From: Amoebophrya sp. A120
Taxonomy: Eukaryota > Protista > Dinoflagellata
Direction of reading: 5' to 3'
Length of the DNA stretch: 64,000 nt
Assembly: GCA_905178155.1 (NCBI GenBank)
Contig: CAJINV010000002.1
Location: 8,699,224 to 8,763,223 of the forward strand
In this document: in pieces, positions 1 through 64,000 of the stretch
How the letters are laid out: each line of letters starts with the position of its first letter
Numbering within the stretch: position 1 is the first letter of the stretch
Program-made: the position numbers and the translations under genes
The notes under the pieces: model-generated
The model's database searches: none
Told to the model about the DNA's origin: nothing
The model's input: only the letters and a program-made list of their open reading frames with translations

Positions 1-155
1 TCAGGAGCATGTACATGATAGAAAGATGCATGTGCGTGATGTCGCGTCGTCGTAACCGTATATTTTGTGCTACTTCCCGAAAAAGCAGGACCGCCAAAAA
101 CAAAGTGATAAAAAGTAGTTGTAGTGATGCCGCCAGGGCGAAATGAAGATTCCAC

Positions 156-1226
156 TCAACCTACATTCATCATTTTCGCTACTACGGCCTCTTTCAACGC
201 TTCTCGCATCAGGCATTGGTACTCGTGCACGTCGGCTCGTGCCAGATCAAGCAGGTTGGGGAGCGTTGATATCCTCTTCTCGGAAGAAGTGTTTACTGCG
301 AGGACATTTTTACTCTGCTGATGCTCTAGAAAGGCAACAGAGCCGGCCACTTCCGCATACAGGATGCTGCCACCACTTGAACTTGTTCGCGTCATATGCT
401 TGTTCGAACGGTTTTCAGCTGCGCCAGAACCGCTCGTAGATGCCTTCGGTGTAGTAGTCAACATATCCTTCTCGAGCTGCTGGGTACTACAAGCACTTGA
501 CGTTGCATTTCCACTTGCCTCGGCAACATCAAGGCCTTCTTCTGCATCACTGCAGCGAGATGAAAACCTCACCGCCAAGGCACAGGCCGACATCCCCACC
601 AGACCCCGCAACTTTACGCCAGCGTCGGCAAGCGCGAGGCAGGCGGCCATCGTCGCAGCTGAGGCTGTCAAGGACAAGGGATTCGGGTTTGCTGTTCTGG
701 CTACAAGTGCTTCTCCCGGAGAACAATCAGTAGACGAAGTAGCACTACATGATGGACCGCTGCTTCCGGAAATTTTTGTAGTGGAGCCTTTACTTGTGTA
801 AAAACCGCTCGTCCCGCTGCCTTGCTGCAACACGACGATATCCAGCATAATGGAGCCGGAGACTTGCTCGCTTTCCGGGCTTTCCAAAGTCTGCAACAAA
901 ACGGATTCCACAGTTTGCTTCAGCCGGTCGATCCACTGGCGCCGGTGCTTCGGCTTACTGGTTTGTTGGTGTAGTTCCTGGGTAGTGGAACTTAGAGCAC
1001 CAGAGGCAGCAGTCGTTGAGCCAGTTGCGTCGAAAAAGCCGCGCACGTTCAGATCCAGCACGCCGCGACGATCCCGCCGTCCGCGGTGCAGCACGAGAAT
1101 CTTTTCGTGTTCCAGCTCGACGTACCCGGACCCGAAACACGGCATACCACCGTCGGCGCCCGGGTGGCAAGAGGCGCGAAAAAGCGCATGTGGTCGCGGT
1201 GGTCGTGTTGGAGTTGTAGTAGCCAT
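156..1226 (-). CDS. RNase PH-fold exosome core subunit (Rrp41/Rrp46/Mtr3-like), 356 aa, single exon
   Basis: Motifs ADGG..GSGYVE..HEKILV..RG, IMLDIVVLQ, and AATMAACLALADAGVKLRGLVG match the RNase PH domain consensus; Ser/Thr-rich insertions. Paralogue not resolvable by eye. Confidence 0.8.
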   Translation of the reverse strand: MATTTPTRPPRPHALFRASCHPGADGGMPCFGSGYVELEHEKILVLHRGRRDRRGVLDLNVRGFFDATGSTTAASGALSSTTQELHQQTSKPKHRRQWIDRLKQTVESVLLQTLESPESEQVSGSIMLDIVVLQQGSGTSGFYTSKGSTTKISGSSGPSCSATSSTDCSPGEALVARTANPNPLSLTASAATMAACLALADAGVKLRGLVGMSACALAVRFSSRCSDAEEGLDVAEASGNATSSACSTQQLEKDMLTTTPKASTSGSGAAENRSNKHMTRTSSSGGSILYAEVAGSVAFLEHQQSKNVLAVNTSSEKRISTLPNLLDLARADVHEYQCLMREALKEAVVAKMMNVG

Positions 1227-2064
1227 TCTTTCACTTTTTGGAACGCTACTTGTTCACTGCTGGTCCTCAGGCTCGTCCAGCTCTAGATGATAAATTGAAA
1301 TGCTTTCATCAAAATGAAAAAACACTACCGGTTATGCGTCAAATAACCCTTCAAATATTTTTCTACCTCGCGTAGCAGGCTGGATGTGGTTCTCCTGGGT
1401 GTTCGTTGTTATAGTCGCGATATGGCGCTACAGCTACGTGTATGATCGTTCATTTTGATGTATCCAGCAAATGGGGATCCACACCCACAATATGGTTTGA
1501 CGTTGATTTCCACAATGATCTTTTTTTCTGGTGAGCAGAATCAATGTGTATGCGTGGATCTCAGGTGAAATTTTCGATCTCGATTAAAACCAAATGAAGA
1601 GCACACGTCAAAGATCAGAACCTTATATCAGTTTCGAGTCGCGGGTATGAGCGCAAATCGTCCACGGAATACACATATTGAACTTGTTTGCCTCGTCCTC
1701 ACAGACCAAACTACCACACATCAAAGATCTTTCACGTACACGATCGGACCTCAATTCAAGAACGCTTCCGAAAGCAGCGCGTTACTCTCTCCTCAGATTC
1801 CGCTTCACTATCTTCATGACAGTTTCACTGTGATGATTGGCTCTTTCTTTTCCCGGCTTAGTTCTTGGAGTTTGCTTCCGTGCTAGTTGATTTACGTATC
1901 GAAAACTGGCTTGAGCTGTAGCAGTTAAAGCTAAACAGTCACACAGTCGTTGGCTATGTAGTATCATCGTCAAATTATTTGTGTTTGTTGTCGTACATGA
2001 AAATCAGTGTGGCGCAAGCTCTTCGACGACAGGATGCATGAAATGAACGACAAACCGACATTCA

Positions 2065-5000
2065 TTAATTTGCTTTTGCGGCTAAGAAATCTAACAGTTG
2101 CTCGACTTGGGCGCAGAATTTTTCGCGCTCATGCAACAATGTCGGATCGTCTTGCGCCTGCGCATCAGTCTTGTGCTGATCACCGCCACGACCGCTTCGT
2201 GGCACCACATGCCGGCGAATCTTGTTTGGAGGCAGCAACTTCGCCCGACTCTCCGTTCGTAGCCGACGCAAGTGTGTCACGACCCAACCGCGCACATTGA
2301 GCACCCTACGAGCCCAGTTCGACAGCAGTGGGGTAAAAGTAGATTTGGACGAGGACCATGGGACAGCTCTATCTTTCTTCAATGTCGGCGGGCGAGGTGC
2401 AGCACCTTTTGCTTCGAAGTCGTTGACATTCCATTTTCTCCGCAACTCTATCGCGCTTGCCTTCGGTATCCATATTTTCTTGCTCAGTTTCGTCGCCTTC
2501 GCAAAGAATTTCAATTTTCTCTTTTTCTGCTTCATTGCAGAAATACCGTGGAGGGCAGCCTCTTGGTCCGTTGGCGTTGCGTTTTTTGAGGTCTTGTAAA
2601 TGTACTTTGTTCCGACTACTGTTGTTCTTTTTTCATTTTCGACTTCTGATTTCATCGTGTTCAACCTCTTGATGCTCATCTGCTGCATAGCAGATTCTCG
2701 AAAACGTTGCTTCGGCGGAACACTACCGTTGTGATGAAGAGAAGACGGGGTCCGCTGTTGTGGCGCTTCTGCAGTATCCTGCCCTTTTGTTCTATTTCCT
2801 GCATCGTGGTCCGATTGTGAAACAGAACTTGTGTTCGCGGCCTTGGGCTTTGCTGTCGAAACACTAAATGCAGGCCGTGAGGGAACAGATACAGCTACCG
2901 GATTCAAGTCCGCGGCGTCGTCAGAGGATGAGGAAGAGTCACTCGTCAGGAAATTGATGCGTCGCCGTGCAGTTTTGGCTTTTGGCTTCGCGGACGACGT
3001 TCCTGCAAAGGCAGCCGCTGGTGGCGCAGCTCCTACCCCAGTAGCATTAGTTCCAGAAACTGTGCTAGTTGACACAGATGCAGTGGCGCTGGACGACTCT
3101 GCGGCGGCACCAGATGATGCAGTCCCTGTTACCAGAGTCGTGGAAGTGGTAGCGGCAGTTGCAGGCTGTTGGTAGTTATGATCGAGGAGCCCCGTCTCGA
3201 CTAGTACCGTGCCCGCGTTTCCACTAGCTCTCTTTTTCGCGGCGCACTTTGCCTTTGCCGTCCTGCCGCTTCCGGACTTTGGCCGCGCTGACGCGACATC
3301 CGGTTCCGCAGAGGCACCGGAGCCATTAGCCGCTTGACCCGTGAATTGTGCAGGCGGGAATGCGTCCTGCTCTTTTAGCGGATCTCCTTGTCCAGCAGAA
3401 GCAGTCGTGTCTGCAGCCCGTTCGCTATCAACCACACTCTTGTCGACATAGTCTTCGTTTGCTTTGCAACCATCCTGTTGCTGGTATTGTTCTCGCTGCA
3501 GTTGCTTCTCGTTTCTTATTTTTTCCTTCCGCCTCGCTTTCCGCTGTAAGGCACGCTGCAGCTTTACATCTTTCTTGACCAGAGCGGCGGAGGAAGTCGG
3601 AGCTGCGTCTCTTGCTTCCCACAGATTCGTGGTGCTGCCGTCGTCCTCAACCTTTCCTGTCGCGTCCTCTTTTTCGCTGTTCAGAACGCTGTTCCGCAAC
3701 TTGTGCTTTTCGTTCTCCACCTTGCGCGCAATGCCGTTACTGTGCGGGGCTTTCGTCTCGGTAGCTGCCCGCTTGTTGGGTCCTCCACCGACAGGAAGAA
3801 GTTTTTCAGGGGGCAGCAAGCGGGTCGCACTAGCAGAGGAATCGTGACGCTTTTTGTCGTGCATCGTTTTGCTTTGTCTCGGAGGAACAGGCTGCTCTGT
3901 GTGGTTCTTTGTGGCCTCGCTTGCCACTCCTCGTGGGCCCTTGGTGACTACTTCCTTTGGTGCTACTGCAGCGGTTTCGGTTTTGTCGAGCGCAGAGCAT
4001 ATCGCATCCAATCTCTTGCTTGCTCTCTGATAGAAGCGTAGCAGAAATTGAAATCGTTTCCGGAATAGAGTTAGCAACGGATCTTCTGGCTGCTTGCGTG
4101 AAGTTTTTCTGCGCCCACGGCCACGCGCCTTTTGCCCGTTATAATTGATTTGCGAACGTCGCATTTTGCTGCCGATGCTGTGCAGTGGCTTATGCTGCAC
4201 AGAATCCAGTCCGCCCGTCTCTGTTGCTGCTCGTATGTTTCCGCTTTGGTAGGGATAATTAACCGCTTCCCAGTGTGTCGCCGGCGTCTGGTGCTGAGCT
4301 GGAAAAAGACGAAACCTATGGTGTTCAGTGAGACCACCAGTGCCTGCCGCGGCGGCGGTAGGAGCTCTATTGCTTCTCGCAGCACCGTCCCCAAACGACC
4401 CACGTCCAGACCCTTCTCCTGGCCTGGCAGCGCGGCCGCCGTGATGCAGCTGCGCACTGCGTTGCGAGCTGGAGGACGAGCCGCCCGACGAGGATGAGCC
4501 GCTCGTTGAACCCGAGGATGAGGAGGAACCCGATTGAGACCCACTGCGCGAATCAGAAAAATTGCTCGAGCGTGACCGCGAGCGCGAAGAAGCTGAAGAC
4601 GATCTCGATGATCCAGAGTTTTCATACGGATGAACAAGCTGCTTGCCTCTACCAGGATCTCGGTCGTGGCCATGCTGCGAAGCGGCATTCACATCGCGTC
4701 CACTTCCCCGAGCGGCAGAAGAACGAGAATTTCCACCACCGCCACGAGATGTTGACAGTCGTCGACGTCGTCCGCCTTGCAACTGGTTCTGTTCCTGAGC
4801 CGATCTTCTCCTGGAGTGACCGCGCGGCTTTTGATGCTTGACGTTCGAGACCGCGGGGGCAAGATCGAAGTTGGAAAGATTGTCGTTGTCTTCCACGCAA
4901 CTCCGAAAGCGCTGGTCCTCTTCGGAAACCGAGGGGGAGGACGAGAACAAGGACAACCCGCCCGCAGCGGCGCCGTCCACCACAAGCACGATGGTTTGCT

Positions 5001-8000
5001 CCGTTTTGCTGTTCGACTGGGGGCTGCTGATTTTTGCGAGATCGTCGTCGTCCACGAGTAGTTCTTCTCGTTGCAACACTCCATTAGCTGTAATGGCCGC
5101 TAAATGACGGTTAGAAGTACCAGGGCCCCTCCTGTCCGGAGGGGCGAGCCCTTGTAGTTCCTGTTCGTCTTCGCTGTTGGGTGGCATGATCCTATTGCTT
5201 TTGCTTCCCGGTCGGAGGTCAGTGGTGTTTTCTTGTCGGTGAAAGAACTGCTCTAGGTACAGCATGGTGTCCGCCACCGAGACTGACTTCATGTCCTCAT
5301 CTGTAGCACTGCCCGTCATCTGTTTACTGATATCGTCCTCTTCCTCAACAGGGGAATTGAACAACATACCATCAGTGTTGTACTTCTCCAGCTGTCCCGC
5401 AACCTCGTTCAGAAACGAGTTTTCCGCTCGTGTTTGATGCGACAGCGGATTCATTGCTTGCGCGCCAACATCCGACACTGTCAATATTGGAGCAGCTCCT
5501 TCGTGACCACGGTGAAGAGAATCTTCCGGCCGAGACAGTGCCAAACTAGCAGCGCCGTCATCTTCTACTTCCCTCAAGGCCTCCGCCCCAACTTGCTGCT
5601 GTGCTGCGAAGAATCTACTGCGAAGAAGCCCTCCTCCGCCGACCTTGCCTGTCCTCCCATCGTTCATGTTGCTTGATGCGTCGCCGACTGGACTCCATTC
5701 GGGCGTCCTGGGTGGCACGAGGGGTTCGTTTCCGCGGCTCGTAACCTCTGCTGCTGCCGATGACGAGGTCCTAATATCGGCACCGCTGTCCTTGGACGAC
5801 GAGAGTTGTAGAGTCTTGGGAATGTTGATGCTCAAAGAAGTGGAGGAAGAGTTCATGATTTCTGCCACGAGCTGCTCCGTTGTCTTCGATTTTCGCTTTT
5901 CAAATTCCCGGTCGTAAACGGTGCCTAACGCCAACTCGTTGTTGCTGTTGAAGAGATCGTAACTATCTCCTACACAATCACCAAACTGTTTCTGCGCAGG
6001 ATTTGGAGGCTGCAGGCGGTTTTCCGCACTGTTTCTTTGGAGGAAAAGCGCGCTCGCCACAGGGTTCGGATTGGTGGTCGGGGAAGCACCAAAAGGAATC
6101 AGCTCTTGCGGATCATCATCATCTTCTTGCTGCGAAAACGACTCGGCCTGCTGCTGCTCGTCGCCAAGGACTTTAGATTGTAGTTCTTCTTCCAAATTAA
6201 CTGGTGCAATCTCCAGACCAGCTCCCCTGCGACGATGCCCTCCAGGTCGTGCAGCAGTAATTTTCTCAAGCTTTCCCTTCGTTGCATCGTCGCGCTTTCG
6301 CTTTCCTCGCGTACGATGTTTCTTCGCCGCGAAGTCGGCGAGTTCCAGGTCCTTCAAGTTTTTCGTCTGACTTAGCAGTCGTAGTGGCTGAGACGAGACC
6401 TGATGAGAAGATATTCTTCTACTACCCCCCTGCGCCGGCGGGGACGGTTTGTAAATGAACTGCTCGTCGTCTGGTTCGTCTGTGTGCACAAATTCATCCT
6501 CGTTGTCAGCATGGTCGCGAAGCTGCGCAGCACGAGAACTACTCGCCTCCTCGCTGGTTGACGAAGCGATCTTATTCAGTGGAGCTGCGCTTCGTGTTCT
6601 CTGGTTCGTGTGGGATTCGTCCGGAAGTACTTCTTGCGGCTCTAGCGCGTCAACATTCTGTGTTTGACTGTCATACACCGCCAGCAAATCGTGCGACATG
6701 GTTCCTACAGCAGGAGGAACACGGTCCTCGTCCTGGTCTTCGGCCCCGGCGGGAATAGCTCTACTTGGTTGGTAGAAGTTTCTTTCATCAACATTCTCTG
6801 CCTCGCCGTCGGAGGCCGAAAAAACGTTCATTTCCGCCAAAACAGACGCGATGTTCTGAGACGCCTCGAAAATACGCTCGGGACTCTGTTCAATGTTCAT
6901 TTCTAGTTCAACAGCAGATGAACGAGTGACATCATTCGGTCGATCATCCCCATTGTGATTACCATCAGGTCCCGGGCACGGCAGCTGAATGACGCCAGCG
7001 GGAGAGCAGGACCCGCCGAGCGGCGACCAGATCGGCGTAGAAATAAAGATGTTGTCGTTGTAGCTCGTGGCGTACAGGGGTACGGGTGAGTTTGCTGCAG
7101 ATGATGTTGGACGTTGTTGACCCTGTAGTTGCTGCGCTGATCCGGCGTGCTGGTGCGGAGAAGTAGTGTCATATTGCTTCATATGCGCCGCGCTATCCCC
7201 TTCTGTTCCGGATTGGTACGTTGAAGTGATCAGGCTTACTATCGGAGGTTCTTCTTGCACCATCGTCGTCCCGGCCACGGCAGTGCCAGCAGGTTCCACG
7301 TGGGGCGAGTTCATGCGCGATTCGCTGGATTTGGTCTCGCTGAAGAACGACTTCACGATGTTTTTCGCTTCTTCGAGAATCTCAATCATGTCGTTTATGA
7401 CGTTCTCAAATGCTACACTCTCAAGTGTTCTTGCATGAGCAAAATTCCAACCAAAATCGTAATCGACACGATCAAGCTACTCCGCATGACAAATCCTCGC
7501 AAGGCCAAACAGGCTGAGAATCCGTGCCAAGTCTGTCATGCAAGACGCGCAAAGTGAGCCCTTCACTTTTGCCATTCGTGCGCCACAGATTCATGCAACA
7601 GCTGAGAATGTAACAGTTGAGAGCGCCATATCGTTGTCGTTGAATTTCTGCGACGACGAAATCTCGTCGCGCAGAAAGTCAACGGAAAAAGAATCCAGAT
7701 TTTCCATCACCCGAGAAAAGAAGCAGTCCCCTTCGGTCTCATACGCACTGGAGAGCATCCTCTTCACGGTGGACGAGACGTTGGAGGTCGGCGAAGTCGC
7801 GTCGATGTTGTGCAGACCGGCCCCGGCGAAGTGTTCTTGCAGCCAGGAGTCTGCGTCATAATTTTTGTTGAGCTGGTAGTATTGCAGATTCATTCTTTCG
7901 TCCGTGTGCTGCATATCGTTTTCGACGTAGAAATCATGACGAAAGTCATTCACCTGCAGATCGACCAACTGTTCCGCTGCGGTGGGCGATCTTATCGTGT

Positions 8001-11000
8001 AGAGCTGATGTGACAACAGCGTGGTCCCATCGACCGAAGGAACACCTGCTTGAACAAATCGTCGACTACCTTGTCCTCGGACAGAAGTCGTGTTCTTGAC
8101 ATTGTTGAAACTAGTGCCCGGAACAGTTACAGCCGGATAAAATTCCTTGTAGGCGGTATTGAAGAGGTACTCCGTCGCAGTCGAAGGCACCGGACTGTTC
8201 GTGCGCTGCCGGGTATCATTATTTCCACTCGCGGAGGACACAAAGCCCGGTTGCAATTGACGTGGTGCCGCCTCCTCGTCCGTGGTGTCGTCGGGGGGAT
8301 AGGGTGGCGGCGGGGGCGGGGTCTCGTCGTCATCTTCGCCTTTTATTTCGTTATCTTCCATTGTTGTACGACCTTCACCTGCAACTCCCACATTCAGCCG
8401 AGCTGCTGCTCCCTCGATCGCCAGTCCCGGGGGTGGCATGAAGTGGCGTTCGAAAATCTGGTTCACGTCCCGCACCAACAGCTGGTTCGTTTGGTAGGCA
8501 GTGTAGGAGTTGAAATGGTTCTGAAGCAGCATCCTGTAGTTCCCCGCCCCGGCGGCCGCCTTCGGTTGTGGCGCAGAAGCGAGCTGCACTCCCGGCAAAA
8601 CCTGCACATCTCCGACGTACCCTGCGTTCACCCCACCGACGAACGTCAAACCTGCGGCTCTTCTCCCGTACTTGGCATTTTTCTCTTTTTTCCGCTCTTC
8701 CCGCTGCCTCACCGCCATGCGCTCCAGTATCACCATCCGGGAAAGCAGCCCGGCTTTTTGCACACGCTTGTGCTCCTTCTCGGAGATCTGTTTCTGCAGC
8801 AGCTTTTCCGCAAACAAAAGGTCCACGTTGCTGTACAAAAAGGTGCGCCACTCCGGGTGCACGAGCACACTGTTCCCGTTGCTACCGACTAACACCTTTC
8901 CGTAGCACTTCCGCACGATGCTGCTGGGGGCGTTCAGGTAGTTGGAGATCTCCTTGACGAACTGGCTGTTGCCGTAGTAGTGCTTTTGAGTTTTCTGGTT
9001 TTGCAAAATTCTCGTGAATTCCGAAAAGCCGTTCGTCAAGCTGCGCTGCACCCACTGCAGGTACCGCCGCATACTCTGCCTGACGCGCCAGAACCCGTAC
9101 GAAATTGTGGCTTTCGGGAGTTGGTGATACGGTAGTGGTGGCGACTTTATTGCTCCGGGTGCTGCAGCAGGTTGGGCCCCATGAGGGTTGTTGTGTAAAG
9201 CGGAATTGATTCTTCTATCACCTCCCTGCAACACGAAGTGTTTGTCATCTTTTCCGTTCCTCGCTGCGGCCCAGGAGCGCTTTGTCCTCATATACCGCTT
9301 TCCGCTTTTCATCTTGCCGCGTCCATTTGTTTTTTTCTGGAGGTTGATGGTGGCGCGCAAATTGTTCTGATGCTCCCGCAACGTGTTAGAAACTATGTTT
9401 ACCAGGGAAACCGCTTTGGAGTAGCTTCCGTCGGTTGCACTTGCAGTTGTTTTGTCGTCCGCACTTCCATTTCCTCCTCCAGCACGACCCCCGTTTTTCT
9501 TGCCCCTGGACAATACGGGAGGATCGGGTCCTCCGGTGGAGGTTGCTCCTTGTGCGAGCGCGCGCCCCTCCTTCAGAAGTTCCTGCAATAGGAGGAAAAA
9601 GCGAAGCATCTCCTGTTGTCGAAGCCCTGACGATATTTGATTGTTGTCGTAACTTTTGCATCTTCCATTCTTGCGGTGATTCTTTCCTGTGGGTGCAGCA
9701 GCAGCCCCAGCTGTATTGATCTGCTCCTTCATCTTTCCGTGGCCCTTTTTATTTGGTTGTGCTTTTTTGACTTTATGTTCTAGTCTCGAATCCGCGAATG
9801 TTATTGACTCACACGCTCCGCTTGGAATAGCGCTGGAGGCCGCGCTTGCACCAGCCGGTTTCATTTTCTTTGCAGAGGAAAATGGCAAGTTTGACGATGA
9901 AGATGACGACGAAGATTTAGCCGCTCTTTTCTGTGGACCTGGAAGCGACGAGGTGTCGGCAGTGGTGCTTTGTTTCCCGGCTTGTTTTCCTGGGAGGTTT
10001 ACGTATGTTTTCATCTTTGGCTCCGTACTATCATCGGCTCCGCCGGCACCAGAAGCATCCGCTTGCGCTTGTGCGACATTTTCCCTTGCAGCCGCGATGC
10101 TCTTCCTCGGCCCGGCCTGGCTGGTGCCTCGGTTCTTTCCTTGGCGGCCGGCGCCGGCGCCCACCGTCGTGATACTAAAACCAGTGCCCGTCATCTGCTC
10201 CGGGTTGTACTGTACTTGCGCGCCATTCGTTTCATCTTCCCCTGCAACGATGCCTAGTGGAGCTGTTCCCTCTTTGCCGCCCTTGGTCCCCGCCTTTCGT
10301 GCTCGCTTCTGCTTCCCTTTTCCCTTCACGACCCCTGTACCAGACGCAGGCTTTGGTAAAAATTCTTGCGCAACCATCGCAGTAGGACCAGCTCTCTGCT
10401 TTCCGGCAGTCGCTTCAGGTGGCAGCTCCGCCTCTTGCGCTTTTTGATCATGCTCTCCTACCACAGTGTCAGGTTCTTCAGTGACCATTCTCTTTCCCCA
10501 TTTTATCACACGACCTCCGCTGGATCTAGTAGTTGCAGCGACATCACGAACTTGCGTAGAACGTTTCACCGCGTTGGCAGACGTAGACGGAGCTGGTGCT
10601 TCTTCTAGCGAGCAACCCTTTTGAGTTGCTTTCGATTGTTGGTCGCTTCCGTGGTTATTTGCCGCGTCCTCTATTGCACTTTTACTTTTATTCTTGTTCT
10701 TCTGTACCCCCTGCTTTCTCTTCTTGGAACTGGGAGGTGCGCGAACAGGCTGCTCTGCAGGTGCGTCAAAAGCGCTTGTGTTGTTGTCCGTTCTGCCGGC
10801 GCCAGCCGTCAAATCAGACCCGTCTTCTCTGGAACCTGCTGCTTCCTCGTTTCTAGCCCGTTCCTCCAGCACGATTTTTCGCAGTTCGTGCAGACTAGGC
10901 ATGGGTGCTCTCCCCGGCCCTGGCACAGGGACAGCTTGTCGTGAAGAATCATTTTCTCTCTCAGGCACGGTGCCGGGACGTCGAGAGGATCTCGTGCTAG

Positions 11001-13707
11001 TATTTCCGCTATTATCAGCGGTGGCTCGCAAACACGAACTCGCCTGAGCTTCCTGAGCTTGCTCCGCTTTCGTCTTTGTACCGAACTTCTTGACCGGATA
11101 GGACTTGGGAACTTTCGCTTGTTTCTCAGCAACAGCAACCTTAGTGCAAGTTGCAACCTGGCGGCCTTGATTTGCTTTCTCTACTTCCTGGCTTGCTGCT
11201 ATCATGGTTGTACTTTCCTTCTTCACTGCATGGACTGCAAGGGCCGGAGGCGGCTTTTCCCTCTTCATCACCGGGATTAAACGCAGCGACGTTGCCCGAC
11301 AATCTTTCCCGGAAAATCCGCGAAAGGCAAACTCCGCAAATTCGCACTGCAGCCAGCGACTCAGCAGCTTCGTGCTACAATTTGTTCCTGCCAGCGCGAC
11401 CTGCTTCATGCTGCCTTTCTCTTCATGTTCATCACGCGCATCTGAATTTAGAATTGCGTCAACTTCAACATCGTCAGTTTCTGCCTCTGCGGTCATCAAT
11501 TCCGCTCCCTCTGGCGAAACTCTACTGCAGTGCTTACTGAAAGTGCCCAGTAGTCCCGCGGCCCTCTTGTTTATGTCGGTTTCAGTTGCGCCAAGCTCCC
11601 CGGTGGCGCTTTCTCTGTTGTTCTGCTTTTCCCTCTTACTCTTTCGTTTGCGCTTGTTAGATCCGCCGGCAGCCGCGGCGTCCTGAGTCGCATCTCCTGC
11701 GAAAACAAACTTCCGAAACGATTCCAGAAAACCTTGCACTCGACGTCCTCGAAATTTCGGCGGCTTTTGTTGTACCACCGGCGGCACGGTTACTGCGGTG
11801 GTAGGATTATAAGATTGCGCACCAGTTCTTTGCTGCGCGCACCGCGCTCCTCCGGTGTCGAAACGTTTTGCTTGATCTTGACCAAAAAGATGAACGTTGT
11901 CAGCTGCTCCTTTGTGGGAAAGATCTTCGCCTCCAGCACCACTACGTTGCTTTATTCCGTGGTTTTGGTGCGAAAAAGGGTCGTCCTGCCCCACACCTAG
12001 TGTGTTCTTTCCATCAAGATTTGCTTCGCTTTCGTCGAAGATTCCCGCCTCCTCGACAACAGCAGCCAGCAGGTCGTCCAGATCCACAACTTCAAAGCTT
12101 GTCGTACTGTTTACTTCAACATCGTCATTTTCATTTTCGTGGAAGTCTCCAACTTCCCCGCTGAAAAAGTTTCTATTTTCCGCGATCTCTATCATGGGAC
12201 CACGACCGCGACCGAGTCCGGGTGAGCGTGAGTTCTGACGGCGGCGCTCTTCCCGGTGGCCATAGTTCTTTCGGTAAAAACCTTCCGCACCAGGGACCTC
12301 CTGGCTCGTGCTCCCAGCAACTGGCGACCGATCGACGAGCTCCTCCCTTCTAGAAGTCGATCTACTCCTTCTGCCAGCTGTCTGGTGCGTGATCTCTATT
12401 TCTTGCAGATGTCTGTCGTTATTCCCTTGTTCTGCAACCGGCTTCAGGCGACCCGCTGGGGACAGTGAATTCTTCCGCGACGACGTCGGTCTTTGCACCC
12501 TTGGTTCTCGCTTGTGTAGTTCCTCACTAAAGTTATTTTGCGCCACCACGGCATTTTTAGTGCTCGCAGAACATGGTGGCGCCAAGTGCTGCAACAACGG
12601 GTGGGCGATGTGGTGGAAGTGCAACTCGAAGGGATCCCCGGGCGAGACAGCGAGGGGTGTGGTGCAGGTGCTAGACTTGTTCTGATGTTGTTCTTGCCGC
12701 TTCTTGTCCAAATTGATCAAGTTGGTCGCGCGAAACTGGTGGTCGGCGGACAAAATTTTCAAGTTTTGCTTCAGCGCCTTCTGTCGGTTGCGATTGCTGG
12801 CGCTCCGCGCACTAGTTCTTCGACGCTGGGGAGGGTTACGATTTTTACCATTACCCTTTCCAGGTAGTTCCCGATGTTGATGAACAGCGTCGATTTCTTG
12901 TTCCTCCCCGCCTGTCGAATCGTACAACCCGTGGTTACTGGCCGCCGCCCGACCTCGGCTACTGCTTCCGCTTCTGGACGACTCGTTTCTGGAAGAACTC
13001 CGCAGGGAAGAGGAGGAAGAGGACAAGGAGCGAAAATCCGAAACGTATTCGCCGAAGGACTTAATGCTTGAGTTCTTTCGCATCTGTGCTTGGTGGTGAT
13101 GCTGCTGCTCAGAATTCTGGTGGTGGTGCTGCAGCGGAAGATGGTGGACGAGTTGCGCCGCGTGCTGTTCGGTGTGCTTGCTCTTCGCGCGTCGGTTGGG
13201 CCGCGGGTGTAAAAACGCCTGCCGCCGCCGGACGGCCGAGGGACTCCGCTCGTCATCAGCCTGCTCGACCTCTTCGTCGTCCACCACCTGTGGGCGTGTT
13301 TCATGGATGCGGAAACTAAAACTATATTGCAAGTTGATGGGCTACTTCTTGGGCAGTCCATGCGTCGCCTCGAAAACAGAAGCATCAAGACACCACATAG
13401 AACAGCGATGCCCGGGTGAAACAGAAAGACAAGGACACTCTGATATTAGTAACTAGATATTCACACGGCAAGCAGGACGAGATGAACTGACATCAACCAC
13501 ATCGAAAGTAAAGGTTGATACCCCAATGCTCTGCTCCGCGCCGTGGACGCCACCACCACGCGTCCTCTTCGCCTCATCCCCTTCCCCGATCGGCTCTGAA
13601 TCGGTGCTGATTTGCATCTGCGCACGGACGAGAGAAGCAAAATCATCCTGCGCGATAACAGGAGCAGGAGGCGCTTCATTTTCATCTTTGAAGTTGCTAA
13701 TGTCCAT
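2065..13707 (-). CDS. Giant low-complexity hypothetical protein (~3720 aa), 3 exons
   Basis: ATG 13707; GT-AG intron 13288-13521 (ATTGGG|GTATC...CACAG|GTG, phase 0). ORFs 7591-13332 and 2065-7389 join in frame (QKFNDND-MIEILEEAK) after removing introner 7396-7630 plus one TSD (240 nt). Confidence 0.75.
7396..7630. mobile_element. TIR introner, family C (235 bp, TSD TCGTT)
   Basis: Left TATGACGTTCTCAAATGCTACACTCTCAAGTGTT vs right rc TATGGCGCTCTCAACTGTTACATTCTCAGCTGTT; TCGTT at 7391-7395 and 7631-7635; excision restores frame. Confidence 0.92.
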
Positions 13708-13945
13708 CTTGGATGTTTGCGACAAACGCGCTTTTACCTATTTGTTCGCGTGGCCTGTCAGACGAGCACCAGATTTCGGTCCCCTAGTCAAATTCAACAA
13801 TCGTGTGAAGAAAACTGAAAACCGCAAAGTCGAACAGTAATTGCGAATCTGTCGTAAATTTGAACCGCCTTTCGGTCGTAAGAGAAGCTCGAAAGTCTAG
13901 ATATTCATAGCATAAGGCTTCAGCGGTAACTAATTAGCGTGTGGT

Positions 13946-13970
13946 GGAAGAAGAAGAAGAAGAGGAAGAA
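13946..13970 (+). repeat. (GAA)n microsatellite
   Basis: ggaagaagaagaagaagaggaagaa, intergenic. Confidence 0.7.
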
Positions 13971-14618
13971 GTACGTGTAGTGTAGATGTAGAATACATTT
14001 GGGCTACTGAGGTATCACGATACGGACGGCTGTACGACAGGAGGACAGGCTTCTACAGTTTCTTGCAGGCAGGTGCAACAACGATTTTACTTTCAGAAAG
14101 TTTCTTCAGAAATGAAAACGGATGTTTATGACCGACCCACACTCACAGAGGTACGTGGAAAACGCCGAGGAAGAGAAAAGGTGAACAAAGCTTTTCGCTG
14201 TGTTGACCAAGAAGTAGCTAGATCAGCATCCGTCACCGTCTCTGTGTCCGCTACAACGGCTGTGCTGATTCAAACCAATCAAGGAGTCGGCTTGCTACAG
14301 CTAGAGCTACCCAGTGTAGGCACAAAAAATTATTTCGATGTAAAACATACGTCATGCGAAGACGAAGCAAAGCAGATTTGTACAGTCAAGAATTCCATCT
14401 TTCAAAGGAAAGGTCGCAGTCAACCACAACAGGAGGACGGGAGTTCAAGACACGCAAAAGGAAATACAGGCAAAAAAGTATATACTGAATTTCTAGTACC
14501 ATATATGTAACGTCGAGCAAAGTAGTTGTAGAAAGAGAAACGGAAAGGAGCCCCGTTTTATTCATATGATGATGGGGTCGAGCTGGGCTCGGCACTATTC
14601 ATATGTGAGTGACCAAAA

Positions 14619-17102
14619 CTAAAAATCCCGCACGTCCCACTCCAATGAAGTGCCTCCGAGAATCTTTAAAGTCACACTTGCCATACTGCTGGGCAGCCGG
14701 TCATGCGTTTCCCCGAGTGCATGTTTTGCCTCAGTGTCTAAGTTCTTGGCGGTCGCCTCCGCACCTTCCGCTCGCGCCGATCGAAATGCTGTCTCTGGGC
14801 CGTCGCGCGGAAACGTGATGTCATCGACTTGCAATGCTGCATCCTCCCTAGAAGGACTGGCTTCTCTGTTCGGAAAAATCCGTATTCGCTGCAGCCGCGC
14901 GACTTTGAAGGTTGCGTTTTTACTGGGATGTTTCTTCATCTTCAAAATTTCGACCTCGAATACGAAGACAGGCTCGAGCTCGATATCGACGCTAGTATGC
15001 GGCGTCCTCTGAGAAGTCGTAGCTGTGCCACGACAAAACCATTTTCGGCAAACACCCATGTTTGGTGACGTAGTACCGGGCCCGCACTCTGCTTCGAGCT
15101 CGTCCCGTTGCGGTATGTCTATCTCGGGAAGGTGCAGGGCGAAAAAAACGCGGGAGCGTAGAGATTCTTGCTCGGACGACGATGTTGAAGTTGGTGCGCT
15201 AGTAGTCCTTGACGTTCTCTTCCCCTGCAGCAAACAACCGCCTTTACTCTTCCATGTGTACATCTTGCTGGCCGGATTTCTTCCTTGTACGTCCTCAGCG
15301 TCCATGTGCTTCAGAATCGCATCGAAAACAGAAAGAGAATTTTCTGGGGGCCTGTGACATTTTCCTGCAAGATCAGAATCTAGACCAGTGCTGCTGTTTG
15401 CTTCCCTTCCCCCGCTGCGCTTGTCCGCCGATGCTGATGCTGAACGAACGCTCTCATCAGGTTTGACTTTCTTCCGACTACTACTAGTAGTACAACTCGT
15501 CTCCTGCTTCACCACAAATTTGAGTGCCTCTTTGGCCAATGCGCGGACGGCACGGTGAAACTCAGGAAGCACCAAGTTTTCCAACTTCAGAATGTCTGTC
15601 GCGGCTATCGAAAACGACTGTGTCGGTTCTTCCTCGCCTTCCGAAATGAAGCCCTCGTCCGCCGGTTCAAGTTGGTGATCGACGTCCAGAGCGACGTCAA
15701 GTCCGCTGTTTGCCGCTTGCTCCGCGCGCTTCAGATAATTCAAGACGACGTTTTTGTCTTCGCTCTTCAAGGCATGCAGGAAATACCCGAGCATGAATAC
15801 TGGATGCAACATGATTCCTTTGGTCTTCACCCGTCGGTTGAACTGCCGAATAGAATGCGGCGTGCGGTGCACAAAAGCAACATTCAGATTCCCCTGCCGA
15901 TCGGAACACGACGGCACCGAGCTCGCACCGCCGATGGCCGTGAACATTTGTTCGACTTGCGAAATTGCTTCAGGGAGGCGGTTCTTGCGAACCAGCTGAA
16001 TGCTGGCAGGCACGGTCGAAGCAACCCCGACCTGCTCTTCCACTATTTGTATTTGTCAGGGTGGCTTGTTGAAAATCAGTGTGTCGTGGTAGAAAGCATC
16101 CGCTTCGACGAGCCCAAGCCTTATCAGTTGCTCAAACACCTCGCGCTTCTGCTGCCTCACGCTGGCGGGGTCCTGGGCTGCTGATGCGGAAAGTTTGTAT
16201 GTGCAAGCACCTTCAGCGGACGAAGTTGCATATCGCGGAAAGTAGACAACCCCTGGCAACATAATTCTTGGAAAACCTGCAAGAGCGCCACCGGAGTAGT
16301 GCCGCTTCGCGTTGCCGAAGAGTCTTTGCAAAACCGAAGAACGCTTAGCCTCATCGCTTGGACTGCAAAGACCGGAAAATTCAGCAGGTGCGTCGTGGTT
16401 GCCGGGCTGTGGTTGTCCTCTCACTTGGTGCGGTTTTGCTAAAGTTACTGTGGCAATGGGGTCACCCGACACACTGTAAACAGGAACTTCGACTCGTTCA
16501 GAAGACAAAAGTAGACCACCTGTTGCGCAGGTTTGTGATTTCCATCGCGAGAATAAGCTTGAGTTTGTGGCTCTTTTCGGCAGCGACGCTCTCTGCTCGG
16601 AATCTGCGTCAGCCTCGTCATCCGCAGACATGTCTCGTCCTGAAGACAGAAGCCCCCTCCAGTTTCGGAGTATTTGCTTTGCCAAGGCTTTCGAACCACG
16701 GTGGCAGGCGAACAAGGAGAATAAGCTTGGCGCAGCGCCTTCGAGAAGCGGCGCGGAAGACAGCGATCGCCTGTTCTTGTGCAATTCCTGGCCCGGCTCT
16801 TGCTGGCGATCACCAGTCTTTTCCTCTTCAGAATCGAGGAGATGCCTCTCAGTCTCAGCCAGCGATGGCACACGGGCAGCATTCGTAAGAATCACAAGCG
16901 AACTCTTCGGGGATCCGCTTCCAATTCCACTCAACCCCAACAGTTCAAACTCCTCGCGTATGATTTTCTGTACGAGGGAGCAGAACTGGAGCGAGAGCAA
17001 CAGCAAAACGAATTGCGGCAGCATGAACGATGTCCTCGCGCCTCTCGTACCACTACCTGAGAAAGACAGCCGCGGTAGAAACACACGGCTACCCTTGTCC
17101 AT
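14619..17102 (-). CDS. Hypothetical protein with hydrophobic N-terminal segment; probably 2 exons
   Basis: ORFs 16056-17102 and 14619-16043 are in the same frame, separated by one TGA. A GT-AG intron such as 16043-16210 (GAAG|GTGCTT...CTGAC-AAATACAAATAG|TG) removes it in frame. Confidence 0.6.
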
Positions 17103-18131
17103 TTTTGTTAATATAGTACGCTCGTTTTGAAAGCGAAATTTTTGAGGATAATCCTCGCGTTAATTACACAGTACACGACTTATCAAATCCCAACATCCTT
17201 TCTTCGGGCACAGAAGTCAAGATAGGGAAAATAGGTATAGATTGGAAAAAACTAGAGTCGGACAAATTCAACGATTGCTGTTTGTGTTTTCTGCAAAAGC
17301 TGGAAACACCAGTACTATCAAATGAAATGGAATTAGAAGAAGCACGATATTCGTACGAAGATTGACCGGCCGCACAAGAGGAAGATAGCCTTCTGATGGT
17401 GTTTTTTGAGCGAAATACGTGCGACACGAGACAACTCTACGTTTTGTAGGATCCAGGTTGACCGAGCAGCAGGAAAATTAAAACTGAGGGATCGCACATA
17501 CAAAGACCACCTTCGCCTGCTCATCATTCTTCGCTATAGGCTACGGACTCACTGGGTGCTCACGTTTGGCTAACTTTCCCAAGCGCGTCTTGCTCCTGTA
17601 CTTTTTATTTTTCCGCATCATAATCATGTACATGTACATGAATTTATTTCGTTTTTTGCAATAGCCAAGGGTAAGGGCAGCGCAAGATGATCAAGTTTCG
17701 GGAGTGCTCCCGTACTTCGCGTTAGTACTAGTTCGTTTTTGAATTTCAAATTTATTGCAGGTATGTAAAGGTGGGAAGAGAACGAAAGCGACAGAAATAT
17801 CATACCGAGGTGGGTCCGAAAGTATTCAAATAGTAACCGCAGACGAGACATCAAAGTAGGATTGACGTAGGAAAGCTTTGTTTCTCTTTCAGCAGGAATG
17901 TAATTGTCTAGATAATCCGAAAGAAAATGGTAGGAGCGGCAAAGTATTTCATTAGGAATTCGTTGCTTCACTAAAAAGAACTGATTCAAGGACATAGCTT
18001 GTTGTACGAAGTCCAAGTTAGTATGCTTAGATACTCCGATGCATTTTTCATTCACCAAATCCGAGGAGGCATGATTAGCATACAACTACGTTCTTTGCTT
18101 GCGTGTTTGCGCAGCTTCCTTCCAGCTCTCT

Positions 18132-19571
18132 CTACGCGCCCCCCGTTCTGGCCGCGGCCTCCATGCGCGAGCTGTTGTCTGCTTCATCACCCGTGCCCGC
18201 CGCAGAGCCGTTGATCCCCAGTACCTTTCGAAACGAATCTTGCGCAATGGTCGTGGCGCGGGAAAAGAGCAGCTCCGGCTTCCGCAATTTGTTCTCCGGG
18301 TTCGCACCCGGACTGGCAGCAACCCGAAGCGGACGAAACTCCGACCCAAACACCGGCTTGCTGCTGGTCATCATGGGAGTAGTAGTGGCGGCGTGCTTCT
18401 GCTGCTGGTCCACAGTCGGGGTGGTTGTGAGCTGCTTGTTATTTCCACCTGAATGCTGTAGTGGCTGCGGTGGGGGCTGCACCATCGGCGTGCCAAAGTG
18501 CATCTGATTCATGCGAATCTGCATCTGGTTTTGACTCACCGTCCCAATGTTGCTTCCGAGAATCTCGGGGCTGTTTTGTGTTGTTTTTATTTTATCTCGC
18601 AGGAAGTTTGTGATTAGTTTATCTCGCAGGAAGACTGTGACTGCCACTGCCTATCTGTCGCTACAAACTACAAGGCCATCTTCATGCAGCAAGTACGCAC
18701 ACCAATCCCAAAGAAGATGACAATCTCAAGTCGCATAGTGTTGAACAATTTTATTGTATACCTGTCATGCTTCGATGCTATGGTACGTTCTCCGTCACTC
18801 GATGGCGGCGTGATATCTCCACCATTTCCGTGGTACCCTCTGCTGCCGGCCTGAAGTATAGTTCGATTTTTGCATGATGATTCCTGCTACTTCTGTTGAA
18901 CTGGACTACAACATCATGCTCGCGCAAAACAGAGAAGTGTGCAAGTGCAAACTACTTGATCAAGTGCAAAAAAGTATTCAAACAAAACGCAAAAGTAAAG
19001 TGAGCAAGTGAGTAAGTACCTTCATCCGCTCTATTTCCTGTTCGTAAAACAAGCATTGTTTTCGCACCCGATCCGCTTCTCCCTCTAATCGGTACAGCTT
19101 TTCTCTTGATTCGCCCAGTGCTCGCTGCAATCGATGAATAGCTCGGTCCTGTGGTTTATTGTTGTGATATTCTCGTCTCTCGTCATACAAGAGAACGCGT
19201 TCCGGTAACATTTCAGATATCCTGAATGCACTGTGCAGCATGAGCATCGGTTCGACTTTCTTAGGAACAAAAATTGGAACTTACTACTTGTACTTGGTTA
19301 GATTCCGTTCGGGAAAAAAATCGTATAATAGTACTTTGTTCGCCCCGGCCAGAACTGGCACCACGGGATTTGTGGACGGCGCGTTGTAGTTGATGGCACT
19401 GGTATCTCGGGCGGACATGGGTCGCGTGGAGGTAGAAGTCTTCGGAGGCTTCGAAGTTACGATCGACTGCTCGGTTGCACTGGACCCGGTGTTCGTCGAC
19501 CGCCGCTGGTTACGCATCACAGACAGGTCCGGATGCGCACCACCAAATCGACCCGTCGTTGACCGCAGCAT
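18132..19571 (-). CDS. Multi-exon hypothetical coiled-coil protein (exon structure partly unresolved)
   Basis: Exon ...GANK|GTACTA joins CCACAG|DRAIHRLQRALGESREKLYRLEGEADRVRKQ...IERMK|GTACTT; Gln/Thr-rich 3' ORF 18132-18647. Confidence 0.45.
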
Positions 19572-20111
19572 GATCTTCGTGGCGTCTGTGTCTGATGGAG
19601 ACTTTTACAACGCGCCCGTCCGAAGATACTGGTGTGTGGTGGGACTGGGAGGTGGCAATTAGAAATTTAGCGACAGTAGTACTACAGTCTTCACAACAAA
19701 CGTTCTCGTCTCCCTCTTCGCGGTATTTTTTTTGGATGTCAACAAACGATGGACAATTTGTTCAATACATGAAAGAGCGAGATGAAGGAGTGGTAATCCG
19801 TAAATTCAGTGGGGCTGCACACGTGCTTTCTTTCAATGTTGTGAAAGGTAAATGATCATGATGCGGGTTTGATTCGCTCTCTCTCAGAAGTATGAGGATA
19901 TTCTGGGGTGGTGAAACAAATCCCATGGCGTTGACTCGTCTAGGTGTGATGGAAGAAGACGCCAACCTCAACGTGAACGAGCACCATGGGTGTACTTTTT
20001 TACACGACAAGAAGCACAGCAATCGTGAGAAACGCTGGCTTCCTTTCAAACAAAGAAAACAACACTGAAGTAGAAGCAGGCTTGGAAATCAAACCAGATG
20101 ACTCTGACTGC

Positions 20112-21821
20112 TCAGCCGGACCGATTCTCGCTATTTTCTTGTGAATTAGAAGCCTGGACATGTTGGCCGTGGAGTGAACGCGGGGTGATTGAAATCAACC
20201 GCAGATCATTGCAGTCGAGGTTGAGGATTTGACTTGGACTGCGTTCGGTTGGATTGAGATCTTCCGCAGGCATAGCATGTTCAGACAAATGCGTCTTCTG
20301 TTTTGTTTGTTCCACAACCTGAAGCAATGTGTAATGTCCTTGTGCTCGCAGTTCAATGCTGGCGATGCCGAAGCTAATCTTATCTGCCCAACCGTCTACC
20401 ACCTCAGAAGGATGCGGGTGCGCGCACGGTTCACACGATTGACCAGACAAGAAGCGCAACAAGCACTCCCGCGCTGTGATGCAGCAATCGTCTTTCTCCA
20501 TGTGGGTTTCGCAGTAGTACCGCCAGCCTTCTTCGGCGTTCAGAATTCTCTGACGTTGCATTCTCCGCTGGTGTAATTCCCCTTGTAGAGGGCAGCGGAC
20601 CGTGAGGAAGACGGACTGCAGAGAAAAGCGACACTGGACATCCGTGCTAGAAGGCGTAGCGCTTTTGCCTTCTGGCCCGAAATGCAACACAAAGTGCAAG
20701 TCCAGGTATTTGCAATACTTATTTTCGACCTCGTTCGTGTGGCAAGTCCAGTATACCATCCGATCGAACTTTTTCGAAGTAGAGGCCGGCTCGCATGATC
20801 TGCGTTCTTTCGCTGAGTTCCGCGATGGGGAGGTGTGTGCCAGAAACATATCTGGCAGGTCAAAAACCGGGCAGAGTCGACAAAGCCGTTGCCAAGCGAA
20901 ACCCATTTCGTTCCCAACATGTTCGCTTTTTAGCACAGGATTCGGCAGACGTCGAGCCTGGAGATCCAAATACCGTAGACACTTTCGTGCCGGGCAGAAG
21001 TGATTTGGGTCCCGAACACATTCCGGCGGTGCAAGCGAAAGAATTTTATCGTCTTTGCTTAACTCATGGTGATTCATCATACTGTGGGCCCCCATGCCCA
21101 GTCCGTGAGGATCTACTTCGGCCTCTGTGATGCTAGCTACATCAAGCAAGACGAAAGAGTTTTCCAAGAACCGGGACGCGGTAAAGAGACCAAAAGTGAA
21201 AGCCTCTGCGAAAGAACCTTCTTCACTGCACAACACACCTCCGGCGCACGTGATTTGTTGTTGTTCGCGGTTTTTCCCAACTTTTGGCGTCGCAAGCAGG
21301 TCGTCATCCAAGATCATTCCGGACCACTCCCTGGTCGGCAGAAGGGGGTCCTGAGTGGCCTGTGCCTGTGGTGCATCGGAACAACCCCATAATGCTTGCA
21401 ACTTCAAGCTCGAATTGACCCGGGCTTTTTCTTTTTCTCGTTGCCGTTTCTGCTGCTTTCGGCCCCTGTATAAGGTAAACTCGTTGTTGTCCTCGGACTC
21501 TCCGTCGGAAGCCGCCGAGGGCTGCCAATCTGAAGCAGGAGCATCTTCTTCTACCTCCGAGAAGGACGTGCTCTCGTCCTCGGCCATGTTCGATAGCTCG
21601 AATGCTTCGTCTCCTCCGCTAGTGGCGTCTCTTTCTTGAGATGAACCCACTCCTTGCAATTTTCCCTCTCCATGCGGCTGTCTTTGCAGCTCAGAAAAGA
21701 CGAGCATCGTCTCGGACACAGACAACTTTCTGCGCTTGATGTGCGGTTCCTCCTGCGTCTTATTGCCCTTCTCGTCCACGAAGTGGTTGTTCGAATTGGC
21801 GTAATCGCTAACGGTCGTCAT
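20112..21821 (-). CDS. Hypothetical protein, 569 aa, single exon
   Basis: Long ATG-initiated ORF; basic NLS-like patches (KRRK, RKQQKRQR), acidic N-terminus, Cys/His-rich C-terminal half. Confidence 0.7.
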   Translation of the reverse strand: MTTVSDYANSNNHFVDEKGNKTQEEPHIKRRKLSVSETMLVFSELQRQPHGEGKLQGVGSSQERDATSGGDEAFELSNMAEDESTSFSEVEEDAPASDWQPSAASDGESEDNNEFTLYRGRKQQKRQREKEKARVNSSLKLQALWGCSDAPQAQATQDPLLPTREWSGMILDDDLLATPKVGKNREQQQITCAGGVLCSEEGSFAEAFTFGLFTASRFLENSFVLLDVASITEAEVDPHGLGMGAHSMMNHHELSKDDKILSLAPPECVRDPNHFCPARKCLRYLDLQARRLPNPVLKSEHVGNEMGFAWQRLCRLCPVFDLPDMFLAHTSPSRNSAKERRSCEPASTSKKFDRMVYWTCHTNEVENKYCKYLDLHFVLHFGPEGKSATPSSTDVQCRFSLQSVFLTVRCPLQGELHQRRMQRQRILNAEEGWRYYCETHMEKDDCCITARECLLRFLSGQSCEPCAHPHPSEVVDGWADKISFGIASIELRAQGHYTLLQVVEQTKQKTHLSEHAMPAEDLNPTERSPSQILNLDCNDLRLISITPRSLHGQHVQASNSQENSENRSG

Positions 21822-22588
21822 TTTGCTTGTTATCTTTCCTTTGTTTTTTTTGTTATTGTTACTGTAAGTAGAATATTGATTGGTGCAGTTCCTTTAGATA
21901 ATTTCACACTGTGATGAATGTTGCAGATACAGTATTATTGATTGAATGAATAGATTTCGTCCTTGAGACTAAAACTTGTGATGTGCGCACTGAATTAGCG
22001 GAAGGGCGGTCGTGCTGACACTATCAAGTGGGGCCGCGATGACTGCAATACCACTTAAGCAGAAGCGGCAGCTATAAAGAAGATGTTGACCACGGATTTT
22101 TCAGCAGGTACCTATTCGCAGCGTCAAATAATATTTTGCGTAGACTTTGCAAGAAGATTTGAAGCACTGCGAAACCTCTGCGTTAAAAACCCGGTCGACG
22201 TTAATGGGTTCTAGAGCAAGAGTAAGTTTGTAGTTTCTTTTTCAGGTCCTGTAGCATGATAATGAATATCAACCGACAAGATCATGATCTATGTGCTTGC
22301 TAGATCATACATGTTCGACATTCTGAGGAAGGACCGACAGCGGCAGCAGCTTCGTTCTCTCCCCTGGAAGGTTACCGACGTGCACAACTTCAGACATCAA
22401 GCCTCAGCAACAAATGTCGTTGTATTCTCGTTTGTTGTTTTTGTACTGAACACGACCATGGAACCCAATTGCCTCAGTTCTGTCACGCAGTAGCTGACCA
22501 CGTCGTCTTTTGAAACATTATCCTGCGATGAAAGTGAAAAGCATGAATTACAGAGCTGCGCAGCATAAAAGTTCTTCAATATCCACTC

Positions 22589-25500
22589 TCAGCCCATAAA
22601 CCAAGGCTCCACGACGGGTCTGCCGTTTGCGTCCGTTTTTCTGTAGTCAATGAACTTCCGCTTGAAGGCAAGTTCCCGCAGCGCCGGGGTCAGAGCCGCG
22701 GCCACACCGAACCCATTTTTCTCCGCTTCGGGGTGGTCCTGCCAGAAGAGCAGTATCTCCTTCACGCCGAATGAGATGTTTTTCTTTGTACTTTGTTCCA
22801 GTATTTCCAGCAGCTTCCCGTAATTTTTCGTGTGCACCGTGATGTTTTCTCCGAACTGCGGAACTTTCTCCACCACGATCTTGTCAGGAGGTGACTGACG
22901 ACGCACCGTCTGCTCGATAGTAGATCCAGTTGCTGGTGCAGCATCTTTCTCCAAGTTGTCAATGACACCATTTTTCCTGTGGGAGTGCATCTTCGACTTG
23001 CCTCGTTTGGACTCTGATTTGTTATGATTGTTTCTCCGGTTGTTCCGGAAGTCTTCGCGGAGCAGATCAGCACGATCCCGCAGTCGCCTGGACCGGGCAC
23101 CATTCTGCTGTGCCACGAAGGGCGGTGGATCCGGTCCATTCAATGGACCAGCAGCTGCTGCAGTTGCTATTCCGGTTCCGGCATGCGAGGCGGCCGGTCG
23201 CGCTGCTCCTGTACTAGCTGAAAGTGGAACAAGAGAAGCTGCAGTTGCTGCATTATTACCCGGATGATCTGGATAGGCTACCGGCGCACCGGGATCAAAG
23301 TGATCACCAGCTTCATGATCATCAAGTACTTCCGCCGAATAGAACAATCGTTCATCCAGTACACGACGGTCGTAGTGAGCCGCTTTGTCGTTGTTCCTAT
23401 CGTCAGCCGCGCCCACTTCCGACGTAAATGGATGCTCATTGATCGATCGGCCGACGTGCTGAGAGTTGTTGTACAGGGGACGACCGTACAAAGCAGGATC
23501 ATCATCTTCATCAAAAGGAGGATCGACCAAACCTTGTTCTTCAGCACTTCTGGTGATATCCAACGCCATCAACCCGGCTTCTGCATGATCAGCTTCCACC
23601 AAAGTCGTCGTCGCTTCACGACGACCCAACGACAACGAAGCAGCGGAAGAGGCGGGTGCGGCGGCTGCCTTGACTGCTGTGCCCACACGGCTCGATCTCG
23701 AGGGACGTGCCGGCTGGTGATTCGTGTGCACAGCTGCTCCTGCAGAAGATGAACTCGACGTAGAAAGAACTCCATGACCTGCTGCTTCTCTACTGCGTGA
23801 GGTTCCGCCCGTCCAGGCTCCTCGTCCAGACGAAGAAATAGCTGCAGAAGGCCTACCTCCTGCAGGTTGCATTAGAAGGCGAGATGAGGAAGAAGAGGAA
23901 GACGAGGCACCAGAACTCTTTCCAGCACCTTTCCTCTGGGCAACGGGCAGCTGAAGACGTCGCGAGGAAGCTATCCCCTGCCGCGCTGCCTGTTCGGAGG
24001 AGGCGGCGTTACCCGACATCACCTCTGATGCAGCTCTTGCCTCGCCCGAAGAAGCAGTTGCACCGGATGGTCCAAGATCGCCATTGCGACGATCGCTTCG
24101 TTCCCTGATTATGGGAACCGGTCGGTGATTGAGCGCTCCGAGGATAGAACCGGTGATGCGGGCCAGCCTAGTCGTTTGCAACGTCCGGTCTTCATCGTTC
24201 GCATGATTCCTTACGGGTCGTCCTTGCTCCGGTCTATTTGCAGCTCCAGCTGAGTTAGCAGGCAATAATCGTCGATCTGTGTGCGTTTTTGCAATTTGTA
24301 TCAACATCAAGTAAGTCGAATTCTCATTTTGAATCAGGCACTCAGTTTTATTGTGTGTTCTTCTTTACTGCAAGAGAAGGAGAACTCTTAGTCTTAAGAT
24401 CACAGCATCGAGATATCACTACATGTTGATCATTGCGCTTGCGTTTCTCGTTCTCCGCATGTCTTTCTATAACAAAACTTTCGTGCCTGCGCCAACTTTT
24501 ACTTTTATTCCTATTGCAAGTACAAAAGTAATTGAAAAGAGCTTCTTTTACCTCCTTCCTCCTGACGTTGCGCAAGTGCAGGGGGCTCAGGACCGTAGAA
24601 ATCCAACGAGTCAAGAAACTCCAGTTCCTCGTCAGAAAGGAGGCGATCCGATTGTGCCGCCGGTGGTTCAGACGAGACACTCTCCGAAGAGGATATTGAA
24701 TTTGCACGCCGAGCGCGACGCATAAGATCGCGCTCCACTTCGCGTCCCGGAAGTCTACTTTGCTCTTCTGGGTGATAGTTGTCGAGGACAGGATCGAAAG
24801 AAGCGCGGCGCTGTGCATGCGTGCCGCGGTCTGATTCAGCTGCCAGCATATAATTTTCGTCTGCATTGTGATTTCGTTGCGCATCCTGCGTATCATCGCC
24901 GGAGGCAGCGTCGTCGTGGTTGTCCCATGGTGGTCGTCGACGGTGCTCGAGAGCAGAAGTGCCGCTACCACGCGAGGGTGGATAGTTGTATCCCGACTGA
25001 CTTGCCCCAATAGAAGTTGCACCTGAAGCAGGTCCTACTCGAGAGGATGAAGATGCTGAGCCATTTCCATTTCTTCTGTTTGCCACGACACCATCTACAA
25101 CTTCCACCAAGCGAGGATCTACTTCATGCGACGAGCTGGCACTCGCAGCTCGGTGCAGGTTCTGGTTTGTTCCAACATCATCAAAGAACGACGAATCGGC
25201 TTCCCTGCGACTAGCTTCTCTCTGCTCTCGTGCGACCTCTGCGAGCTGAGCGTCGACCTCTTTCAGTGCGAGGGCAGCCGCCCGGGCTTTCCGCAATCTG
25301 CTGTCCTCGTGTCGGCCGCGTGACCGCGACGGCCCCCGCTCCCCATACGAGCGGCATCGGTCGATAATCCTACGTCGTCTCTCGCGTAGATCAGCAGCAA
25401 CAGCTTCGAGCATAGCACGCACCGGGCGCCGCTCGGGGGCATTGCCAGTGGAAGTTGCGCCAACGTCGTTGTGCTCTCTTCGGTTTTCACGAAGATCTCC

Positions 25501-28500
25501 TCGACGTGCACGACCGTCATGCGCTCCCTGCCGCGGAGGAGGTTGTTCTGGATCTATTTGATGAGACAAAAGATTGTACGGTCCCTGTTCATAGGGATAG
25601 GCATAGTCGTCCTCCAGCGTCAAGTCGTCGTGTGCAGTGCCGGCTGCTGGTGGTACCATGCCTGGAACCTGGTTGTGGGGGGGCATCGTGTTGTGAAGAT
25701 CATTGTCCCACGCGTTTATGTCCCGAAACGCCAGGTCTATTGCTTCATTCCGGTCGTCCAAAGTCGCCCGATCGTGTTCTTGTCGTGAATGGTTGTAGTT
25801 CCTTGTGGCCCATGAGGATTCATTTCCGTTGTACAACGTGGCTGCAAGTTGCTGGAACTGGCTGGAAGTTACTGCACCCGACGTCCAAGCCGGAGGAGCA
25901 ACGCCCGGACGGTTATCGGGCGCTGCGTGCGAATAAGCTGGGACGCGGTGATCCCGCATGGACGATTTCAGGAACTGCTTCTGTGCGGTATGATCCTTGG
26001 CAAGCTGCACTAACAGTTCGTAGTCCAGGCCCTTGAAGCACAGCACCGCGGTGTGCAACTTCAGAACGTGATTAAATGTGCGGGGCACACCGCTGTTCTG
26101 CTTGTCGGTGTAGGTGATGGTCACAGTCGTGATCAACTTGTCCGGAGAACAGTATGGGATATTAGTGCTCGTGTCTGCCACTGCCTCGTCTGAAACATGG
26201 TTTTCCTCATCCGGGGGCTTCTTCATTGCGGTGGTGGCCGTTGTGTCGCCAGCAGCTTTGGCTGCCACGACATGGGTCAAGGAAGAAGATGACGAGGCTC
26301 CTGCCCCGGTAGCTTTAGCTGCGCGATTCTTTACTGATTGGTATCCGGGTACACCAGGTAGTACAAACCTGCTGGCTGAACCGGGAAGATTGTTTCCGCT
26401 AGTAGAAGCAGAAAAGCCAGTGGAGGTTTTGTCCGAAAAAAAGGAATCGTCTAGCGGCTTCTACCAAACGCAAAAATGTCTGGGTCTGGAAGATTGCGAG
26501 ATTTGTCATGCTTATCTGGCATGACAAAAAAGTTTGTGATGCGTGTCCAAGAAGATACCCTTTTGCCTGTCATGCAAAAACGCAGTTTCTCATGCGGAAA
26601 ACGCAACACAAAGAAGCGCAGATATTTCTCATGCTTGGCTGTGCATTACAGTGCATTCACTATTCCCAACACAGCATTACAAGTTTCCAGACCCAGACGT
26701 TTTTGCATCTGATAGCTTCGCGGATAGGACGATGTCTTTGATCTCGAAGCAGTCCTCCTTCCCGGGCCAAAATTTCATCCAGGGGCGCACTTCGCAGAAC
26801 TCGTGCTTCGTGGGATCCAGACAGTAGGACTGAAACTTGTTGAGCACCGCGGGCTTCGGCGCGTTTTCGTTGAACCGGATGTCGTTTTTATTCAGTTTCA
26901 GATCTTGCGGGATGTCGAACGTGGTCACTTCGCACACCAGTTTCTGCAAACAGCTTCCCGGAAACGCGTCGACCTCTTGGATCGCCTCGCAGAGGTCGAG
27001 GGTGAGCAAAAACGTTCCGTGGCCGCGATCCGCCGCCACTCGGCGCGGGCCCGCGCCGCCGAACCGCTGCTCTGACTTCGTGAAGTCCGCGAGCCGCTGG
27101 CTTAGAAACTCGTTTGGCGGCGGTTGATGGAATTCCGCGAGTCTTTTATTATCGTCTTCTTCACCCAAGTCGGCTTGCTTGGCGTTCTTCTTACTGAAGT
27201 CGCTTGTTCTTTGCACTTTCGGTTTTTCAGTTTCAATTTCGAGTTCGACTTGGTCTTGGTGACTGCAGGGCGGTATAGATTTGATAGCTGTACAAACATC
27301 ATCTACACCGGCCTGCTGCGAAAGATCAGTCCCTTTTACCTCTTTCACTTCTGCAGAAGACGTTCTTCCAGTACTTTCCTCCACGACCGTTCGCTTCGTT
27401 CTCTGCGAGTCGCTCTTTTGTTGCTCGTTTTCCTTCGCCCGCGCCAGTTCTTTCATCTCTTCGTCGTGGATAAACGGTGCCTTTTGCCCCGCGACCCGTT
27501 CTGCCTCCGCCAGCATTTCCTGTTTCTTTTTCTTGTTTTTCTCCATCTCGACCAGAAGTTTCTTGTTCTGGTAGAAATACTGATTCGCGCAGTCCAACTC
27601 CGTGTTCCTGGATGAAATCACCCGGAACGCGTATGCATTGCAAAAGTAATTGCAGTCATGCAGTACAAAGCTTTTATCTACTTTTTCTTAAGATGTAAAT
27701 CCGAATTATGACGAATTCCATTTCTCATGGTGGTAAAGAAATTGAAATCTGCATATATGCAGTTACGACTAGTACTAGGACGATACTTTTGCAAAGGATA
27801 ACGCGTGCCAAATGTTGATGCGCCCGTCCAGACCCCGATTCATACTGGCGGTGTCTCGCCGTTGGAAAAGCGACAAAGCATTATTTCTACTTGATGTTGC
27901 AAGCGGCGCGGAGGTGGTCAGGTTTTGGTTTATTTTTCCACTGTCATTGATACTGTTTGACGTTGCGCTTGCGGCATAATTAGTGTTCACAATATGATCA
28001 GGCTGGTCGTCCACACGAATATTGAAGCCAAACCTGGTCTTTGTTCCGTATGACAGTGCACAACTCCCACTCCCCCTCATTTGTCATGCTTAACAGACTG
28101 CGCAGCTAAAGCCCGGGGGGGTGCGGGGTCCGAGGGGTGCACTTCTAAGCACTGCCCGGAACACCCGAACATGCCCCGCGACCGGCACAGGACCAGCAAC
28201 ACAACTAGTAATCGTCGATCACAGTTTGTCGATCACGACGTAGCTGCGAAGCCGTCCATACGCCTGGCGCCCCAAGCCCAAACCCCCGAGGAAAGGCCTC
28301 GACCACAGAAGGACCAAATATGAGCTTACGGCACGATGAAGTGGGAGCGCCTGTCTATGGACCGGATGAGGGAGCCCCCGGCTGCGAAACTGCTGGCTGG
28401 TGGACGCTAACCTGCCGTAGGTGATAGACTCACTCCAAGAACGGTTTCCGTTTCAGCGGTCGCGAAGCCGAAGGGAACAGGATGCATGTAGAAGAGCACT

Positions 28501-30076
28501 GGGGACAGGAAAGGACGAAGCACGAGTGTGATGGGCATTGCTGGAGAAAAACACCCGGATGAGATCCCGACTGCGGGAAGTCGGAGCATGAGGAGCAGCA
28601 GCGGGAGATTATCGAAACCGGACAAGACAGCTGGGCAGGACTGCTTCTCGCAGGACGACAGAGACGGCGATCGGGAATCCGGATTAACGGAAAAGCTGAT
28701 GGCTATACAGAGAAGTACCGCCGCCAGAGGAGAAGTCTTCGAGACTATCGCAGCACTGGCACTCGCACCGAAAACCGAACGCGCTACAGGCGCGCCGCGC
28801 TCGTGCGTGATCACAACAGGGATCACTTGGCGGACAGACTCTACAGGAGTCTGCCTTGGTTTCCGGGAGTGACGCCGATATCGGGACGCCGGTGGGAGAG
28901 GTGGGGCCCACTGGTTGTCGCTAGCCGCTGCCGTCCCGGAAACCAGACACAACTGCAGGTGTGCCGCACTCGTGAGTGATCTCTACAGGGATCACTTGGC
29001 GCGTAGGCTCTACAGGAGCCTACCCTGGTTTCCGGGGGTGCTGGTTTTCTGGTTGGGAAGACCGTCCGTGCCTGGTCCCTGGATGCGTCGGCTCGACGGG
29101 CTCGTTTGCTGGCTGCCAGGAGGAGATCCAACGCTTCTACCTGAAAGGGTTATTTTTCGGGAAAGGCGGGCGGGGACGGAGTTATCCGCCCCCTAAGAAC
29201 AACAGCGAGACCCTCATTTGTCATGCAAAATACCCAATCCCCTGTTTTGCTTTTGCCTCTTGGCACTGATTGCATGACAAGTTCTGGCAGCCCAAATAGC
29301 ACTACACTCCAGCGCAAATTTCTCATGCAAAACCGGCATTCTTGCTGATGCTTGTATTGCCGTTCATGCTATTGCCGTGGATGAGGGGGAGGGGGAGTTG
29401 TGCACTGTCATATTCCGTACTCACCCGCGAGAAACTGGTATATGACCCGCAGCAAATCCTCGGGAAAGTGCATGGTAATGTACACGGACTTCGCGCTTGT
29501 GCCGGATTTGTTTGCCAAAAACTCGTCTTGGGCTTTCGTCGACAGCTTTTGAAATTCTCCCAACTCAAATTGCTTCCTCTTCTCAAAACACACACCCAGT
29601 GCGTTCACCGCCATGATATTCACCATCGCCGTGGCCTTCCACTGCATTTGGTTCAGCTTTTCTTCCTTAATCTTCGTCCTTTTCTTCTCGTAATCCAGCT
29701 CATTTTCCTTCATGGCCGCCTGGACTTGCGTTTGGTCCTCCTTGTTTGCTGGAGTAGAGGACGAAAGTAGCGCCCTTTGAAACTCGAGCAGTCCCTGCTT
29801 CTTCGTTTCAAAATCATTCTTCGCCTGGAAGTAGGCATTGGAGCAGCGGCGGCTGGCTTTCTTTTGCAGCAGGAGAACGGTCTTGCTGTAGGTTTGCGGG
29901 AAATTGTTGCGACGTTCTTGGTGTGGAATACCACTGTCGCTGTCATCAGAGGTGTCCTCCTCGGGCAAAAGAGGTATTATGGGAGCCACGACGTCTTGGG
30001 AAGGTTTCGTCTGAGAGGCTGCAGTGCTGGCGGCGGCTGCAGAAATGACTGGTGGGGTTCCCTGATCGTGTTGCAT
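22589..30076 (-). CDS. Hypothetical protein (~1800 aa) with F-box-like motif; 5 exons (3 introners + 1 GT-AG intron)
   Basis: In-frame junctions after excision: LAGEYG-TKTRFG (28049-29412), NIWHA-FRVISS (27632-27800), LSAK-PLDDSF (26462-26714); canonical intron 24277-24551 (GGAG|GTAAAA...ACACAG|AT). MHFPEDLLRVIYQFL resembles an F-box. Confidence 0.75.
26462..26714. mobile_element. TIR introner, family A (253 bp, TSD GCTTC)
   Basis: Left TACCAAACGCAAAAATGTCTGGGTCTGGAA vs right rc TATCAGATGCAAAAACGTCTGGGTCTGGAA; GCTTC at 26457-26461 and 26715-26719. Confidence 0.93.
27632..27800. mobile_element. TIR introner, family B (169 bp, TSD ACGCG)
   Basis: Left TATGCATTGCAAAAGTA vs right rc TATCCTTTGCAAAAGTA; ACGCG at 27627-27631 and 27801-27805; frame restored. 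Confidence 0.9.
28090..29210. mobile_element. Nested 1121-bp GC-rich non-coding insert with 16-bp flanking direct repeat (non-autonomous retroelement-like)
   Basis: CCCTCATTTGTCATGC at 28074-28089 and 29211-29226; removal leaves a typical-size 227-bp introner; no recognisable RT/transposase ORF, no TIR or poly(A) seen. Confidence 0.8.
28760..29040. repeat. Duplicated ~105-nt multi-hairpin module with C-TACAG-G loops
   Basis: Copies ~28760-28871 and ~28930-29040; hairpins at 28780-28794, 28807-28826, 28835-28853, 28975-28996, 29003-29023; closing stem 28935-28946/29025-29036. Confidence 0.8.
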
Positions 30077-30649
30077 CTTGTTCGTGTTTACGAGCAGCCA
30101 AAATGATTTGAAAATTGAAGCTGAAGTTTTTCCTGTTACTACTGAGACATGGACATTCACGAGATTGGATTCCGTATCATAGAGGAAGTGGCGATCATAG
30201 GAAGTGAGGTCCTGTTTGGGAGTCCATCGAAGGTAGGAGTCTTTGAAAACGTTCTAGAAGTTGTGCAACTCTGTGATGCTTTGCATCAGAAATGCGGCTT
30301 TACCGAAACTCAAGGCTTTTCTATGTTCAATATGCTGGCGGACTTTTTAGTTGTGCCACGACTTGCTCTTTGTTATCTTCAGGGCTGACAATCTGTTCTG
30401 GGTCTCATATACTGGCGCAAGGATCATTCAGAATCCGCTGCGTCAACCACAGAAATTGCTTTTTCTTTCGATGCTAGAGAACACATAAAGATCTTTCCAA
30501 AAGAGCGGAGAAAGAACTGCCGCTGGCTTTACATATTGACTAGCATAATTCATCTCAGTTTCACAGCTTTCAGCATGTCGCTCGGTCGCTTTCTTGAAAA
30601 TGACATCCAGTTGACTACAGGAGCAGGACTACAGAAGAAGCGGAGATTA

Positions 30650-32626
30650 TCAATGGGTCGCTGCTGCCAGCTGTACATCGAAATCGTCATGGAATAGAAC
30701 GGAACCGATATTCTTTTCTGAATTCAGCATTGCTTCCAGCGCTGCATCCTCCAACTCCCCCTCAGAGTCGGCTTCTTCGTACATCGCAGCAGCTCGTGTC
30801 GCAATATCCGCTCCTGCAATTATGCCAAGGTTCTTGGTATCTGTCGAGACTTTCTTCCGAATTCGGATTAATCTTTTCTTTTTGCCTTTCTTCTTGGTCT
30901 TCTTCTTGACGCCAGCAGCTTCGGTAATAGGTTCGCTCGCGCGAGTATTCTTGCTTTCTTCAACCGTTGTATTTGACTTGTTCGTCATTTTCCTTCCATT
31001 CGACGAACGACTTGGCAGCTCCATCGCGGTGTCCCCTTCTTGTACCTGGGAGTGGTCCGCAGGCCGCTCGCTCTGAGGAATTTCTATCATCCCTTTGCCC
31101 TTCATCTTCCCCTCCTGTTTCTCCAAACTGACCGCCACGAACTTGGTCGCAATTTCCTTACGATAGTGCTCGTGGAAGTGGGTTTCGTGTTGCTGGAAAA
31201 CTTTGTAGAATTTGCTTAGGTGTTTCCGTTGCAATTTTCTGCCCGCGAGAGTTTTCCACCCCTTGGGATCGCCGAGAGACAGCATGGAATAGTTGATCAC
31301 CTGTGCGCTACACAAGGCAAGCCGGAGGTTCAGCGGAACCGCGGGGATATTGGTTTTTATTCCGGAAGCACATGTAGTTTTCTCTTCCTTTCCTGCGGCA
31401 CTGTCACGACCTCCGTCTTGGGCCTGTAGAAGCAAATTTGGCGGCTCGAAGCTAGTGTTGTCGTTGTTCGTGAACGCAAAGCTCAGCGCCACCCGGGCGT
31501 CCGGGATTTTTCGTCGATTGCTTTCTCTTTCGTCGCTCCCTGGATTTTTTGCAGCATCCACACCCATTTCTGTAATATTATCGCCTGCCTGACTCTCGTC
31601 CTCGCCCTGGTTCCCCCAGTGGATGACTCGGTGCGTGTGACAGCAGAAGCCCCCAGCGTTCACACTGGCACAAAAAATCTTCTGGTAGTTGCCCTTCGTG
31701 GTCGTTGTTCCGTCTGTGCAAGAACTGCCGAATATCCTCCCCATGGGATCGCCGTCGAGGCTATCTCCCGCGTAATATCCCGGGTCCACCGTCGCGCTCA
31801 CGTAGTGCAAACAACTCCGCGCGGGCGTCGCGTCCGTCAAGGCTACCCAGCAGGTTAAATACCTGGCGATATTCGCTCTTTCGGAGCGATGAGGATCATG
31901 ATCATGATCTCCGTCGTTATTATTATTTTCAGCGGATGAAGCAGAAGAAAACGTCGTTCTTGGGTCTTCGGGCAGATGCCCCTTCGGCTGCCAGTCCTCC
32001 GGCTGGCGGTCGCGGTGTGGCGAAAACCCGGTCCCGTCAACCACATGAAAGCCGACAATGTCGAAACAGAACTTGTTCTGGTTACACGACACCTCGTCCA
32101 TCCAGGACTGGCATTGTTTCGCGAGTTCCCACGCTTCGTCATACACCGCGAGAAAGGTCGCGGGCCAACCGTGGTCGTGCAGAATTTGGGCCGCCTCGGC
32201 GAGAGGCCGGATAAGGGGCCGCGATTTTTGGGCAGATGATAGTCGTGGTTCTTCAGCCCGGTTCTTCTTCTTGCAGCCTTCCTCGGGCAATGATTTTCTA
32301 TCGTCTACAGAAGTTATTTGGAAGTCGTCCTTGGGTATGACTGCATAGCCGTGCGTTTGCAGGCTCTTTCGGTATTTCGCAGCATTTCGCCATGATCTTA
32401 TGGAGGCGTCCTGTCGGGATGTGGTTCTCGTTCTTGAGGTGGTGGGGCCGCGTGAATGAGCTTTCTTGGTCGCAGACGAGCTTCTGTGTTGACGGCGATC
32501 CGTTCCTTCACCTTCGCCTTCGCCACCCACGGTCAGGAATGGCACCAACGACCGCCAATAGGCCGCGTCCTGCATTTCCTTCGCTGTAATTTCTGTAGCA
32601 GACTTCATTATGTGGCTCATCGTCAT
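30650..32626 (-). CDS. Phytanoyl-CoA dioxygenase (PhyH)-family 2OG-Fe(II) oxygenase
   Basis: HGYAVIP; FSPHRD (HxD); YLTCWVALTDATPARSCLHYV; HTHRVIHWG (distal His); RVALSFAF (2OG-binding Arg). First in-frame ATG 32626. Confidence 0.85.
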   Translation of the reverse strand: MTMSHIMKSATEITAKEMQDAAYWRSLVPFLTVGGEGEGEGTDRRQHRSSSATKKAHSRGPTTSRTRTTSRQDASIRSWRNAAKYRKSLQTHGYAVIPKDDFQITSVDDRKSLPEEGCKKKNRAEEPRLSSAQKSRPLIRPLAEAAQILHDHGWPATFLAVYDEAWELAKQCQSWMDEVSCNQNKFCFDIVGFHVVDGTGFSPHRDRQPEDWQPKGHLPEDPRTTFSSASSAENNNNDGDHDHDPHRSERANIARYLTCWVALTDATPARSCLHYVSATVDPGYYAGDSLDGDPMGRIFGSSCTDGTTTTKGNYQKIFCASVNAGGFCCHTHRVIHWGNQGEDESQAGDNITEMGVDAAKNPGSDERESNRRKIPDARVALSFAFTNNDNTSFEPPNLLLQAQDGGRDSAAGKEEKTTCASGIKTNIPAVPLNLRLALCSAQVINYSMLSLGDPKGWKTLAGRKLQRKHLSKFYKVFQQHETHFHEHYRKEIATKFVAVSLEKQEGKMKGKGMIEIPQSERPADHSQVQEGDTAMELPSRSSNGRKMTNKSNTTVEESKNTRASEPITEAAGVKKKTKKKGKKKRLIRIRKKVSTDTKNLGIIAGADIATRAAAMYEEADSEGELEDAALEAMLNSEKNIGSVLFHDDFDVQLAAATH

Positions 32627-33972
32627 CTGCGAAGAAACCAGCGCAAACGATAGTGCGCACTTCCTCAAAGCGAAAGTTTCACGAAAAAATTGACTAATTG
32701 AAAACAACTACGAAACAAATCATCTTGCTTTCTTGCTTGACAATATCATGTCGTGTGCTGTCGCCGGCCGGTTTCTACTCCACACAATTCCTGCAGATCT
32801 TTTTTCGTGAGTCATCTGATGTATTTTGAGTTTCTCATGTCAGTCATACCTATCGACAGTGTCATTGAAGACCCTACGCATAAGGCAATTTTTGTGATCC
32901 AAGCCTGTACTTTTGGATCATTTTTTGTAGGTTTGCAGATGATGTGTTGATCGCTAAGAAAGCAGCTTCATCAACATGTCGATCGAAAGTTATTCTGATC
33001 TCGTATCAGGCACTGTCCGAAGAACTTGACTCGTAGTGGTTGCTTCGGCATTTATTTTTCCTCCTGAATCAGCATCGAGACCGAAAACAGGCGAATCAAC
33101 AGCGTCAAGTGTGGAAGAACAACGTGGCGGCTTCGAATTGCGGCAGCGAAAAAGCCACCTGTGTTCGAACGGAAAAGTCACTTGCTCCGCGTTCGCGTGT
33201 CGACAAACATGGCATTCCATGAATAGAAAACACATTCACATTTCTCCTTCGACGAACATTATACAACGGTCCAGTTCATCCTGTTGAATCCTACACTGTA
33301 TGAAATTTCACAAATCATGAAGCAAATTGCTATCACAGGCAGCGCGCCGCCTTGACCTTGTCTAGTATATCATTATCTTTCTCTAATTTCAGTTTCCACA
33401 ACCACTTCATCATTGTTCAAATCTCTACAAAAATCAAAATTGCATTGTACACGACGCCACTTCGACTTTTTGGGATAGATATTCTTCTTGTACACACAAG
33501 CTTTACTGCGTACAAAATATCTCGCGTGCCACAGCTGATCCACCAGCGATACTATCTTGCTCCATGTATCCTACACATCAGAGACGCCATTTTGAACATG
33601 AGAACCACCACATCCTTGCATTCCTCCGTCTCTTCATGCTTGCAGCTAAAAGAAACCAGAAGCGAGCTTCGTCGGAGTTCCAGCAACAACCACTGCTTCC
33701 TCACTACAGCTATCACGACTCAAACTAACTGCCTGCGCCTCACCCGTTCGCACACAATTTGCGCATGCTCGGACGGTTAAGTTAGAGCTAGAGGGCCGTC
33801 TCACTCTACTACTTATTTCTTTTCCATTTGTCGGAGGCGTTGGAAAAAAATGATGGTCGATTAATCGTTCCGCATAATATGCGGATGCAACAGGTGCCAT
33901 GATCTGTGGAGCCGTACGTCCGGGCGGCAAAAGAAAAGTGGACCGCGGGACGCTGGGATGAAGACCATCTGC

Positions 33973-35358
33973 TTAGTGCAATTCTACGTCTTGACCCCTC
34001 TTGTACTTCGTGCTCATGAGCTCGGTCCCCTCCTCCACCTCGTGGTCCCTTTTTTTCGCTGACGAAGAGGGGAACCAACCCGACCACCGCGACGGCTTGA
34101 CTGGTTCTGTCTGGTGGGTGTAGACGGCCATGCCTTTCTTCAGCTCCGCCCGCAGAGTCTGCAACTCCTTCGCATGTCTTTTGTCCATCTCGGACACCGC
34201 TTCCCCATTTAGCGCGTAGGACTTGGACAGCGCTTCCTGCATCACTTGCCTGTACTTCTTGAAGCCAAGGTCGTTTACCATCTCTTTGGTCCACACCTGT
34301 TCCAAAAACCAATCCTTCTCATCTCCATCCGCACCCCGGTTCCTCGCCGCCATTCTCTGGTACTTTTCCGCCCAGTCGGCTAAACCGAGGTATCCGAAGT
34401 TGTCCCGCATGGCCGCCGCCGTGCGCAACTTCAATTCGTTCTTCCAGCTGCTGCCCAGGTTCTGCTCCGACAAGGCGGCGAAGTCCTCCACGAAAAGCTG
34501 CAGACTGGAGACTTTCCGGTACTCGGACATCGCCAAAAAGGCCGACAATGCGCGTCGGGAACTGAAGCGCGTGCCGAGCGAGCCGTAGTACAGCGCCACC
34601 AGACGGTGCAGCGAGGTCATCGCGAAGGCTTCCCGGAGGGCGTGCCCGTTCTTTGCGGTGCCCGTGCTCTCCCAGCAGACGGTCGAAGCGCAGTCTTCGG
34701 AAGCAGGTGCAGAACCGGTTGAGGAGACCTCCTGGACCTTGTTCTCCTCGCGGGTCACGATGTCACACAGAAACCCCTTTTGCTCCGGCGACAAGGCACC
34801 GGAAAGCTGCATTGCTTTGTCGCCGTTTTTCTTGGCTGTTTTCATCGGCTCGTAGAACCGTTGGAACTTAGTATCGATGTCGACGCCTCGATCGATGGTC
34901 GGAAGCGAAACGCGGACCCGAAACTTTGAGGCCGTGCTGAGGCGCGGAATGGATTTGAACTTGGGTTTTTCCGTTTCCTGCACGGACCCCTCAATACGGA
35001 AAGTAAACTTCGTCCCGGCATCCTTGTTTTCTTCGTACACCAGTACGACAGGCTTGTTCAGATGAATCTCTTTCTTCGTTCTTGCGTTGAAAAGATACGG
35101 ATTTGGCACGTCAATCTGCTCTTTGTAGTGCATCAACTTCCACTGCCAATTTTTGTTCGGCACCTTCACACCTGTTTGCCGGCCGAAGGCAGCATCTTCG
35201 CAAAACGCCTTCACGTCGAAGTCAATCCCAGCCTTCTTCTCGTTCGTCAAGGACTGTAACTCGACGGCGTTCTGCTCGGCCCAGGCTTGCAGCGGCCCAA
35301 ACGCGACCAGCAAAAACGCTGGAATGTGTGCACTGTGAAATAGCATGGCAGTGAACAT
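33973..35358 (-). CDS. Putative secreted hypothetical protein (~460 aa), single exon
   Basis: Long GC3-rich ORF; N-terminus MFTAMLFHSAHIPAFLLVAFGPLQAWA resembles a signal peptide. Confidence 0.65.
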   Translation of the reverse strand: MFTAMLFHSAHIPAFLLVAFGPLQAWAEQNAVELQSLTNEKKAGIDFDVKAFCEDAAFGRQTGVKVPNKNWQWKLMHYKEQIDVPNPYLFNARTKKEIHLNKPVVLVYEENKDAGTKFTFRIEGSVQETEKPKFKSIPRLSTASKFRVRVSLPTIDRGVDIDTKFQRFYEPMKTAKKNGDKAMQLSGALSPEQKGFLCDIVTREENKVQEVSSTGSAPASEDCASTVCWESTGTAKNGHALREAFAMTSLHRLVALYYGSLGTRFSSRRALSAFLAMSEYRKVSSLQLFVEDFAALSEQNLGSSWKNELKLRTAAAMRDNFGYLGLADWAEKYQRMAARNRGADGDEKDWFLEQVWTKEMVNDLGFKKYRQVMQEALSKSYALNGEAVSEMDKRHAKELQTLRAELKKGMAVYTHQTEPVKPSRWSGWFPSSSAKKRDHEVEEGTELMSTKYKRGQDVELH

Positions 35359-35532
35359 GTTCTTGAGTAAATTCGTTTTGTGGATCACGCTCAGTTCTCG
35401 TATACAACCTTCGTAAAAGTAATTCTACTTCTAGTCGTGATATTGCGACGGCTGCTACTGCTAGTTAGTAAGTTTGTTCGAATCAATGGTAACGTGGTTT
35501 TCCGGGTGAAGGTCTCTAGTCGTTTTTTATTT

Positions 35533-36883
35533 TTAGTGAGCTATTATGGGTTTAGAGTTCATATTTATACGTATGATGAATATTTTACAAGTTTCTTCAG
35601 ACACACAAATCTCGAAAATACGACTGAAATAGTTACTGTTCTGATTTTCGAAGCGGTTCTTAGGCTCAGTCCACCAAAATATTTCCAGTTCCAATCCAAT
35701 GCATCCATCACCATCGTTCATTTTTGTTTGTGTTGCATGACAATTACGATCATGATCCATTCCTTGGGATATCTTATCCGGAGATCTGCCGATCACTGTG
35801 AGCTGGCCAACACATAACATCTCTGCAATCGCTCTACTCACGATCCAGCTGCATGCCTGCGTAAGTAGTTGACGATCGAAAAGATATGAACTTGTTCTTC
35901 TGATCTCTGAGTGACATTCTATTTTTACGATCGACAAGTGTTCTTTTGACATTCCATTTTGACTCTTTCTCTTGTTCATTTGACACCCTCGATGTCTGCC
36001 TCGTGTAGGATCTTCTTCTTCATCTTCATCTTCCATTTTTACAAGACTGGACTAGTTGCAGTGTATCTTCTTGGTCTTTCCAGTCAGCCGCACGGTCTTA
36101 GACCAATGTGGTCACTACACAGAGAAATCTCCATGCTACCAAAGCGAACGGCGCATGGATCTTGATCTTCGACTCCATTCTAGAACAACGATCAACAACT
36201 CCAGGAAGCTAGTACTTGCTCACTGCCTCTGCTGTCCTGCGCCGCAAAGGCATCAAGGAAGTCGTAGGTAAAACTTTGAGATGAGCGACATACTGTCCAA
36301 AAAGAGGGATCTAGAAAGTGGAGGAAACGAGTACGAGTTGCAGTCAATCACAATTTTGCGAGGTGGATCTTCTTCATTCCGGTAATCAATAAACCGGCCG
36401 TCAAAATAAATGTCTAGCTTTGAAGACAACAGGGGAGGACAAATCGGATTTTGAATCCGCTCTGTCTCGTCCCATGATGGAGTAGACAAAAAAGTCGAAA
36501 AAGCCATTTGTTGCCGCCTGGTCCCCACTACTCCTGACGTAGAGCCACGACGTCGTGCCAGGCGGCGGGCACCTGTACATCGCGCCCCGCTGGTTCTTCA
36601 AAAGAAAGCTCGATAATTTTTTTTCATCAAAATCGAAACTGTAATTCGGAAATCTTTTACTGTCAACAATCTTGATGCTTTCCTTTTTCCCCTCCGATGT
36701 TAAGTCATCATCTATAGAAGTCTTCAATAAAAATCGACAAACAAGTCTGATTAGTTCAAGTTCTCCTAGAGAAATATTAGATCTTGTAGTAAAAATTTTG
36801 TTGAAACTTACAGTTTTAACCGGTAAAGCATTATCAGCATTTTGATTGTGGTAATACATCAATTGAAAATTTTTATTGACCAA
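35533..36883 (-). pseudogene. Possible frameshifted, AT-rich coding relic
   Basis: Three successive or overlapping minus-strand ORFs (36401-36883, 36253-36528, 35533-36036) with no evident intron or introner to join them. Confidence 0.25.
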
Positions 36884-38111
36884 GAAACAATCTCAAACTA
36901 TTCATCGGCTGTGCACAATCTGCGAAAAAAAAATAATTAGTAAACAATGCCTAAAGTGCGGCTCAGTATCAGTAGTTGTAGTTCTAGTTCTTCTTCCCAT
37001 AAAACAAATACAACGTCGTAAACAAGTCATAGTTTTTTGTTTATTCAAATTCAATCTGTGTCCTTGGAAACGAAGATACAGTGGCGGCAAGTCTTCAAAG
37101 GGTCAATCATTGCGCGTTGCAATAAACAAAACTTTTTTAGAAGCTATCCATCTCTAGAAATACTTTTTCCCGTAAAATACAAACAAGAGCTCGAAACAAG
37201 GATGACAAAAGATCAAATTTGAATTTATTCACAAGATGGCCGGGTAACAGAGTTACAGGGTGAAGTAGGTTGGGCGGTGGTGGAAAGGCGACAAAATTAC
37301 AAATACATGAAGTGATTTTTTCCCATAATCATCGAAACACACTGACGGTGCAAAGCAAACTTCCTTGTCGGGACAATCAGCACCAGCAGGAGCAAATACG
37401 ATTCGCATAAGCAACGATAGTTGTCACGAACCACATCGAACTTTGCTATCGCAATTTTGACATACGAGCTACATCTTTAGATTTGTATAGCAGTCCAAGT
37501 GTAAAATCGTTTCATAATCGTAAACTTCTTCGACTCATGGCTTTGGGACTACGCCATCGATGCTCTTGCTTTGTTGAGTCCGATGCATGTTCCCACAACC
37601 ACCTACGCCTTGCATGGGAAAACGGGTACGAGTAGTCGTCTAGCAATTCTTTCACGAGAAATCGCTTCTTTGAAGTTCTTTAGAATTTGCTGGGTGGAAA
37701 CAAGCGCACTCCTCTCTTTGTGTGCAAAGTAAAGCTTGTGGCTCCTTCTTCCCTGCAGCAAGCGGCTGCTCAGGGCCGGGGCCGCATTCATCTTTTACTA
37801 TTTCACTATTACTATATTCCTAGCATTACAACAGCTGGTAGCATTCCTATCGTCTGCCTAATGCGCATTCGGTCCTGAGCTTCTACAAAACAACATACCT
37901 GCAGCTACTTTTACATAAGTTGCAAATAGGGAACTTTGTCGTTAAATTTGTTTTTCTTGTCACCAACAGCGAGCACCATGGGAGTAACTACACCGTTACA
38001 GTCACAGACTTCAATATCATGCCAGTACAACTGACCAAGATCAAAAGTACTATCTTGTAAAGTTCTAGCTCTGCACGTCCTCGACAAGAACGTGCTTTGT
38101 TCCCTTCTGTT

Positions 38112-41100
38112 TCAGTTGTACTGCTGATACGGGTTGTAGACCCCGCCGACACCGCCGCCCGCAGCAGCAGTCGACGGAGTGTTCCCGTTGCCCCACGCGT
38201 TGGCATTTCCCTGTTGGTGTTGCCCGCGCCAGTTGTTGCCCCCACCCACATATCAACTGTAAAAATGTCTGGGTCGGGAAGAATCCAACTTGTGTGTCAT
38301 GCTGATTTTGGATTCTAAAAAAATCTGTATTGCATGAGCAGCAAAGAGAGTCCAAAATTTGCTACACGGAAAGAGCATTTGTCATGCGGTATAGGCATCA
38401 GGAAGCCCTCACAAAATCTGTGATGCTAGGGCATGCATCACAGACATCAGGAGTCATGCAAAATGTGCATTACAAATCTCGCAATCTCCCAGACCCAGAC
38501 ATTTTTACATTTGATACCACATGCATGGGCTTCGTGCCGTACTTGGCCGCATAGACGGAAGAGTCGTAATCACTGAAGCCCGGCGCCGCGCCCGGAGCAC
38601 GGGAGAAATTGTTATTGGAGGAAGTAGTGTTCGGCGCTCCTGCAGACGGGTTGATATTATCCCCACCGTGGTTGTACAAAGAAGTCGTAATGTTCATGTT
38701 GCTCACCTGCTGCAGATTGTTTCCAGGAGTCGTGCCTGTGGAAGTACCGCGCCAGTTAGAGCCACTGTTGTTCTGCTGCTGACTCGTCAGAGCGGCCGAG
38801 TTCGCGGCGGCCCCGGCCGCGTTCAGTGCTGCAGCAGTAGTACCGGTTTGATTGCTCATGGTACTCGTGTTGTTGTTCATCGTCCCATCATTCTTGTTCA
38901 TCATCCCGCCCGAATTATTGTTTTTGTAGTGGTTGTGGTTTTTCATGTTCATCATCGACGAGGTATTGTAATAATTGTAGTTGGACTGAGAACTACCGTG
39001 CTTGTTGTTCCCATAGTTGAAGTTGTTGTAGGTGTTGTTCATTCCACCCTGATTCGCTCCCATCGTGGTCGTTCCGTATGCGCCGTATTGATGTTGGCCC
39101 ATCTTATTCATCCCGTACGAGGACCCGTGATGACCCCCGGCGGCACCGTACGCGGCCCCATGGTGACCACCACCAAGGCCCGCGGCCAAACCGCCCATTC
39201 CGTAGCCGCTCGCGTTCGACATGCCGTGGGTGTAAGCGCCGTGCCCGCCGTACCCAGCGTTAGCCCCGTTGTAGTCCTGGTTGCGCCGCTCGCACTTCCA
39301 GCACGGATCCTTATCGTAGCCCGTGGCGTGCAAATCCAGCTTCACCTGCTTGTCCTCCTGAACGAGAGACAAATTCTTCTCGGTCTTAAGTATGAAAGGA
39401 GAGAAGTGGAAGTACTTAATGTGTCTAGTCACTTTTATGTCTGCTTCAAAATGTTGCTGCTCTTCTTGCTGCATCTACTTCTACCGTGCTAAAAACCGCG
39501 ATCCTGCATCATGCTTGCTACATGTGAAGCATCAACATCAGCACACTGTAATAAGTAGATCAAATTCAAAAAAAAACGACTTTGTCTCATTGCTGCACAC
39601 GACCAGCAAGACAGACAGCACGAGGACAAACTCTCGATATTCTATTCTCCCTTCCTTTTCATACTCAATCCGCTCGTCGGGTGCAGGCCATTGGGCGACA
39701 ACTGCCAGCAATCCTGGACTACTTTGCCTGATAAAGTATTTGAGAGTTTCACACCTTTTTTCAAAGTGAGTGTATCCGTATGATCATACATGTAATGCGA
39801 AATAAACAGGAGAACATACTCACGCGGCTCTGTGATCATGCTGTTGCTGTAGCTGTAGTAACACTAACAGTATGGTCCACCCTGATAATAAAAAATCAAC
39901 TATGGTCATCTTTCTCAGTACTGAAGTTTTCCACGTCGTGCATGCCGAAGTACTGCGGGAACCCGTGCTTGGCGTGCAGCCCGTTCAATTCCAACAGCTT
40001 CAAGTGCCCCAGGCACCCGCGCAGGCCCTCGCACTCCAGGTTGTGCAGCTCGTTGAAGATCCTGGTCACGTTGCACCACTGGTGGAAAAGCTCCGGGATG
40101 GTTTTCTCGATGTCGGTGACGGGGCCGAAAGCGGATCCGGTGGCTATGGCATTCTCAAACGTTACATTCTCAACTGTTACCTGATTTGTGATGCAAAGTT
40201 ACCGTAAGCCACCACAGGATCAAGCTGCTTCGCATGACAAATTCCCGAAGCAGGGCTATACAGCATCTAAATCTGTGCGGAATTCGTAATGCTATAGGTG
40301 CAACCCTCTCCCTTTGGCTTTTGCTATTTTTGCATCGCAAATTCATGGAACAGTTGAGAGTGTAACAATTGAGAACGACATAGTGGTCGTTCCGATGTTC
40401 GAGTTAACGGACGACGCTTGGTCCCCGTTATTGGACCCCTCGTCCGACCCAGCGCTGCTGTTGGACCCCTGGTCCGACGTGGCGATCGCGCGGTTGATCA
40501 GGTTGGGCAGCAGGGTGCGCAGGTCGTAGTTGCCGGACGTGCACACCAGCAGCGGGTGCTCCACCTCGTCGCCGGCCTCTTCTTCCACCATCGCGGCGGT
40601 CTCCGATTTCAGCAAAAGCTCCTTATCGTCATCCTGACCCTTGTCCGAGCGCGGCGGGGTGGAACCAGTATCGAGGAGGACCTCAAGTTTGATGATGTTG
40701 GTTTATTGTTCCAGGCGAAATAAATCCAATTCACCTTTCATCCTGATGTTCATGTTGCACTACAGATTACATTTCTGCTCTCTCTGCAGTAAATCTTCCA
40801 TCACAAAGCCACATCCAGATGTGATGACATGATTGTTTTTCTCGTTCCAATCTGAATTAATACCTTGTCCTCGCCGGTGACCACGGGAATCTTCTGGGCC
40901 TTGCCATACAGACGAAAGCCAAAGCCTTTCAACCACGCGTCAAGCTCCACCAACATCTTCATCAGGGGAACCGTATGCATTTTTGCAAAACCCGTATCGC
41001 ACTAGTGTGAAGTGCATGCCAAATCTTTCCACAAGCAAAAATGGTTCAGCTCATCATGATGGAGATTCAGGCACTATCTAAGTAAGCGCATCTGTCATGC

Positions 41101-44100
41101 TGCAAGACAAGTACAACTGCACAAAACTGTAAGTACTCAGAGTCATGCTATGATGATGTTTTTGCACAGGATAAACCGCCTGCGGCACCGAAGCGCGATT
41201 TTTGGAACGGGGATTCAAGATCCAACGGTGGAAACGACCCAGTTCCTTGCCGCATCGATTAATCAGGATACCTTTAATGATAATTCGGTATGGTGGAAAC
41301 AAATGAATGCGAAGGTGGTACTAGCTTCCAGGTATTTTTCTTCTCGTGCTTTTTCCAGTGAAGCGGAACTTACAACAAGCAGAGAAAAAAGACTATACAG
41401 GGAAATTCCGTAATTCCATGCTTCGGAGAACCGTGCAAATCCAGAATCATCAACGCGTACTTGGAAGGCTTCCCGACCCGAGACATGAACTGCGTCTTCT
41501 GGCTCGCGAACCTGATTTCCATTTATCGAGTATCAAAATCAATGCAGCAATACAGGCTAATCCTAACCAATAAAGAATAAACAAGTTGTAAGTAAGCTAC
41601 GTATAAAGTGACGGAAGGCACAACATATCATGCCAGTCCTCCTCGAGAGCATGCAATCTTGCAAACTCCTAAAGCCCCCTAAGCAACATGGCAACATCCA
41701 ATAAATCATCTTCTTGCAACAGAAGATTATCATACCGCACGCCCAACTGGTCTTGCACCTGGCGTTTCAAATTCATGTCGTCCGGTTTCAGCCACTGGGC
41801 CCGCACCCACTCCGCGTGCTCCACGTCGTGACTCAGAGTGCACCACCGGTACGCACAGCAGCCGGAGTTAAAGTAGGGACAGGGGGTCATCTTCGCGGGC
41901 CCGTTCGATTCCTTGAACTCCTTGTCCTTGGAAATCATATGGATTGTAAAAATGTCTGGGTCTGGAAACTTGTGATGCTGGGTGGCGTATCACGAGGAGG
42001 CCACAAGTGCTGGCTCAGCATGACAAGCTTCTGAGCTTCTAGGTGTTGCCTACTCTGCATGACAAACAGCGTTTCTGCATGACAGAAAATTGGGGCTCTT
42101 GGGTAATGTGCATGACAAATTTACGAGTCATGTGAGACAAGCATGACAAACTTGCATTCTTCCAGACCCAGACATTTTTACAGTTGATAAATCAGGACCT
42201 TGTACGAGGTGTGAAACGGGTGTTGCTGGTGGTGGTTGCCGTGGTGCATGCCACCCGCGGCGCCACCCCTATCCTGTGCAAAAGTATCGTAGTCGTACTA
42301 ATTGCAAACATGCATGACAAATCTCCTTCCTAAAGTAAAACAGCATTACAAATTCCACTTTTCTTCTTGCCAAAATTTGTGATGCAATTTATACTAGTCC
42401 GATATTTTTGCAATGCATAACCCCCAGCGGAAAACAACGAGTATTTCGACGCCACGTCTCCCGCCCCGGCAGCCCCCGCGAGCGCGTGGTGCAGCAACTG
42501 CTGCTGCGCCGCGTGCAGCTGCAGGTGCTTCAGCTGCGCGGCGGCCAGGTGCTGCTGGTTCAGCTGCTGCGCAAAGTTGTTCATGGTAGTTTGGTGGTGC
42601 GCCGCCTGCTGTAATTGTTGTCCCCCGGTGGCCGTACCCGTGAGGTTACTGGCCGGACCACCTCCGGTCGTGGTCGTAGCAGCCGGACCATTTGTCGCAC
42701 CACGGGCGTGATTTCCACCGGAATTCGCGACGGCAGACGCGGGGCACCGCTTCATCTTCAGCGGGGAGATCGTCAGATACTCGTCGTCATCTTCAGGCTT
42801 GATGGTGCTTCCAGTGGAAGTCACGTTGTTCAACAGCTCATCGTTGGAAGAGATTTTGTCGAAGATGCTCTGCGCGGAAGTCTTGTCTTCCACCAGCACG
42901 CCGCAATCCACCACGACATTCGGCGCACCGCTTTGCGGCTATGCGTTGCAAAATAATCGAGTTCTAGAATACTTTGAAACTACTGCAAGCCTAGAATACA
43001 AATGTTTTCTGCTCATATCAAAAAGTGCAATGTGACATGCTAGATCAGCTAGAGCATTTAGATTCGTAAACATGCACGATGATAATTGCAAGAAGACTCA
43101 GTACAATTACGTCGATACTTTTGCGCATGATAGCATCTGCGAGGAGGAAATTTCCGGCGAGTAGCTGACCGTCGGCGAGTCCGCAGTATCAAATGCAAAT
43201 ATGTCTTAGTCTGGAATAAAGCTCTAATGGTAGCCTGCGACTGATGCGCGCACTGCAGTACGCAGCCAAGCATGCCAAGTTTTCTTTGCGCTGGTATGCG
43301 TTGCGTATTTTGCATGGCAGACTTCATGTTTGATCCATGACAGTTATTGATCCAAGTAGATCATGACCAGCATGACAGATCTTGCGATCTTCCCGACTTG
43401 GACCTATTTGCACCGGTGGATACGCACCCTCGATCTGCAACTGGTCTTCCTGGTAGGAGCTAGTGGTCACGGAATTCGAAGCATTGGTTTTCGCGGAGGT
43501 CGACGCCTTGGAGTAGTTTTTGGTCGGAACTGTAGCACCTCCCGCGGTACCAGCATTGCCAGTGGCCGCGCCGTGTTGGGGCAACAGTGGCACCGGCGGC
43601 TCGTATCCGCTGCTGATCAGGGGGTTCGCCGGCGTCGCCGGCGGGTACACGGTGGAATCGTAGCCCGTCACGGAGTGTTGGTCGTAGGGAGAACCACTCG
43701 CACAACTGCCCGGGTAGGCTTGCTGCAAAAATTGCTGCAGTTGCTGGGGGTCCTGCTGCAGTAAGTGCTCCATGCCGCCGGTGGACGCCGTACGGGTCGG
43801 GTCCGAGGGGTCCACAACTCCCTGCATCATGTTCGCCAGAAAATTGTCCTGAGCAAGGTTGCCTTGTGGTCCACCCGACAAACCCGCCGCGTTCGGAAAT
43901 CCAGCGGCCATCATGCTGCTCTGCGCGGCCGCGGCGGCAGCCGCAGCGTCCAGCGAAGCGTTGCCCGTCGACGCACCAAAACCGGTTGCAGCCGCCGCGG
44001 CCCCGGCTCCCGCCGCCGCACCGCCGGCCAGCAGGGCCGGGTTCATCATCCGCAACTGGTTCAACCGCATCAACTGCAGCTGCAAATACGGCGGTAACTG

Positions 44101-44556
44101 CTGCTGCGCGCCGTCGGCAGCCGAAGAACGGGCCTGCAACAATTGCATCATGGTCAGGTACTGCTGTTGTGCCTGCAGGTTCATCAAATACGCGTGCTGC
44201 TGCAGCTGCACCGCGGACAGCTGCTGCTGCGAGGTCGGGTCCTGAAACTGCTGCAGCTGCTGCAATAACTGGGCCGGATCGGCCTGCCCAGGGTTCGACA
44301 CACCGGTAGAAGCCGGAAGGACACCCGCTCCGCCAGCTTGCAAGGTGTACAGCGCGGACGGGTCAGTTGTTCCGGCCGTCGCCGCGGCCATCAATTCGTC
44401 CAGCTGCGTCGCGGTCATTGCGCCCGCGGCCGCAAGGTGCTGCTGAGCACCCGCGGCGGTCGTGGTCTCCTGCTGCACGGCGGTCGCGCACTGCGAGTTG
44501 GTAATGTCCAAGCCTGGAGGGGCTGAGATTTTCTTGCTCATCCTCGTTGCAGTCAT
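38112..44556 (-). CDS. CCCH zinc finger + ERI1/ERI3-like DEDDh exonuclease-fold protein with Q/A-rich N-terminus and N/G/Y/Q-rich C-terminus
   Basis: Reconstructed across 7 introners and GT-AG introns (41512-41735, 41272-41398, 40682-40863, further ones at ~39360-39920). Reads CPYFNSGCCAYRWCTLSH; YALMILDLHG..GITEFPCILINRCGKELGRFHRWI; LVCTSGNYDLRTLLP; LFHQWCNV; QYFGMHDVENF. Junctions at 39360-39665 uncertain. Confidence 0.8.
38251..38516. mobile_element. TIR introner, family A (266 bp, TSD CCACA)
   Basis: TATCAACTGTAAAAATGTCTGGGTCGGGA / rc TATCAAATGTAAAAATGTCTGGGTCTGGGA; CCACA at 38246-38250 and 38517-38521; join PMHV-GGGNNW. Confidence 0.93.
40145..40382. mobile_element. TIR introner, family C (238 bp, TSD GTGGC/GTGGT)
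   Basis: TATGGCATTCTCAAACGTTACATTCTCAACTGTT / rc TATGTCGTTCTCAATTGTTACACTCTCAACTGTT; join IGTT-TGSAFGP. Confidence 0.9.
40974..41173. mobile_element. TIR introner, family B (200 bp, TSD AACCG)
   Basis: TATGCATTTTTGCAAAA / rc TATCCTGTGCAAAAA; AACCG at 40969-40973 and 41174-41178; join PQAV-PLMKML. Confidence 0.85.
41938..42189. mobile_element. TIR introner, family A (252 bp, TSD AATCA)
   Basis: TATGGATTGTAAAAATGTCTGGGTCTGGAA / rc TATCAACTGTAAAAATGTCTGGGTCTGGAA; AATCA at 41933-41937 and 42190-42194; join KVLI-SKDKE. Confidence 0.93.
42270..42419. mobile_element. TIR introner, family B (150 bp, TSD ACCCC)
   Basis: TATCCTGTGCAAAAGTATCG / rc TATGCATTGCAAAAATATCG; ACCCC at 42265-42269 and 42420-42424; join FSAGG-GAAGGM. 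Confidence 0.9.
42940..43132. mobile_element. TIR introner, family B (193 bp, degenerate TSD GCGGC/GCATC)
   Basis: TATGCGTTGCAAAATAATCG / rc TATCATGCGCAAAAGTATCG; removing 198 nt restores frame. Confidence 0.8.
43187..43422. mobile_element. TIR introner, family A, diverged (236 bp, TSD CGCAG/CGCAC)
   Basis: TATCAAATGCAAATATGTCTTAGTCTGGAA / rc TATCCACCGGTGCAAATAGGTCCAAGTCGGGAA; join IEGA-DSPTVS. Confidence 0.82.
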
Positions 44557-45344
44557 CCTACTTCTAGGTTTCCATCAAAGAGACTGCTCCACTTGCAAAA
44601 CACAAACAAGTTTTACTTGCGTTGGAATTTAGAAGTGCTCGTCGTGTTTCATCAACGAAAATCTACCGAATTTCGCCACTAATTGTCAATCAGATTTGCA
44701 ATTGATGGCTTTCATCAAATTGCAGAGGAGTATCACGTGTCTACTTACCATGTCGGGAGCATCATTGCAGCTTATTTTGGCGCAAAACTATTTTTCAAAA
44801 AGTGCACTCCTTTGGCCGTTTGCGTTTGAATCACTCTCATCAAAAGAATTGTCGCGACTTTAAAACCTTGCCCTTTTAGGCGTTGAGATGCCTCAACTTC
44901 TCTCGATCTCGAAAAAGCTCAATTACAACGGATGTCCACAAGAATGAACCCTCTGCAGAGGCGCTCACGCTTTGGCAGAAGTGTCGTCTCTCGTATCAAT
45001 AAACTCAACGAAACTAGAAGACAATCTCAACAAACGAGCCCGCATCAACCAGAGCATTCCACTGGCAGCACGGGAACTGCAAGACTTCCTCGCTGTCTTA
45101 ACTGCAAAACTTTTGGCTCTTTTCTTGATCGTCGATGCTCGACCTTTACAGTCAGAAGGAGCTTCGACGCGCCGGTGTGTGGTTCTTTAGTCGCCGCGCT
45201 CTGCAGCTGTTCTTCGACATCGAGTCACAGTCTGTCAGCACGTACTGATTCTGGTATTCTCAGAAAAAAAAAAACTCTAGTGGCGGACAGTTCAGTTTTC
45301 ACTTTCAGTTCGTACACATCAAGCACTTTTTCAATCGAACCTGG

Positions 45345-48073
45345 TCAAAACAGTCGCCACACCGAGTCTCTCGACTGTCGTCGCTTGAATTTGTAGTAGA
45401 GCTCGCAGGGGCGACGTAGAACTAAGACCACTGCAAGCCAAATCAACACCAAAACCCACCGGGGCCAATGGAGCTCGACATCCGGTTGTGGCTTGGGATT
45501 CGCGTAGAAAGCTAGGCTGTCGGATATTGTCTCTTGCTGAAGGAGGGCCTGCTCATTGGTGGAAACGCTTTCGTCGTGTCCGATTAGCATGCTAGAACTT
45601 CTGCTTGCGTTGATGTTGATATTTCCTGCTAATACTTCCAGTAAGTACTTCTGATGCCGCTTTTTGTAGACGTACACCTTCGCACCCGTCGCTAAAACTC
45701 CGAGTAACATGTAGTGGAACACGTAGAAGAACAGGGGCACGGACCCGAAACAGAAGAGAAAGGTGGTCAACTCCGCCTTGCACTGCTTGAAGATTTGCCT
45801 CTCCTCGAGGCAAAACCGCCCAAAATTTCCCAGGATGTGAGTGATGAGGTGCAGCACGTTCGTGAAGGACTTCAGCAAGCATTTGGGGAAAAAGCACCAG
45901 CGGCTGCCGATGGACACGTGATCGAGTTCTTCTTGCCCTGTTGACGTGGCTCCTCCTGCCGTGTAGAAATTATCGTTGTATATCTCGTCGTTCTGGTAGT
46001 AGTTGTTCGCATCCAGATGGTCCCCCGTCCTGACATGCAAGTCGTCCGTCACCGCGACAACTTCAACACTTTGCAGATTGGTATTGTTTCTTTGTGCGTC
46101 CACCACACCAGAAGGCTGCCGAGCTTCCGCCTGTCCGGTCATGACGAGGTGCTCCCTGGCGTCGAGAAACGGCATTCGATTGGCTGATGACGCGGTTGAG
46201 GAGACGACCGAGTCCAGTGTCAGTTGCTGCGATTCGTTCCCGGAAGATGTTGAACTGGAAGAGTTGCTAGAAGAGGTCGTTGTATCGAGCACATTCTGTG
46301 GCTGTTTTCTCCTCTTTTCCACTTGGTGCTTCCCGCTGTCGTAGCAAAACAGCCACCACAAAACGAAATTCACCCCTGCAGTGAACAACAAATACGCCAG
46401 ATCCGGCGGGTATTTGCAGAACGTGAACATGCCGCGGAAGGGACTGTCGTACTCCCCGCGCGGGTAGCCGCGAAAGTTGAAGTACTTCTCCAAATCCCAC
46501 AACTCCGCTTTCTCACTCCCGAAAATTTGTTTCACAATCGCGTTGATCCGGAATCTGACGAAGAAAAAAACGGTCAGCAGCTGTAGTCCGATGATCGCGA
46601 GCAGGGATTCCAGGTAGAAAAACCGCCCGCTGCCGCTCGCGTTCGTATTTCGGCTGCTCCGCCCGTTCCGGAGGATGCGCAGCGAGGTTTGGCTGGAGCT
46701 GCTGGTGCCGACGTAGGTGTCGTTGCTGGCCGTGTCAAAGTAGATGCCCAGGAACTTCTTCTGTTGAAAAAGCACGCCGATACACATCCCGAGAAACACC
46801 AACGAAACCCAGGGGAACAGCGGGTACGCGACGACGCCGAAGCTCGTGCGCCCGGGGAGTACCAGAAACCGCAACAAAATCTCCTGAAACGTCTCCGCCG
46901 GGTAGAACGCCTTGGGCCACGCCGAGTCTCCGTCGCTCGGGTTGCCGTTTTGCGCCTCCACGATGAGGTAAGAGGAGGTGGCGAGCACGGAGACCGCGAG
47001 GAGAACCATCAGCAAAACGCCCGCTTTTGTCCCGTTCTTGTTCGTCCCCGTCGCGACCAGGGGCGCGAACAAGCCGGCGAGCATCATGGACAAGCCCAGG
47101 CCGACCAGCACCTGCCAAATGCCGATGAGCGGGAACCACTTCAGCTATCAAATGTAAAAGTGTCTGGGTCTGGAAGAGTCATGCTGTTTTTGCATGACAA
47201 AGAAGGTCTGGCATGGAAGCTCTAGCATAACAGGTTTCGAGAGGCTTCCGCAATGCCGAACCCGCATGCCAAATCCCCCATTTTGGTGACACAAAGTGGG
47301 CAGCTTTTGCTACCTTTGCATGAGAGATTTTTCTGTGTTCTAAAATGCGCATCACAAGTTGTTCGGATCCTTCGCGACCCAGACATTTTTGCAGTCCATA
47401 TCAGCAGGACCGGGTCAATGTTCGGGCCGAAAGGCGAGGGGATGTCGCGCACACCGAGTACGTAGTAGAAAACCCACATGTATCCCGCCTCGCAGATGTT
47501 GATCAACCGGCCGCACAGGATGAGAATCAGGCCGCGAATCAAAAAGTATTTCCGCACATACCCCTCCATGGTATTCACGGCAAAGTCCGGCATCGTGCCC
47601 CGCTCCAGCGTGCTCTTCGTCCACAGAAACATGCCGATGCCCATGGTCAAGAAAAACCCCGGGGCGCAGACGTGAGAGACAAACCGGCAGAAAAACTCGA
47701 CGCGGCTGTGGTCGTAGGTTTTGAACTTCCCGCTCCACATCTCGCCACCGGCGTCCTCCGTGTGCTTCGTGAGCAAAAATTCCTGCGTGTGGTCCCAGGC
47801 CATCAATAACATGATCAAGCCGCGAAACACGTCCATGGACCAAATGCGAGCCGTTGAGGAACGCTCGGCGGTGGTGGAGGTGCGGGTGAGAAAAAATGGA
47901 GGCGCTTGTGGCTGTTGCGTCGGTGCACCAGGCAGCAGGGACGAGGGTGCTGGTGGGGTAGCTTGTTCCGTATCGGTCGGAAGAGCTTGTTGTGTAGGAG
48001 TGATGCGCGTGCTTCCGGCATCGATAGGGGTACTAGCGGCCCTACCATCTCCACTGCGGTTCTGCGAGTTCAT
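45345..48073 (-). CDS. DUF1624/HGSNAT-catalytic-like multi-pass membrane acyltransferase (~822 aa), 2 exons
   Basis: RIWSMDVFRGLIMLLMAWDH, RFVSHVCAPGFFLTMGIG, YPLFPW, KYPPDLAY, FGSVPLFFYVFH; exons joined by excising 47146-47400 (DPVLL-KWFPLIGIWQVL). Confidence 0.85.
47146..47400. mobile_element. TIR introner, family A (255 bp, TSD TCAGC)
   Basis: TATCAAATGTAAAAGTGTCTGGGTCTGGAAG / rc TATGGACTGCAAAAATGTCTGGGTCGCGAAG; TCAGC at 47141-47145 and 47401-47405. Confidence 0.93.
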
Positions 48074-50904
48074 TTTAGTCAAGATGACGATTGATGTCGG
48101 TGATCTTTAGGACTAGATAATTATTATCATACTTTCTTCACTTGAGATAAGAGAGGCTATGGGCTCGGACATGAGAAGTTCTCCAGGTTGCGGGAGGCAC
48201 AACCAGTAAGAGACAAAAGTTCGGGCAGTTTGGAAGCACGCGGTTTTACTTCTCGAACTAAATACGGGTAGCATTCAACATTTTCTTCGCTTCTTTTTTT
48301 AGAATTGGGGGCTGTTCTGCGTTGCGACGTCACAACGCGGCGGTTGGAAACTTCTCAGCTTCAAGTAGAACAGACGAAGATAATAAATCCGATACTGACC
48401 TCTTAACTCACAGACACAGGCTGACGCTGATGTGGCCGCTTACATATAGCACCGGCTCTCGTCTCGTGCTCATCGGTCCCCAAAGTCATACATATAGAAG
48501 TTGGATCGCAATAAATCGCTCGACAGAGTTTTGCCTTGTACTAGTTGACCTCGCTCGGCAGAGAGAAAAAGAACGCCGACACGCACGGCGGTCGGGTTCT
48601 TCTTGCTGTGAAAATCTACTTTCACGGAACATACAAATCACTACACTCGTGTTAGTATTGCAGAACTGCATCGCGCTTGTGTGCCGTCTTTGGAACAAAA
48701 TTTCACAAAATGTGGCAGAGGACACGATGCGGATGCCCAAACCACAATGCCACACATGAAGAACATCATCACGGCCAGCTCTTTAATTTGCCAATACCGA
48801 TGTGGACCCAACGAAAGGCCGCGCCCTCTTCTGGTAATATGGACGTCTACTTCACTTCTCTGCTTTCATTTCTTGCCGAGGCGGGGCCATGCAGTCCCTG
48901 TTCAATCATCCGGTTTGTGCTAGAGGAAGTCGAAGATCGATACCCCTTAGCTCCGTTCTCTTTTTCATCATACTTAAGCGTATGCGTATGACAGCAGTAT
49001 CCGTTAGTACTCTGCTAGTCGAGCAGTTGTTCTCTATTCGGACGGACGAGTAACTACTTCTCGGCTTGTTGTACTACAGTCGAACCCTACTCCTCTGAAA
49101 ACGGAGCGTGAGGCTCGATCTTCAAATGTATCTTGATTTTTACACAGGGCTCGGGTGTCGTCGAGGTTGTTTCGAAAATTGGTGCAAACAAGACAGCATG
49201 CGTACGGACCTTGAAAACTAGAAATCGTGGACATTCATCTTTATCTTTGGTGTTTAGGGGTCTTTTACTAAAAGAAAAAAGAACCAAACAGAAAAAGACG
49301 TATATTATCATATTTTTTTTTCCTCATTGGGTTACTGCCACATCACACACACATACTCACGTTCCTTTCCGAAATATTACATTCGTAGAGTACATTGTTC
49401 CCGCCGTACTTAACAGATCATGACTTCTACCTAGGTAACATGCGAAGTGTCAATTTCTAATATTTTTCTACAAGTACACTTTCGAGACAAGAATCAAGAT
49501 GCTCGTGAAATTGACGTTGTAACGGAAATATTTGGAACAAGAAGAACGCTTTTTGTGCACATCTTTCGTAAGTCTAAGTTTGTTCGTCGTTCGTACTTGC
49601 ATTTTTCCGTGAAACCGAGAGATAGTGGCAGAGCTGAGTTTGCGTGACATGAAATATGAAATAAACCTAAAAGAAGTGAGAGTTACATCATTAGCAAAGG
49701 TCCGTCCTTGTAGAGCTCATTGCAACAAGTCAAAAGCCATGCATAGACTCGACGTCCCTCACACTAGAAGACGATAATCGAACTTCTTTTCTGCCTTACT
49801 GCAGGGCGCACAAATATTATTGGGGGATATCTAACTAAATCGTTTACCTTTTCGGTTGTTTTCCGTTGTGCATCTAGTCGGCAACTGCCACGACCTCCCG
49901 GGATAAACTAGACAAAAGTCGCTCTTGTTCCCTGCGTCATTCTTCACATTCGCACCCCGTCGCGGCGTACCTCGCGGCGCCCGGCGAAGGAGAAAATGCA
50001 AACACAACATCAGATATACAAAAGTCATTTTTTTTGCACAGGACTACAACGTCAAGATCTTGTGGCCCTACATCACGTGTACGTTCCTTGCTTCATTCAA
50101 CGCCGCGGCTTACGCGTTGGATACCAAATACCTACAACGAAACGGAACGGCTCTAGTCAAGTTGACAGAAATGACCTGTATTGGCTTTATCAGAAACGAA
50201 AAATCAATCAACTGTTTTGATTTTGGATTCAGAAATTTGATTGTAGTAAATTCATAGCTTTATTTTCGAAGTAAAAGTTGTCAGAAGTATGAGTATCGTA
50301 TCACAAACAGAATTCGCGAGAAGCTGCCAACGCGTCTTGGCCGCTTGGAGTAAAGTGTCAAACTAGTATCAGAAGCAAAAGTAATCAGTTTTTCGTGCCC
50401 ATTGTACTTGTTATATATGATTTGTATCTAATGAAGTGATCTTTTTATTTTTGTACATGATAATGTTGAAAAAGACAAGCGCCACCCTGGATGACTGCTC
50501 GTGTGGTGTGCGTTCCGCTGAGAAAACACAAAGAATTTAAGAATGAAACATCTGCAAAAATCGAAGAAAGGTTCTTTTTGGACACCAAATCCAGTCGCTT
50601 CAAAAAGAACTGTGTTCTCGATTCCAGCAGGCTGAGTGTCGAAAATGCAGAAAAACTTTTCGAATACCAAATGAGCAACAACTTTTAAAATGGAAAACGC
50701 AACTAATGTTGAGACGTCTAGCAAAACTTCCGTGCGCCAGCACTCATTTCTAGCTAGAGCCCCTTGCTATGTTCTTTATCAGTTTCAGTATATGTAAGTA
50801 GAACTAGAAGTAGAAGTGGCATATTTCTACAATTTTCATTACAGTCAAAGTCAATTCTTTGTTTCATATGAGTTTTCACGAGGCCCCGTCGTCGGTTCTT
50901 AACA

Positions 50905-53900
50905 CTATCCACCCACGGCACCCTCGTCCACCCATTGCTTCAAGTTCATGGCGAGTGACATCACTTCCATTGCCGGTAGCAACTCCAAATACCCCGCATA
51001 CATCAAAATGAAGCTTCGTTCTTCCTCCGTCTCACCGAACTTATTGACAGTAGTACCAATTTCCGGTTCATCATCATGACCAGCATGATTCTCTGCTTGT
51101 TGCATTGGCGTCCGTGGATTTGTAGTGGGCAGCACGACTGGGTCTTGTTCGTCAGTGGGACGTTCGTCAGTGGGACGACCACCCGTAAAATCTGCCACTA
51201 AGCCTTCTTGACTCTGCTCGTGAAGCCGCTTCTGATGTTGAAATGCGTGAGACGAGTAGTGGTCGTCTGTCGGAAACATCAGGTTCGTTCCGGTTAGATT
51301 GTTGAAAATAAACGGCGTGTCCTCGCAAATATCCTCGAGGTACCGAGCCCGCGGACGTGGTACAGTTGTGGTTAACAGTGCCCCAGAGGAGTTCTTTGCT
51401 GCAGAAGTACTAGCCAGTGGAGTCGAAGAGATCGCATGTAAGGGTGCTTGCCGCCTGCTCAAAAAGCCTACTTTCTTCGCGGATGCACCTGGCTGCAGAC
51501 TGTCGCCGCTGGGTAGTTCGGCGCCATCGCTCATGTGTTGCATTTCGGGAAGGTTTCCTACCGTCCTGCTTTTGCCAGAACTTGTTATCGTGAGCAAAAA
51601 TCCCTCCTCCCCATATCGAAAAGGCACGTCTAAGAAAATTTGTTATGCTCATTTGTGACCTCAAATCATCTCTGTCTTGCAGGACCGAAACTACACAGGC
51701 TCCGCCGCATTCTGCAGGCGGTTTGTGATGCTGTTGGCCCTACAGACTAGGCGTCTGCCATGCTTACCGCCTAGCAGAAAACCTCTCTACTCAGGCTTAG
51801 TATAGGCCTGCAGTCCTCTCCAGCAAGACAAATCTGATTTGTGTACGCAAATCCAGCATCAGAAACTTCGTTTTGATATGGGGAGGGGGAATTTTTCCTT
51901 TTGATACTTGTTCCCTTGACTTCTGGTGAAAGACCGCTGTTGTAAATTCTTTCATCCACCTCCCGCTCCCTCGAAAAAGAAGAGAGAAAGTCGCGTTTCG
52001 GCAGCTTCTCCTGCAGATCATACTAGCATCCAGAGAAAAAACCTAGCACGCCGCATTCTTTTTTTGTATAATGATGATGTACCCAACTGTGGGGTCTATA
52101 CATGAAATTTAGAGTTCTGTCTCGTATGGCCGATGAAAAACCCTGCCATGGCCTCCCAATGACAGATTTTCTGCCTCTTATAGTTTTGCGTTTTTGCGTT
52201 GCTCAGCTAGCTTTTTTCTGTGCGATAAGTAGACTTCGTTCATGATTGTACGTGCCAACGACAGCTCCTTCGCAACTTCCGACTGTGTCAGCCCCACCCC
52301 CGGTGGCTGCACTGGTGCTTGTGCTGCTTCAGCTTCGACGCCGAGCGATGTTTCATTTGCACTACCACTTCCTGGTTGTATTTGCGTTTGGTCTACCGAT
52401 CCCGCGGCCTCGGAGCCTGCGTTCGCGCGGGGCGTAATTCTTGCGTTCCCAAAGGACGAAACGGCCATTTGTGCTTCTGTTCGATGATCGGAAGAACCAG
52501 AGATCACCGGCGCGTGCGGCGGGGCTACTTCTCCGTTTTGTGCATGTGCACGACCCTCCGCTTCTGTCCGACCGAGAGAACTCGAGGGCTGCACCTGTTC
52601 CGCGCTCGCGGCGGAGGAATATACTCGGGGAGAACTACCTGCGACAGGCGAGGTCGTATTCCGCCAGCCCAATGCCGCCTGTTCCCACGCAGGGAGCAGA
52701 GGGTGTTGCTGCTCACGCTCATACCGTGCCGGAGGCGGCAGTCCGCTTTCGTCGCCGAGGTCAAACCGCATCAGGAAGAGATCGCATGCGTCTCTCCAGG
52801 CGTGATCCTCGTGCGGAGCACGGGTTCCCGGCTGGCTCATGTCCAGTGGCCGGACGAAAATCGGGCCGTCATCATAAAAATCTTCGTCGTCCGTTTCGTC
52901 ATTTTCCTCGCTTGTCTCCACCTCTGCGATCGGCGAGTGTGTCCTGGTGAAGTAATGCCCTAATGGCGTCATTCTCATTGTCTCGACGTCATCCAGATGA
53001 GGACTTGCAACGGTTCCATTATGCTCTTCAGCATCAACATCGTCGTGCTTCTTCAGCCGTACACACTTGGCGTGCATCATCGCATTCATCGTAGACATTA
53101 CCCCAGAAGATGCGCCTCCTGGATGTCGAGAACTTGGTGGTGCACCAGAAGTACTGCCAGAACTTGAAGTACTGCCTGCTGCGACATCATCAATGCGACC
53201 ACTGGTGCTGTTGCTGGCCGGCAGCACGCCGGGCGAGCCAAAGACAGGTCCACCGTGCTGAGCGGGATAATTTCTTGTAGTTCCGAAAGTGGTCTCTCCG
53301 TAGCACCCGTTCGAAACTATATATGTCGGACGGGTTGAGGTTGAGGTTGACACTGGCGTTGACGATGCTGGCCCCGCAGGTGACGGCGCACTGCTGGCCG
53401 TACTTGCGCCGAAAGGTGAAGAAGTAGCGTTCGCCGGGGGACAATTATACGCGTCGGCTGTAGACTTACGCGCGTAGTGTTTGGCCGCGTAGGCTTCAAA
53501 GAGGATTTTTGAAATGGGTAGCTTCTCCGCGTCGAGAAAGAGCTGCACCTGTTCGTACAACGTCGGCCCTGTCCACCCCTCCAGCGGGGGAACGAGGCCC
53601 GGGGGAAAAGCGGACTTCTTGCGCAATTCCTCGGACTTTTGCTGCATCTCCTTGGTGAGATAGAACTCCGCCGCGTTCTGCAACTTCTGCAACAGGTACT
53701 CCTGCTTTTGCAGAATTTGCTTCTCCGACTCTGCTTTCCACGGTGATGACGAAAAGGTTGTCGAACTGTTCCTGTCAGTACGACCAGCAGCAGCAGGTCC
53801 AGGTGCTCCAGGAACAAATACAGCTGCGCTATCTTCTTTACCTTTTCGCTTGTCGTAATTGTTTCGGAAAAAGTAGTCCGAGAAGAGCACCGTCTGTTTC

Positions 53901-56900
53901 AGCTGTGCAATCACCTGCTCCCGCATCTTCCGCCGAAGCTCCCCAATCGAGAGCAAAATCCCGGCTGCAAAGGGGTCCTCCGGTGCGAGGGCGAGCAAGT
54001 TGTTCGTCATGGCGTTCGGGCTCATGTGCAGCAGCTCGCTCGAGTTAATATAATCGTTGCCGGTTTGGTTCAAGAGACCTTCCTCCAGCATCATTTGCCG
54101 CCATTCCTGATCCCCTTTGAGCAACCCCGCTCGTTCTGCTTGCAGCAACTTTCGCCACTCCCGCTCCTCCAAGAGCCGCAGCTTCAAGGACTCCTTCAGG
54201 GACCGCTTCCCCGCGACGCGGTCTTCTTGTTTGCGGTCCTTGCGACTACCACCAGCACCGCTTCTCGAGTTTGCTGCAAACGCTGCAGGCGCCCGCGCGT
54301 AGGCCCCGAGTTTAGCTGTAATTCCGTGCAGCTGCGCAGGATCGCGTTGTGCGAAAGCACTTCCCGTGGTGCTCGCGCCAGCACCTGTCGCCGTCGCTTT
54401 GGCCACTTCCGGGGAGTAGTCGCTGATGTCCTCAATGGCCACCAGCTTCTGTCGCTCCGTCCGCAGGAACGACAAGAGTGCTCTTTGCACGTGCTGCACC
54501 TCTCTACTGTACACCACCCGCGCCGTCCTGACGACGCTGTCCAGGACCTTCTTAACGAAGTTAGTCAGTTCCGGCACCGGCCCCAGGGGCGGTGTGGTCG
54601 GGGGCGTCGCGGGAGACGGATCCAGCGGAGTTGTTGGTAGCGCCGCAGCAGCATTAGAATCAAGTGCAGCAACTGCAGCGACCGAGACACTTGCGCCCGG
54701 CGCAATCGGGGGCGCTATCCCGTCACCCAGGACGCCTGGGCCGTGGACCGGTTCGTCACCCGAAGTTCCAGGTGGCTGTTGGGCCTGAGATATTTTTCGA
54801 TTAAGTGCGGTGCATGGAAAAGCAGGATGAGTTCTTGAACATCAGGGACTTCAGTGGTCACCTGGTGCACGAAATCAAAATCATCTCTTTCAAGATTAAA
54901 GAAAAACACTCCAGGGCGAGGACACCAGTATGGTGTATGTAAGTAACTAAGGAAGTGCGCCCCGACACCAACTGCGTGCGACTCCATTCTCCAGCCTGAA
55001 ACTGGAAGAAGAAGATCATGAAGACCGAAAAAAATAAGAATTGATAACCCGCTGATCTATATGAACAAAACACATATATGAATACAGATCATTTGACGAT
55101 ACCTGCACGGTCGGATTCTCAACATGATGATCATGATCATCCGTCTTCGCCACTTTTTTGTTCCGAGAAGATGCCTTGACCTTTTCTGCAAGTGGCCTAT
55201 CATTTTCTCCGATACTGATGTCCGTCGTGCCTTTGCGGCCGTTGTTCTTCACGGTCGCTACAAAGGGATTCGGGATCTTTCTGCCCGCCTGGTCCAAATC
55301 GCGATTCTGCAACGTACCCAGCCAGTCGAAAAGCTTGCGCATCTCATAAGCGGTGGCGCTCGGCGAAGCAGTTGGCGCTACTTGTTCGCTAGGACTATTT
55401 TTTGCTGTCCCGTGATTTGTGTTTTTTTCCTGGTGCCACGCCACGACAGGTTGGTGGCGTGCTGAGACCCTACTTCGTGGTAAGGGTAACCAACTCCCGA
55501 CCGACTCTAGATTGGCAAGGGAAGAAGTAAACGACCCCCCTATCGCACGGCCGGGGCCGCGCGTTTTGTTCAGAGCCGAACTTGACAGAAGCACATCAGA
55601 GTCGATGGTCTGATCATACTTCAACCTGTGCCGATTGCGGGCAACGCTTTCCTGTCCCCCTGCGGGCGGCCCACAGGAGGCCGCAGCAGAGGTAGTAGCT
55701 CCCTCAGCAGCACCGGGGTGTTGTACTTGTCCTTGCTCGGTGCAGAGAACCGTACCACCTTTCTCGCTGCGTGCTCCGTCCGATAAATGTACCGTTGCAT
55801 GCGCGTGATGCCTTGAAGTAGATACAACAGGCGGATCAGGCACCAGAGTTGTGTCTTGCTCACTGGCCTCCAACGGAAAATTTTTCGGCGGACTTTTCCC
55901 GGTGAGAACAGCTATTGGCGCTGTCTTCTTTGCCAGTAAGGTTCGCAGGGACCTTTGCTGGATGAAGCTCGCGGAATCCAAAACCGACACTGCGTATTCC
56001 GAGGAGGCACTGGTTGCGAAATAGACCGCGTGCCGCAAGGCGCGCAGGGAGAGCCAGGGATGCAATTCGCGAATCGGAAGGACGCGCTGGAACAGCGCCC
56101 GGGAAAGCTGCAACCGTTTACTCGCCCGCCTTGACGACGGCGTTGCTGTCGTAGTAGAACTCGGTCCGTCGATCCCTCGTTGCACTTGTTCATCTGCAAG
56201 ATCAGCACGTAAGTTTTTCTCCGCCCACTGCCCCGCGCGCACAAGCATCACAGAGACCAGCTCAGCCGCGTGCCGAGTGACGCGAGGAATGGCCGCCTCC
56301 AACTGGCCGGCAACCAGGCTGGTGGCAATGATCGAGTCACGAATCACGGTTTCTTCCCCGTCCTCCACCGGGACTCTATCACGCGTTCTAGCACTCGCTG
56401 GAGTTGTACCAGCGTGGATGGATGCGTAGCTGCCAGATTCCTCGTGCTGCTGCTGCTGCAAAAGCTGCTGCCCGAGATCTGAAGGAATTTTTCAAAAATA
56501 GATGATCCAAGGTCGTGACAAACGGAGCACCAATCCAAGCTGTACGTATCTTATGCGCTTGCGCTAACCAAGACATGAAAAGAAATAGCTGGGAAAAGAG
56601 ATCGGGTAAAAGAAAAACGTCTGCGACGTCGATTTCAAGGCGTATAATACCGTGCAAGCTTGCTTTCTGGTCACGCTCTTTGGCCTCGTGCTCGAAGCTC
56701 ACCATCCATGACACCAGGGACCGCAATGCCGCACGTCGGTGCGCGGGAGGCGGTTCTAGCGACTCACGTGGTACAGGCGCGCCAGATCTACTCCTGGCCG
56801 GCCCCGCGAAAGTTGTGGCCCCGAAAAGTGGGTGTGGTGGTGTCGGGCCCTTGTTTTTGCGATCAGAAAGCAAGGATGCCAATGGCATCCGAAAAGACCA

Positions 56901-59900
56901 CGAGGAATCCTCGTGCGCTACCGTGGAATTATGCGGTCGAGCCTGGTGATGTTCCTGTGCCTGGTGTCCCTTTGATGACATTTTTTGTGAAGATGTTGGC
57001 TTTCCGTGCTGCGCTGCATCAGTACGACCTTCCTCGTCGCTCTCCTCCTCTTCGTCCTCTTCCGTAGCCAACTCCTTGGACGCTGCCTGCGTACGCATGA
57101 GGACATCTAAAGCTGTCGCCACCTGCAGCACGGCCAGCAGACTCGCCTGCTGGAACAAACACCAGCGAAGACCAGGACCGGGGGCGTGGGTCACGTCCGC
57201 AATGGACGATGCCGCAGCCGCTGGCAAGGGAGCGGCCACCAAATCTTCACCTCCTTCGACGTGCCCTAACCCGGTGCCCGGATCTTCTGAAACTCGTTCC
57301 GATTCAACTTCTGAGGCCCCTCTGCTAGAAGATCTAAGCGAAAAATCCTGCCACTCAACGCCCGAAACAGGGCTCTCTCCAGCGGCCTGCCGGCCGCGCG
57401 GTCGGGACGAAAGCTGAGAGGAAGTCGGAACAACCATCGCGTGGTCACTTGCCTGTGTGGACAAACCGTCAAACGACAACTGGCGTGTGAGTCTCCCGCC
57501 CATTCCCAGAGCTGTCTCAAGACTGCTGGACGAGGTCACCCGCGGCGCACAGCAGTCCTCGGAGGCCGTGCCCGGGCTCCCCGCCCGCACCGAGCCCGAC
57601 CGTGACAAGGTCCGGTCCGTAGAACGTGACAGGGTCCGTTCTTGATGTTCACTGTTGTGGTCCAGAACATGTTGACTCGCATCATCTCCACGAGAGGAGT
57701 TGGTCGGCAGGAATTCTCCAAGGTGGTGGTCGGGAGGTAAGACATCATGACCACCGAGTTCTGCCGCTACTGCAGGAGCTCGAGGACTACAACTTCTTCC
57801 GCCTGGACCTCTGGTGGAACTACGCTGGTTCTCCAGTGCCTTTGCGGACGCGACCGCAGCACGCTCGCGCTCCTTTTGAAGCAATCTGGTCCGGTAGCTC
57901 ACGTTCGAATCCGCATAGTCATCCACGTTGCTGGTTGTCGAGGCAGAAAAAGCATCCGAGTCGCTCGACGAACTGTCACTGTCGTCTTCATCCGGCCAGG
58001 AGCTGTCCAAGGCAGCGTCAACATCTTCGTGGTACCGGACATTACTCAGTTCCAAATGAAAGTAGGTCTCGACTGCGTCCGGCAGCGTCTTCATCGAGAG
58101 CATTGTGCTGGCCTCGAAGGGTGCGCTTTCCAACACGCGCTCCACCGTCTGAAAGACATTCAGCCTTGCCGCTGGTTTCGGTGCGCTCCTCTCTGTTTTC
58201 ATCGAGGTGGGCATGAAGAGTCCCGGCTTTGGAGATGACGCGCGAGCTTGTGCTGCACTGCAGGAAGCAGCTCCAGCGCCGCAGTTCAGCCTGGAGTCCG
58301 TACTCAAAATTTCCTTGGCAACTTGCGGAAAAGCCATCTTTAGACTGTGCTGCACCTGGAAGACGGCGTGGGGAAAAACTTCCATCGCCTGCCTGAACTG
58401 TGTCGGTCGGTGCCGGTCAAAATTCGACACGAATTCGTTCCAGTCGCGAAATTGGGCTTTTAGTCTTGCCCGCAACAGCACCTCTGCCTCCTTTGCTAGC
58501 CGACCGAAAAACGCTACCTCGTCGTCCACGACGCTCTCGTCCTGCGCGGAAGGGCGGCGGGTGCGCGCCCGCATCGAGCGGGAAAGGTGCCACTGCATCT
58601 TGTTTCTGGAGACCGGCTTCATGGAAAGCCCGTCGATCATACTGCCGTCGGCAACTGCATCCTCGTCGTCTTCCGTGAGAGGCTCGTCCGATGATACGTC
58701 AAAGTCCGATTCGTCGTCCTGTTTGGCGCCGCCAACATCTTCCTCCCGTTCTGACGAGGAGGTGAAAATATCTTCGTAGGACTCTCGGTGCATAGCTCTC
58801 ATGTTCCCGCGCGGCCGTGTGCCGTTCGACGAATTTGATGAATCATAGCTCATTTCCCTTTCTTCATCCGGCACGGTTTCCCCGGGCGGGGCGTCGTGTG
58901 AGGCACCAAATAACCTTGGTGTATCTACCTCGCCCAGCACCTCGAATGTTGTTCTTACGGTCGCTGCAGCTGCTGCTTTGCGCTCGGTCTCCTCTCGGAT
59001 GAAAGTTCCCAGCGCCTTGTAAGCCGACTTTTGCAGCTCCAGTTGAAGCGACGGCTTCTTATGTGGAAGTGCGCCCCGTGCGCTTATCCTTTCGGGCCTC
59101 GCTGCTCCAAAATAAGCTGAAGCCAAGTGCTTTCTTTTTTCCTTCTCCACCAACATCCGCTGCTCCCGCCAGCTCGTGAACTCCAGCATTGCCGCGTTGA
59201 TCATTTTTTCCAGGGCCAACTTCGGGTCAAAAAACTCGTCGTTCGGCTCCGTCTTCCAAGTTTTTGCTTGTCGTCCGCTATTCGGTAGCTCCTGCTTAGG
59301 AACATCTTTCTTATCGGGAAGCCACCTGCCGCCCATCTTATTTGGCGACCTGCTCGGAGCAGATAGCTTCCTGGCTGTGCGCGTTTGGTTCAATGGCTCA
59401 CTCATCATCTCCCCGCCCGGCTGCCATGCCGGCTGCTGTGGAATCTGAAATGTTGGCCCATCGGCAAGAAAAGTTTCCTGAGCCGCAATTTCCGTAGCAA
59501 CTCCAGCGGCAGGAGATGGAGCACGAAAAGTCGGCCAAGAAGCATAGACGGCAGGAATCGGAGTAGCAGTTGAAGGCGCCGATCGATCCACCTCCGGGAG
59601 ATTAGCGCCAGTAGCGGAGTGAGCAAGCTGTGGCGGGAGGAGCTCTCTTTTGGTCGTGGCTGCCGGCTGTACTGCATGCTCCTGCCCTCCACCTCGTGCA
59701 GCAACATCCACTTCGGTGGCTGCAACAGCGTGCGAAGGGTTAGAAGTGAAAAGCACAGTCGTGTCCGGTCCCTCTCCTCGTTCGCGACTCATCTCCGCGA
59801 TAAGCGGTCGGCGGAAGGCTATTGGCACATCCTTGGCCGCGAAGGCGGCATCCAAGGCATCTGTCAGCAGTATTCCGTCACTGATCTGGTCCAACACCAA

Positions 59901-62900
59901 AGCGGGGAGCGCTTCTACGGTGAGGTAGTCGTGAACCTGCTCCTGCAGCCAGTAAACCGCATGCAACACTTGGTGTCTCAACGCCGCAGCTGGCATCTTG
60001 TTGTCCCCTAGTTTCGCGGCAGTTCTTGGAGCTGCGGCCATCAGGGGGCTGTGCTGGTTCTGTGGTAGTTCACCCTCATCTTCCCCTGTGCTTGCCCGCT
60101 CTAGGATTGCCGTGAATTTCTGCTGCCAACATTCAGCATAAGAACGACGGTAGTACTGTGTGAGGCTCTGGCCTGCGAGCGCGGTCTTTGGAGGCAGGGG
60201 CAGCTCTCTAATAAAGGGCCGCGACTGCCCAACCGAAAAGGCTGGATCAGCAGAACTACTAGTGGGCGTTCTTCCTTCTATCCCATCCTGCCACGACTGG
60301 GGTCTTTGTCCAGTACCACCAGTACGATCGCAGCCAATGTCCAGCTTTTCTTCCCCATCCGCCGGCTCGGTCCCGATCACCCGCGAAAGCCTGATCTCCT
60401 CGCTGTGAACCTGGATGCGCTGCAGGCAGGTCTTCACGTCGTGGCACAGATTGGACACGGACGTCCCTCCGGGAGTCGTTTGCCGCTCGAATGCCAGGGT
60501 TCGAACCCCTTGCTGGAGGTCCCCCGTGGCCACCGTGACGGCCCGCATGTCGTCCCGGTCGAGGACGTTGTTCTTCAGAAAGTGAAACAGCTTCGCAAAC
60601 TCCTCGCCCCGCCACAGATTGTTCAGCTGCTGCTGCTTTTCCACCGTCACCAAGGACGACAGATGCTCGTCCAACTGGTCCAAGTCCAAGCCCTCAGTGG
60701 AAATGCCGAATTCCAGCTCCAAATTCTCCCACATCCGCCAAGTCGCGGTAAGCACTCTCTCGTGCAGATACGCGAGCGAGAACACTTGTTGCAGCGCCTT
60801 TTCCAACTCGTCTCCTCTGCGGGCGACGTCGCGATTGTTGCTCCGCTTCAGCCCGGCGAACTCCTGTCTCTTTTCCGCTACAAAATTGTACACCAGTAGC
60901 CTCGCTTCCTTGGCCGCAATGTAGAGGATGAGCGCAGCCAGGGACTCCTCACTCTGCGGGAAGTCCTGCCCATTCAGCGCGGTGTGCAGAAAATGCTCCG
61001 GCACTCCGGAGCCAAGGAGTAGTGCCATCGTCTCGTCAAGGGTGGCCTGGTTCCTGCCGTCCATCGATTGTAAACTGTCACGCACCACGTCGCCGAACCC
61101 GCGGAAATCCTTCTCGTCTTCCAGCATCGGAATCTTCAGCAAGGAAAAAATCTCTACTTCTAGAAGAAGCCCGCCGTCAACCTGCTGCTGGTTCGGGGCC
61201 AGTTGTCGTGGTCCTTCATCTGCACTAGGAGCAAAAACCTCGCCGCTCTGCTCGATATGTAGACCAGGCTGTGGCTGCTGCTTATGATTAGCGGCACGTT
61301 CCTCCGGTTCTACCACGATTTGGCTCGTCTCCGCTGCCCCTCGTTCTTGGTCACTTTTGTAATTGTCGAAGCGGCGCTCGAAGATGGTCTGGCCCTGGCC
61401 GCTGCCCAAGGCCGAGAAATTATCGTCTCGACGTGGTGGTAAAACGTCTGGTGGCCCAGCTCGCAAGGACTCAAACATAGAATAGCCATCCTCGAGCTTG
61501 TCAGAAAAGGAGCCCACGTTTATGGAGGACTCTTGTGCACTTTCGGGGAAGGTCCTCAGCCGCACCTGCGCCATGGAGACAGTCTGTTCTTTGGGTGTGG
61601 AACCATCTGAATGGGCAAGGAGGTCGGCATCCGTCAGCGACCGCGCTCTCGTCGTGTCCGGTCTTCTGGTGTGGGGGTAAAACCCGCGAGTCGTCACTCC
61701 GGAATCTTCGGACGCCGCGCCCTCGTCTGCGCCGTCGCGTCCCGCAATCCGCTCGCTTTCGGCTATCATGGCCGCTAAGGAGTCCGAGGACTCGTTACGC
61801 TGGACTGCTTGTGATCGGTGGCTCTTCTGGCTCAACAACGAGATCCGGGCGGCCGAGCCGCGGCCTGAAGTCGTGACACCCGACTCGCGCCCAACGTCGT
61901 CAATAGTTTCTAAATGCGTTGAAATCGTCTCCGGGCTTTCTTTATCGTTCATCTCGTCGTCCTCCTCGTGCCCCCGGCCAGCCAGGGTTTCAGCGCTCTG
62001 CTGGTTGATGGAGAGGTTGCTGCGCGTCTTGGACGAGTTTCGCCGCGACATGATGGCGCTTTGGGTCTGGTCGAGCCAGCTGCTGCTCGCACTACTACCC
62101 ACGCTCTGCGCACTGCGCGTGCGGGTAAACCCAAAGTCGGGCAGTTCGCTCAGTGTGCTGCATACGCTTTGCGCGTCCTGGTGTTGCAGCAAACTCTGCC
62201 CGAGCTGCAGCCGCGCCTTCTGCAGCCGTGCCTCGTGGTACAACGAAAATCGCTTTTTGTCAAAATGCAAAACTACGTATCACGGTTGTCCTCGACCTGA
62301 TCATCCATCGTGATCCATCAACATGATCAACATTCACAGGAAAGATTTAAGATGCACATACCAGAATCTTTCCGCTCAATAAAAAATAAGCAAGAAATAA
62401 ATCTGGATTAATATGTGCCGTGCGTCATCTCCTTCCAAAATGACACGCACTGCTGCTCCTGCTGCATCCGTTTCTAGACTCTTTCCGACTCGGCGTTTCA
62501 TTTTGAAACCACATCGGCCTCGGCGTCACAATGCCTATGTCTATGTCAACGCAGATATTACTTACAATCGATACGATACACTCAATGAAATACAAGGCGA
62601 GTACAAGCTTCTTCGATAGTCTTAAAACTATCTGGCGAGCCAGGAACTGTTTACATGCTGTGTGTTTTCCTCTAGGTTAATTGCCTGCACTGGGTTGGTC
62701 GCCAGCCGCATCACTCTTGTCCGAACGCGGCCCGTTTTAGCTGCGCGCGAACAATCGTTTAGTGTCCACCAGGGCTACCACCTGTCCGCCCTTAGTGTTC
62801 AAGAGATCAAGAGCAATCCCTAGCCACCAATCAAACCATCGAGGGTCAATAGCAAAAGGCTAAGATCTGCCAAAAGCCATCTTCCTTCGGCGTCGAAGAG

Positions 62901-64000
62901 GAAAACACACCCCAAGCTAATGCCCAGCCACTTCTTCCGCGCTAGGCTAAGAAGCGGACACATAAATCGCCACCGAGCGCCGTGATCAACTCGAAGTTAT
63001 TCACACTTTGCTGCGGTCAACCATCCTACCTAGTCGGGGTGTCGCTGCTTTACGTCTCTGGGCGTAGTCTCAATGAAATACAAACCTAACTTCACGCACG
63101 ATGCCCAGCACGAGCACGACCGTGACACTTTTTTGCATGATGCGTATTGTGCGGCACTGATCAACAACTTTTCCTCGCGTATTGCAGCCTCGCAGGCAGC
63201 ATAGTCCTGGTCGTCATCCGGGGAGCGGTAGCGGGGTATCCTAGATAAAATGTCCGTCACCTGCATCAATTCGTAACCGACTGTCAAATACTGCTCACCT
63301 CAAGTTCAACACATTACCATGCATAGCAGTAGCACGGAGCATGCCAAAGAAAAACTGATGTTGGCGACGGAAATTTCATTTCCGATACGATGCTGCTCTA
63401 GCTCACTGGCAGTACCATCTTCCTCGTCCCCTTCGCTGTCGCTGACGGGTTCCGGGCTGCTTTCCTCACTAGCCTGCCCTTCCTGCGCAGCGAAAACCGT
63501 TCCAAATTCGCGCGCCAATTCCCCGCCCGAGGAATCGAGCAGCTGCGGGTAATCTATTTGCGGACCACTGCTGACCTCCTCGTCGTGTGCTCCTTGCACA
63601 GCACCGCTTGCGGCTAGAGGCATCGTCGTCTGCAGCCCCCGCCCGTGGTGCCACTGTTCCTCAATCTTTGGCACAACTACTTGAGCCGACTCAAGAGAAG
63701 ACCTTTGCACCCCGTCGTCCTCAAGCGTCATCATGGTTCGAAAGGACTCTGACAGCGATTGCAAAATGGCTGCTTGCGTCTGGACGTCGTCGTCAGCTTC
63801 GACCACGTAGTCGTGCGCGCTGCTTTCCTCTGCTGCCCCGACGAGGTGGCCCACTGCAGTTGCAGCTGCCTGCGTCGCCATTGGCTGCTCTCGTTTGGCA
63901 TGATCCTGCTGCTGCTGCTGCTGCTGCTCCACTTCCTTCTCCAGTTGCGCTGCGAGAGCGTCCCTTGCTACATGCATGTCTAGCAGCTCCACATCGGTGT
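50905..64000 (-). CDS. Giant multi-exon hypothetical protein, 5' end beyond the window; UIM-like motif near 5' part
   Basis: ORFs 56388-62270, 55016-56461 and 52178-54784 join via plausible GT-AG introns 56479-56650 and 54785-55102. Possible intron 52011-52234 then introner 51586-51906 lead to ORF ending 50905. Links across 62280-63300 unresolved, so it could be more than one gene. Confidence 0.55.
51586..51906. mobile_element. TIR introner, family E (D-related; 321 bp, TSD CTTGT)
   Basis: TATCGTGAGCAAAAATCCCTCCTCCCCATATCGAAA / rc TATCAAAAGGAAAAATTCCCCCTCCCCATATCAAAA; CTTGT at 51581-51585 and 51907-51911; join EVKGTS-SGKSRT. Confidence 0.9.

Follow-up and report, generated by a model that had tools for sequence, protein, structure and literature searches.

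On balance, the terminal inverted repeat (TIR) elements of Amoebophrya sp. A120 appear to be cut from transcripts by a relaxed spliceosome that takes the TIR as donor and locates the acceptor at a fixed offset of 4 nt. A single cut register is likely for all elements. In this register, defined as the count of upstream target site duplication (TSD) bases left in the mRNA, four bases are kept and the predicted intron is N-TAT...ATA-NNNN. Register 4 puts TAT at intron positions +2 to +4, where canonical donors of the host read TAY, so that only the first base differs in freedom. Removal is therefore probably not signal-free. The elements themselves are the already described A120 introners (Farhat 2021, PMC7789003), and the original prediction had likewise pointed to introners of Amoebophrya, while the bound on the register and the match to the GTAY donor are new relative to the literature searched.

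The window, which is the whole 64,000-nt stretch of DNA that was analysed, contains 16 TIR elements, all on the minus strand: 13 listed in the original prediction and three added here (39391-39663, 52027-52227 and 63237-63387). Coordinates, sense TSDs and removed lengths (155-1369 nt, 8/13 not multiples of 3) were all reproduced for the 13. Each of these starts with TAT, and 12 end in ATA and one in GTA. The proposed TAY...RTA ends thus hold for every listed element but not for one of the added elements, E16, which ends in ATG and is still skipped. Across the ends, TAT is present at 27 of 28, and A occupies positions 12, 13 and 14 in 22, 24 and 27 of 28. The TSD is an exact 5-bp repeat in 10/16 elements and has drifted in 6/16. 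Counting the TAY..RTA pairs that have both an exact 5-bp repeat and an end identity of at least 12/17 gives nine for the window, whereas 100 dinucleotide shuffles average 0.04 (maximum 1). Stops are present in all three frames in each of the 14 elements checked. When the element plus 5 nt is taken out, long ORFs lie to either side in 12 of the 13 listed elements, in line with the claim that the frame is restored; the exception, E5, is so close to a stop that the test does not discriminate, though a contig skips 271 nt there.

Four elements lie outside the stretches compared with RNA: E1 (7396-7630, TSD AACGA/AACGA), whose removal joins 1903 and 1775 codons; E2 (26462-26714, GAAGC), a member of the main family and the one ending in GTA; E3 (27632-27800, CGCGT); and E4 (28049-29412, CGGAA). 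At 1364 nt, E4 is the long form of a short family present at two loci of the relatives described below (L114 and L018). No transposase was recognised in it, and its 191-aa ORF has neither a Pfam match nor an atlas match of at least 0.9. Pfam assigned no family to 16 of 18 ORFs, and the Rfam search gave 0 matches. With their TIRs, constant TSD length and lack of coding capacity, the elements resemble MITEs or non-autonomous TIR DNA transposons. Host, TAT and A-run inverted repeat, border direct repeat, transcript removal and repeated family all agree with A120 introners.

Removal from transcripts was followed over two stretches in assembled contigs of runs judged by inference to be RNA, all from one study and presumably cDNA-derived. 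The contigs skip the element plus one TSD at nine of the 13 listed elements (38251, 40145, 40974, 41938, 42270, 42940, 43187, 47146 and 51586), and at 11 of the 12 elements inside these stretches. The exception is E14 (63237-63387, CATCG/CCCCG), which is crossed by no RNA contig. The most extensive case is a host gene on the minus strand (37900-44675) with a 1289-codon ORF, where a single contig of run X3 skips eight elements and four canonical introns (GTAC..AG at 39728-39921; GTAT..AG at 40682-40863, 41272-41398 and 41512-41735). Together the 13 pieces of this contig make up 4201 nt, which matches the record coordinate and leaves no letters between them. The elements in this gene are E5 (38251-38516, TSD TGTGG, 271-nt skip), the aged and previously missed E15 (39391-39663, TTGAG/CTTAA, 278-nt skip 39386->39665, both=1), E6 (40145-40382, ACCAC/GCCAC, 243 nt, both=4), E7 (40974-41173, CGGTT, 205 nt), E8 (41938-42189, TGATT, 257 nt), E9 (42270-42419, GGGGT, 155 nt), E10 (42940-43132, GATGC/GCCGC, 198 nt, both=2) and E11 (43187-43422, GTGCG/CTGCG, 241 nt, both=4).

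Further along the window, E12 (47146-47400, GCTGA) lies within an HGSNAT-type gene, with Pfam halves, and is removed by a 260-nt skip in runs X1, X3 and X4 but not in X5. Protein P0001 of Amoebophrya sp. A120, 100% identical over the exon, reads across E12, and an ortholog aligns there without a gap. E13 (51586-51906, ACAAG) is skipped by 326 nt in X4 (depth 5.1), as is E16 (52027-52227, CTACT/CTAGT), aged and previously missed, by 206 nt (52021->52228, both=1, depth 5.1). In the DNA-like run X5, which has an even depth near 25, none of the three spliced elements covered (45200-64000) is skipped, and a contig of 10,739 nt passes through E16 unchanged. The raw-read RNA runs X9-X11 gave 100, 3 and 0 reads, matching repeat ends only or nothing.

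The cut can be bounded element by element. E6 and E11 keep upstream base 1. E10 keeps at least three upstream bases, which excludes its AT-AG register (register 1). The mRNA of E15 reads TTGAA, so that three or four upstream bases are kept, while E16 keeps four or five, registers 0-3 creating an in-frame TAG. Register 4 is the only one common to all of these bounds and fits 5/5 drifted elements with contig cover, although it is pinned by no single element but by the overlap of E15 and E16, with one contig each, that of E16 having a third piece that is not listed. The original prediction had pointed to three imperfect TSDs (40145, 42940 and 43187) as a way of bounding the cut; these supplied the lower bound of at least three bases, and the bound was closed only by E15 and E16, which it had missed. 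Its TSD-to-TSD removal is supported by the skips. Terminal dinucleotides are not required: E10 leaves its AT-AG register unused, and an AG lying 2 nt beyond the E15 junction is passed over. At register 4 the E15 intron (39387-39664) has GT..TA ends and the E16 intron (52023-52228) TT..AG ends, giving E15 a GT donor and E16 a TAG acceptor.

The family is repeated, with 150 loci in one related assembly, and no retrieved locus overlaps the window. The 5-bp TSD is exact in 102/118 relatives, and in 82/118 the best ORF results from removing the element plus 5 nt under a codon model, which replaced a noisy fourth-order frame model (61/118 consistent). Internal orientations are 30:28 and 12:15, and either orientation is tolerated. 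The two ends are nevertheless not read alike, since in elements with unequal ends TATC faces the mRNA 5' side in 21 cases and the opposite side in 8 (p=0.024, uncorrected). At register 4, intron phases divide 41:23:23 (p=0.024, uncorrected), a bias that register 1 fits as well. Constraint on TSD positions 4-5 in both copies was considered and rejected; relatives carry mismatches there.

The host donors are of one kind, GTAY in 4/4 canonical introns of the contig (probability of AY after GT, 0.098 each), and position +4 at register 4 is T in 16/16 elements. Transposition by itself would keep TAT invariant as well. None of the 13 listed elements has GT-AG, GC-AG or AT-AC ends in any of the six TSD registers, and they therefore conform to neither the U2-type (GT/GC-AG) nor the U12-type (AT-AC) pattern. 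The absence of a canonical register, predicted as a rule, holds for these 13 but is not a rule: a canonical-looking register is present in 14/87 oriented relatives (GT-AG at register 4 itself in 2/87), so that 0/13 has a probability of about 10%. No base within the TSD is fixed. Among the 87 relatives, neither G at +1 (23/87 against a background of 36%; p=0.07, uncorrected across several tests) nor AG at the 3' end (6/87 against 7%) is favoured. A at +1 is enriched (33/87 against 25%; p=0.009, uncorrected), which may reflect target preference. The base preference near the 5' end is C at +5. The ACAGA box of U6 pairs with G at +5, and the preference for C is the opposite of what unchanged U6 pairing would call for.

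Two further candidate signals were set aside. The U-tract of the 3' TIR is unsupported as a polypyrimidine tract, and the four canonical introns have none. The motif GCATGACA is placed symmetrically, 40-55 nt in from each end, and reads better as a subterminal repeat than as a branch point; presumably it also pairs poorly with U2. No lariat or branch point was seen in the contigs.

For removal by a relaxed spliceosome, the spliceosome would perform the chemistry on an intron that starts one base before the first repeat, N-TAT, like the GTAY donors of the host, with TAT serving as donor positions +2 to +4. The 3' cut would fall four bases past the last repeat, set by the distance from the TIR end rather than by AG, and this distance might be sensed through pairing of the ends or through an end-bound protein. 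Since both ends carry TAT, insertion in either orientation and at any target would become an exact intron. A more tentative extension is that the spliceosome has dropped the need for G at +1 and for the 3' AG, using an NUAY donor and finding the acceptor by a ruler, and that aged copies drift to GT or AG at that register and become ordinary introns. The accessible part of Farhat 2021 (PMC7789003) bears on this in several ways. It reports snRNP27 as not detected, which counts for a relaxed spliceosome, as loss of SNRNP27K is reported to accompany +4U donors; it also reports U1 as not found in A120, which counts against, and the minor snRNAs as absent. The paper classes over 60% of the introns in A120 as non-canonical and leaves their border and machinery open. 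In its Table S4 the top non-canonical motifs start NT in 9/9 for A120 and TT in 9/9 for A25, though these motifs may reflect aligner or annotation choices. A fixed register allows direct tests, namely the lariat branch site, changed U6 and U5 contacts, and which intron half needs re-annotation. If the reading is right, it describes a spliceosome that finds a 3' site without AG and a route that makes transposons harmless at any site.

A separate non-spliceosomal machine, either an endonuclease with a ligase or one of the Euglena type, could instead recognise the paired TIR ends and make staggered cuts with 1- and 4-nt spacers; this is possible but rather unlikely. Fixed offsets and the lack of a 3' AG would suit it, as would the paired motif with spacer rules reported for Euglena non-conventional introns and the reported failure to find U1. 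Folding speaks on both sides: of 15 elements folded, 13 reach z of -2.3 or below, but E7 and E10 show no advantage over shuffles (z 0.4 and -0.3, with an end-pair probability near 0; TIR pairing is weak in E7) and both are skipped. At positions 4-10, the two ends of one element agree scarcely more than randomly paired ends do (5.21 against 5.07 of 7, a value that 8.7% of shuffles reach). Furthermore, the 5' cut coincides with the host GTAY donor position, and at this register the aged E15 has a GT and the aged E16 an AG. In these folding models, removal does not evidently depend on a stable TIR stem, and TSD identity is not needed, E15 keeping only 2/5 identical bases. Of the original proposal that stem and TSD geometry guide removal in place of splice dinucleotides, what survives is that terminal dinucleotides are not required.

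A spliceosome whose register varies from 3 to 5 within the TSD, taking the best half-site of each element, is less probable still. It draws on the GC donor of E10 at register 3, on mixed published calls in the accessible data, and on the relative L144, whose two TSD copies differ at position 4. Its ortholog in A120 has K, the codon of the downstream copy; register 4 would require a K-to-R change and register 3 or less would require none, although the exon is 83% identical and the evidence is therefore weak. The same ortholog test at L080 found nothing. However, E10 leaves its best pair, the AT-AG of register 1, unused, E15 ignores the nearby AG, and register 4 suits every one of the five drifted elements that contigs cover.

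Slippage of reverse transcriptase from one direct repeat to the other at a hairpin base is very improbable. A hairpin with a short direct repeat is a reported signature of this artefact, and the RNA evidence is presumably cDNA from one study, with runs judged to be RNA by guess. Against it, the 14 elements checked carry stops in all frames and eight sit in one ORF, weak-stem elements are skipped too, E15 has little TSD identity, an ortholog aligns gap-free across E12, and the junctions keep the upstream copy, where slippage at the foot of the stem would be expected to leave the downstream one. Ciliate internal eliminated sequences have TA-bounded ends, and the TAY...RTA ends with flanking direct repeats recall them, but elimination from the DNA in a life stage is hardly credible, as X5 shows no skip and reads through E16 (one DNA-like run, 45200-64000, with rare forms lost from contigs) and the GT-AG introns, too, are missing from the skipping contig.

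A spliceosome reading the TIR end at a fixed register would set these elements apart from related systems, as far as the accessible parts of the sources go. The A120 introners of Farhat 2021 (PMC7789003) have the same inverted repeat of TAT, 7 nt and an A run, RNA support, no internal transposase, and direct repeats of 3-5 nt (5 bp in the legend of Fig. S19); the present analysis narrows the border to one register and links it to the GTAY donor. The A120 families of Gozashti 2025 (PMC12130899) are likewise TIR DNA-transposon introners of about 150-350 nt with hundreds of copies, but the automated calls give TSDs of 2-5 and three modes of splice-site recruitment, and dataset sd07 has mixed registers, with no single one among 21/58 A120 rows. 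Class 12 introners of Polarella glacialis (10.1101/2020.10.14.339549) share a 5-nt TSD, a donor made of the last TSD base and the first element base, and a 3' site within the second TSD. They require a TSD of NNAGG or NAGGH, whereas here the TSD is free, and neither G nor AG is in excess among the 87 relatives. The non-canonical introns of Fritillaria (PMC11282704, PMC13326754) are also MITE-derived, with TIR and TSD, and are reported to be removed by an altered spliceosome; their ends are mostly AG-AC and AG-AT, while the 3' dinucleotide here is free. Euglena non-conventional introns (Nomura 2025, PMC12501133) are MITE-like, with inverted ends and non-canonical borders placed by spacers from a paired motif. 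Their code, N3CDG / CHG N5-6|R, is thought to be non-spliceosomal and differs from the N1-TAT / ATA-N4 proposed here, where the invariant T at +4 of register 4 does not fit the euglenid signature and the intron start would overlap the canonical donor.

All 13 terminal inverted repeat (TIR) elements of the original prediction, E1–E13, were found again by scans and by reading of the window, with the same lengths and flanking 5-bp duplications (TSDs), and all lie inside minus-strand genes. Strict pairs of TIR and TSD number nine in the window versus 0.04 in 100 shuffles. Three more elements are present: E14 (63237–63387) and the aged E15 (39391–39663) and E16 (52027–52227), the last two first noticed as contig joints. 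The predicted restoration of the reading frame holds at 15 of these 16 sites, where taking out the element plus 5 nt gives a long ORF on both sides; at 38251 (E5) a stop lies close by and the test does not discriminate. The long ORFs of the whole window are all on the minus strand, in agreement with the report, in the available excerpts, that Amoebophrya genes form unidirectional clusters. In 2065–13341, removal of E1 merges two ORFs into one of roughly 3,680 codons, in which no Pfam family was recognised.

The elements themselves are already known, since A120 introners of the same anatomy, with inverted repeats of TAT, 7 nt and an A-run and direct repeats of 3–5 nt, are described in the accessible text of Farhat et al. 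(PMC7789003), which gives the position of the intron border as unknown and U1 as undetected in A120. What is new is a bound on where the cut falls and how this position matches the donor of the host. In the HGSNAT-type gene containing E12 (47146–47400), one exon is 100% identical to the A120 protein P0001, which is continuous across the E12 site; the AT5.2 ortholog is gapless there, and the Pfam domain HGSNAT_cat is divided between the exons on either side. At 47200, the summed depth in the DNA-like run X5 is 95,716 versus about 25 for unique sequence; this is not a copy number, but suggests thousands of related copies. The motif GCATGACA is present 20 times within the elements (4.3 kb in total) versus twice in the remaining 59.7 kb of the window, at 40–55 and about 80 nt from either end of main-family elements, and looks like a transposase-binding subterminal repeat. 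E4 (28049–29412) combines the sequence of a short family (about 220 nt), also represented at L114:389–607 and L018:950–1145, with a 1.14-kb GC-rich middle that contains an 88-nt tandem pair and is flanked by 16-nt direct repeats (E4 26–41 and 1163–1178). E4 may be a long ancestor, or its middle may be an insertion; no transposase was recognised in it.

Removal almost certainly takes place at the RNA level. No run recorded as RNA covers the stretch, and runs X1–X4 are guessed to be RNA. Among the 15 of 21 joints listed, one 5820-nt X3 contig lacks E5–E11 and E15, each skip being the element plus 5 nt, together with four GT-AG introns of the host gene (37900–44675). Its pieces total 4201, the record coordinate, so no letters lie between them, and the joined ORF has 1289 codons. 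The spliced 1289-aa protein presumably carries a CCCH-like finger and DEDDh-exonuclease-like motifs, as judged by eye. Contigs of X1, X3 and X4, which represent two samples of one coded study, jump E12, and those of X4 (depth 5.1) also lack E13 (51586–51906) and E16. The contig comparison included nine of the 13 predicted elements, the other four lying outside the compared stretches, and TSD-to-TSD removal was borne out at all nine; the added E14 has no RNA contig cover. X5, with an even depth of about 25 over genes and spacers, has no element skips, and one of its contigs passes through E16 unbroken. At 38483–38516, raw RNA reads of run X9 join a TIR end to foreign flanks (88 and 71 reads); they come from a family member left unspliced, sited at a different locus or belonging to a different strain.

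Imperfect TSDs bound the register k, the number of upstream TSD bases left in the mRNA. The three proposed for this check give k of at least 1 at E6 (40145) and E11 (43187), where upstream base 1 is kept in the contig, and at least 3 at E10 (42940), which excludes the AT-AG register of E10. The E15 copies are TTGAG and CTTAA and the contig reads TTGAA, therefore k is 3 or 4; an AG 2 nt beyond the junction is passed over. At E16 (CTACT/CTAGT) the contig, from the pieces listed, retains upstream base 4, therefore k is 4 or 5, and k = 0–3 would introduce an in-frame TAG. The sole k common to all bounds, each of which is one contig, is 4. If one register is assumed for all elements, the intron would be N + TAT...ATA + NNNN, and register 4 is probably general. 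At locus L144, the A120 ortholog has the residue of the downstream copy, K, which is simpler under k ≤ 3; register 4 would call for a substitution of K by R, and as the exon is 83% identical this argues weakly against register 4.

Scanning for the TIR motif yielded 150 loci, every one from assembly JACKZZ01, a different strain whose exon sequence is 83% identical to that of A120. The 120 element calls shrank to 118 once duplicates and calls failing a 45-nt flank criterion had been taken out; 102 of these have an exact 5-bp TSD, and the best ORF comes from taking out 5 nt in 82 cases, against 17 for 4 nt and 19 for 6 nt. A further filter on score, margin and TSD agreement (at most three mismatches) excluded 31 and left 87 oriented relatives, whose TSDs carry no invariant base at any position. 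The predicted absence of GT-AG, GC-AG and AT-AC in all six registers stands for the 13 elements (0/13), but is no rule, since 14 of the 87 have a canonical-looking register of some kind. Interiors occur in both orientations (30:28 and 12:15), and those of the spliced E5 and E12 are opposite. Where ends are unequal, TATC is preferred at the mRNA 5′ end (21 versus 8; 15 versus 4 among 60 strictly selected elements), and intron phase at k = 4 is 41:23:23 (p-values about 0.02, uncorrected). The 5′ TAT has no deviations among the 16 window elements. In L048 and L121 the second end is ACA or ATG in place of ATA, and ORF scores weakly place it at the mRNA 3′ side, as in E2 and E16.

The original prediction had removal guided by the TIR stem and TSD geometry. 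A stem is not clearly required: E7 (40974) and E10 fold no differently from shuffles, and the own-end identity of elements is barely above random pairing. Candidate readings of how the 3′ site is gauged are therefore protein-aided pairing and separate recognition of each end. Each of the four canonical introns skipped in the contig opens with a GTAY donor, therefore the TIR TAT at k = 4 occupies donor positions +2 to +4; at this register E15 begins GTATGA and E16 finishes CTAG. On balance we lean slightly towards a reading in which the spliceosome performs the excision and takes the TIR as its donor. Neither G at +1 nor AG at the 3′ end is enriched among relatives, therefore the machine must accept any ends. 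In the available part of Farhat et al. (PMC7789003), snRNP27 is undetected; its loss is described, in the excerpts at hand, as accompanying +4U donors. The top non-canonical motifs in Farhat Table S4 (PMC7789003) begin NT in 9/9 for A120 and TT in 9/9 for A25, a pattern that may come from aligner or annotation choices, and the accessible A120 rows of Gozashti (PMC12130899) have mixed registers. Polarella class 12, according to the available portion of the Roy preprint, has the same geometry as the cut proposed for A120, yet needs NNAGG.

Follow-up and report, generated by a model that had tools for sequence, protein, structure and literature searches.

Retroposons that target DNA transposons are already known. 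Tx1 (Tx1L) of Xenopus laevis is found in Tx1D, crocodilian Tx1-Mar and SINEU in Mariner-N4_AMi, and Tx1-9_AMi in Harbinger families (Kojima 2015, PMC4494074). In this system, whose Tx1 clade is described as animal, non-autonomous members ride on an autonomous partner, and the targets, which belong to one transposon family or its close relatives, are not described as introns in the sections of the paper available to us (PMC4494074). Other site-specific elements, R1 and R2 (PMC2718515) and Utopia (PMC4640811), insert in rRNA or U2 snRNA genes and inactivate them; the duplications of R1 and reptile Utopia measure 14-20 bp. In Amoebophrya A25 and A120, introners of ~230 bp with terminal inverted repeats (TIR) starting with TAT, a 5-bp direct repeat and non-canonical ends have been described from a set that kept only introns of 40-1000 bp (Farhat et al. 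2021, PMC7789003). Among the A120 introners, family 9 is classed as a TIR element of ~278 bp with 2231 copies, whose alignment is 23.8 kb wide and shows matches to OTU (PF02338) and reverse transcriptase (RT, PF00078) domains (Gozashti et al. 2025, PMC12130899). The available text of PMC7789003 (figures left out) mentions no nesting, no subterminal or internal motif and no CATGC, and nested, site-specific insertions are not described in the available text of PMC12130899. A retroposon that targets a motif across spliced-out introners was not found among the titles and abstract openings of a literature search that was thin on subscription papers and did not include Repbase.

Here we describe an insertion found in the window, a 64,000-nucleotide stretch of the genome of the parasitic marine dinoflagellate Amoebophrya sp. 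A120. The 16-bp sequence CCCTCATTTGTCATGC is present as an exact direct repeat at 28074-28089 and 29211-29226, as confirmed by sequence comparison, and such a pair would be expected by chance ~2e-4 times in 1364 random bases. Between the two repeats lies an insert of 1121 bp (28090..29210) with a GC content of ~56-61%, vs 48-50% in the flanks. When the insert and one repeat are removed, 227 bp are left, which match other copies of the same introner family at 73-83%, as the first-pass annotation had anticipated. The insert is a member of a repeated element family. We consider it likely that this family, whose copies lie at ATTTGTCATGC inside introners, is a site-specific retroposon of non-LTR type that would insert by target-primed reverse transcription.

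Amoebophrya introners are recognised by a TIR, a 3-5-bp direct repeat, membership of a repeated family and exact non-canonical splicing, and the host element (28049..29412) has all of these features. Its arms (28049-28080 and 29381-29412) are 32 nt long and 97% complementary, and its 5-bp direct repeat occupies 28044-28048 and 29413..29417. In its TIR starting with TAT, direct repeat, non-canonical ends and size it resembles the introners of A25 and A120 (PMC7789003). It interrupts an A120-type gene of the minus strand, between an upstream coding exon with an open frame (29413..30253), encoding a protein of no known family, and the next coding exon (27800..28043), which is followed by a second intron (27626..27799). 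The 1369-nt non-canonical intron (28044..29412, minus strand) was proposed to be still removed from the mRNA, and the RNA data bear this out: contig X3-9 (5634 nt, depth 76) skips exactly 28044-29412. Since the second intron is likewise absent from this contig, we consider the contig to be spliced RNA; DNA run X1 does not show the exon joint at 28044-29412. This joint can slide by 7 bases, and no register gives GT-AG or AT-AC ends. The RNA assembly X3 also contains the unique body of the insert, at depth 6-8. The same exon joint was found on one 256-nt contig of an estuary metatranscriptome (X8), which contains nothing of the insert and is therefore uninformative on the filled allele.

The first-pass annotation saw no credible open reading frame in the insert, and indeed none of the insert peptides scanned (3/3) has a Pfam match, no homolog of the best-scoring insert frame was found with queries of 143-455 aa, and 28090..29210 holds no ORF for an RT and endonuclease. 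This frame, plus frame 0, has weakly positive codon scores (0.02-0.11) over 28090-28810, yet contains three stops there, and its 126-aa open part has no homolog among 1.84 billion representatives; it was not retained as coding. Among the ORFs of four other loci carrying copies (L001-L004), 28 of the 38 listed were scanned and gave neither RT nor OTU. Neither the window insert nor the scanned ORFs of these loci linked an RT or endonuclease to the family.

The insert had been expected to be multi-copy, and this holds for one part of it only. The terminal region 28090..28285, common to the family and devoid of a poly(A) tail, has a summed depth of roughly 15-30 times single copy in the DNA runs; the remainder is single-copy save for short stretches, and ~800 of the 1121 bp are single-copy at 80% identity. 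In particular, 28420-29199 is single-copy at this identity with the exception of a 63-bp island (28556..28618) that has extra depth in X1 and X2, hence no close master copy is visible. This island recurs with 5 differences in a second copy of ~515 bp, which is otherwise diverged and ends at the island (X3 record 20, X4 record 27). Since only part of the insert is multi-copy, it may represent the 3' portion of a longer, coding element that was truncated, and not a complete non-autonomous one. Patterns internal to the element had no match in the viral-contig or genome-contig collections.

All copies seen share the fixed 28090 end and are cut at differing points on the opposite side, with lengths of 11, 31, 83, 96, ~25, ~62, ~515 and 1121 bp. 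The four copies at L001-L004 (11-96 bp) begin at the 28090 end and are bracketed by direct repeats of up to 18, 17, 18 and 18 bp; at their variable ends, two show 3-4-bp microhomology and two a short stretch of element sequence as a slipped duplication. These four loci are not treated as a second, independent species. The organism of the window itself contributes two further short copies, joined to 29211 at 28101 and at 28142, and the ~515-bp copy, with a 16-17-bp repeat (X3). The duplications (16, up to 17, 18, 18 and 18 bp) vary in sequence from site to site and end in ATTTGTCATGC. The family therefore combines a fixed 3' end and variable 5' truncation with duplications of host sequence of variable length and with microhomology, extra bases or slipped duplications, as in target-primed reverse transcription; the fixed end, the variable end and the site-specific duplications strengthen the first-pass proposal of this route. 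The base-precise 3' and variable, truncated 5' junctions match the pattern of R1/R2 (PMC2718515) and Utopia (PMC4640811), with which microhomology or extra bases at the 5' junction are also shared. Against this explanation stand, besides the missing RT or endonuclease and poly(A) tail, the depth profile along the insert, which shows a plateau and then a step with no smooth slope, and one RNA contig (X3 record 18) whose far-end repeat is degenerate only. Poly(A) or simple-repeat tails are common but not universal in non-LTR retroposons, and in this family CTGTTAA abuts the target directly in 5/5 copies read. The host gene can be read around five copies, and each of these runs in the direction of its gene, against a share of 56-65% among the available sites; this agreement does not reach significance (p 0.05-0.27).

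The target was claimed to recur in all introner families. Indeed, TTTGTCATGC has 12 sites in the window, spread over four introner types, but it is not in every introner: the exact motif is missing from the introners at 27626-27799 and 43187-43343, both of which carry looser TCATGC forms. It is the top 10-mer in 111 kb, with 37 sites vs a permutation mean of 0.29, and none of the 37 falls in coding cores, which make up 46% of the 111 kb; from this distribution the motif is taken to mark introners. Homing to the motif is supported by DNA run X1, in which it is kept at 7/8 of the other-locus junctions listed, a part of a table that has 38 further loose-end rows and 104 further piece rows and was retrieved with a query pattern without the motif, whose background frequency is 1.2e-4 per strand-position. 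The exception (X1 record 3, identical to X2 record 12) matches only the TGC of the motif. Over 28069-28103 no variant is listed at a 5% share (X1), and the flanks diverge beyond 28079. The five fully read copies are spread over three unrelated introner families. L001-L004 are evidence for duplication and truncation and not for targeting frequency, because the pattern that found them includes the motif.

The orientation of the RNA was examined in a duplicated 102-nt domain. Copy 1 (28767..28867) and copy 2 (28935..29036) would each form, on the minus strand, a closing stem and three hairpins whose loops contain CUG(U/C). On this strand 35/35 pairs hold in spite of the differences between the copies (4 compensatory, two-sided changes and 4 one-sided G-U/G-C changes), whereas 5 pairs break on the plus strand; when these changes were placed at random, 10/1000 trials attained 4 two-sided pairs. 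This covariation between two copies of one domain favours a minus-strand RNA sense, as far as base pairing predicted from sequence can tell. The folding z-scores of 28090-28285 are -2.5 and -2.3 on minus vs -1.8 and -0.5 on plus. A possible third copy of the domain near 28150-28262 lacks statistical significance, with scores as good in 222 and 60 of 500 shuffles, and was rejected. On this orientation, 28090 would be the 3' end of the insert and 29210 a truncated or 5' end; 28074..28089, whose 3' part is the target motif ATTTGTCATGC, would be the duplication copy at the fixed end, and 29211..29226 that at the variable end. It is very unlikely that the RNA is instead of plus sense, its 5' end being fixed and its 3' ends variable through internal priming, as in tailless retrocopies. 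The whole insert folds at lower energy on plus (-457 vs -437 kcal/mol), and on that strand its middle part also gives the better fold and is rich in purines. However, it is the fixed end that has the sequence-specific, base-precise junction and the variable end that has the slipped duplications and extra bases, and the G-U pairs of the duplicated domain hold only on minus.

Among the other explanations, we regard as improbable, though ahead of the rest, that the same target-primed route is driven by a Penelope-like element (GIY-YIG or endonuclease-less) and not by an RLE/APE non-LTR element. Penelope-like elements have a hammerhead ribozyme in a pseudo-LTR and a GIY-YIG endonuclease. The absence of poly(A), the internal partial duplication and two hammerhead-like UGA...GAAA motifs, one of which is the conserved island 28556-28618, would agree with such a driver. 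However, these motifs have G at core position 4 and lie on the strand opposite to the inferred RNA, inspection found no matching stems I and III, and no inverted tail-to-tail copy occurs among the copies read. The hammerhead descriptor gave 1 match in the insert, which is non-canonical, the HDV-like descriptor gave 0, and Rfam returned no ribozyme at a threshold as loose as E 1. Sequence targets of 11 bp are, moreover, more typical of RLE or Tx1/R1 elements (PMC4640811).

That there is no true targeting, and that copies inserted broadly survive under selection only inside introners, is scarcely likely. The genome is gene-dense and one listed junction lacks the full motif, but the junctions always fall against one and the same final base of the motif, both across three unrelated introner families and, within one family, at two different copies of the motif, and selection for being spliced out cannot fix a junction to one base. 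The att-core alternative of the first-pass annotation, a circle integrated by a tyrosine recombinase, finds no support and is more doubtful still: an 11-bp core is present at both ends of every complete copy and poly(A) is lacking, but the repeats run 5-7 bp past this core into host-specific sequence that differs among sites and varies in length, and truncation, which occurs at many points, affects just one side of the copies, contrary to the fixed core repeat, two fixed ends and lack of host duplication of Crypton/DIRS elements. Finally, misassembly is next to negligible. No contig spans the whole insertion and the left junction is broken by repeats, but an X1 contig covers 28253-29240 with 0 differences at a depth of 30.7, like the flanks (25.5 and 27.4), X3 record 14 (28865-29399) bridges the right junction, and the same architecture is found at other loci.

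In the retroposon reading that we prefer, the endonuclease/RT of an unseen partner would nick the plus strand between 28089 and 28090, directly 3' of ...TTTGTCATGC; the RT would copy the minus-sense RNA from its 3' end at 28090, which has no poly(A), and would often halt early. The duplication would result from a second nick at a distance of 16-18 bp. Like Tx1 and SINEU, the element prefers one site inside abundant non-autonomous DNA transposons, and the duplication given for SINEU-3 is also 16 bp (PMC4494074). Unlike them, it targets a short motif common to introner families without other detectable similarity, its host element is removed from coding mRNA by splicing, and no snRNA or tRNA head, poly(A) or APE protein was seen. 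A SINE head would derive from tRNA, 5S, 7SL or snRNA; ARAGORN predicted 0 tRNAs in the insert, and the one Rfam match (E 0.55) is far below the cut-off. Unlike the R1/R2/Utopia targets, the site lies in dispersed introners of protein-coding genes, and neither an ORF nor a 5' ribozyme was found.

Insertions would normally be spliced out, since their target motif is limited to introners and insertion leaves it duplicated, not destroyed. As the studied copy is absent from the spliced mRNA along with its intron, introners would serve the element as harmless landing sites, and such a safe harbour may be the reason for targeting them. A bolder and rather unlikely extension is that of a hyperparasite that completes its entire cycle in introners. 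Promoterless, it would be transcribed with the host gene and freed in the form of the spliced-out non-canonical intron; its RT-endonuclease, possibly the nested OTU-RT of introner family 9 in A120, would read the introners' own motif. This motif would be one on which unrelated introner families depend in order to transpose or be spliced, and its duplication would keep the intron working. The 5/5 co-orientation with host genes fits this idea without being significant. The OTU and RT matches of family 9 would be consistent with RT-coding insertions lying within TIR introners; nothing in their sequence ties these RT matches to the insert.

A short motif common to many transposon-derived introns would be a new target class for site-specific retroposons, and an endonuclease that recognises an 11-bp target could be considered for use in insertion tools. 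Nested RT-coding copies could explain some retroelement labels on TIR introner families. The insertion also points to a conserved internal introner motif that the available texts of PMC7789003 and PMC12130899 do not mention; this motif would offer thousands of sites scattered through genes, at which insertions should be silent. The finding is also relevant to the splicing of Amoebophrya introns that lack canonical ends. A structured, GC-rich insert has made this introner six times longer, and the introner is still removed exactly, which would be expected if its ends define the cut.

The nested insert at 28090-29210 is real and no artefact. Both the 16-bp repeat (28074-28089 and 29211-29226) and the 1121 bp that it encloses, reported in the first-pass annotation, were confirmed. 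The host (28049-29412, 227 bp when empty) has 32-nt TIR arms and a 5-bp direct repeat, and the short TIR-bounded repeats of the window correspond to the non-canonical introner elements that PMC7789003 describes in the Amoebophrya lineage. The minus-strand host gene has a 677-residue stop-to-stop frame once 1369 nt (28044-29412) and a second intron (27626-27799) are taken out. Removal of the long intron, which had been left to be checked on RNA, was borne out by a contig (5634 nt, depth 76) of the public run X3, whose RNA status is an automatic guess: 28043 is joined to 29413, exactly without that intron, and the joint is not present in the DNA-like run X1. As it lacks both introns, this contig is clearly spliced; such contigs show the exact joint and cannot give splicing efficiency. 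The joint has eight equivalent registers, and in none is it GT-AG or AT-AC. Since X3 also holds the single-copy insert body (28254-28770 and 28865-29232, 0 differences, depth 6-8) and the body depth in X1 (30.7) is like that of the flanks (25.5 and 27.4), the sample most likely carries the filled allele.

Evidence on copies came from assembled contigs of the public runs and from four loci (L001-L004) found by pattern. The view of the insert as a repeated element holds for a family sharing the 28090 end, but not for the body, which is single in summed depth over 28420-29199 (28556-28618 excepted). Over 28105-28221, summed depth lies at about 480-810 in X1, with a dip to 199 at 28206-28208, versus 31 in the body, and at 640-1430 in X2 versus 43; it drops to about three-fold by 28295. 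This would correspond to roughly 15-30 copies of the element end, summed depth itself being no copy number. Beyond 28285, contig loose ends indicate that other copies continue in related but diverged sequence. Of two RNA contigs of X3 (records 19 and 20), one matches 28110-28285, then has 256 other letters replacing 270, then 28556-28618 and ATCCAATTTGTCATGC; the other has identical letters ahead of the fixed end. If paired as we infer, they represent, at a different locus, a copy of about 515 bp flanked by a 16-17-bp duplication. In two short copies, from the same host family as in the window, the element breaks off at 28101 and 28142, and 13 and 9 letters separate these points from the duplication. 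The 1121 bp may form a non-autonomous element in full, or they may be the tail of a longer element.

The four pattern-found loci, all fully read, contain 96 bp (L001, JACKZZ010011804.1), 31 bp (L002, ...6421.1, JACKZZ series), 83 bp (L003, ...16178.1, same series) and 11 bp (L004, ...13805.1, same series) between maximal direct repeats of 18, 17, 18 and 18 bp, respectively. Every repeat terminates in ATTTGTCATGC, the remainder being local host sequence. At the variable end, L002 and L004 have 4 and 3 bases common to element and target, and L001 and L003 a short repeat of element sequence. The host introners, 140, 306 and 225-233 bp long when empty, represent three families that are unrelated to one another; L002 lies in the same family as the window copy, but uses a different motif copy. 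L001 (8000-8100, compared with window 28090-28185) has the minority alleles of the window copy (28105 G, 28153 T), so that subfamilies seem likelier than one decaying master.

The pattern is a fixed end at one motif base, a variable other end and host-derived duplications of 16-18 bp, in several host families and with exact removal of the 1369-nt intron from the window gene. By analogy with established non-LTR biology, as presented in parts of PMC2718515 and PMC4640811, a first nick would fall on the plus strand 3' of TTTGTCATGC, reverse transcription would start at the RNA 3' end and stop early, with microhomology or slippage, and a second nick would follow 16-18 bp from the first.

Junction geometry names the minus strand as the RNA. 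A domain of about 102 nt, present twice in the insert (28767-28867 and 28935-29036), has a joint minus-strand fold of 35 pairs, of which 27 are the same in both copies, 4 differ on both sides, 4 switch between G-U and G-C and none is broken; on the plus strand, 5 of the same pairs are broken. With the same 20 substitutions placed randomly, 4 two-sided pairs were reached in 10 of 1000 trials and the energy in 2 of 1000. As the structure was derived from the two tested sequences themselves, these pair changes are modest evidence favouring minus-strand RNA. The terminal 225 bp fold better on minus and the middle part on plus. Within 28767-29036, CUG(U/C) stands in six hairpin loops when read on minus; on plus this is (T/A/G)CAGG, similar to the consensus of a 3' splice site. 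Two plus-strand CGGATGA...GAAAC motifs (28556-28618 and about 28362-28402) are similar to the core of a hammerhead having G at position 4, but lack stems I and III; the motif at 28556-28618 is preserved in diverged copies, one of which ends exactly there.

Homing to the introner motif, as first proposed, is supported. The motif was part of the pattern that retrieved L001-L004, which hence give no measure of targeting; a less biased count uses contigs picked by match to the element (56 records in X1). Among the matches listed, the motif is retained at 7 of 8 other-locus junctions in X1: one is matched from 28071, four have loose ends at 28079, and two belong to short copies recognised at the duplication. 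The eighth matches TGC only and continues for 2551 letters. RNA contigs begin at 28070, 28077, 28078 and 28079. Even these enriched loci contain the 11-mer at 1.2e-4 per strand-position. The 10-mer is the commonest in 111 kb (37 sites versus a permutation mean of 0.29); 5 sites are duplicates created by the insertions, 27 lie inside automatically called TIR elements (7% of the 111 kb) and none in coding cores (46%). Introners with different TIRs (window 7396-7641, 26462-26707, 38250-38516, 40145-40391, 41945-42189, 42270-42420 and 47146-47401; L001-L004) have in common TTTGTCATGC and variants TTTGTGATGC, TTTCTCATGC and TTTGTAATGC, in 3-6 loose copies per introner and both orientations. This internal motif, not mentioned in the portion of PMC7789003 consulted, might serve as a shared site for a transposase or splicing factor.

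The window copy has no usable ORF, and no partner protein was found for the element. In PMC12130899 supplementary file 8, A120 family 9 is a TIR family of about 278 bp with a 23.8-kb alignment, listing OTU and four PF00078 hits; this would be consistent with long RT-coding insertions inside introners and is a candidate lead. Short A120 TIR families 2, 3, 6, 9, 16 and 21 have 4-24 kb wide alignments there, with LTR, LINE or RT hits, and nested insertions may account for some of these retroelement labels. Elsewhere in the window, a gene at 47225-48106 (minus) shows 100% identity over 77% of its length to an Amoebophrya sp. A120 protein, an HGSNAT catalytic-domain gene (45345-48106, minus) is interrupted by the introner 47146-47401, and 156-1253 (minus) has a weak RNase PH-like match (E 0.095). 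Over the whole window, 20 of the 25 open frames of at least 250 codons lie on the minus strand, and several intronless frames approach 2000 codons.

A retroposon homing to a DNA transposon is of a known kind, since Tx1 in Tx1D and Tx1-Mar/SINEU in Mariner-N4_AMi work alike, according to the part of PMC4494074 consulted. As no protein, RNA-gene head or poly(A) was found, the element cannot be filed in Tx1, an RLE clade or the SINEs. Titles and abstracts searched reported no retroposon targeting a shared introner motif; figures S4 and S19-S25 of the Farhat et al. supplement may be relevant to the motif and to non-LTR content. The difference lies in the target: introners that are otherwise unrelated share one short motif, and they are removed from coding mRNA by splicing.

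Follow-up and report, generated by a model that had tools for sequence, protein, structure and literature searches.

Two hairpin modules with compensatory stem changes in a likely mobile insert within an introner of Amoebophrya sp. A120

Two copies of a cloverleaf of hairpins lie within 281 bases of the Amoebophrya sp. A120 window (the whole 64-kb stretch of DNA that was analyzed), and their stems have changed in sequence while remaining paired. The hairpin structure is real and apparently under selection. We consider it probable that the two copies sit in a mobile insert in its own right, nested in another element, and that selection acted on its structure. The outer element around this insert, which is annotated as an intron of a host gene, is a new member of a known introner class, and the inner insert is likely a second, previously undescribed mobile element.

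Hairpin modules with covarying stems and a fixed loop

A self-comparison of the window placed the starts of the two cloverleaf copies 169 nt apart, with 83% identity over 88 nt. Copy 1 (28768 to 28866, no strand assigned) has a basal stem formed by 28768-28778 and 28856-28866 around three arms at 28780-28794, 28807-28826, and 28835-28853. Copy 2 (28935 to 29036, likewise without an assigned strand) has a basal stem formed by 28935-28946 and 29025-29036, with arms at 28948-28963, which is weak, 28975-28996, and 29003-29023. All five hairpins quoted by a sequence-only reading of this DNA were present at the coordinates it claimed, and the repeat search recovered the basal stem of copy 2 as a perfect 12-bp inverted repeat, also as claimed. 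An imperfect equivalent of this stem does exist in copy 1, with its 5′ arm at 28768-28778 and not, as had been given, at 28769-28779; similarly, the arm with a TGCAG loop is present but spans 28948-28963 rather than 28947-28962. This arm, the first of copy 2, has a low predicted pairing probability (0.00 to 0.39) and an extra bulge that is absent from copy 1. The 1-nt bulge of the middle arm, which had been described as conserved, keeps its location but not its base, which is A in one copy and T in the other.

The loop reads C-[TA][AG]CAG-G in 6/6 arms of the two copies, and the three stems of each module, unrelated to one another, share this one loop. Across both strands of the 64 kb, 6 of the 10 sites at which C[TA][AG]CAGG falls in a hairpin were found in these 281 bases; the probability calculated for this cluster (P ~2e-6) is flattering, as the motif itself was derived from the finding. 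The four remaining sites lie outside the spans of the introner candidates considered below.

An alignment of the two copies, which differ at 19 of 99 columns, yielded 30 stem pairs in four helices; 23 of these are the same in both copies, 5 have changed in a compensatory way, 1 has become a wobble, and 1 is broken. Hence, 29 of the 30 base pairs were kept despite 12 stem substitutions, and RNAalifold recovered the same five compensatory pairs. These pairs and the six matching loops bear out the earlier claim that the stems differ between the copies yet stay paired while the loops are conserved. When the 12 stem substitutions were placed at random, five or more compensatory pairs arose in 0.5 to 1.5 per 100,000 trials, and a two-row shuffle control reached the observed level in 15 of 500 shuffles; these figures concern two sequences, on which the structure was itself defined, and so lean in favor of structure. 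All 12 stem substitutions are transitions, compared with 3 of the 7 in unpaired columns (Fisher p 0.009), where the other four are transversions. Such all-transition changes are as expected for stems that change via wobble pairs. The enclosing basal stem, with its arms ~80 nt apart, covaries likewise. The compensatory pairs and the exclusive transitions in the stems support the proposal of selection on a single-stranded structure. As for the strand, one half-changed pair is a wobble on the plus strand and the other on the minus strand, so that one favors each.

The sequence-only reading had suggested folding both strands. Done as RNA and as DNA, this gave z-scores of -3.5 to -6.2 and -3.5 to -6.7, respectively, for the copies on both strands, and none of 200 shuffles was as good in any of the eight folds. 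On plus-strand RNA, the copies are predicted to pair with each other (0.79 and 0.75), with self-closing probabilities of only 0.20 and 0.14; this alternative pairing, of the 3′ arm of copy 1 with the 5′ arm of copy 2, would close a spacer hairpin at 28857 to 28945 (plus strand). Both cloverleafs are predicted to be closed on minus-strand RNA (0.63 and 0.64) and in DNA (0.60 to 0.84). Five of the six arms are predicted at 0.5 or more in every fold, the exception being the first arm of copy 2, and in the DNA folds of both strands five of six reach 0.86 or more. The insert also holds a long hairpin (28150-28260) with a better predicted fold on the minus strand.

An introner intron and the insert inside it

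The modules lie within an outer element of 1,364 bp (28049 to 29412, no strand assigned), which its repeats and the exon map of the protein P0001 delimit as a TAT...ATA terminal-inverted-repeat introner. The left terminal inverted repeat (32 nt, 28049 to 28080, plus strand) and the right one found by the repeat search (29381 to 29412, minus strand) start with TAT and are complementary over 20 nt without a mismatch and at 31 of 32 positions overall. They are flanked by a 5-bp target-site duplication, TTCCG, with its left copy at 28044 to 28048 and its right copy at 29413 to 29417 (both plus strand). The outer element is present as a single copy within the 64-kb window. Its excision with one duplication joins two minus-strand frames, and P0001 (1,803 aa, source label Amoebophrya sp. 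A120) is 100% identical to these host frames and skips the element exactly. In the protein-to-DNA map, aa 1-221 fall in the minus-strand exon upstream of the intron (29414 to 30076) and aa 222-302 in the one downstream (27802 to 28044), and the five exons, all exact, are 30076-29414, 28044-27802, 27627-26716, 26457-24553, and 24277-22592. According to this public gene model, the element and one duplication (1,364 + 5 nt) make up an intron of 1,369 nt in a gene on the minus strand. A120 gene models were built from transcript and protein alignments (PMC7789003), and it is on such a gene model that the splicing of the outer element rests. Protein searches among similar-length and longer proteins found no relative of the host protein apart from P0001.

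None of the six placements of the intron borders gives GT...AG, and the splice ends are therefore non-canonical. The outer element belongs to the non-canonical introner introns, which have been described before. Its inverted repeats, target duplications, and annotated intron, none of which had been noticed in the sequence-only reading, support the mobile-element setting suggested there. A TA-only target duplication, i.e., a Tc1/mariner reading, was rejected for the frameshift it causes; with a 5-bp duplication, the frames join to give P0001.

The window holds 20 candidates for TA...TA elements with a 5-bp duplication, including the outer element. Ten short ones of 150-321 bp, nine with exact duplications and one with a mismatch, were taken as introners, and P0001 skips two of these as well; the other nine, longer or weaker, were set aside as probable chance. 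The short neighbors have a GC content of 0.33-0.47 and 0-6 introner motifs each. Several of them fit TAT + 7 nt + at least three A, the pattern of the A120 introner family motifs (PMC7789003). The outer element differs here, its TAT GACAGTG continuing with CAC and not with a run of three A, and this pattern is the described consensus of family motifs rather than a requirement for every introner.

As described in PMC7789003, A120 introners have inverted repeats starting with TAT, direct repeats of 3-5 nt, and non-canonical ends. The outer element resembles them in its TAT inverted repeat, its 5-nt direct repeat at the exon borders, its lack of GT-AG, and its exact removal, and it differs from those described there in its 1,369 nt and in the nested 1.1-kb insert with an internal multi-hairpin array. 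The intron analysis in that paper was limited to 40-1000 bp, so the outer element falls outside its set. Larger A120 introner families, of about 0.6-1.6 kb, are given in PMC12130899, including the Ginger-like fam38, at about 810 bp, with a 5-bp target duplication, TA/TA ends, and ORFs similar to Copia/Gypsy. Compared by description and not by sequence, the outer element shares the 5-bp duplication and the TA/TA termini with family 38, but no LTR-element-like ORF was found in it; for such ORFs, the six frames gave no Pfam match better than E 0.12. The same source lists fam172 at 214-227 bp with 32-bp inverted repeats, which matches the 227-bp form of the outer element described below by size alone. 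Its supplement rows for the short A120 introner families fam3 and fam9 list reverse-transcriptase domains and 16-24 kb alignments, and we read these rows as retroelements nested in introners. Three motifs from the window were not found in the supplements of PMC12130899 other than files 13 and 14.

Inside the outer element, an exact 16-bp direct repeat (left copy at 28074 to 28089, right copy from the repeat search at 29211 to 29226, both plus strand) brackets 1,121 bp (28090 to 29210, no strand assigned), which we infer from the sequence to be a secondary insertion, probably with a target duplication of 16 bp. The last 7 nt of the left inverted repeat are also part of the left copy, which contains TGTCATG, an instance of the recurrent introner motif T[GC]T[CG]ATG. 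Among motif pairs inside nine other introners (n = 43), the longest match was 11 nt, versus 16 nt for the repeat around the insert. The GC content is 0.60 in the insert versus 0.49 in the rest of the introner, and the 1,121-bp insert has one introner motif, compared with three within the remaining 227 bp. Without the insert, the 227-bp introner resembles its ten neighbors of 150-321 bp. Since the left copy matches another introner for three more bases, the left border of the insert is uncertain by about 3 nt. A single copy of the insert was seen, and no terminal inverted repeat joining its ends was found among the 25 longest of 72 inverted repeats.

Both duplications are exact and the outer inverted repeats agree at 31 of 32 positions, by which the insertion looks young. 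As the modules have diverged at 19 of 99 columns beside these exact duplications, their divergence likely predates the arrival of the insert here. About 175 nt separate the last module from the plus-strand end of the insert. A weak coding-like frame with three in-frame stops, possibly the decayed end of an ORF, extends over 28090 to 28872 of the plus strand. Upstream of the modules, the weak, host-like codon signal of the plus strand had a p of 0.01 over 28090-28766; the sub-segment was picked after looking, and p was 0.029 for 28492-28766 and 0.18 for 28090-28491. Two held-out host exons, used as a control, gave p values of 0.001 or less.

Searches for known families, partners, and relatives

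The sequence-only reading had not recognized the array as a named RNA family, and Rfam agreed, with no match at the gathering score over the window. By E-value over 27900-29600, Rfam gave only four weak unrelated matches (best E 0.59), and U1 was not among them. The associated ideas of self-cleavage and circular RNA found no support in Rfam or in our own ribozyme descriptors; with the latter, the insert had no HDV-like core and one imperfect hammerhead word, which by eye lacked stems I and III. A poly(A) or short tandem-repeat tail was absent from both ends of the insert, and consensus patterns for the Pol III A and B boxes matched nowhere in it. ARAGORN predicted no tRNA genes, and patterns for spliced-leader and telomere-template RNAs gave nothing convincing. 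U1, CsrB, iron-responsive, Smaug, and Roquin elements were also weighed and rejected, for a mismatch either in the loop itself or in where it lies. CsrB/RsmZ protein-sponge RNAs are bacterial and have many hairpins with a repeated CAGG-containing word, in which GGA lies within the loop. In the insert, unlike in these RNAs, the first arm of each copy lacks GGA, and in the other four arms it extends into the stem; Rfam gave no match. The closest in shape is SL5 of the coronavirus 5′-UTR, described in PMC12513883 as a four-way junction with a repeated loop motif and a suggested packaging role. It differs in its UUYCGU loop and in being viral RNA, with no sequence relation to the insert, and is an analogy rather than a relative.

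The ORFs of the insert had no match in Pfam, PDB, or the ESM Atlas (best PHROGs E 0.09) and no relative among the longer entries of the protein database. One viral protein that matched an insert ORF was discarded as the antisense of an unrelated gene. Pfam found no reverse transcriptase, HUH, recombinase, integrase, or other domain in any frame of the insert, and no reverse-transcriptase partner was found among the 14 other window proteins scanned.

Exact patterns of the array found no relatives in viral contigs or in prokaryote genomes, and a 24-base pattern found none in metagenomes. An 18-base pattern gave 111 single matches in metagenomes, none of which had a second loop hairpin within 250 nt. 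A scan for the three-loop spacing returned at least 125 viral loci (from 3/64 parts) and at least 121 prokaryote loci (from 27/64 parts); the best of them (16 by folding and 14 by stem count) were dismissed as repeats, either tandem or of the Gly-Pro-Thr-Gly type, and blastn at E 0.001 aligned none of the 246 loci to the insert. Phages and plasmids gave no match to the array. These searches mostly covered prokaryotic or viral collections, and the absence of relatives there is a poor guide to how many copies of the insert exist. Neither the mainly open-access literature nor Rfam yielded a description of the insert or of the loop array, and the insert may already stand in repeat libraries as an unclassified repeat.

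How the insert may have moved, and what it may mean

In the explanation that we tentatively favor, the insert is a non-autonomous element that arrived by retroposition, and the protein of a partner binds its loops. The cloverleafs would be its protein-recognition signal, and the element would have been copied via RNA into an introner of the ordinary kind; the host gene model takes this introner out whole, as one intron. The 16-bp repeat would be the target duplication left by target-primed reverse transcription. The plus strand would be the sense strand, in the order of a decayed coding-like frame, the structured part, and the end. An autonomous partner elsewhere in the genome would supply the reverse transcriptase or an RNA-binding protein, which would recognize the stems by their shape and the C-[UA][AG]CAG-G loops by their sequence, and the six loops would give multivalent binding. 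The insertion may have been tolerated because the introner ends still direct splicing.

Loops that are conserved on stems that change but remain paired point to recognition of the loop sequence by a protein on a single-stranded molecule, and a trans-acting mobilization or packaging protein, as proposed by the sequence-only reading, may bind the loops. A precedent is given in PMC4176376, where the proteins of stringent LINEs bind the 3′ stem generically and the loop specifically, and partner SINEs are moved in trans; recognition of this kind fits covarying stems with fixed loops. The insert would be like the ZfL2/UnaL2 LINE/SINE pairs of that paper in that the stem is recognized by shape and the loop by sequence, that a non-autonomous member is mobilized in trans, and that the target duplication is long. 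It is unlike them in having two three-armed junctions with six loops and no tail repeat or Pol III boxes, where the described pairs have one tail hairpin. Non-LTR insertions are flanked by target duplications of variable length (PMC9977147), and the A120 genome contains non-LTR retrotransposons (PMC7789003). The LINE/SINE precedent, the variable duplications, these A120 elements, and the reverse-transcriptase domains in the introner rows lead us to favor retroposition. Several observations count against the RNA route: the insert has no tail, Pol III box, or ribozyme, its modules are internal and not at the plus-strand end, it has neither a reverse-transcriptase domain nor an ORF relative, and its fold is about as good in DNA. 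The plus strand as the sense strand is similarly called into question by the predicted preference of the 28150-28260 hairpin for the minus strand, by the predicted cross-pairing of the copies in plus-strand RNA, and by the weak coding signal.

With no tail, with modules that lie internally, and with a DNA fold of equal quality, there is room for a single-stranded-DNA route, in which the hairpins act as DNA in an HUH (Replitron-like) or tyrosine-recombinase-circle element, a transposase binds the loops, and the 16-bp repeat is a terminal repeat or a recombination core. The closure of both cloverleafs in the DNA folds of both strands agrees with this, as do HUH enzymes in often recognizing DNA hairpins (PMC10288648). 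In the Replitrons of that paper, the direct repeats at the termini are short, a non-autonomous form measures 910 bp, and the target duplications vary in Chlamydomonas; the insert resembles Replitron-N1 and HUH-mobilized elements in being about 1 kb and non-coding, with direct repeats at its ends and hairpins that could form in single-stranded DNA. However, the Replitron hairpin described there is single and terminal, whereas the six of the insert are internal, and unlike Replitron-N1 the insert has no trace of Rep. Moreover, its 16-bp repeat looks like target sequence, holding 7 nt of the introner inverted repeat, which fits a copied target better than an element end, and neither the insert frames nor the scanned window proteins have an HUH or recombinase domain. 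We regard this route as rather unlikely. Among other systems, Cryptons fit poorly, with terminal direct repeats of 4-6 bp (PMC3212892) versus 16 bp here, as do DIRS1-like elements, which have inverted terminal repeats with internal complementary regions and no target duplication (PMC3266345), versus a duplication here and no linking inverted repeat among the 25 longest. It is distinctly unlikely that there is no nesting at all and that the 1,364 bp form one Ginger-like element, with the interior and its hairpins a relic of an autonomous parent and the 16-bp repeat an internal duplication of the left end. The larger A120 introner families, such as fam38, and the coding-like frame would suit such an element, but the sharp shift in GC content and motif density sits at the 16-bp repeats, and removal of the insert leaves a typical 227-bp introner of a size also published for fam172. 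In addition, a cut-and-paste DNA transposon has no need of a single-stranded structure, and Pfam found no trace of an integrase.

We also considered two further readings. In one, the host keeps the structure, either in the pre-mRNA (minus strand, with loops C-CUGUA-G), where it would bind a factor or compact the long intron, or as an intronic non-coding RNA. The minus strand is the transcribed strand of the gene, and its RNA is the one predicted to form two closed cloverleafs; in most arms, AG closes the loop word whichever strand is read; and, as reported in PMC7789003, U1 was not found in the Amoebophrya lineage and the splicing route of its non-canonical introns is unknown. Against this stand the absence of the array from all ten short introners, of which the two skipped by P0001 suggest splicing without a need for it, the likely divergence of the modules before their arrival, and the lack of an Rfam or U1 match, and we hold a host role to be quite improbable. 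Template switching can create paired changes without selection, and the modules could have arisen neutrally, by a local duplication and subsequent template switching that copied mutations between palindrome arms, and have no function. Only two sequences are available, the structure was defined on them, and the first arm of copy 2 is weak, all of which suits such an origin. Yet the same loop recurs on three unrelated stems per module, the stem changes are all transitions (p 0.009), whereas copying would transfer transversions too, and the enclosing basal stem, ~80 nt across, covaries as well; a neutral origin thus seems very improbable.

A bolder reading, which we think unlikely as a whole, has a family of non-autonomous elements preying on introners. 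Its members would insert at TGTCATG, the conserved motif that the many introner introns of the genome have in common, each new copy would leave the host mRNA by splicing, and recognition would use a six-loop array of a kind not known from any retroelement; in this reading, the loop-bound protein may be a reader of the non-canonical introns or of their transposon ends. If the insert does home to this motif, one mobile element would be concealed in the DNA that is spliced out with another; a single dead copy would be of interest as a fossil only. The covarying multi-arm structure, whose loop word is fixed and which matches no curated RNA family, would serve as a precise bait for the protein that moves the insert. 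Exact skipping of a 1.37-kb intron despite 1.1 kb of other DNA within it would mean that its ends suffice to set the cut. These points bear on the movement and splicing of Amoebophrya's tens of thousands of non-canonical introns.

Additional hairpins and hammerhead-like words in the insert

Besides its two three-armed predicted folds (the cloverleafs, 28768-28866 and 28935-29036), the 1,121-bp nested insert (28090-29210) contains a long irregular hairpin at 28150-28260, with a far better predicted fold on the minus strand (z between -3.1 and -4.1) than on the plus strand (z between -1.1 and -2.2). A GATCAC repeat lies within this hairpin, and GATCAC also occurs in the middle arm of each cloverleaf (28807-28826 and 28975-28996). 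A GC-rich hairpin of 9 bp (29172-29193) is located 17 nt from the right end of the insert; on the minus strand, its stem is paired throughout, one pair being G-U, and its z of -1.9 was not significant. The 5-mer AACAG was found near both insert ends (28092-28096 and 29201-29205), which may be due to chance; it also occurs among the loop variants of the cloverleafs.

The words CCGGATGAG and CGAAAC occur in this order twice in the insert, within 28362-28390 and 28555-28620, resembling the hammerhead core except for one changed base. We saw no stems I and III by eye around either pair of words, and Rfam gave no hammerhead match at either site.

Flanks of the metagenome matches

Many of the 111 metagenome loci matching the 18-base pattern of the cloverleaf middle arm (L001-L111) had common flanks, which resemble the antisense of a single conserved bacterial coding sequence, possibly that of ribosomal protein L11.

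Short introner-like elements and genes in the window

We found 10 short TA...TA elements in the window (7396-7630, 26462-26714, 27632-27800, 37641-37849, 38251-38516, 40145-40382, 41938-42189, 42270-42419, 47146-47400, and 51586-51906), all with 5-bp target duplications, one of which had a mismatch. The introner at 47146-47400 interrupts a minus-strand membrane-protein gene (45345-48106) that had a weak match to the HGSNAT catalytic domain (E 1e-4). Intron 4 (24278-24552) of the gene encoding the 1,803-aa protein P0001 was absent from the TA...TA candidates of the window scan. A longer sub-terminal word was common to four of the elements, i.e., those starting at 26462, 38251, 41938, and 47146. 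Most of the ten carry an internal motif, T[GC]T[CG]ATG, in up to six copies each and in either orientation, which is a candidate site for binding by the transposase of the short elements or by a splicing factor.
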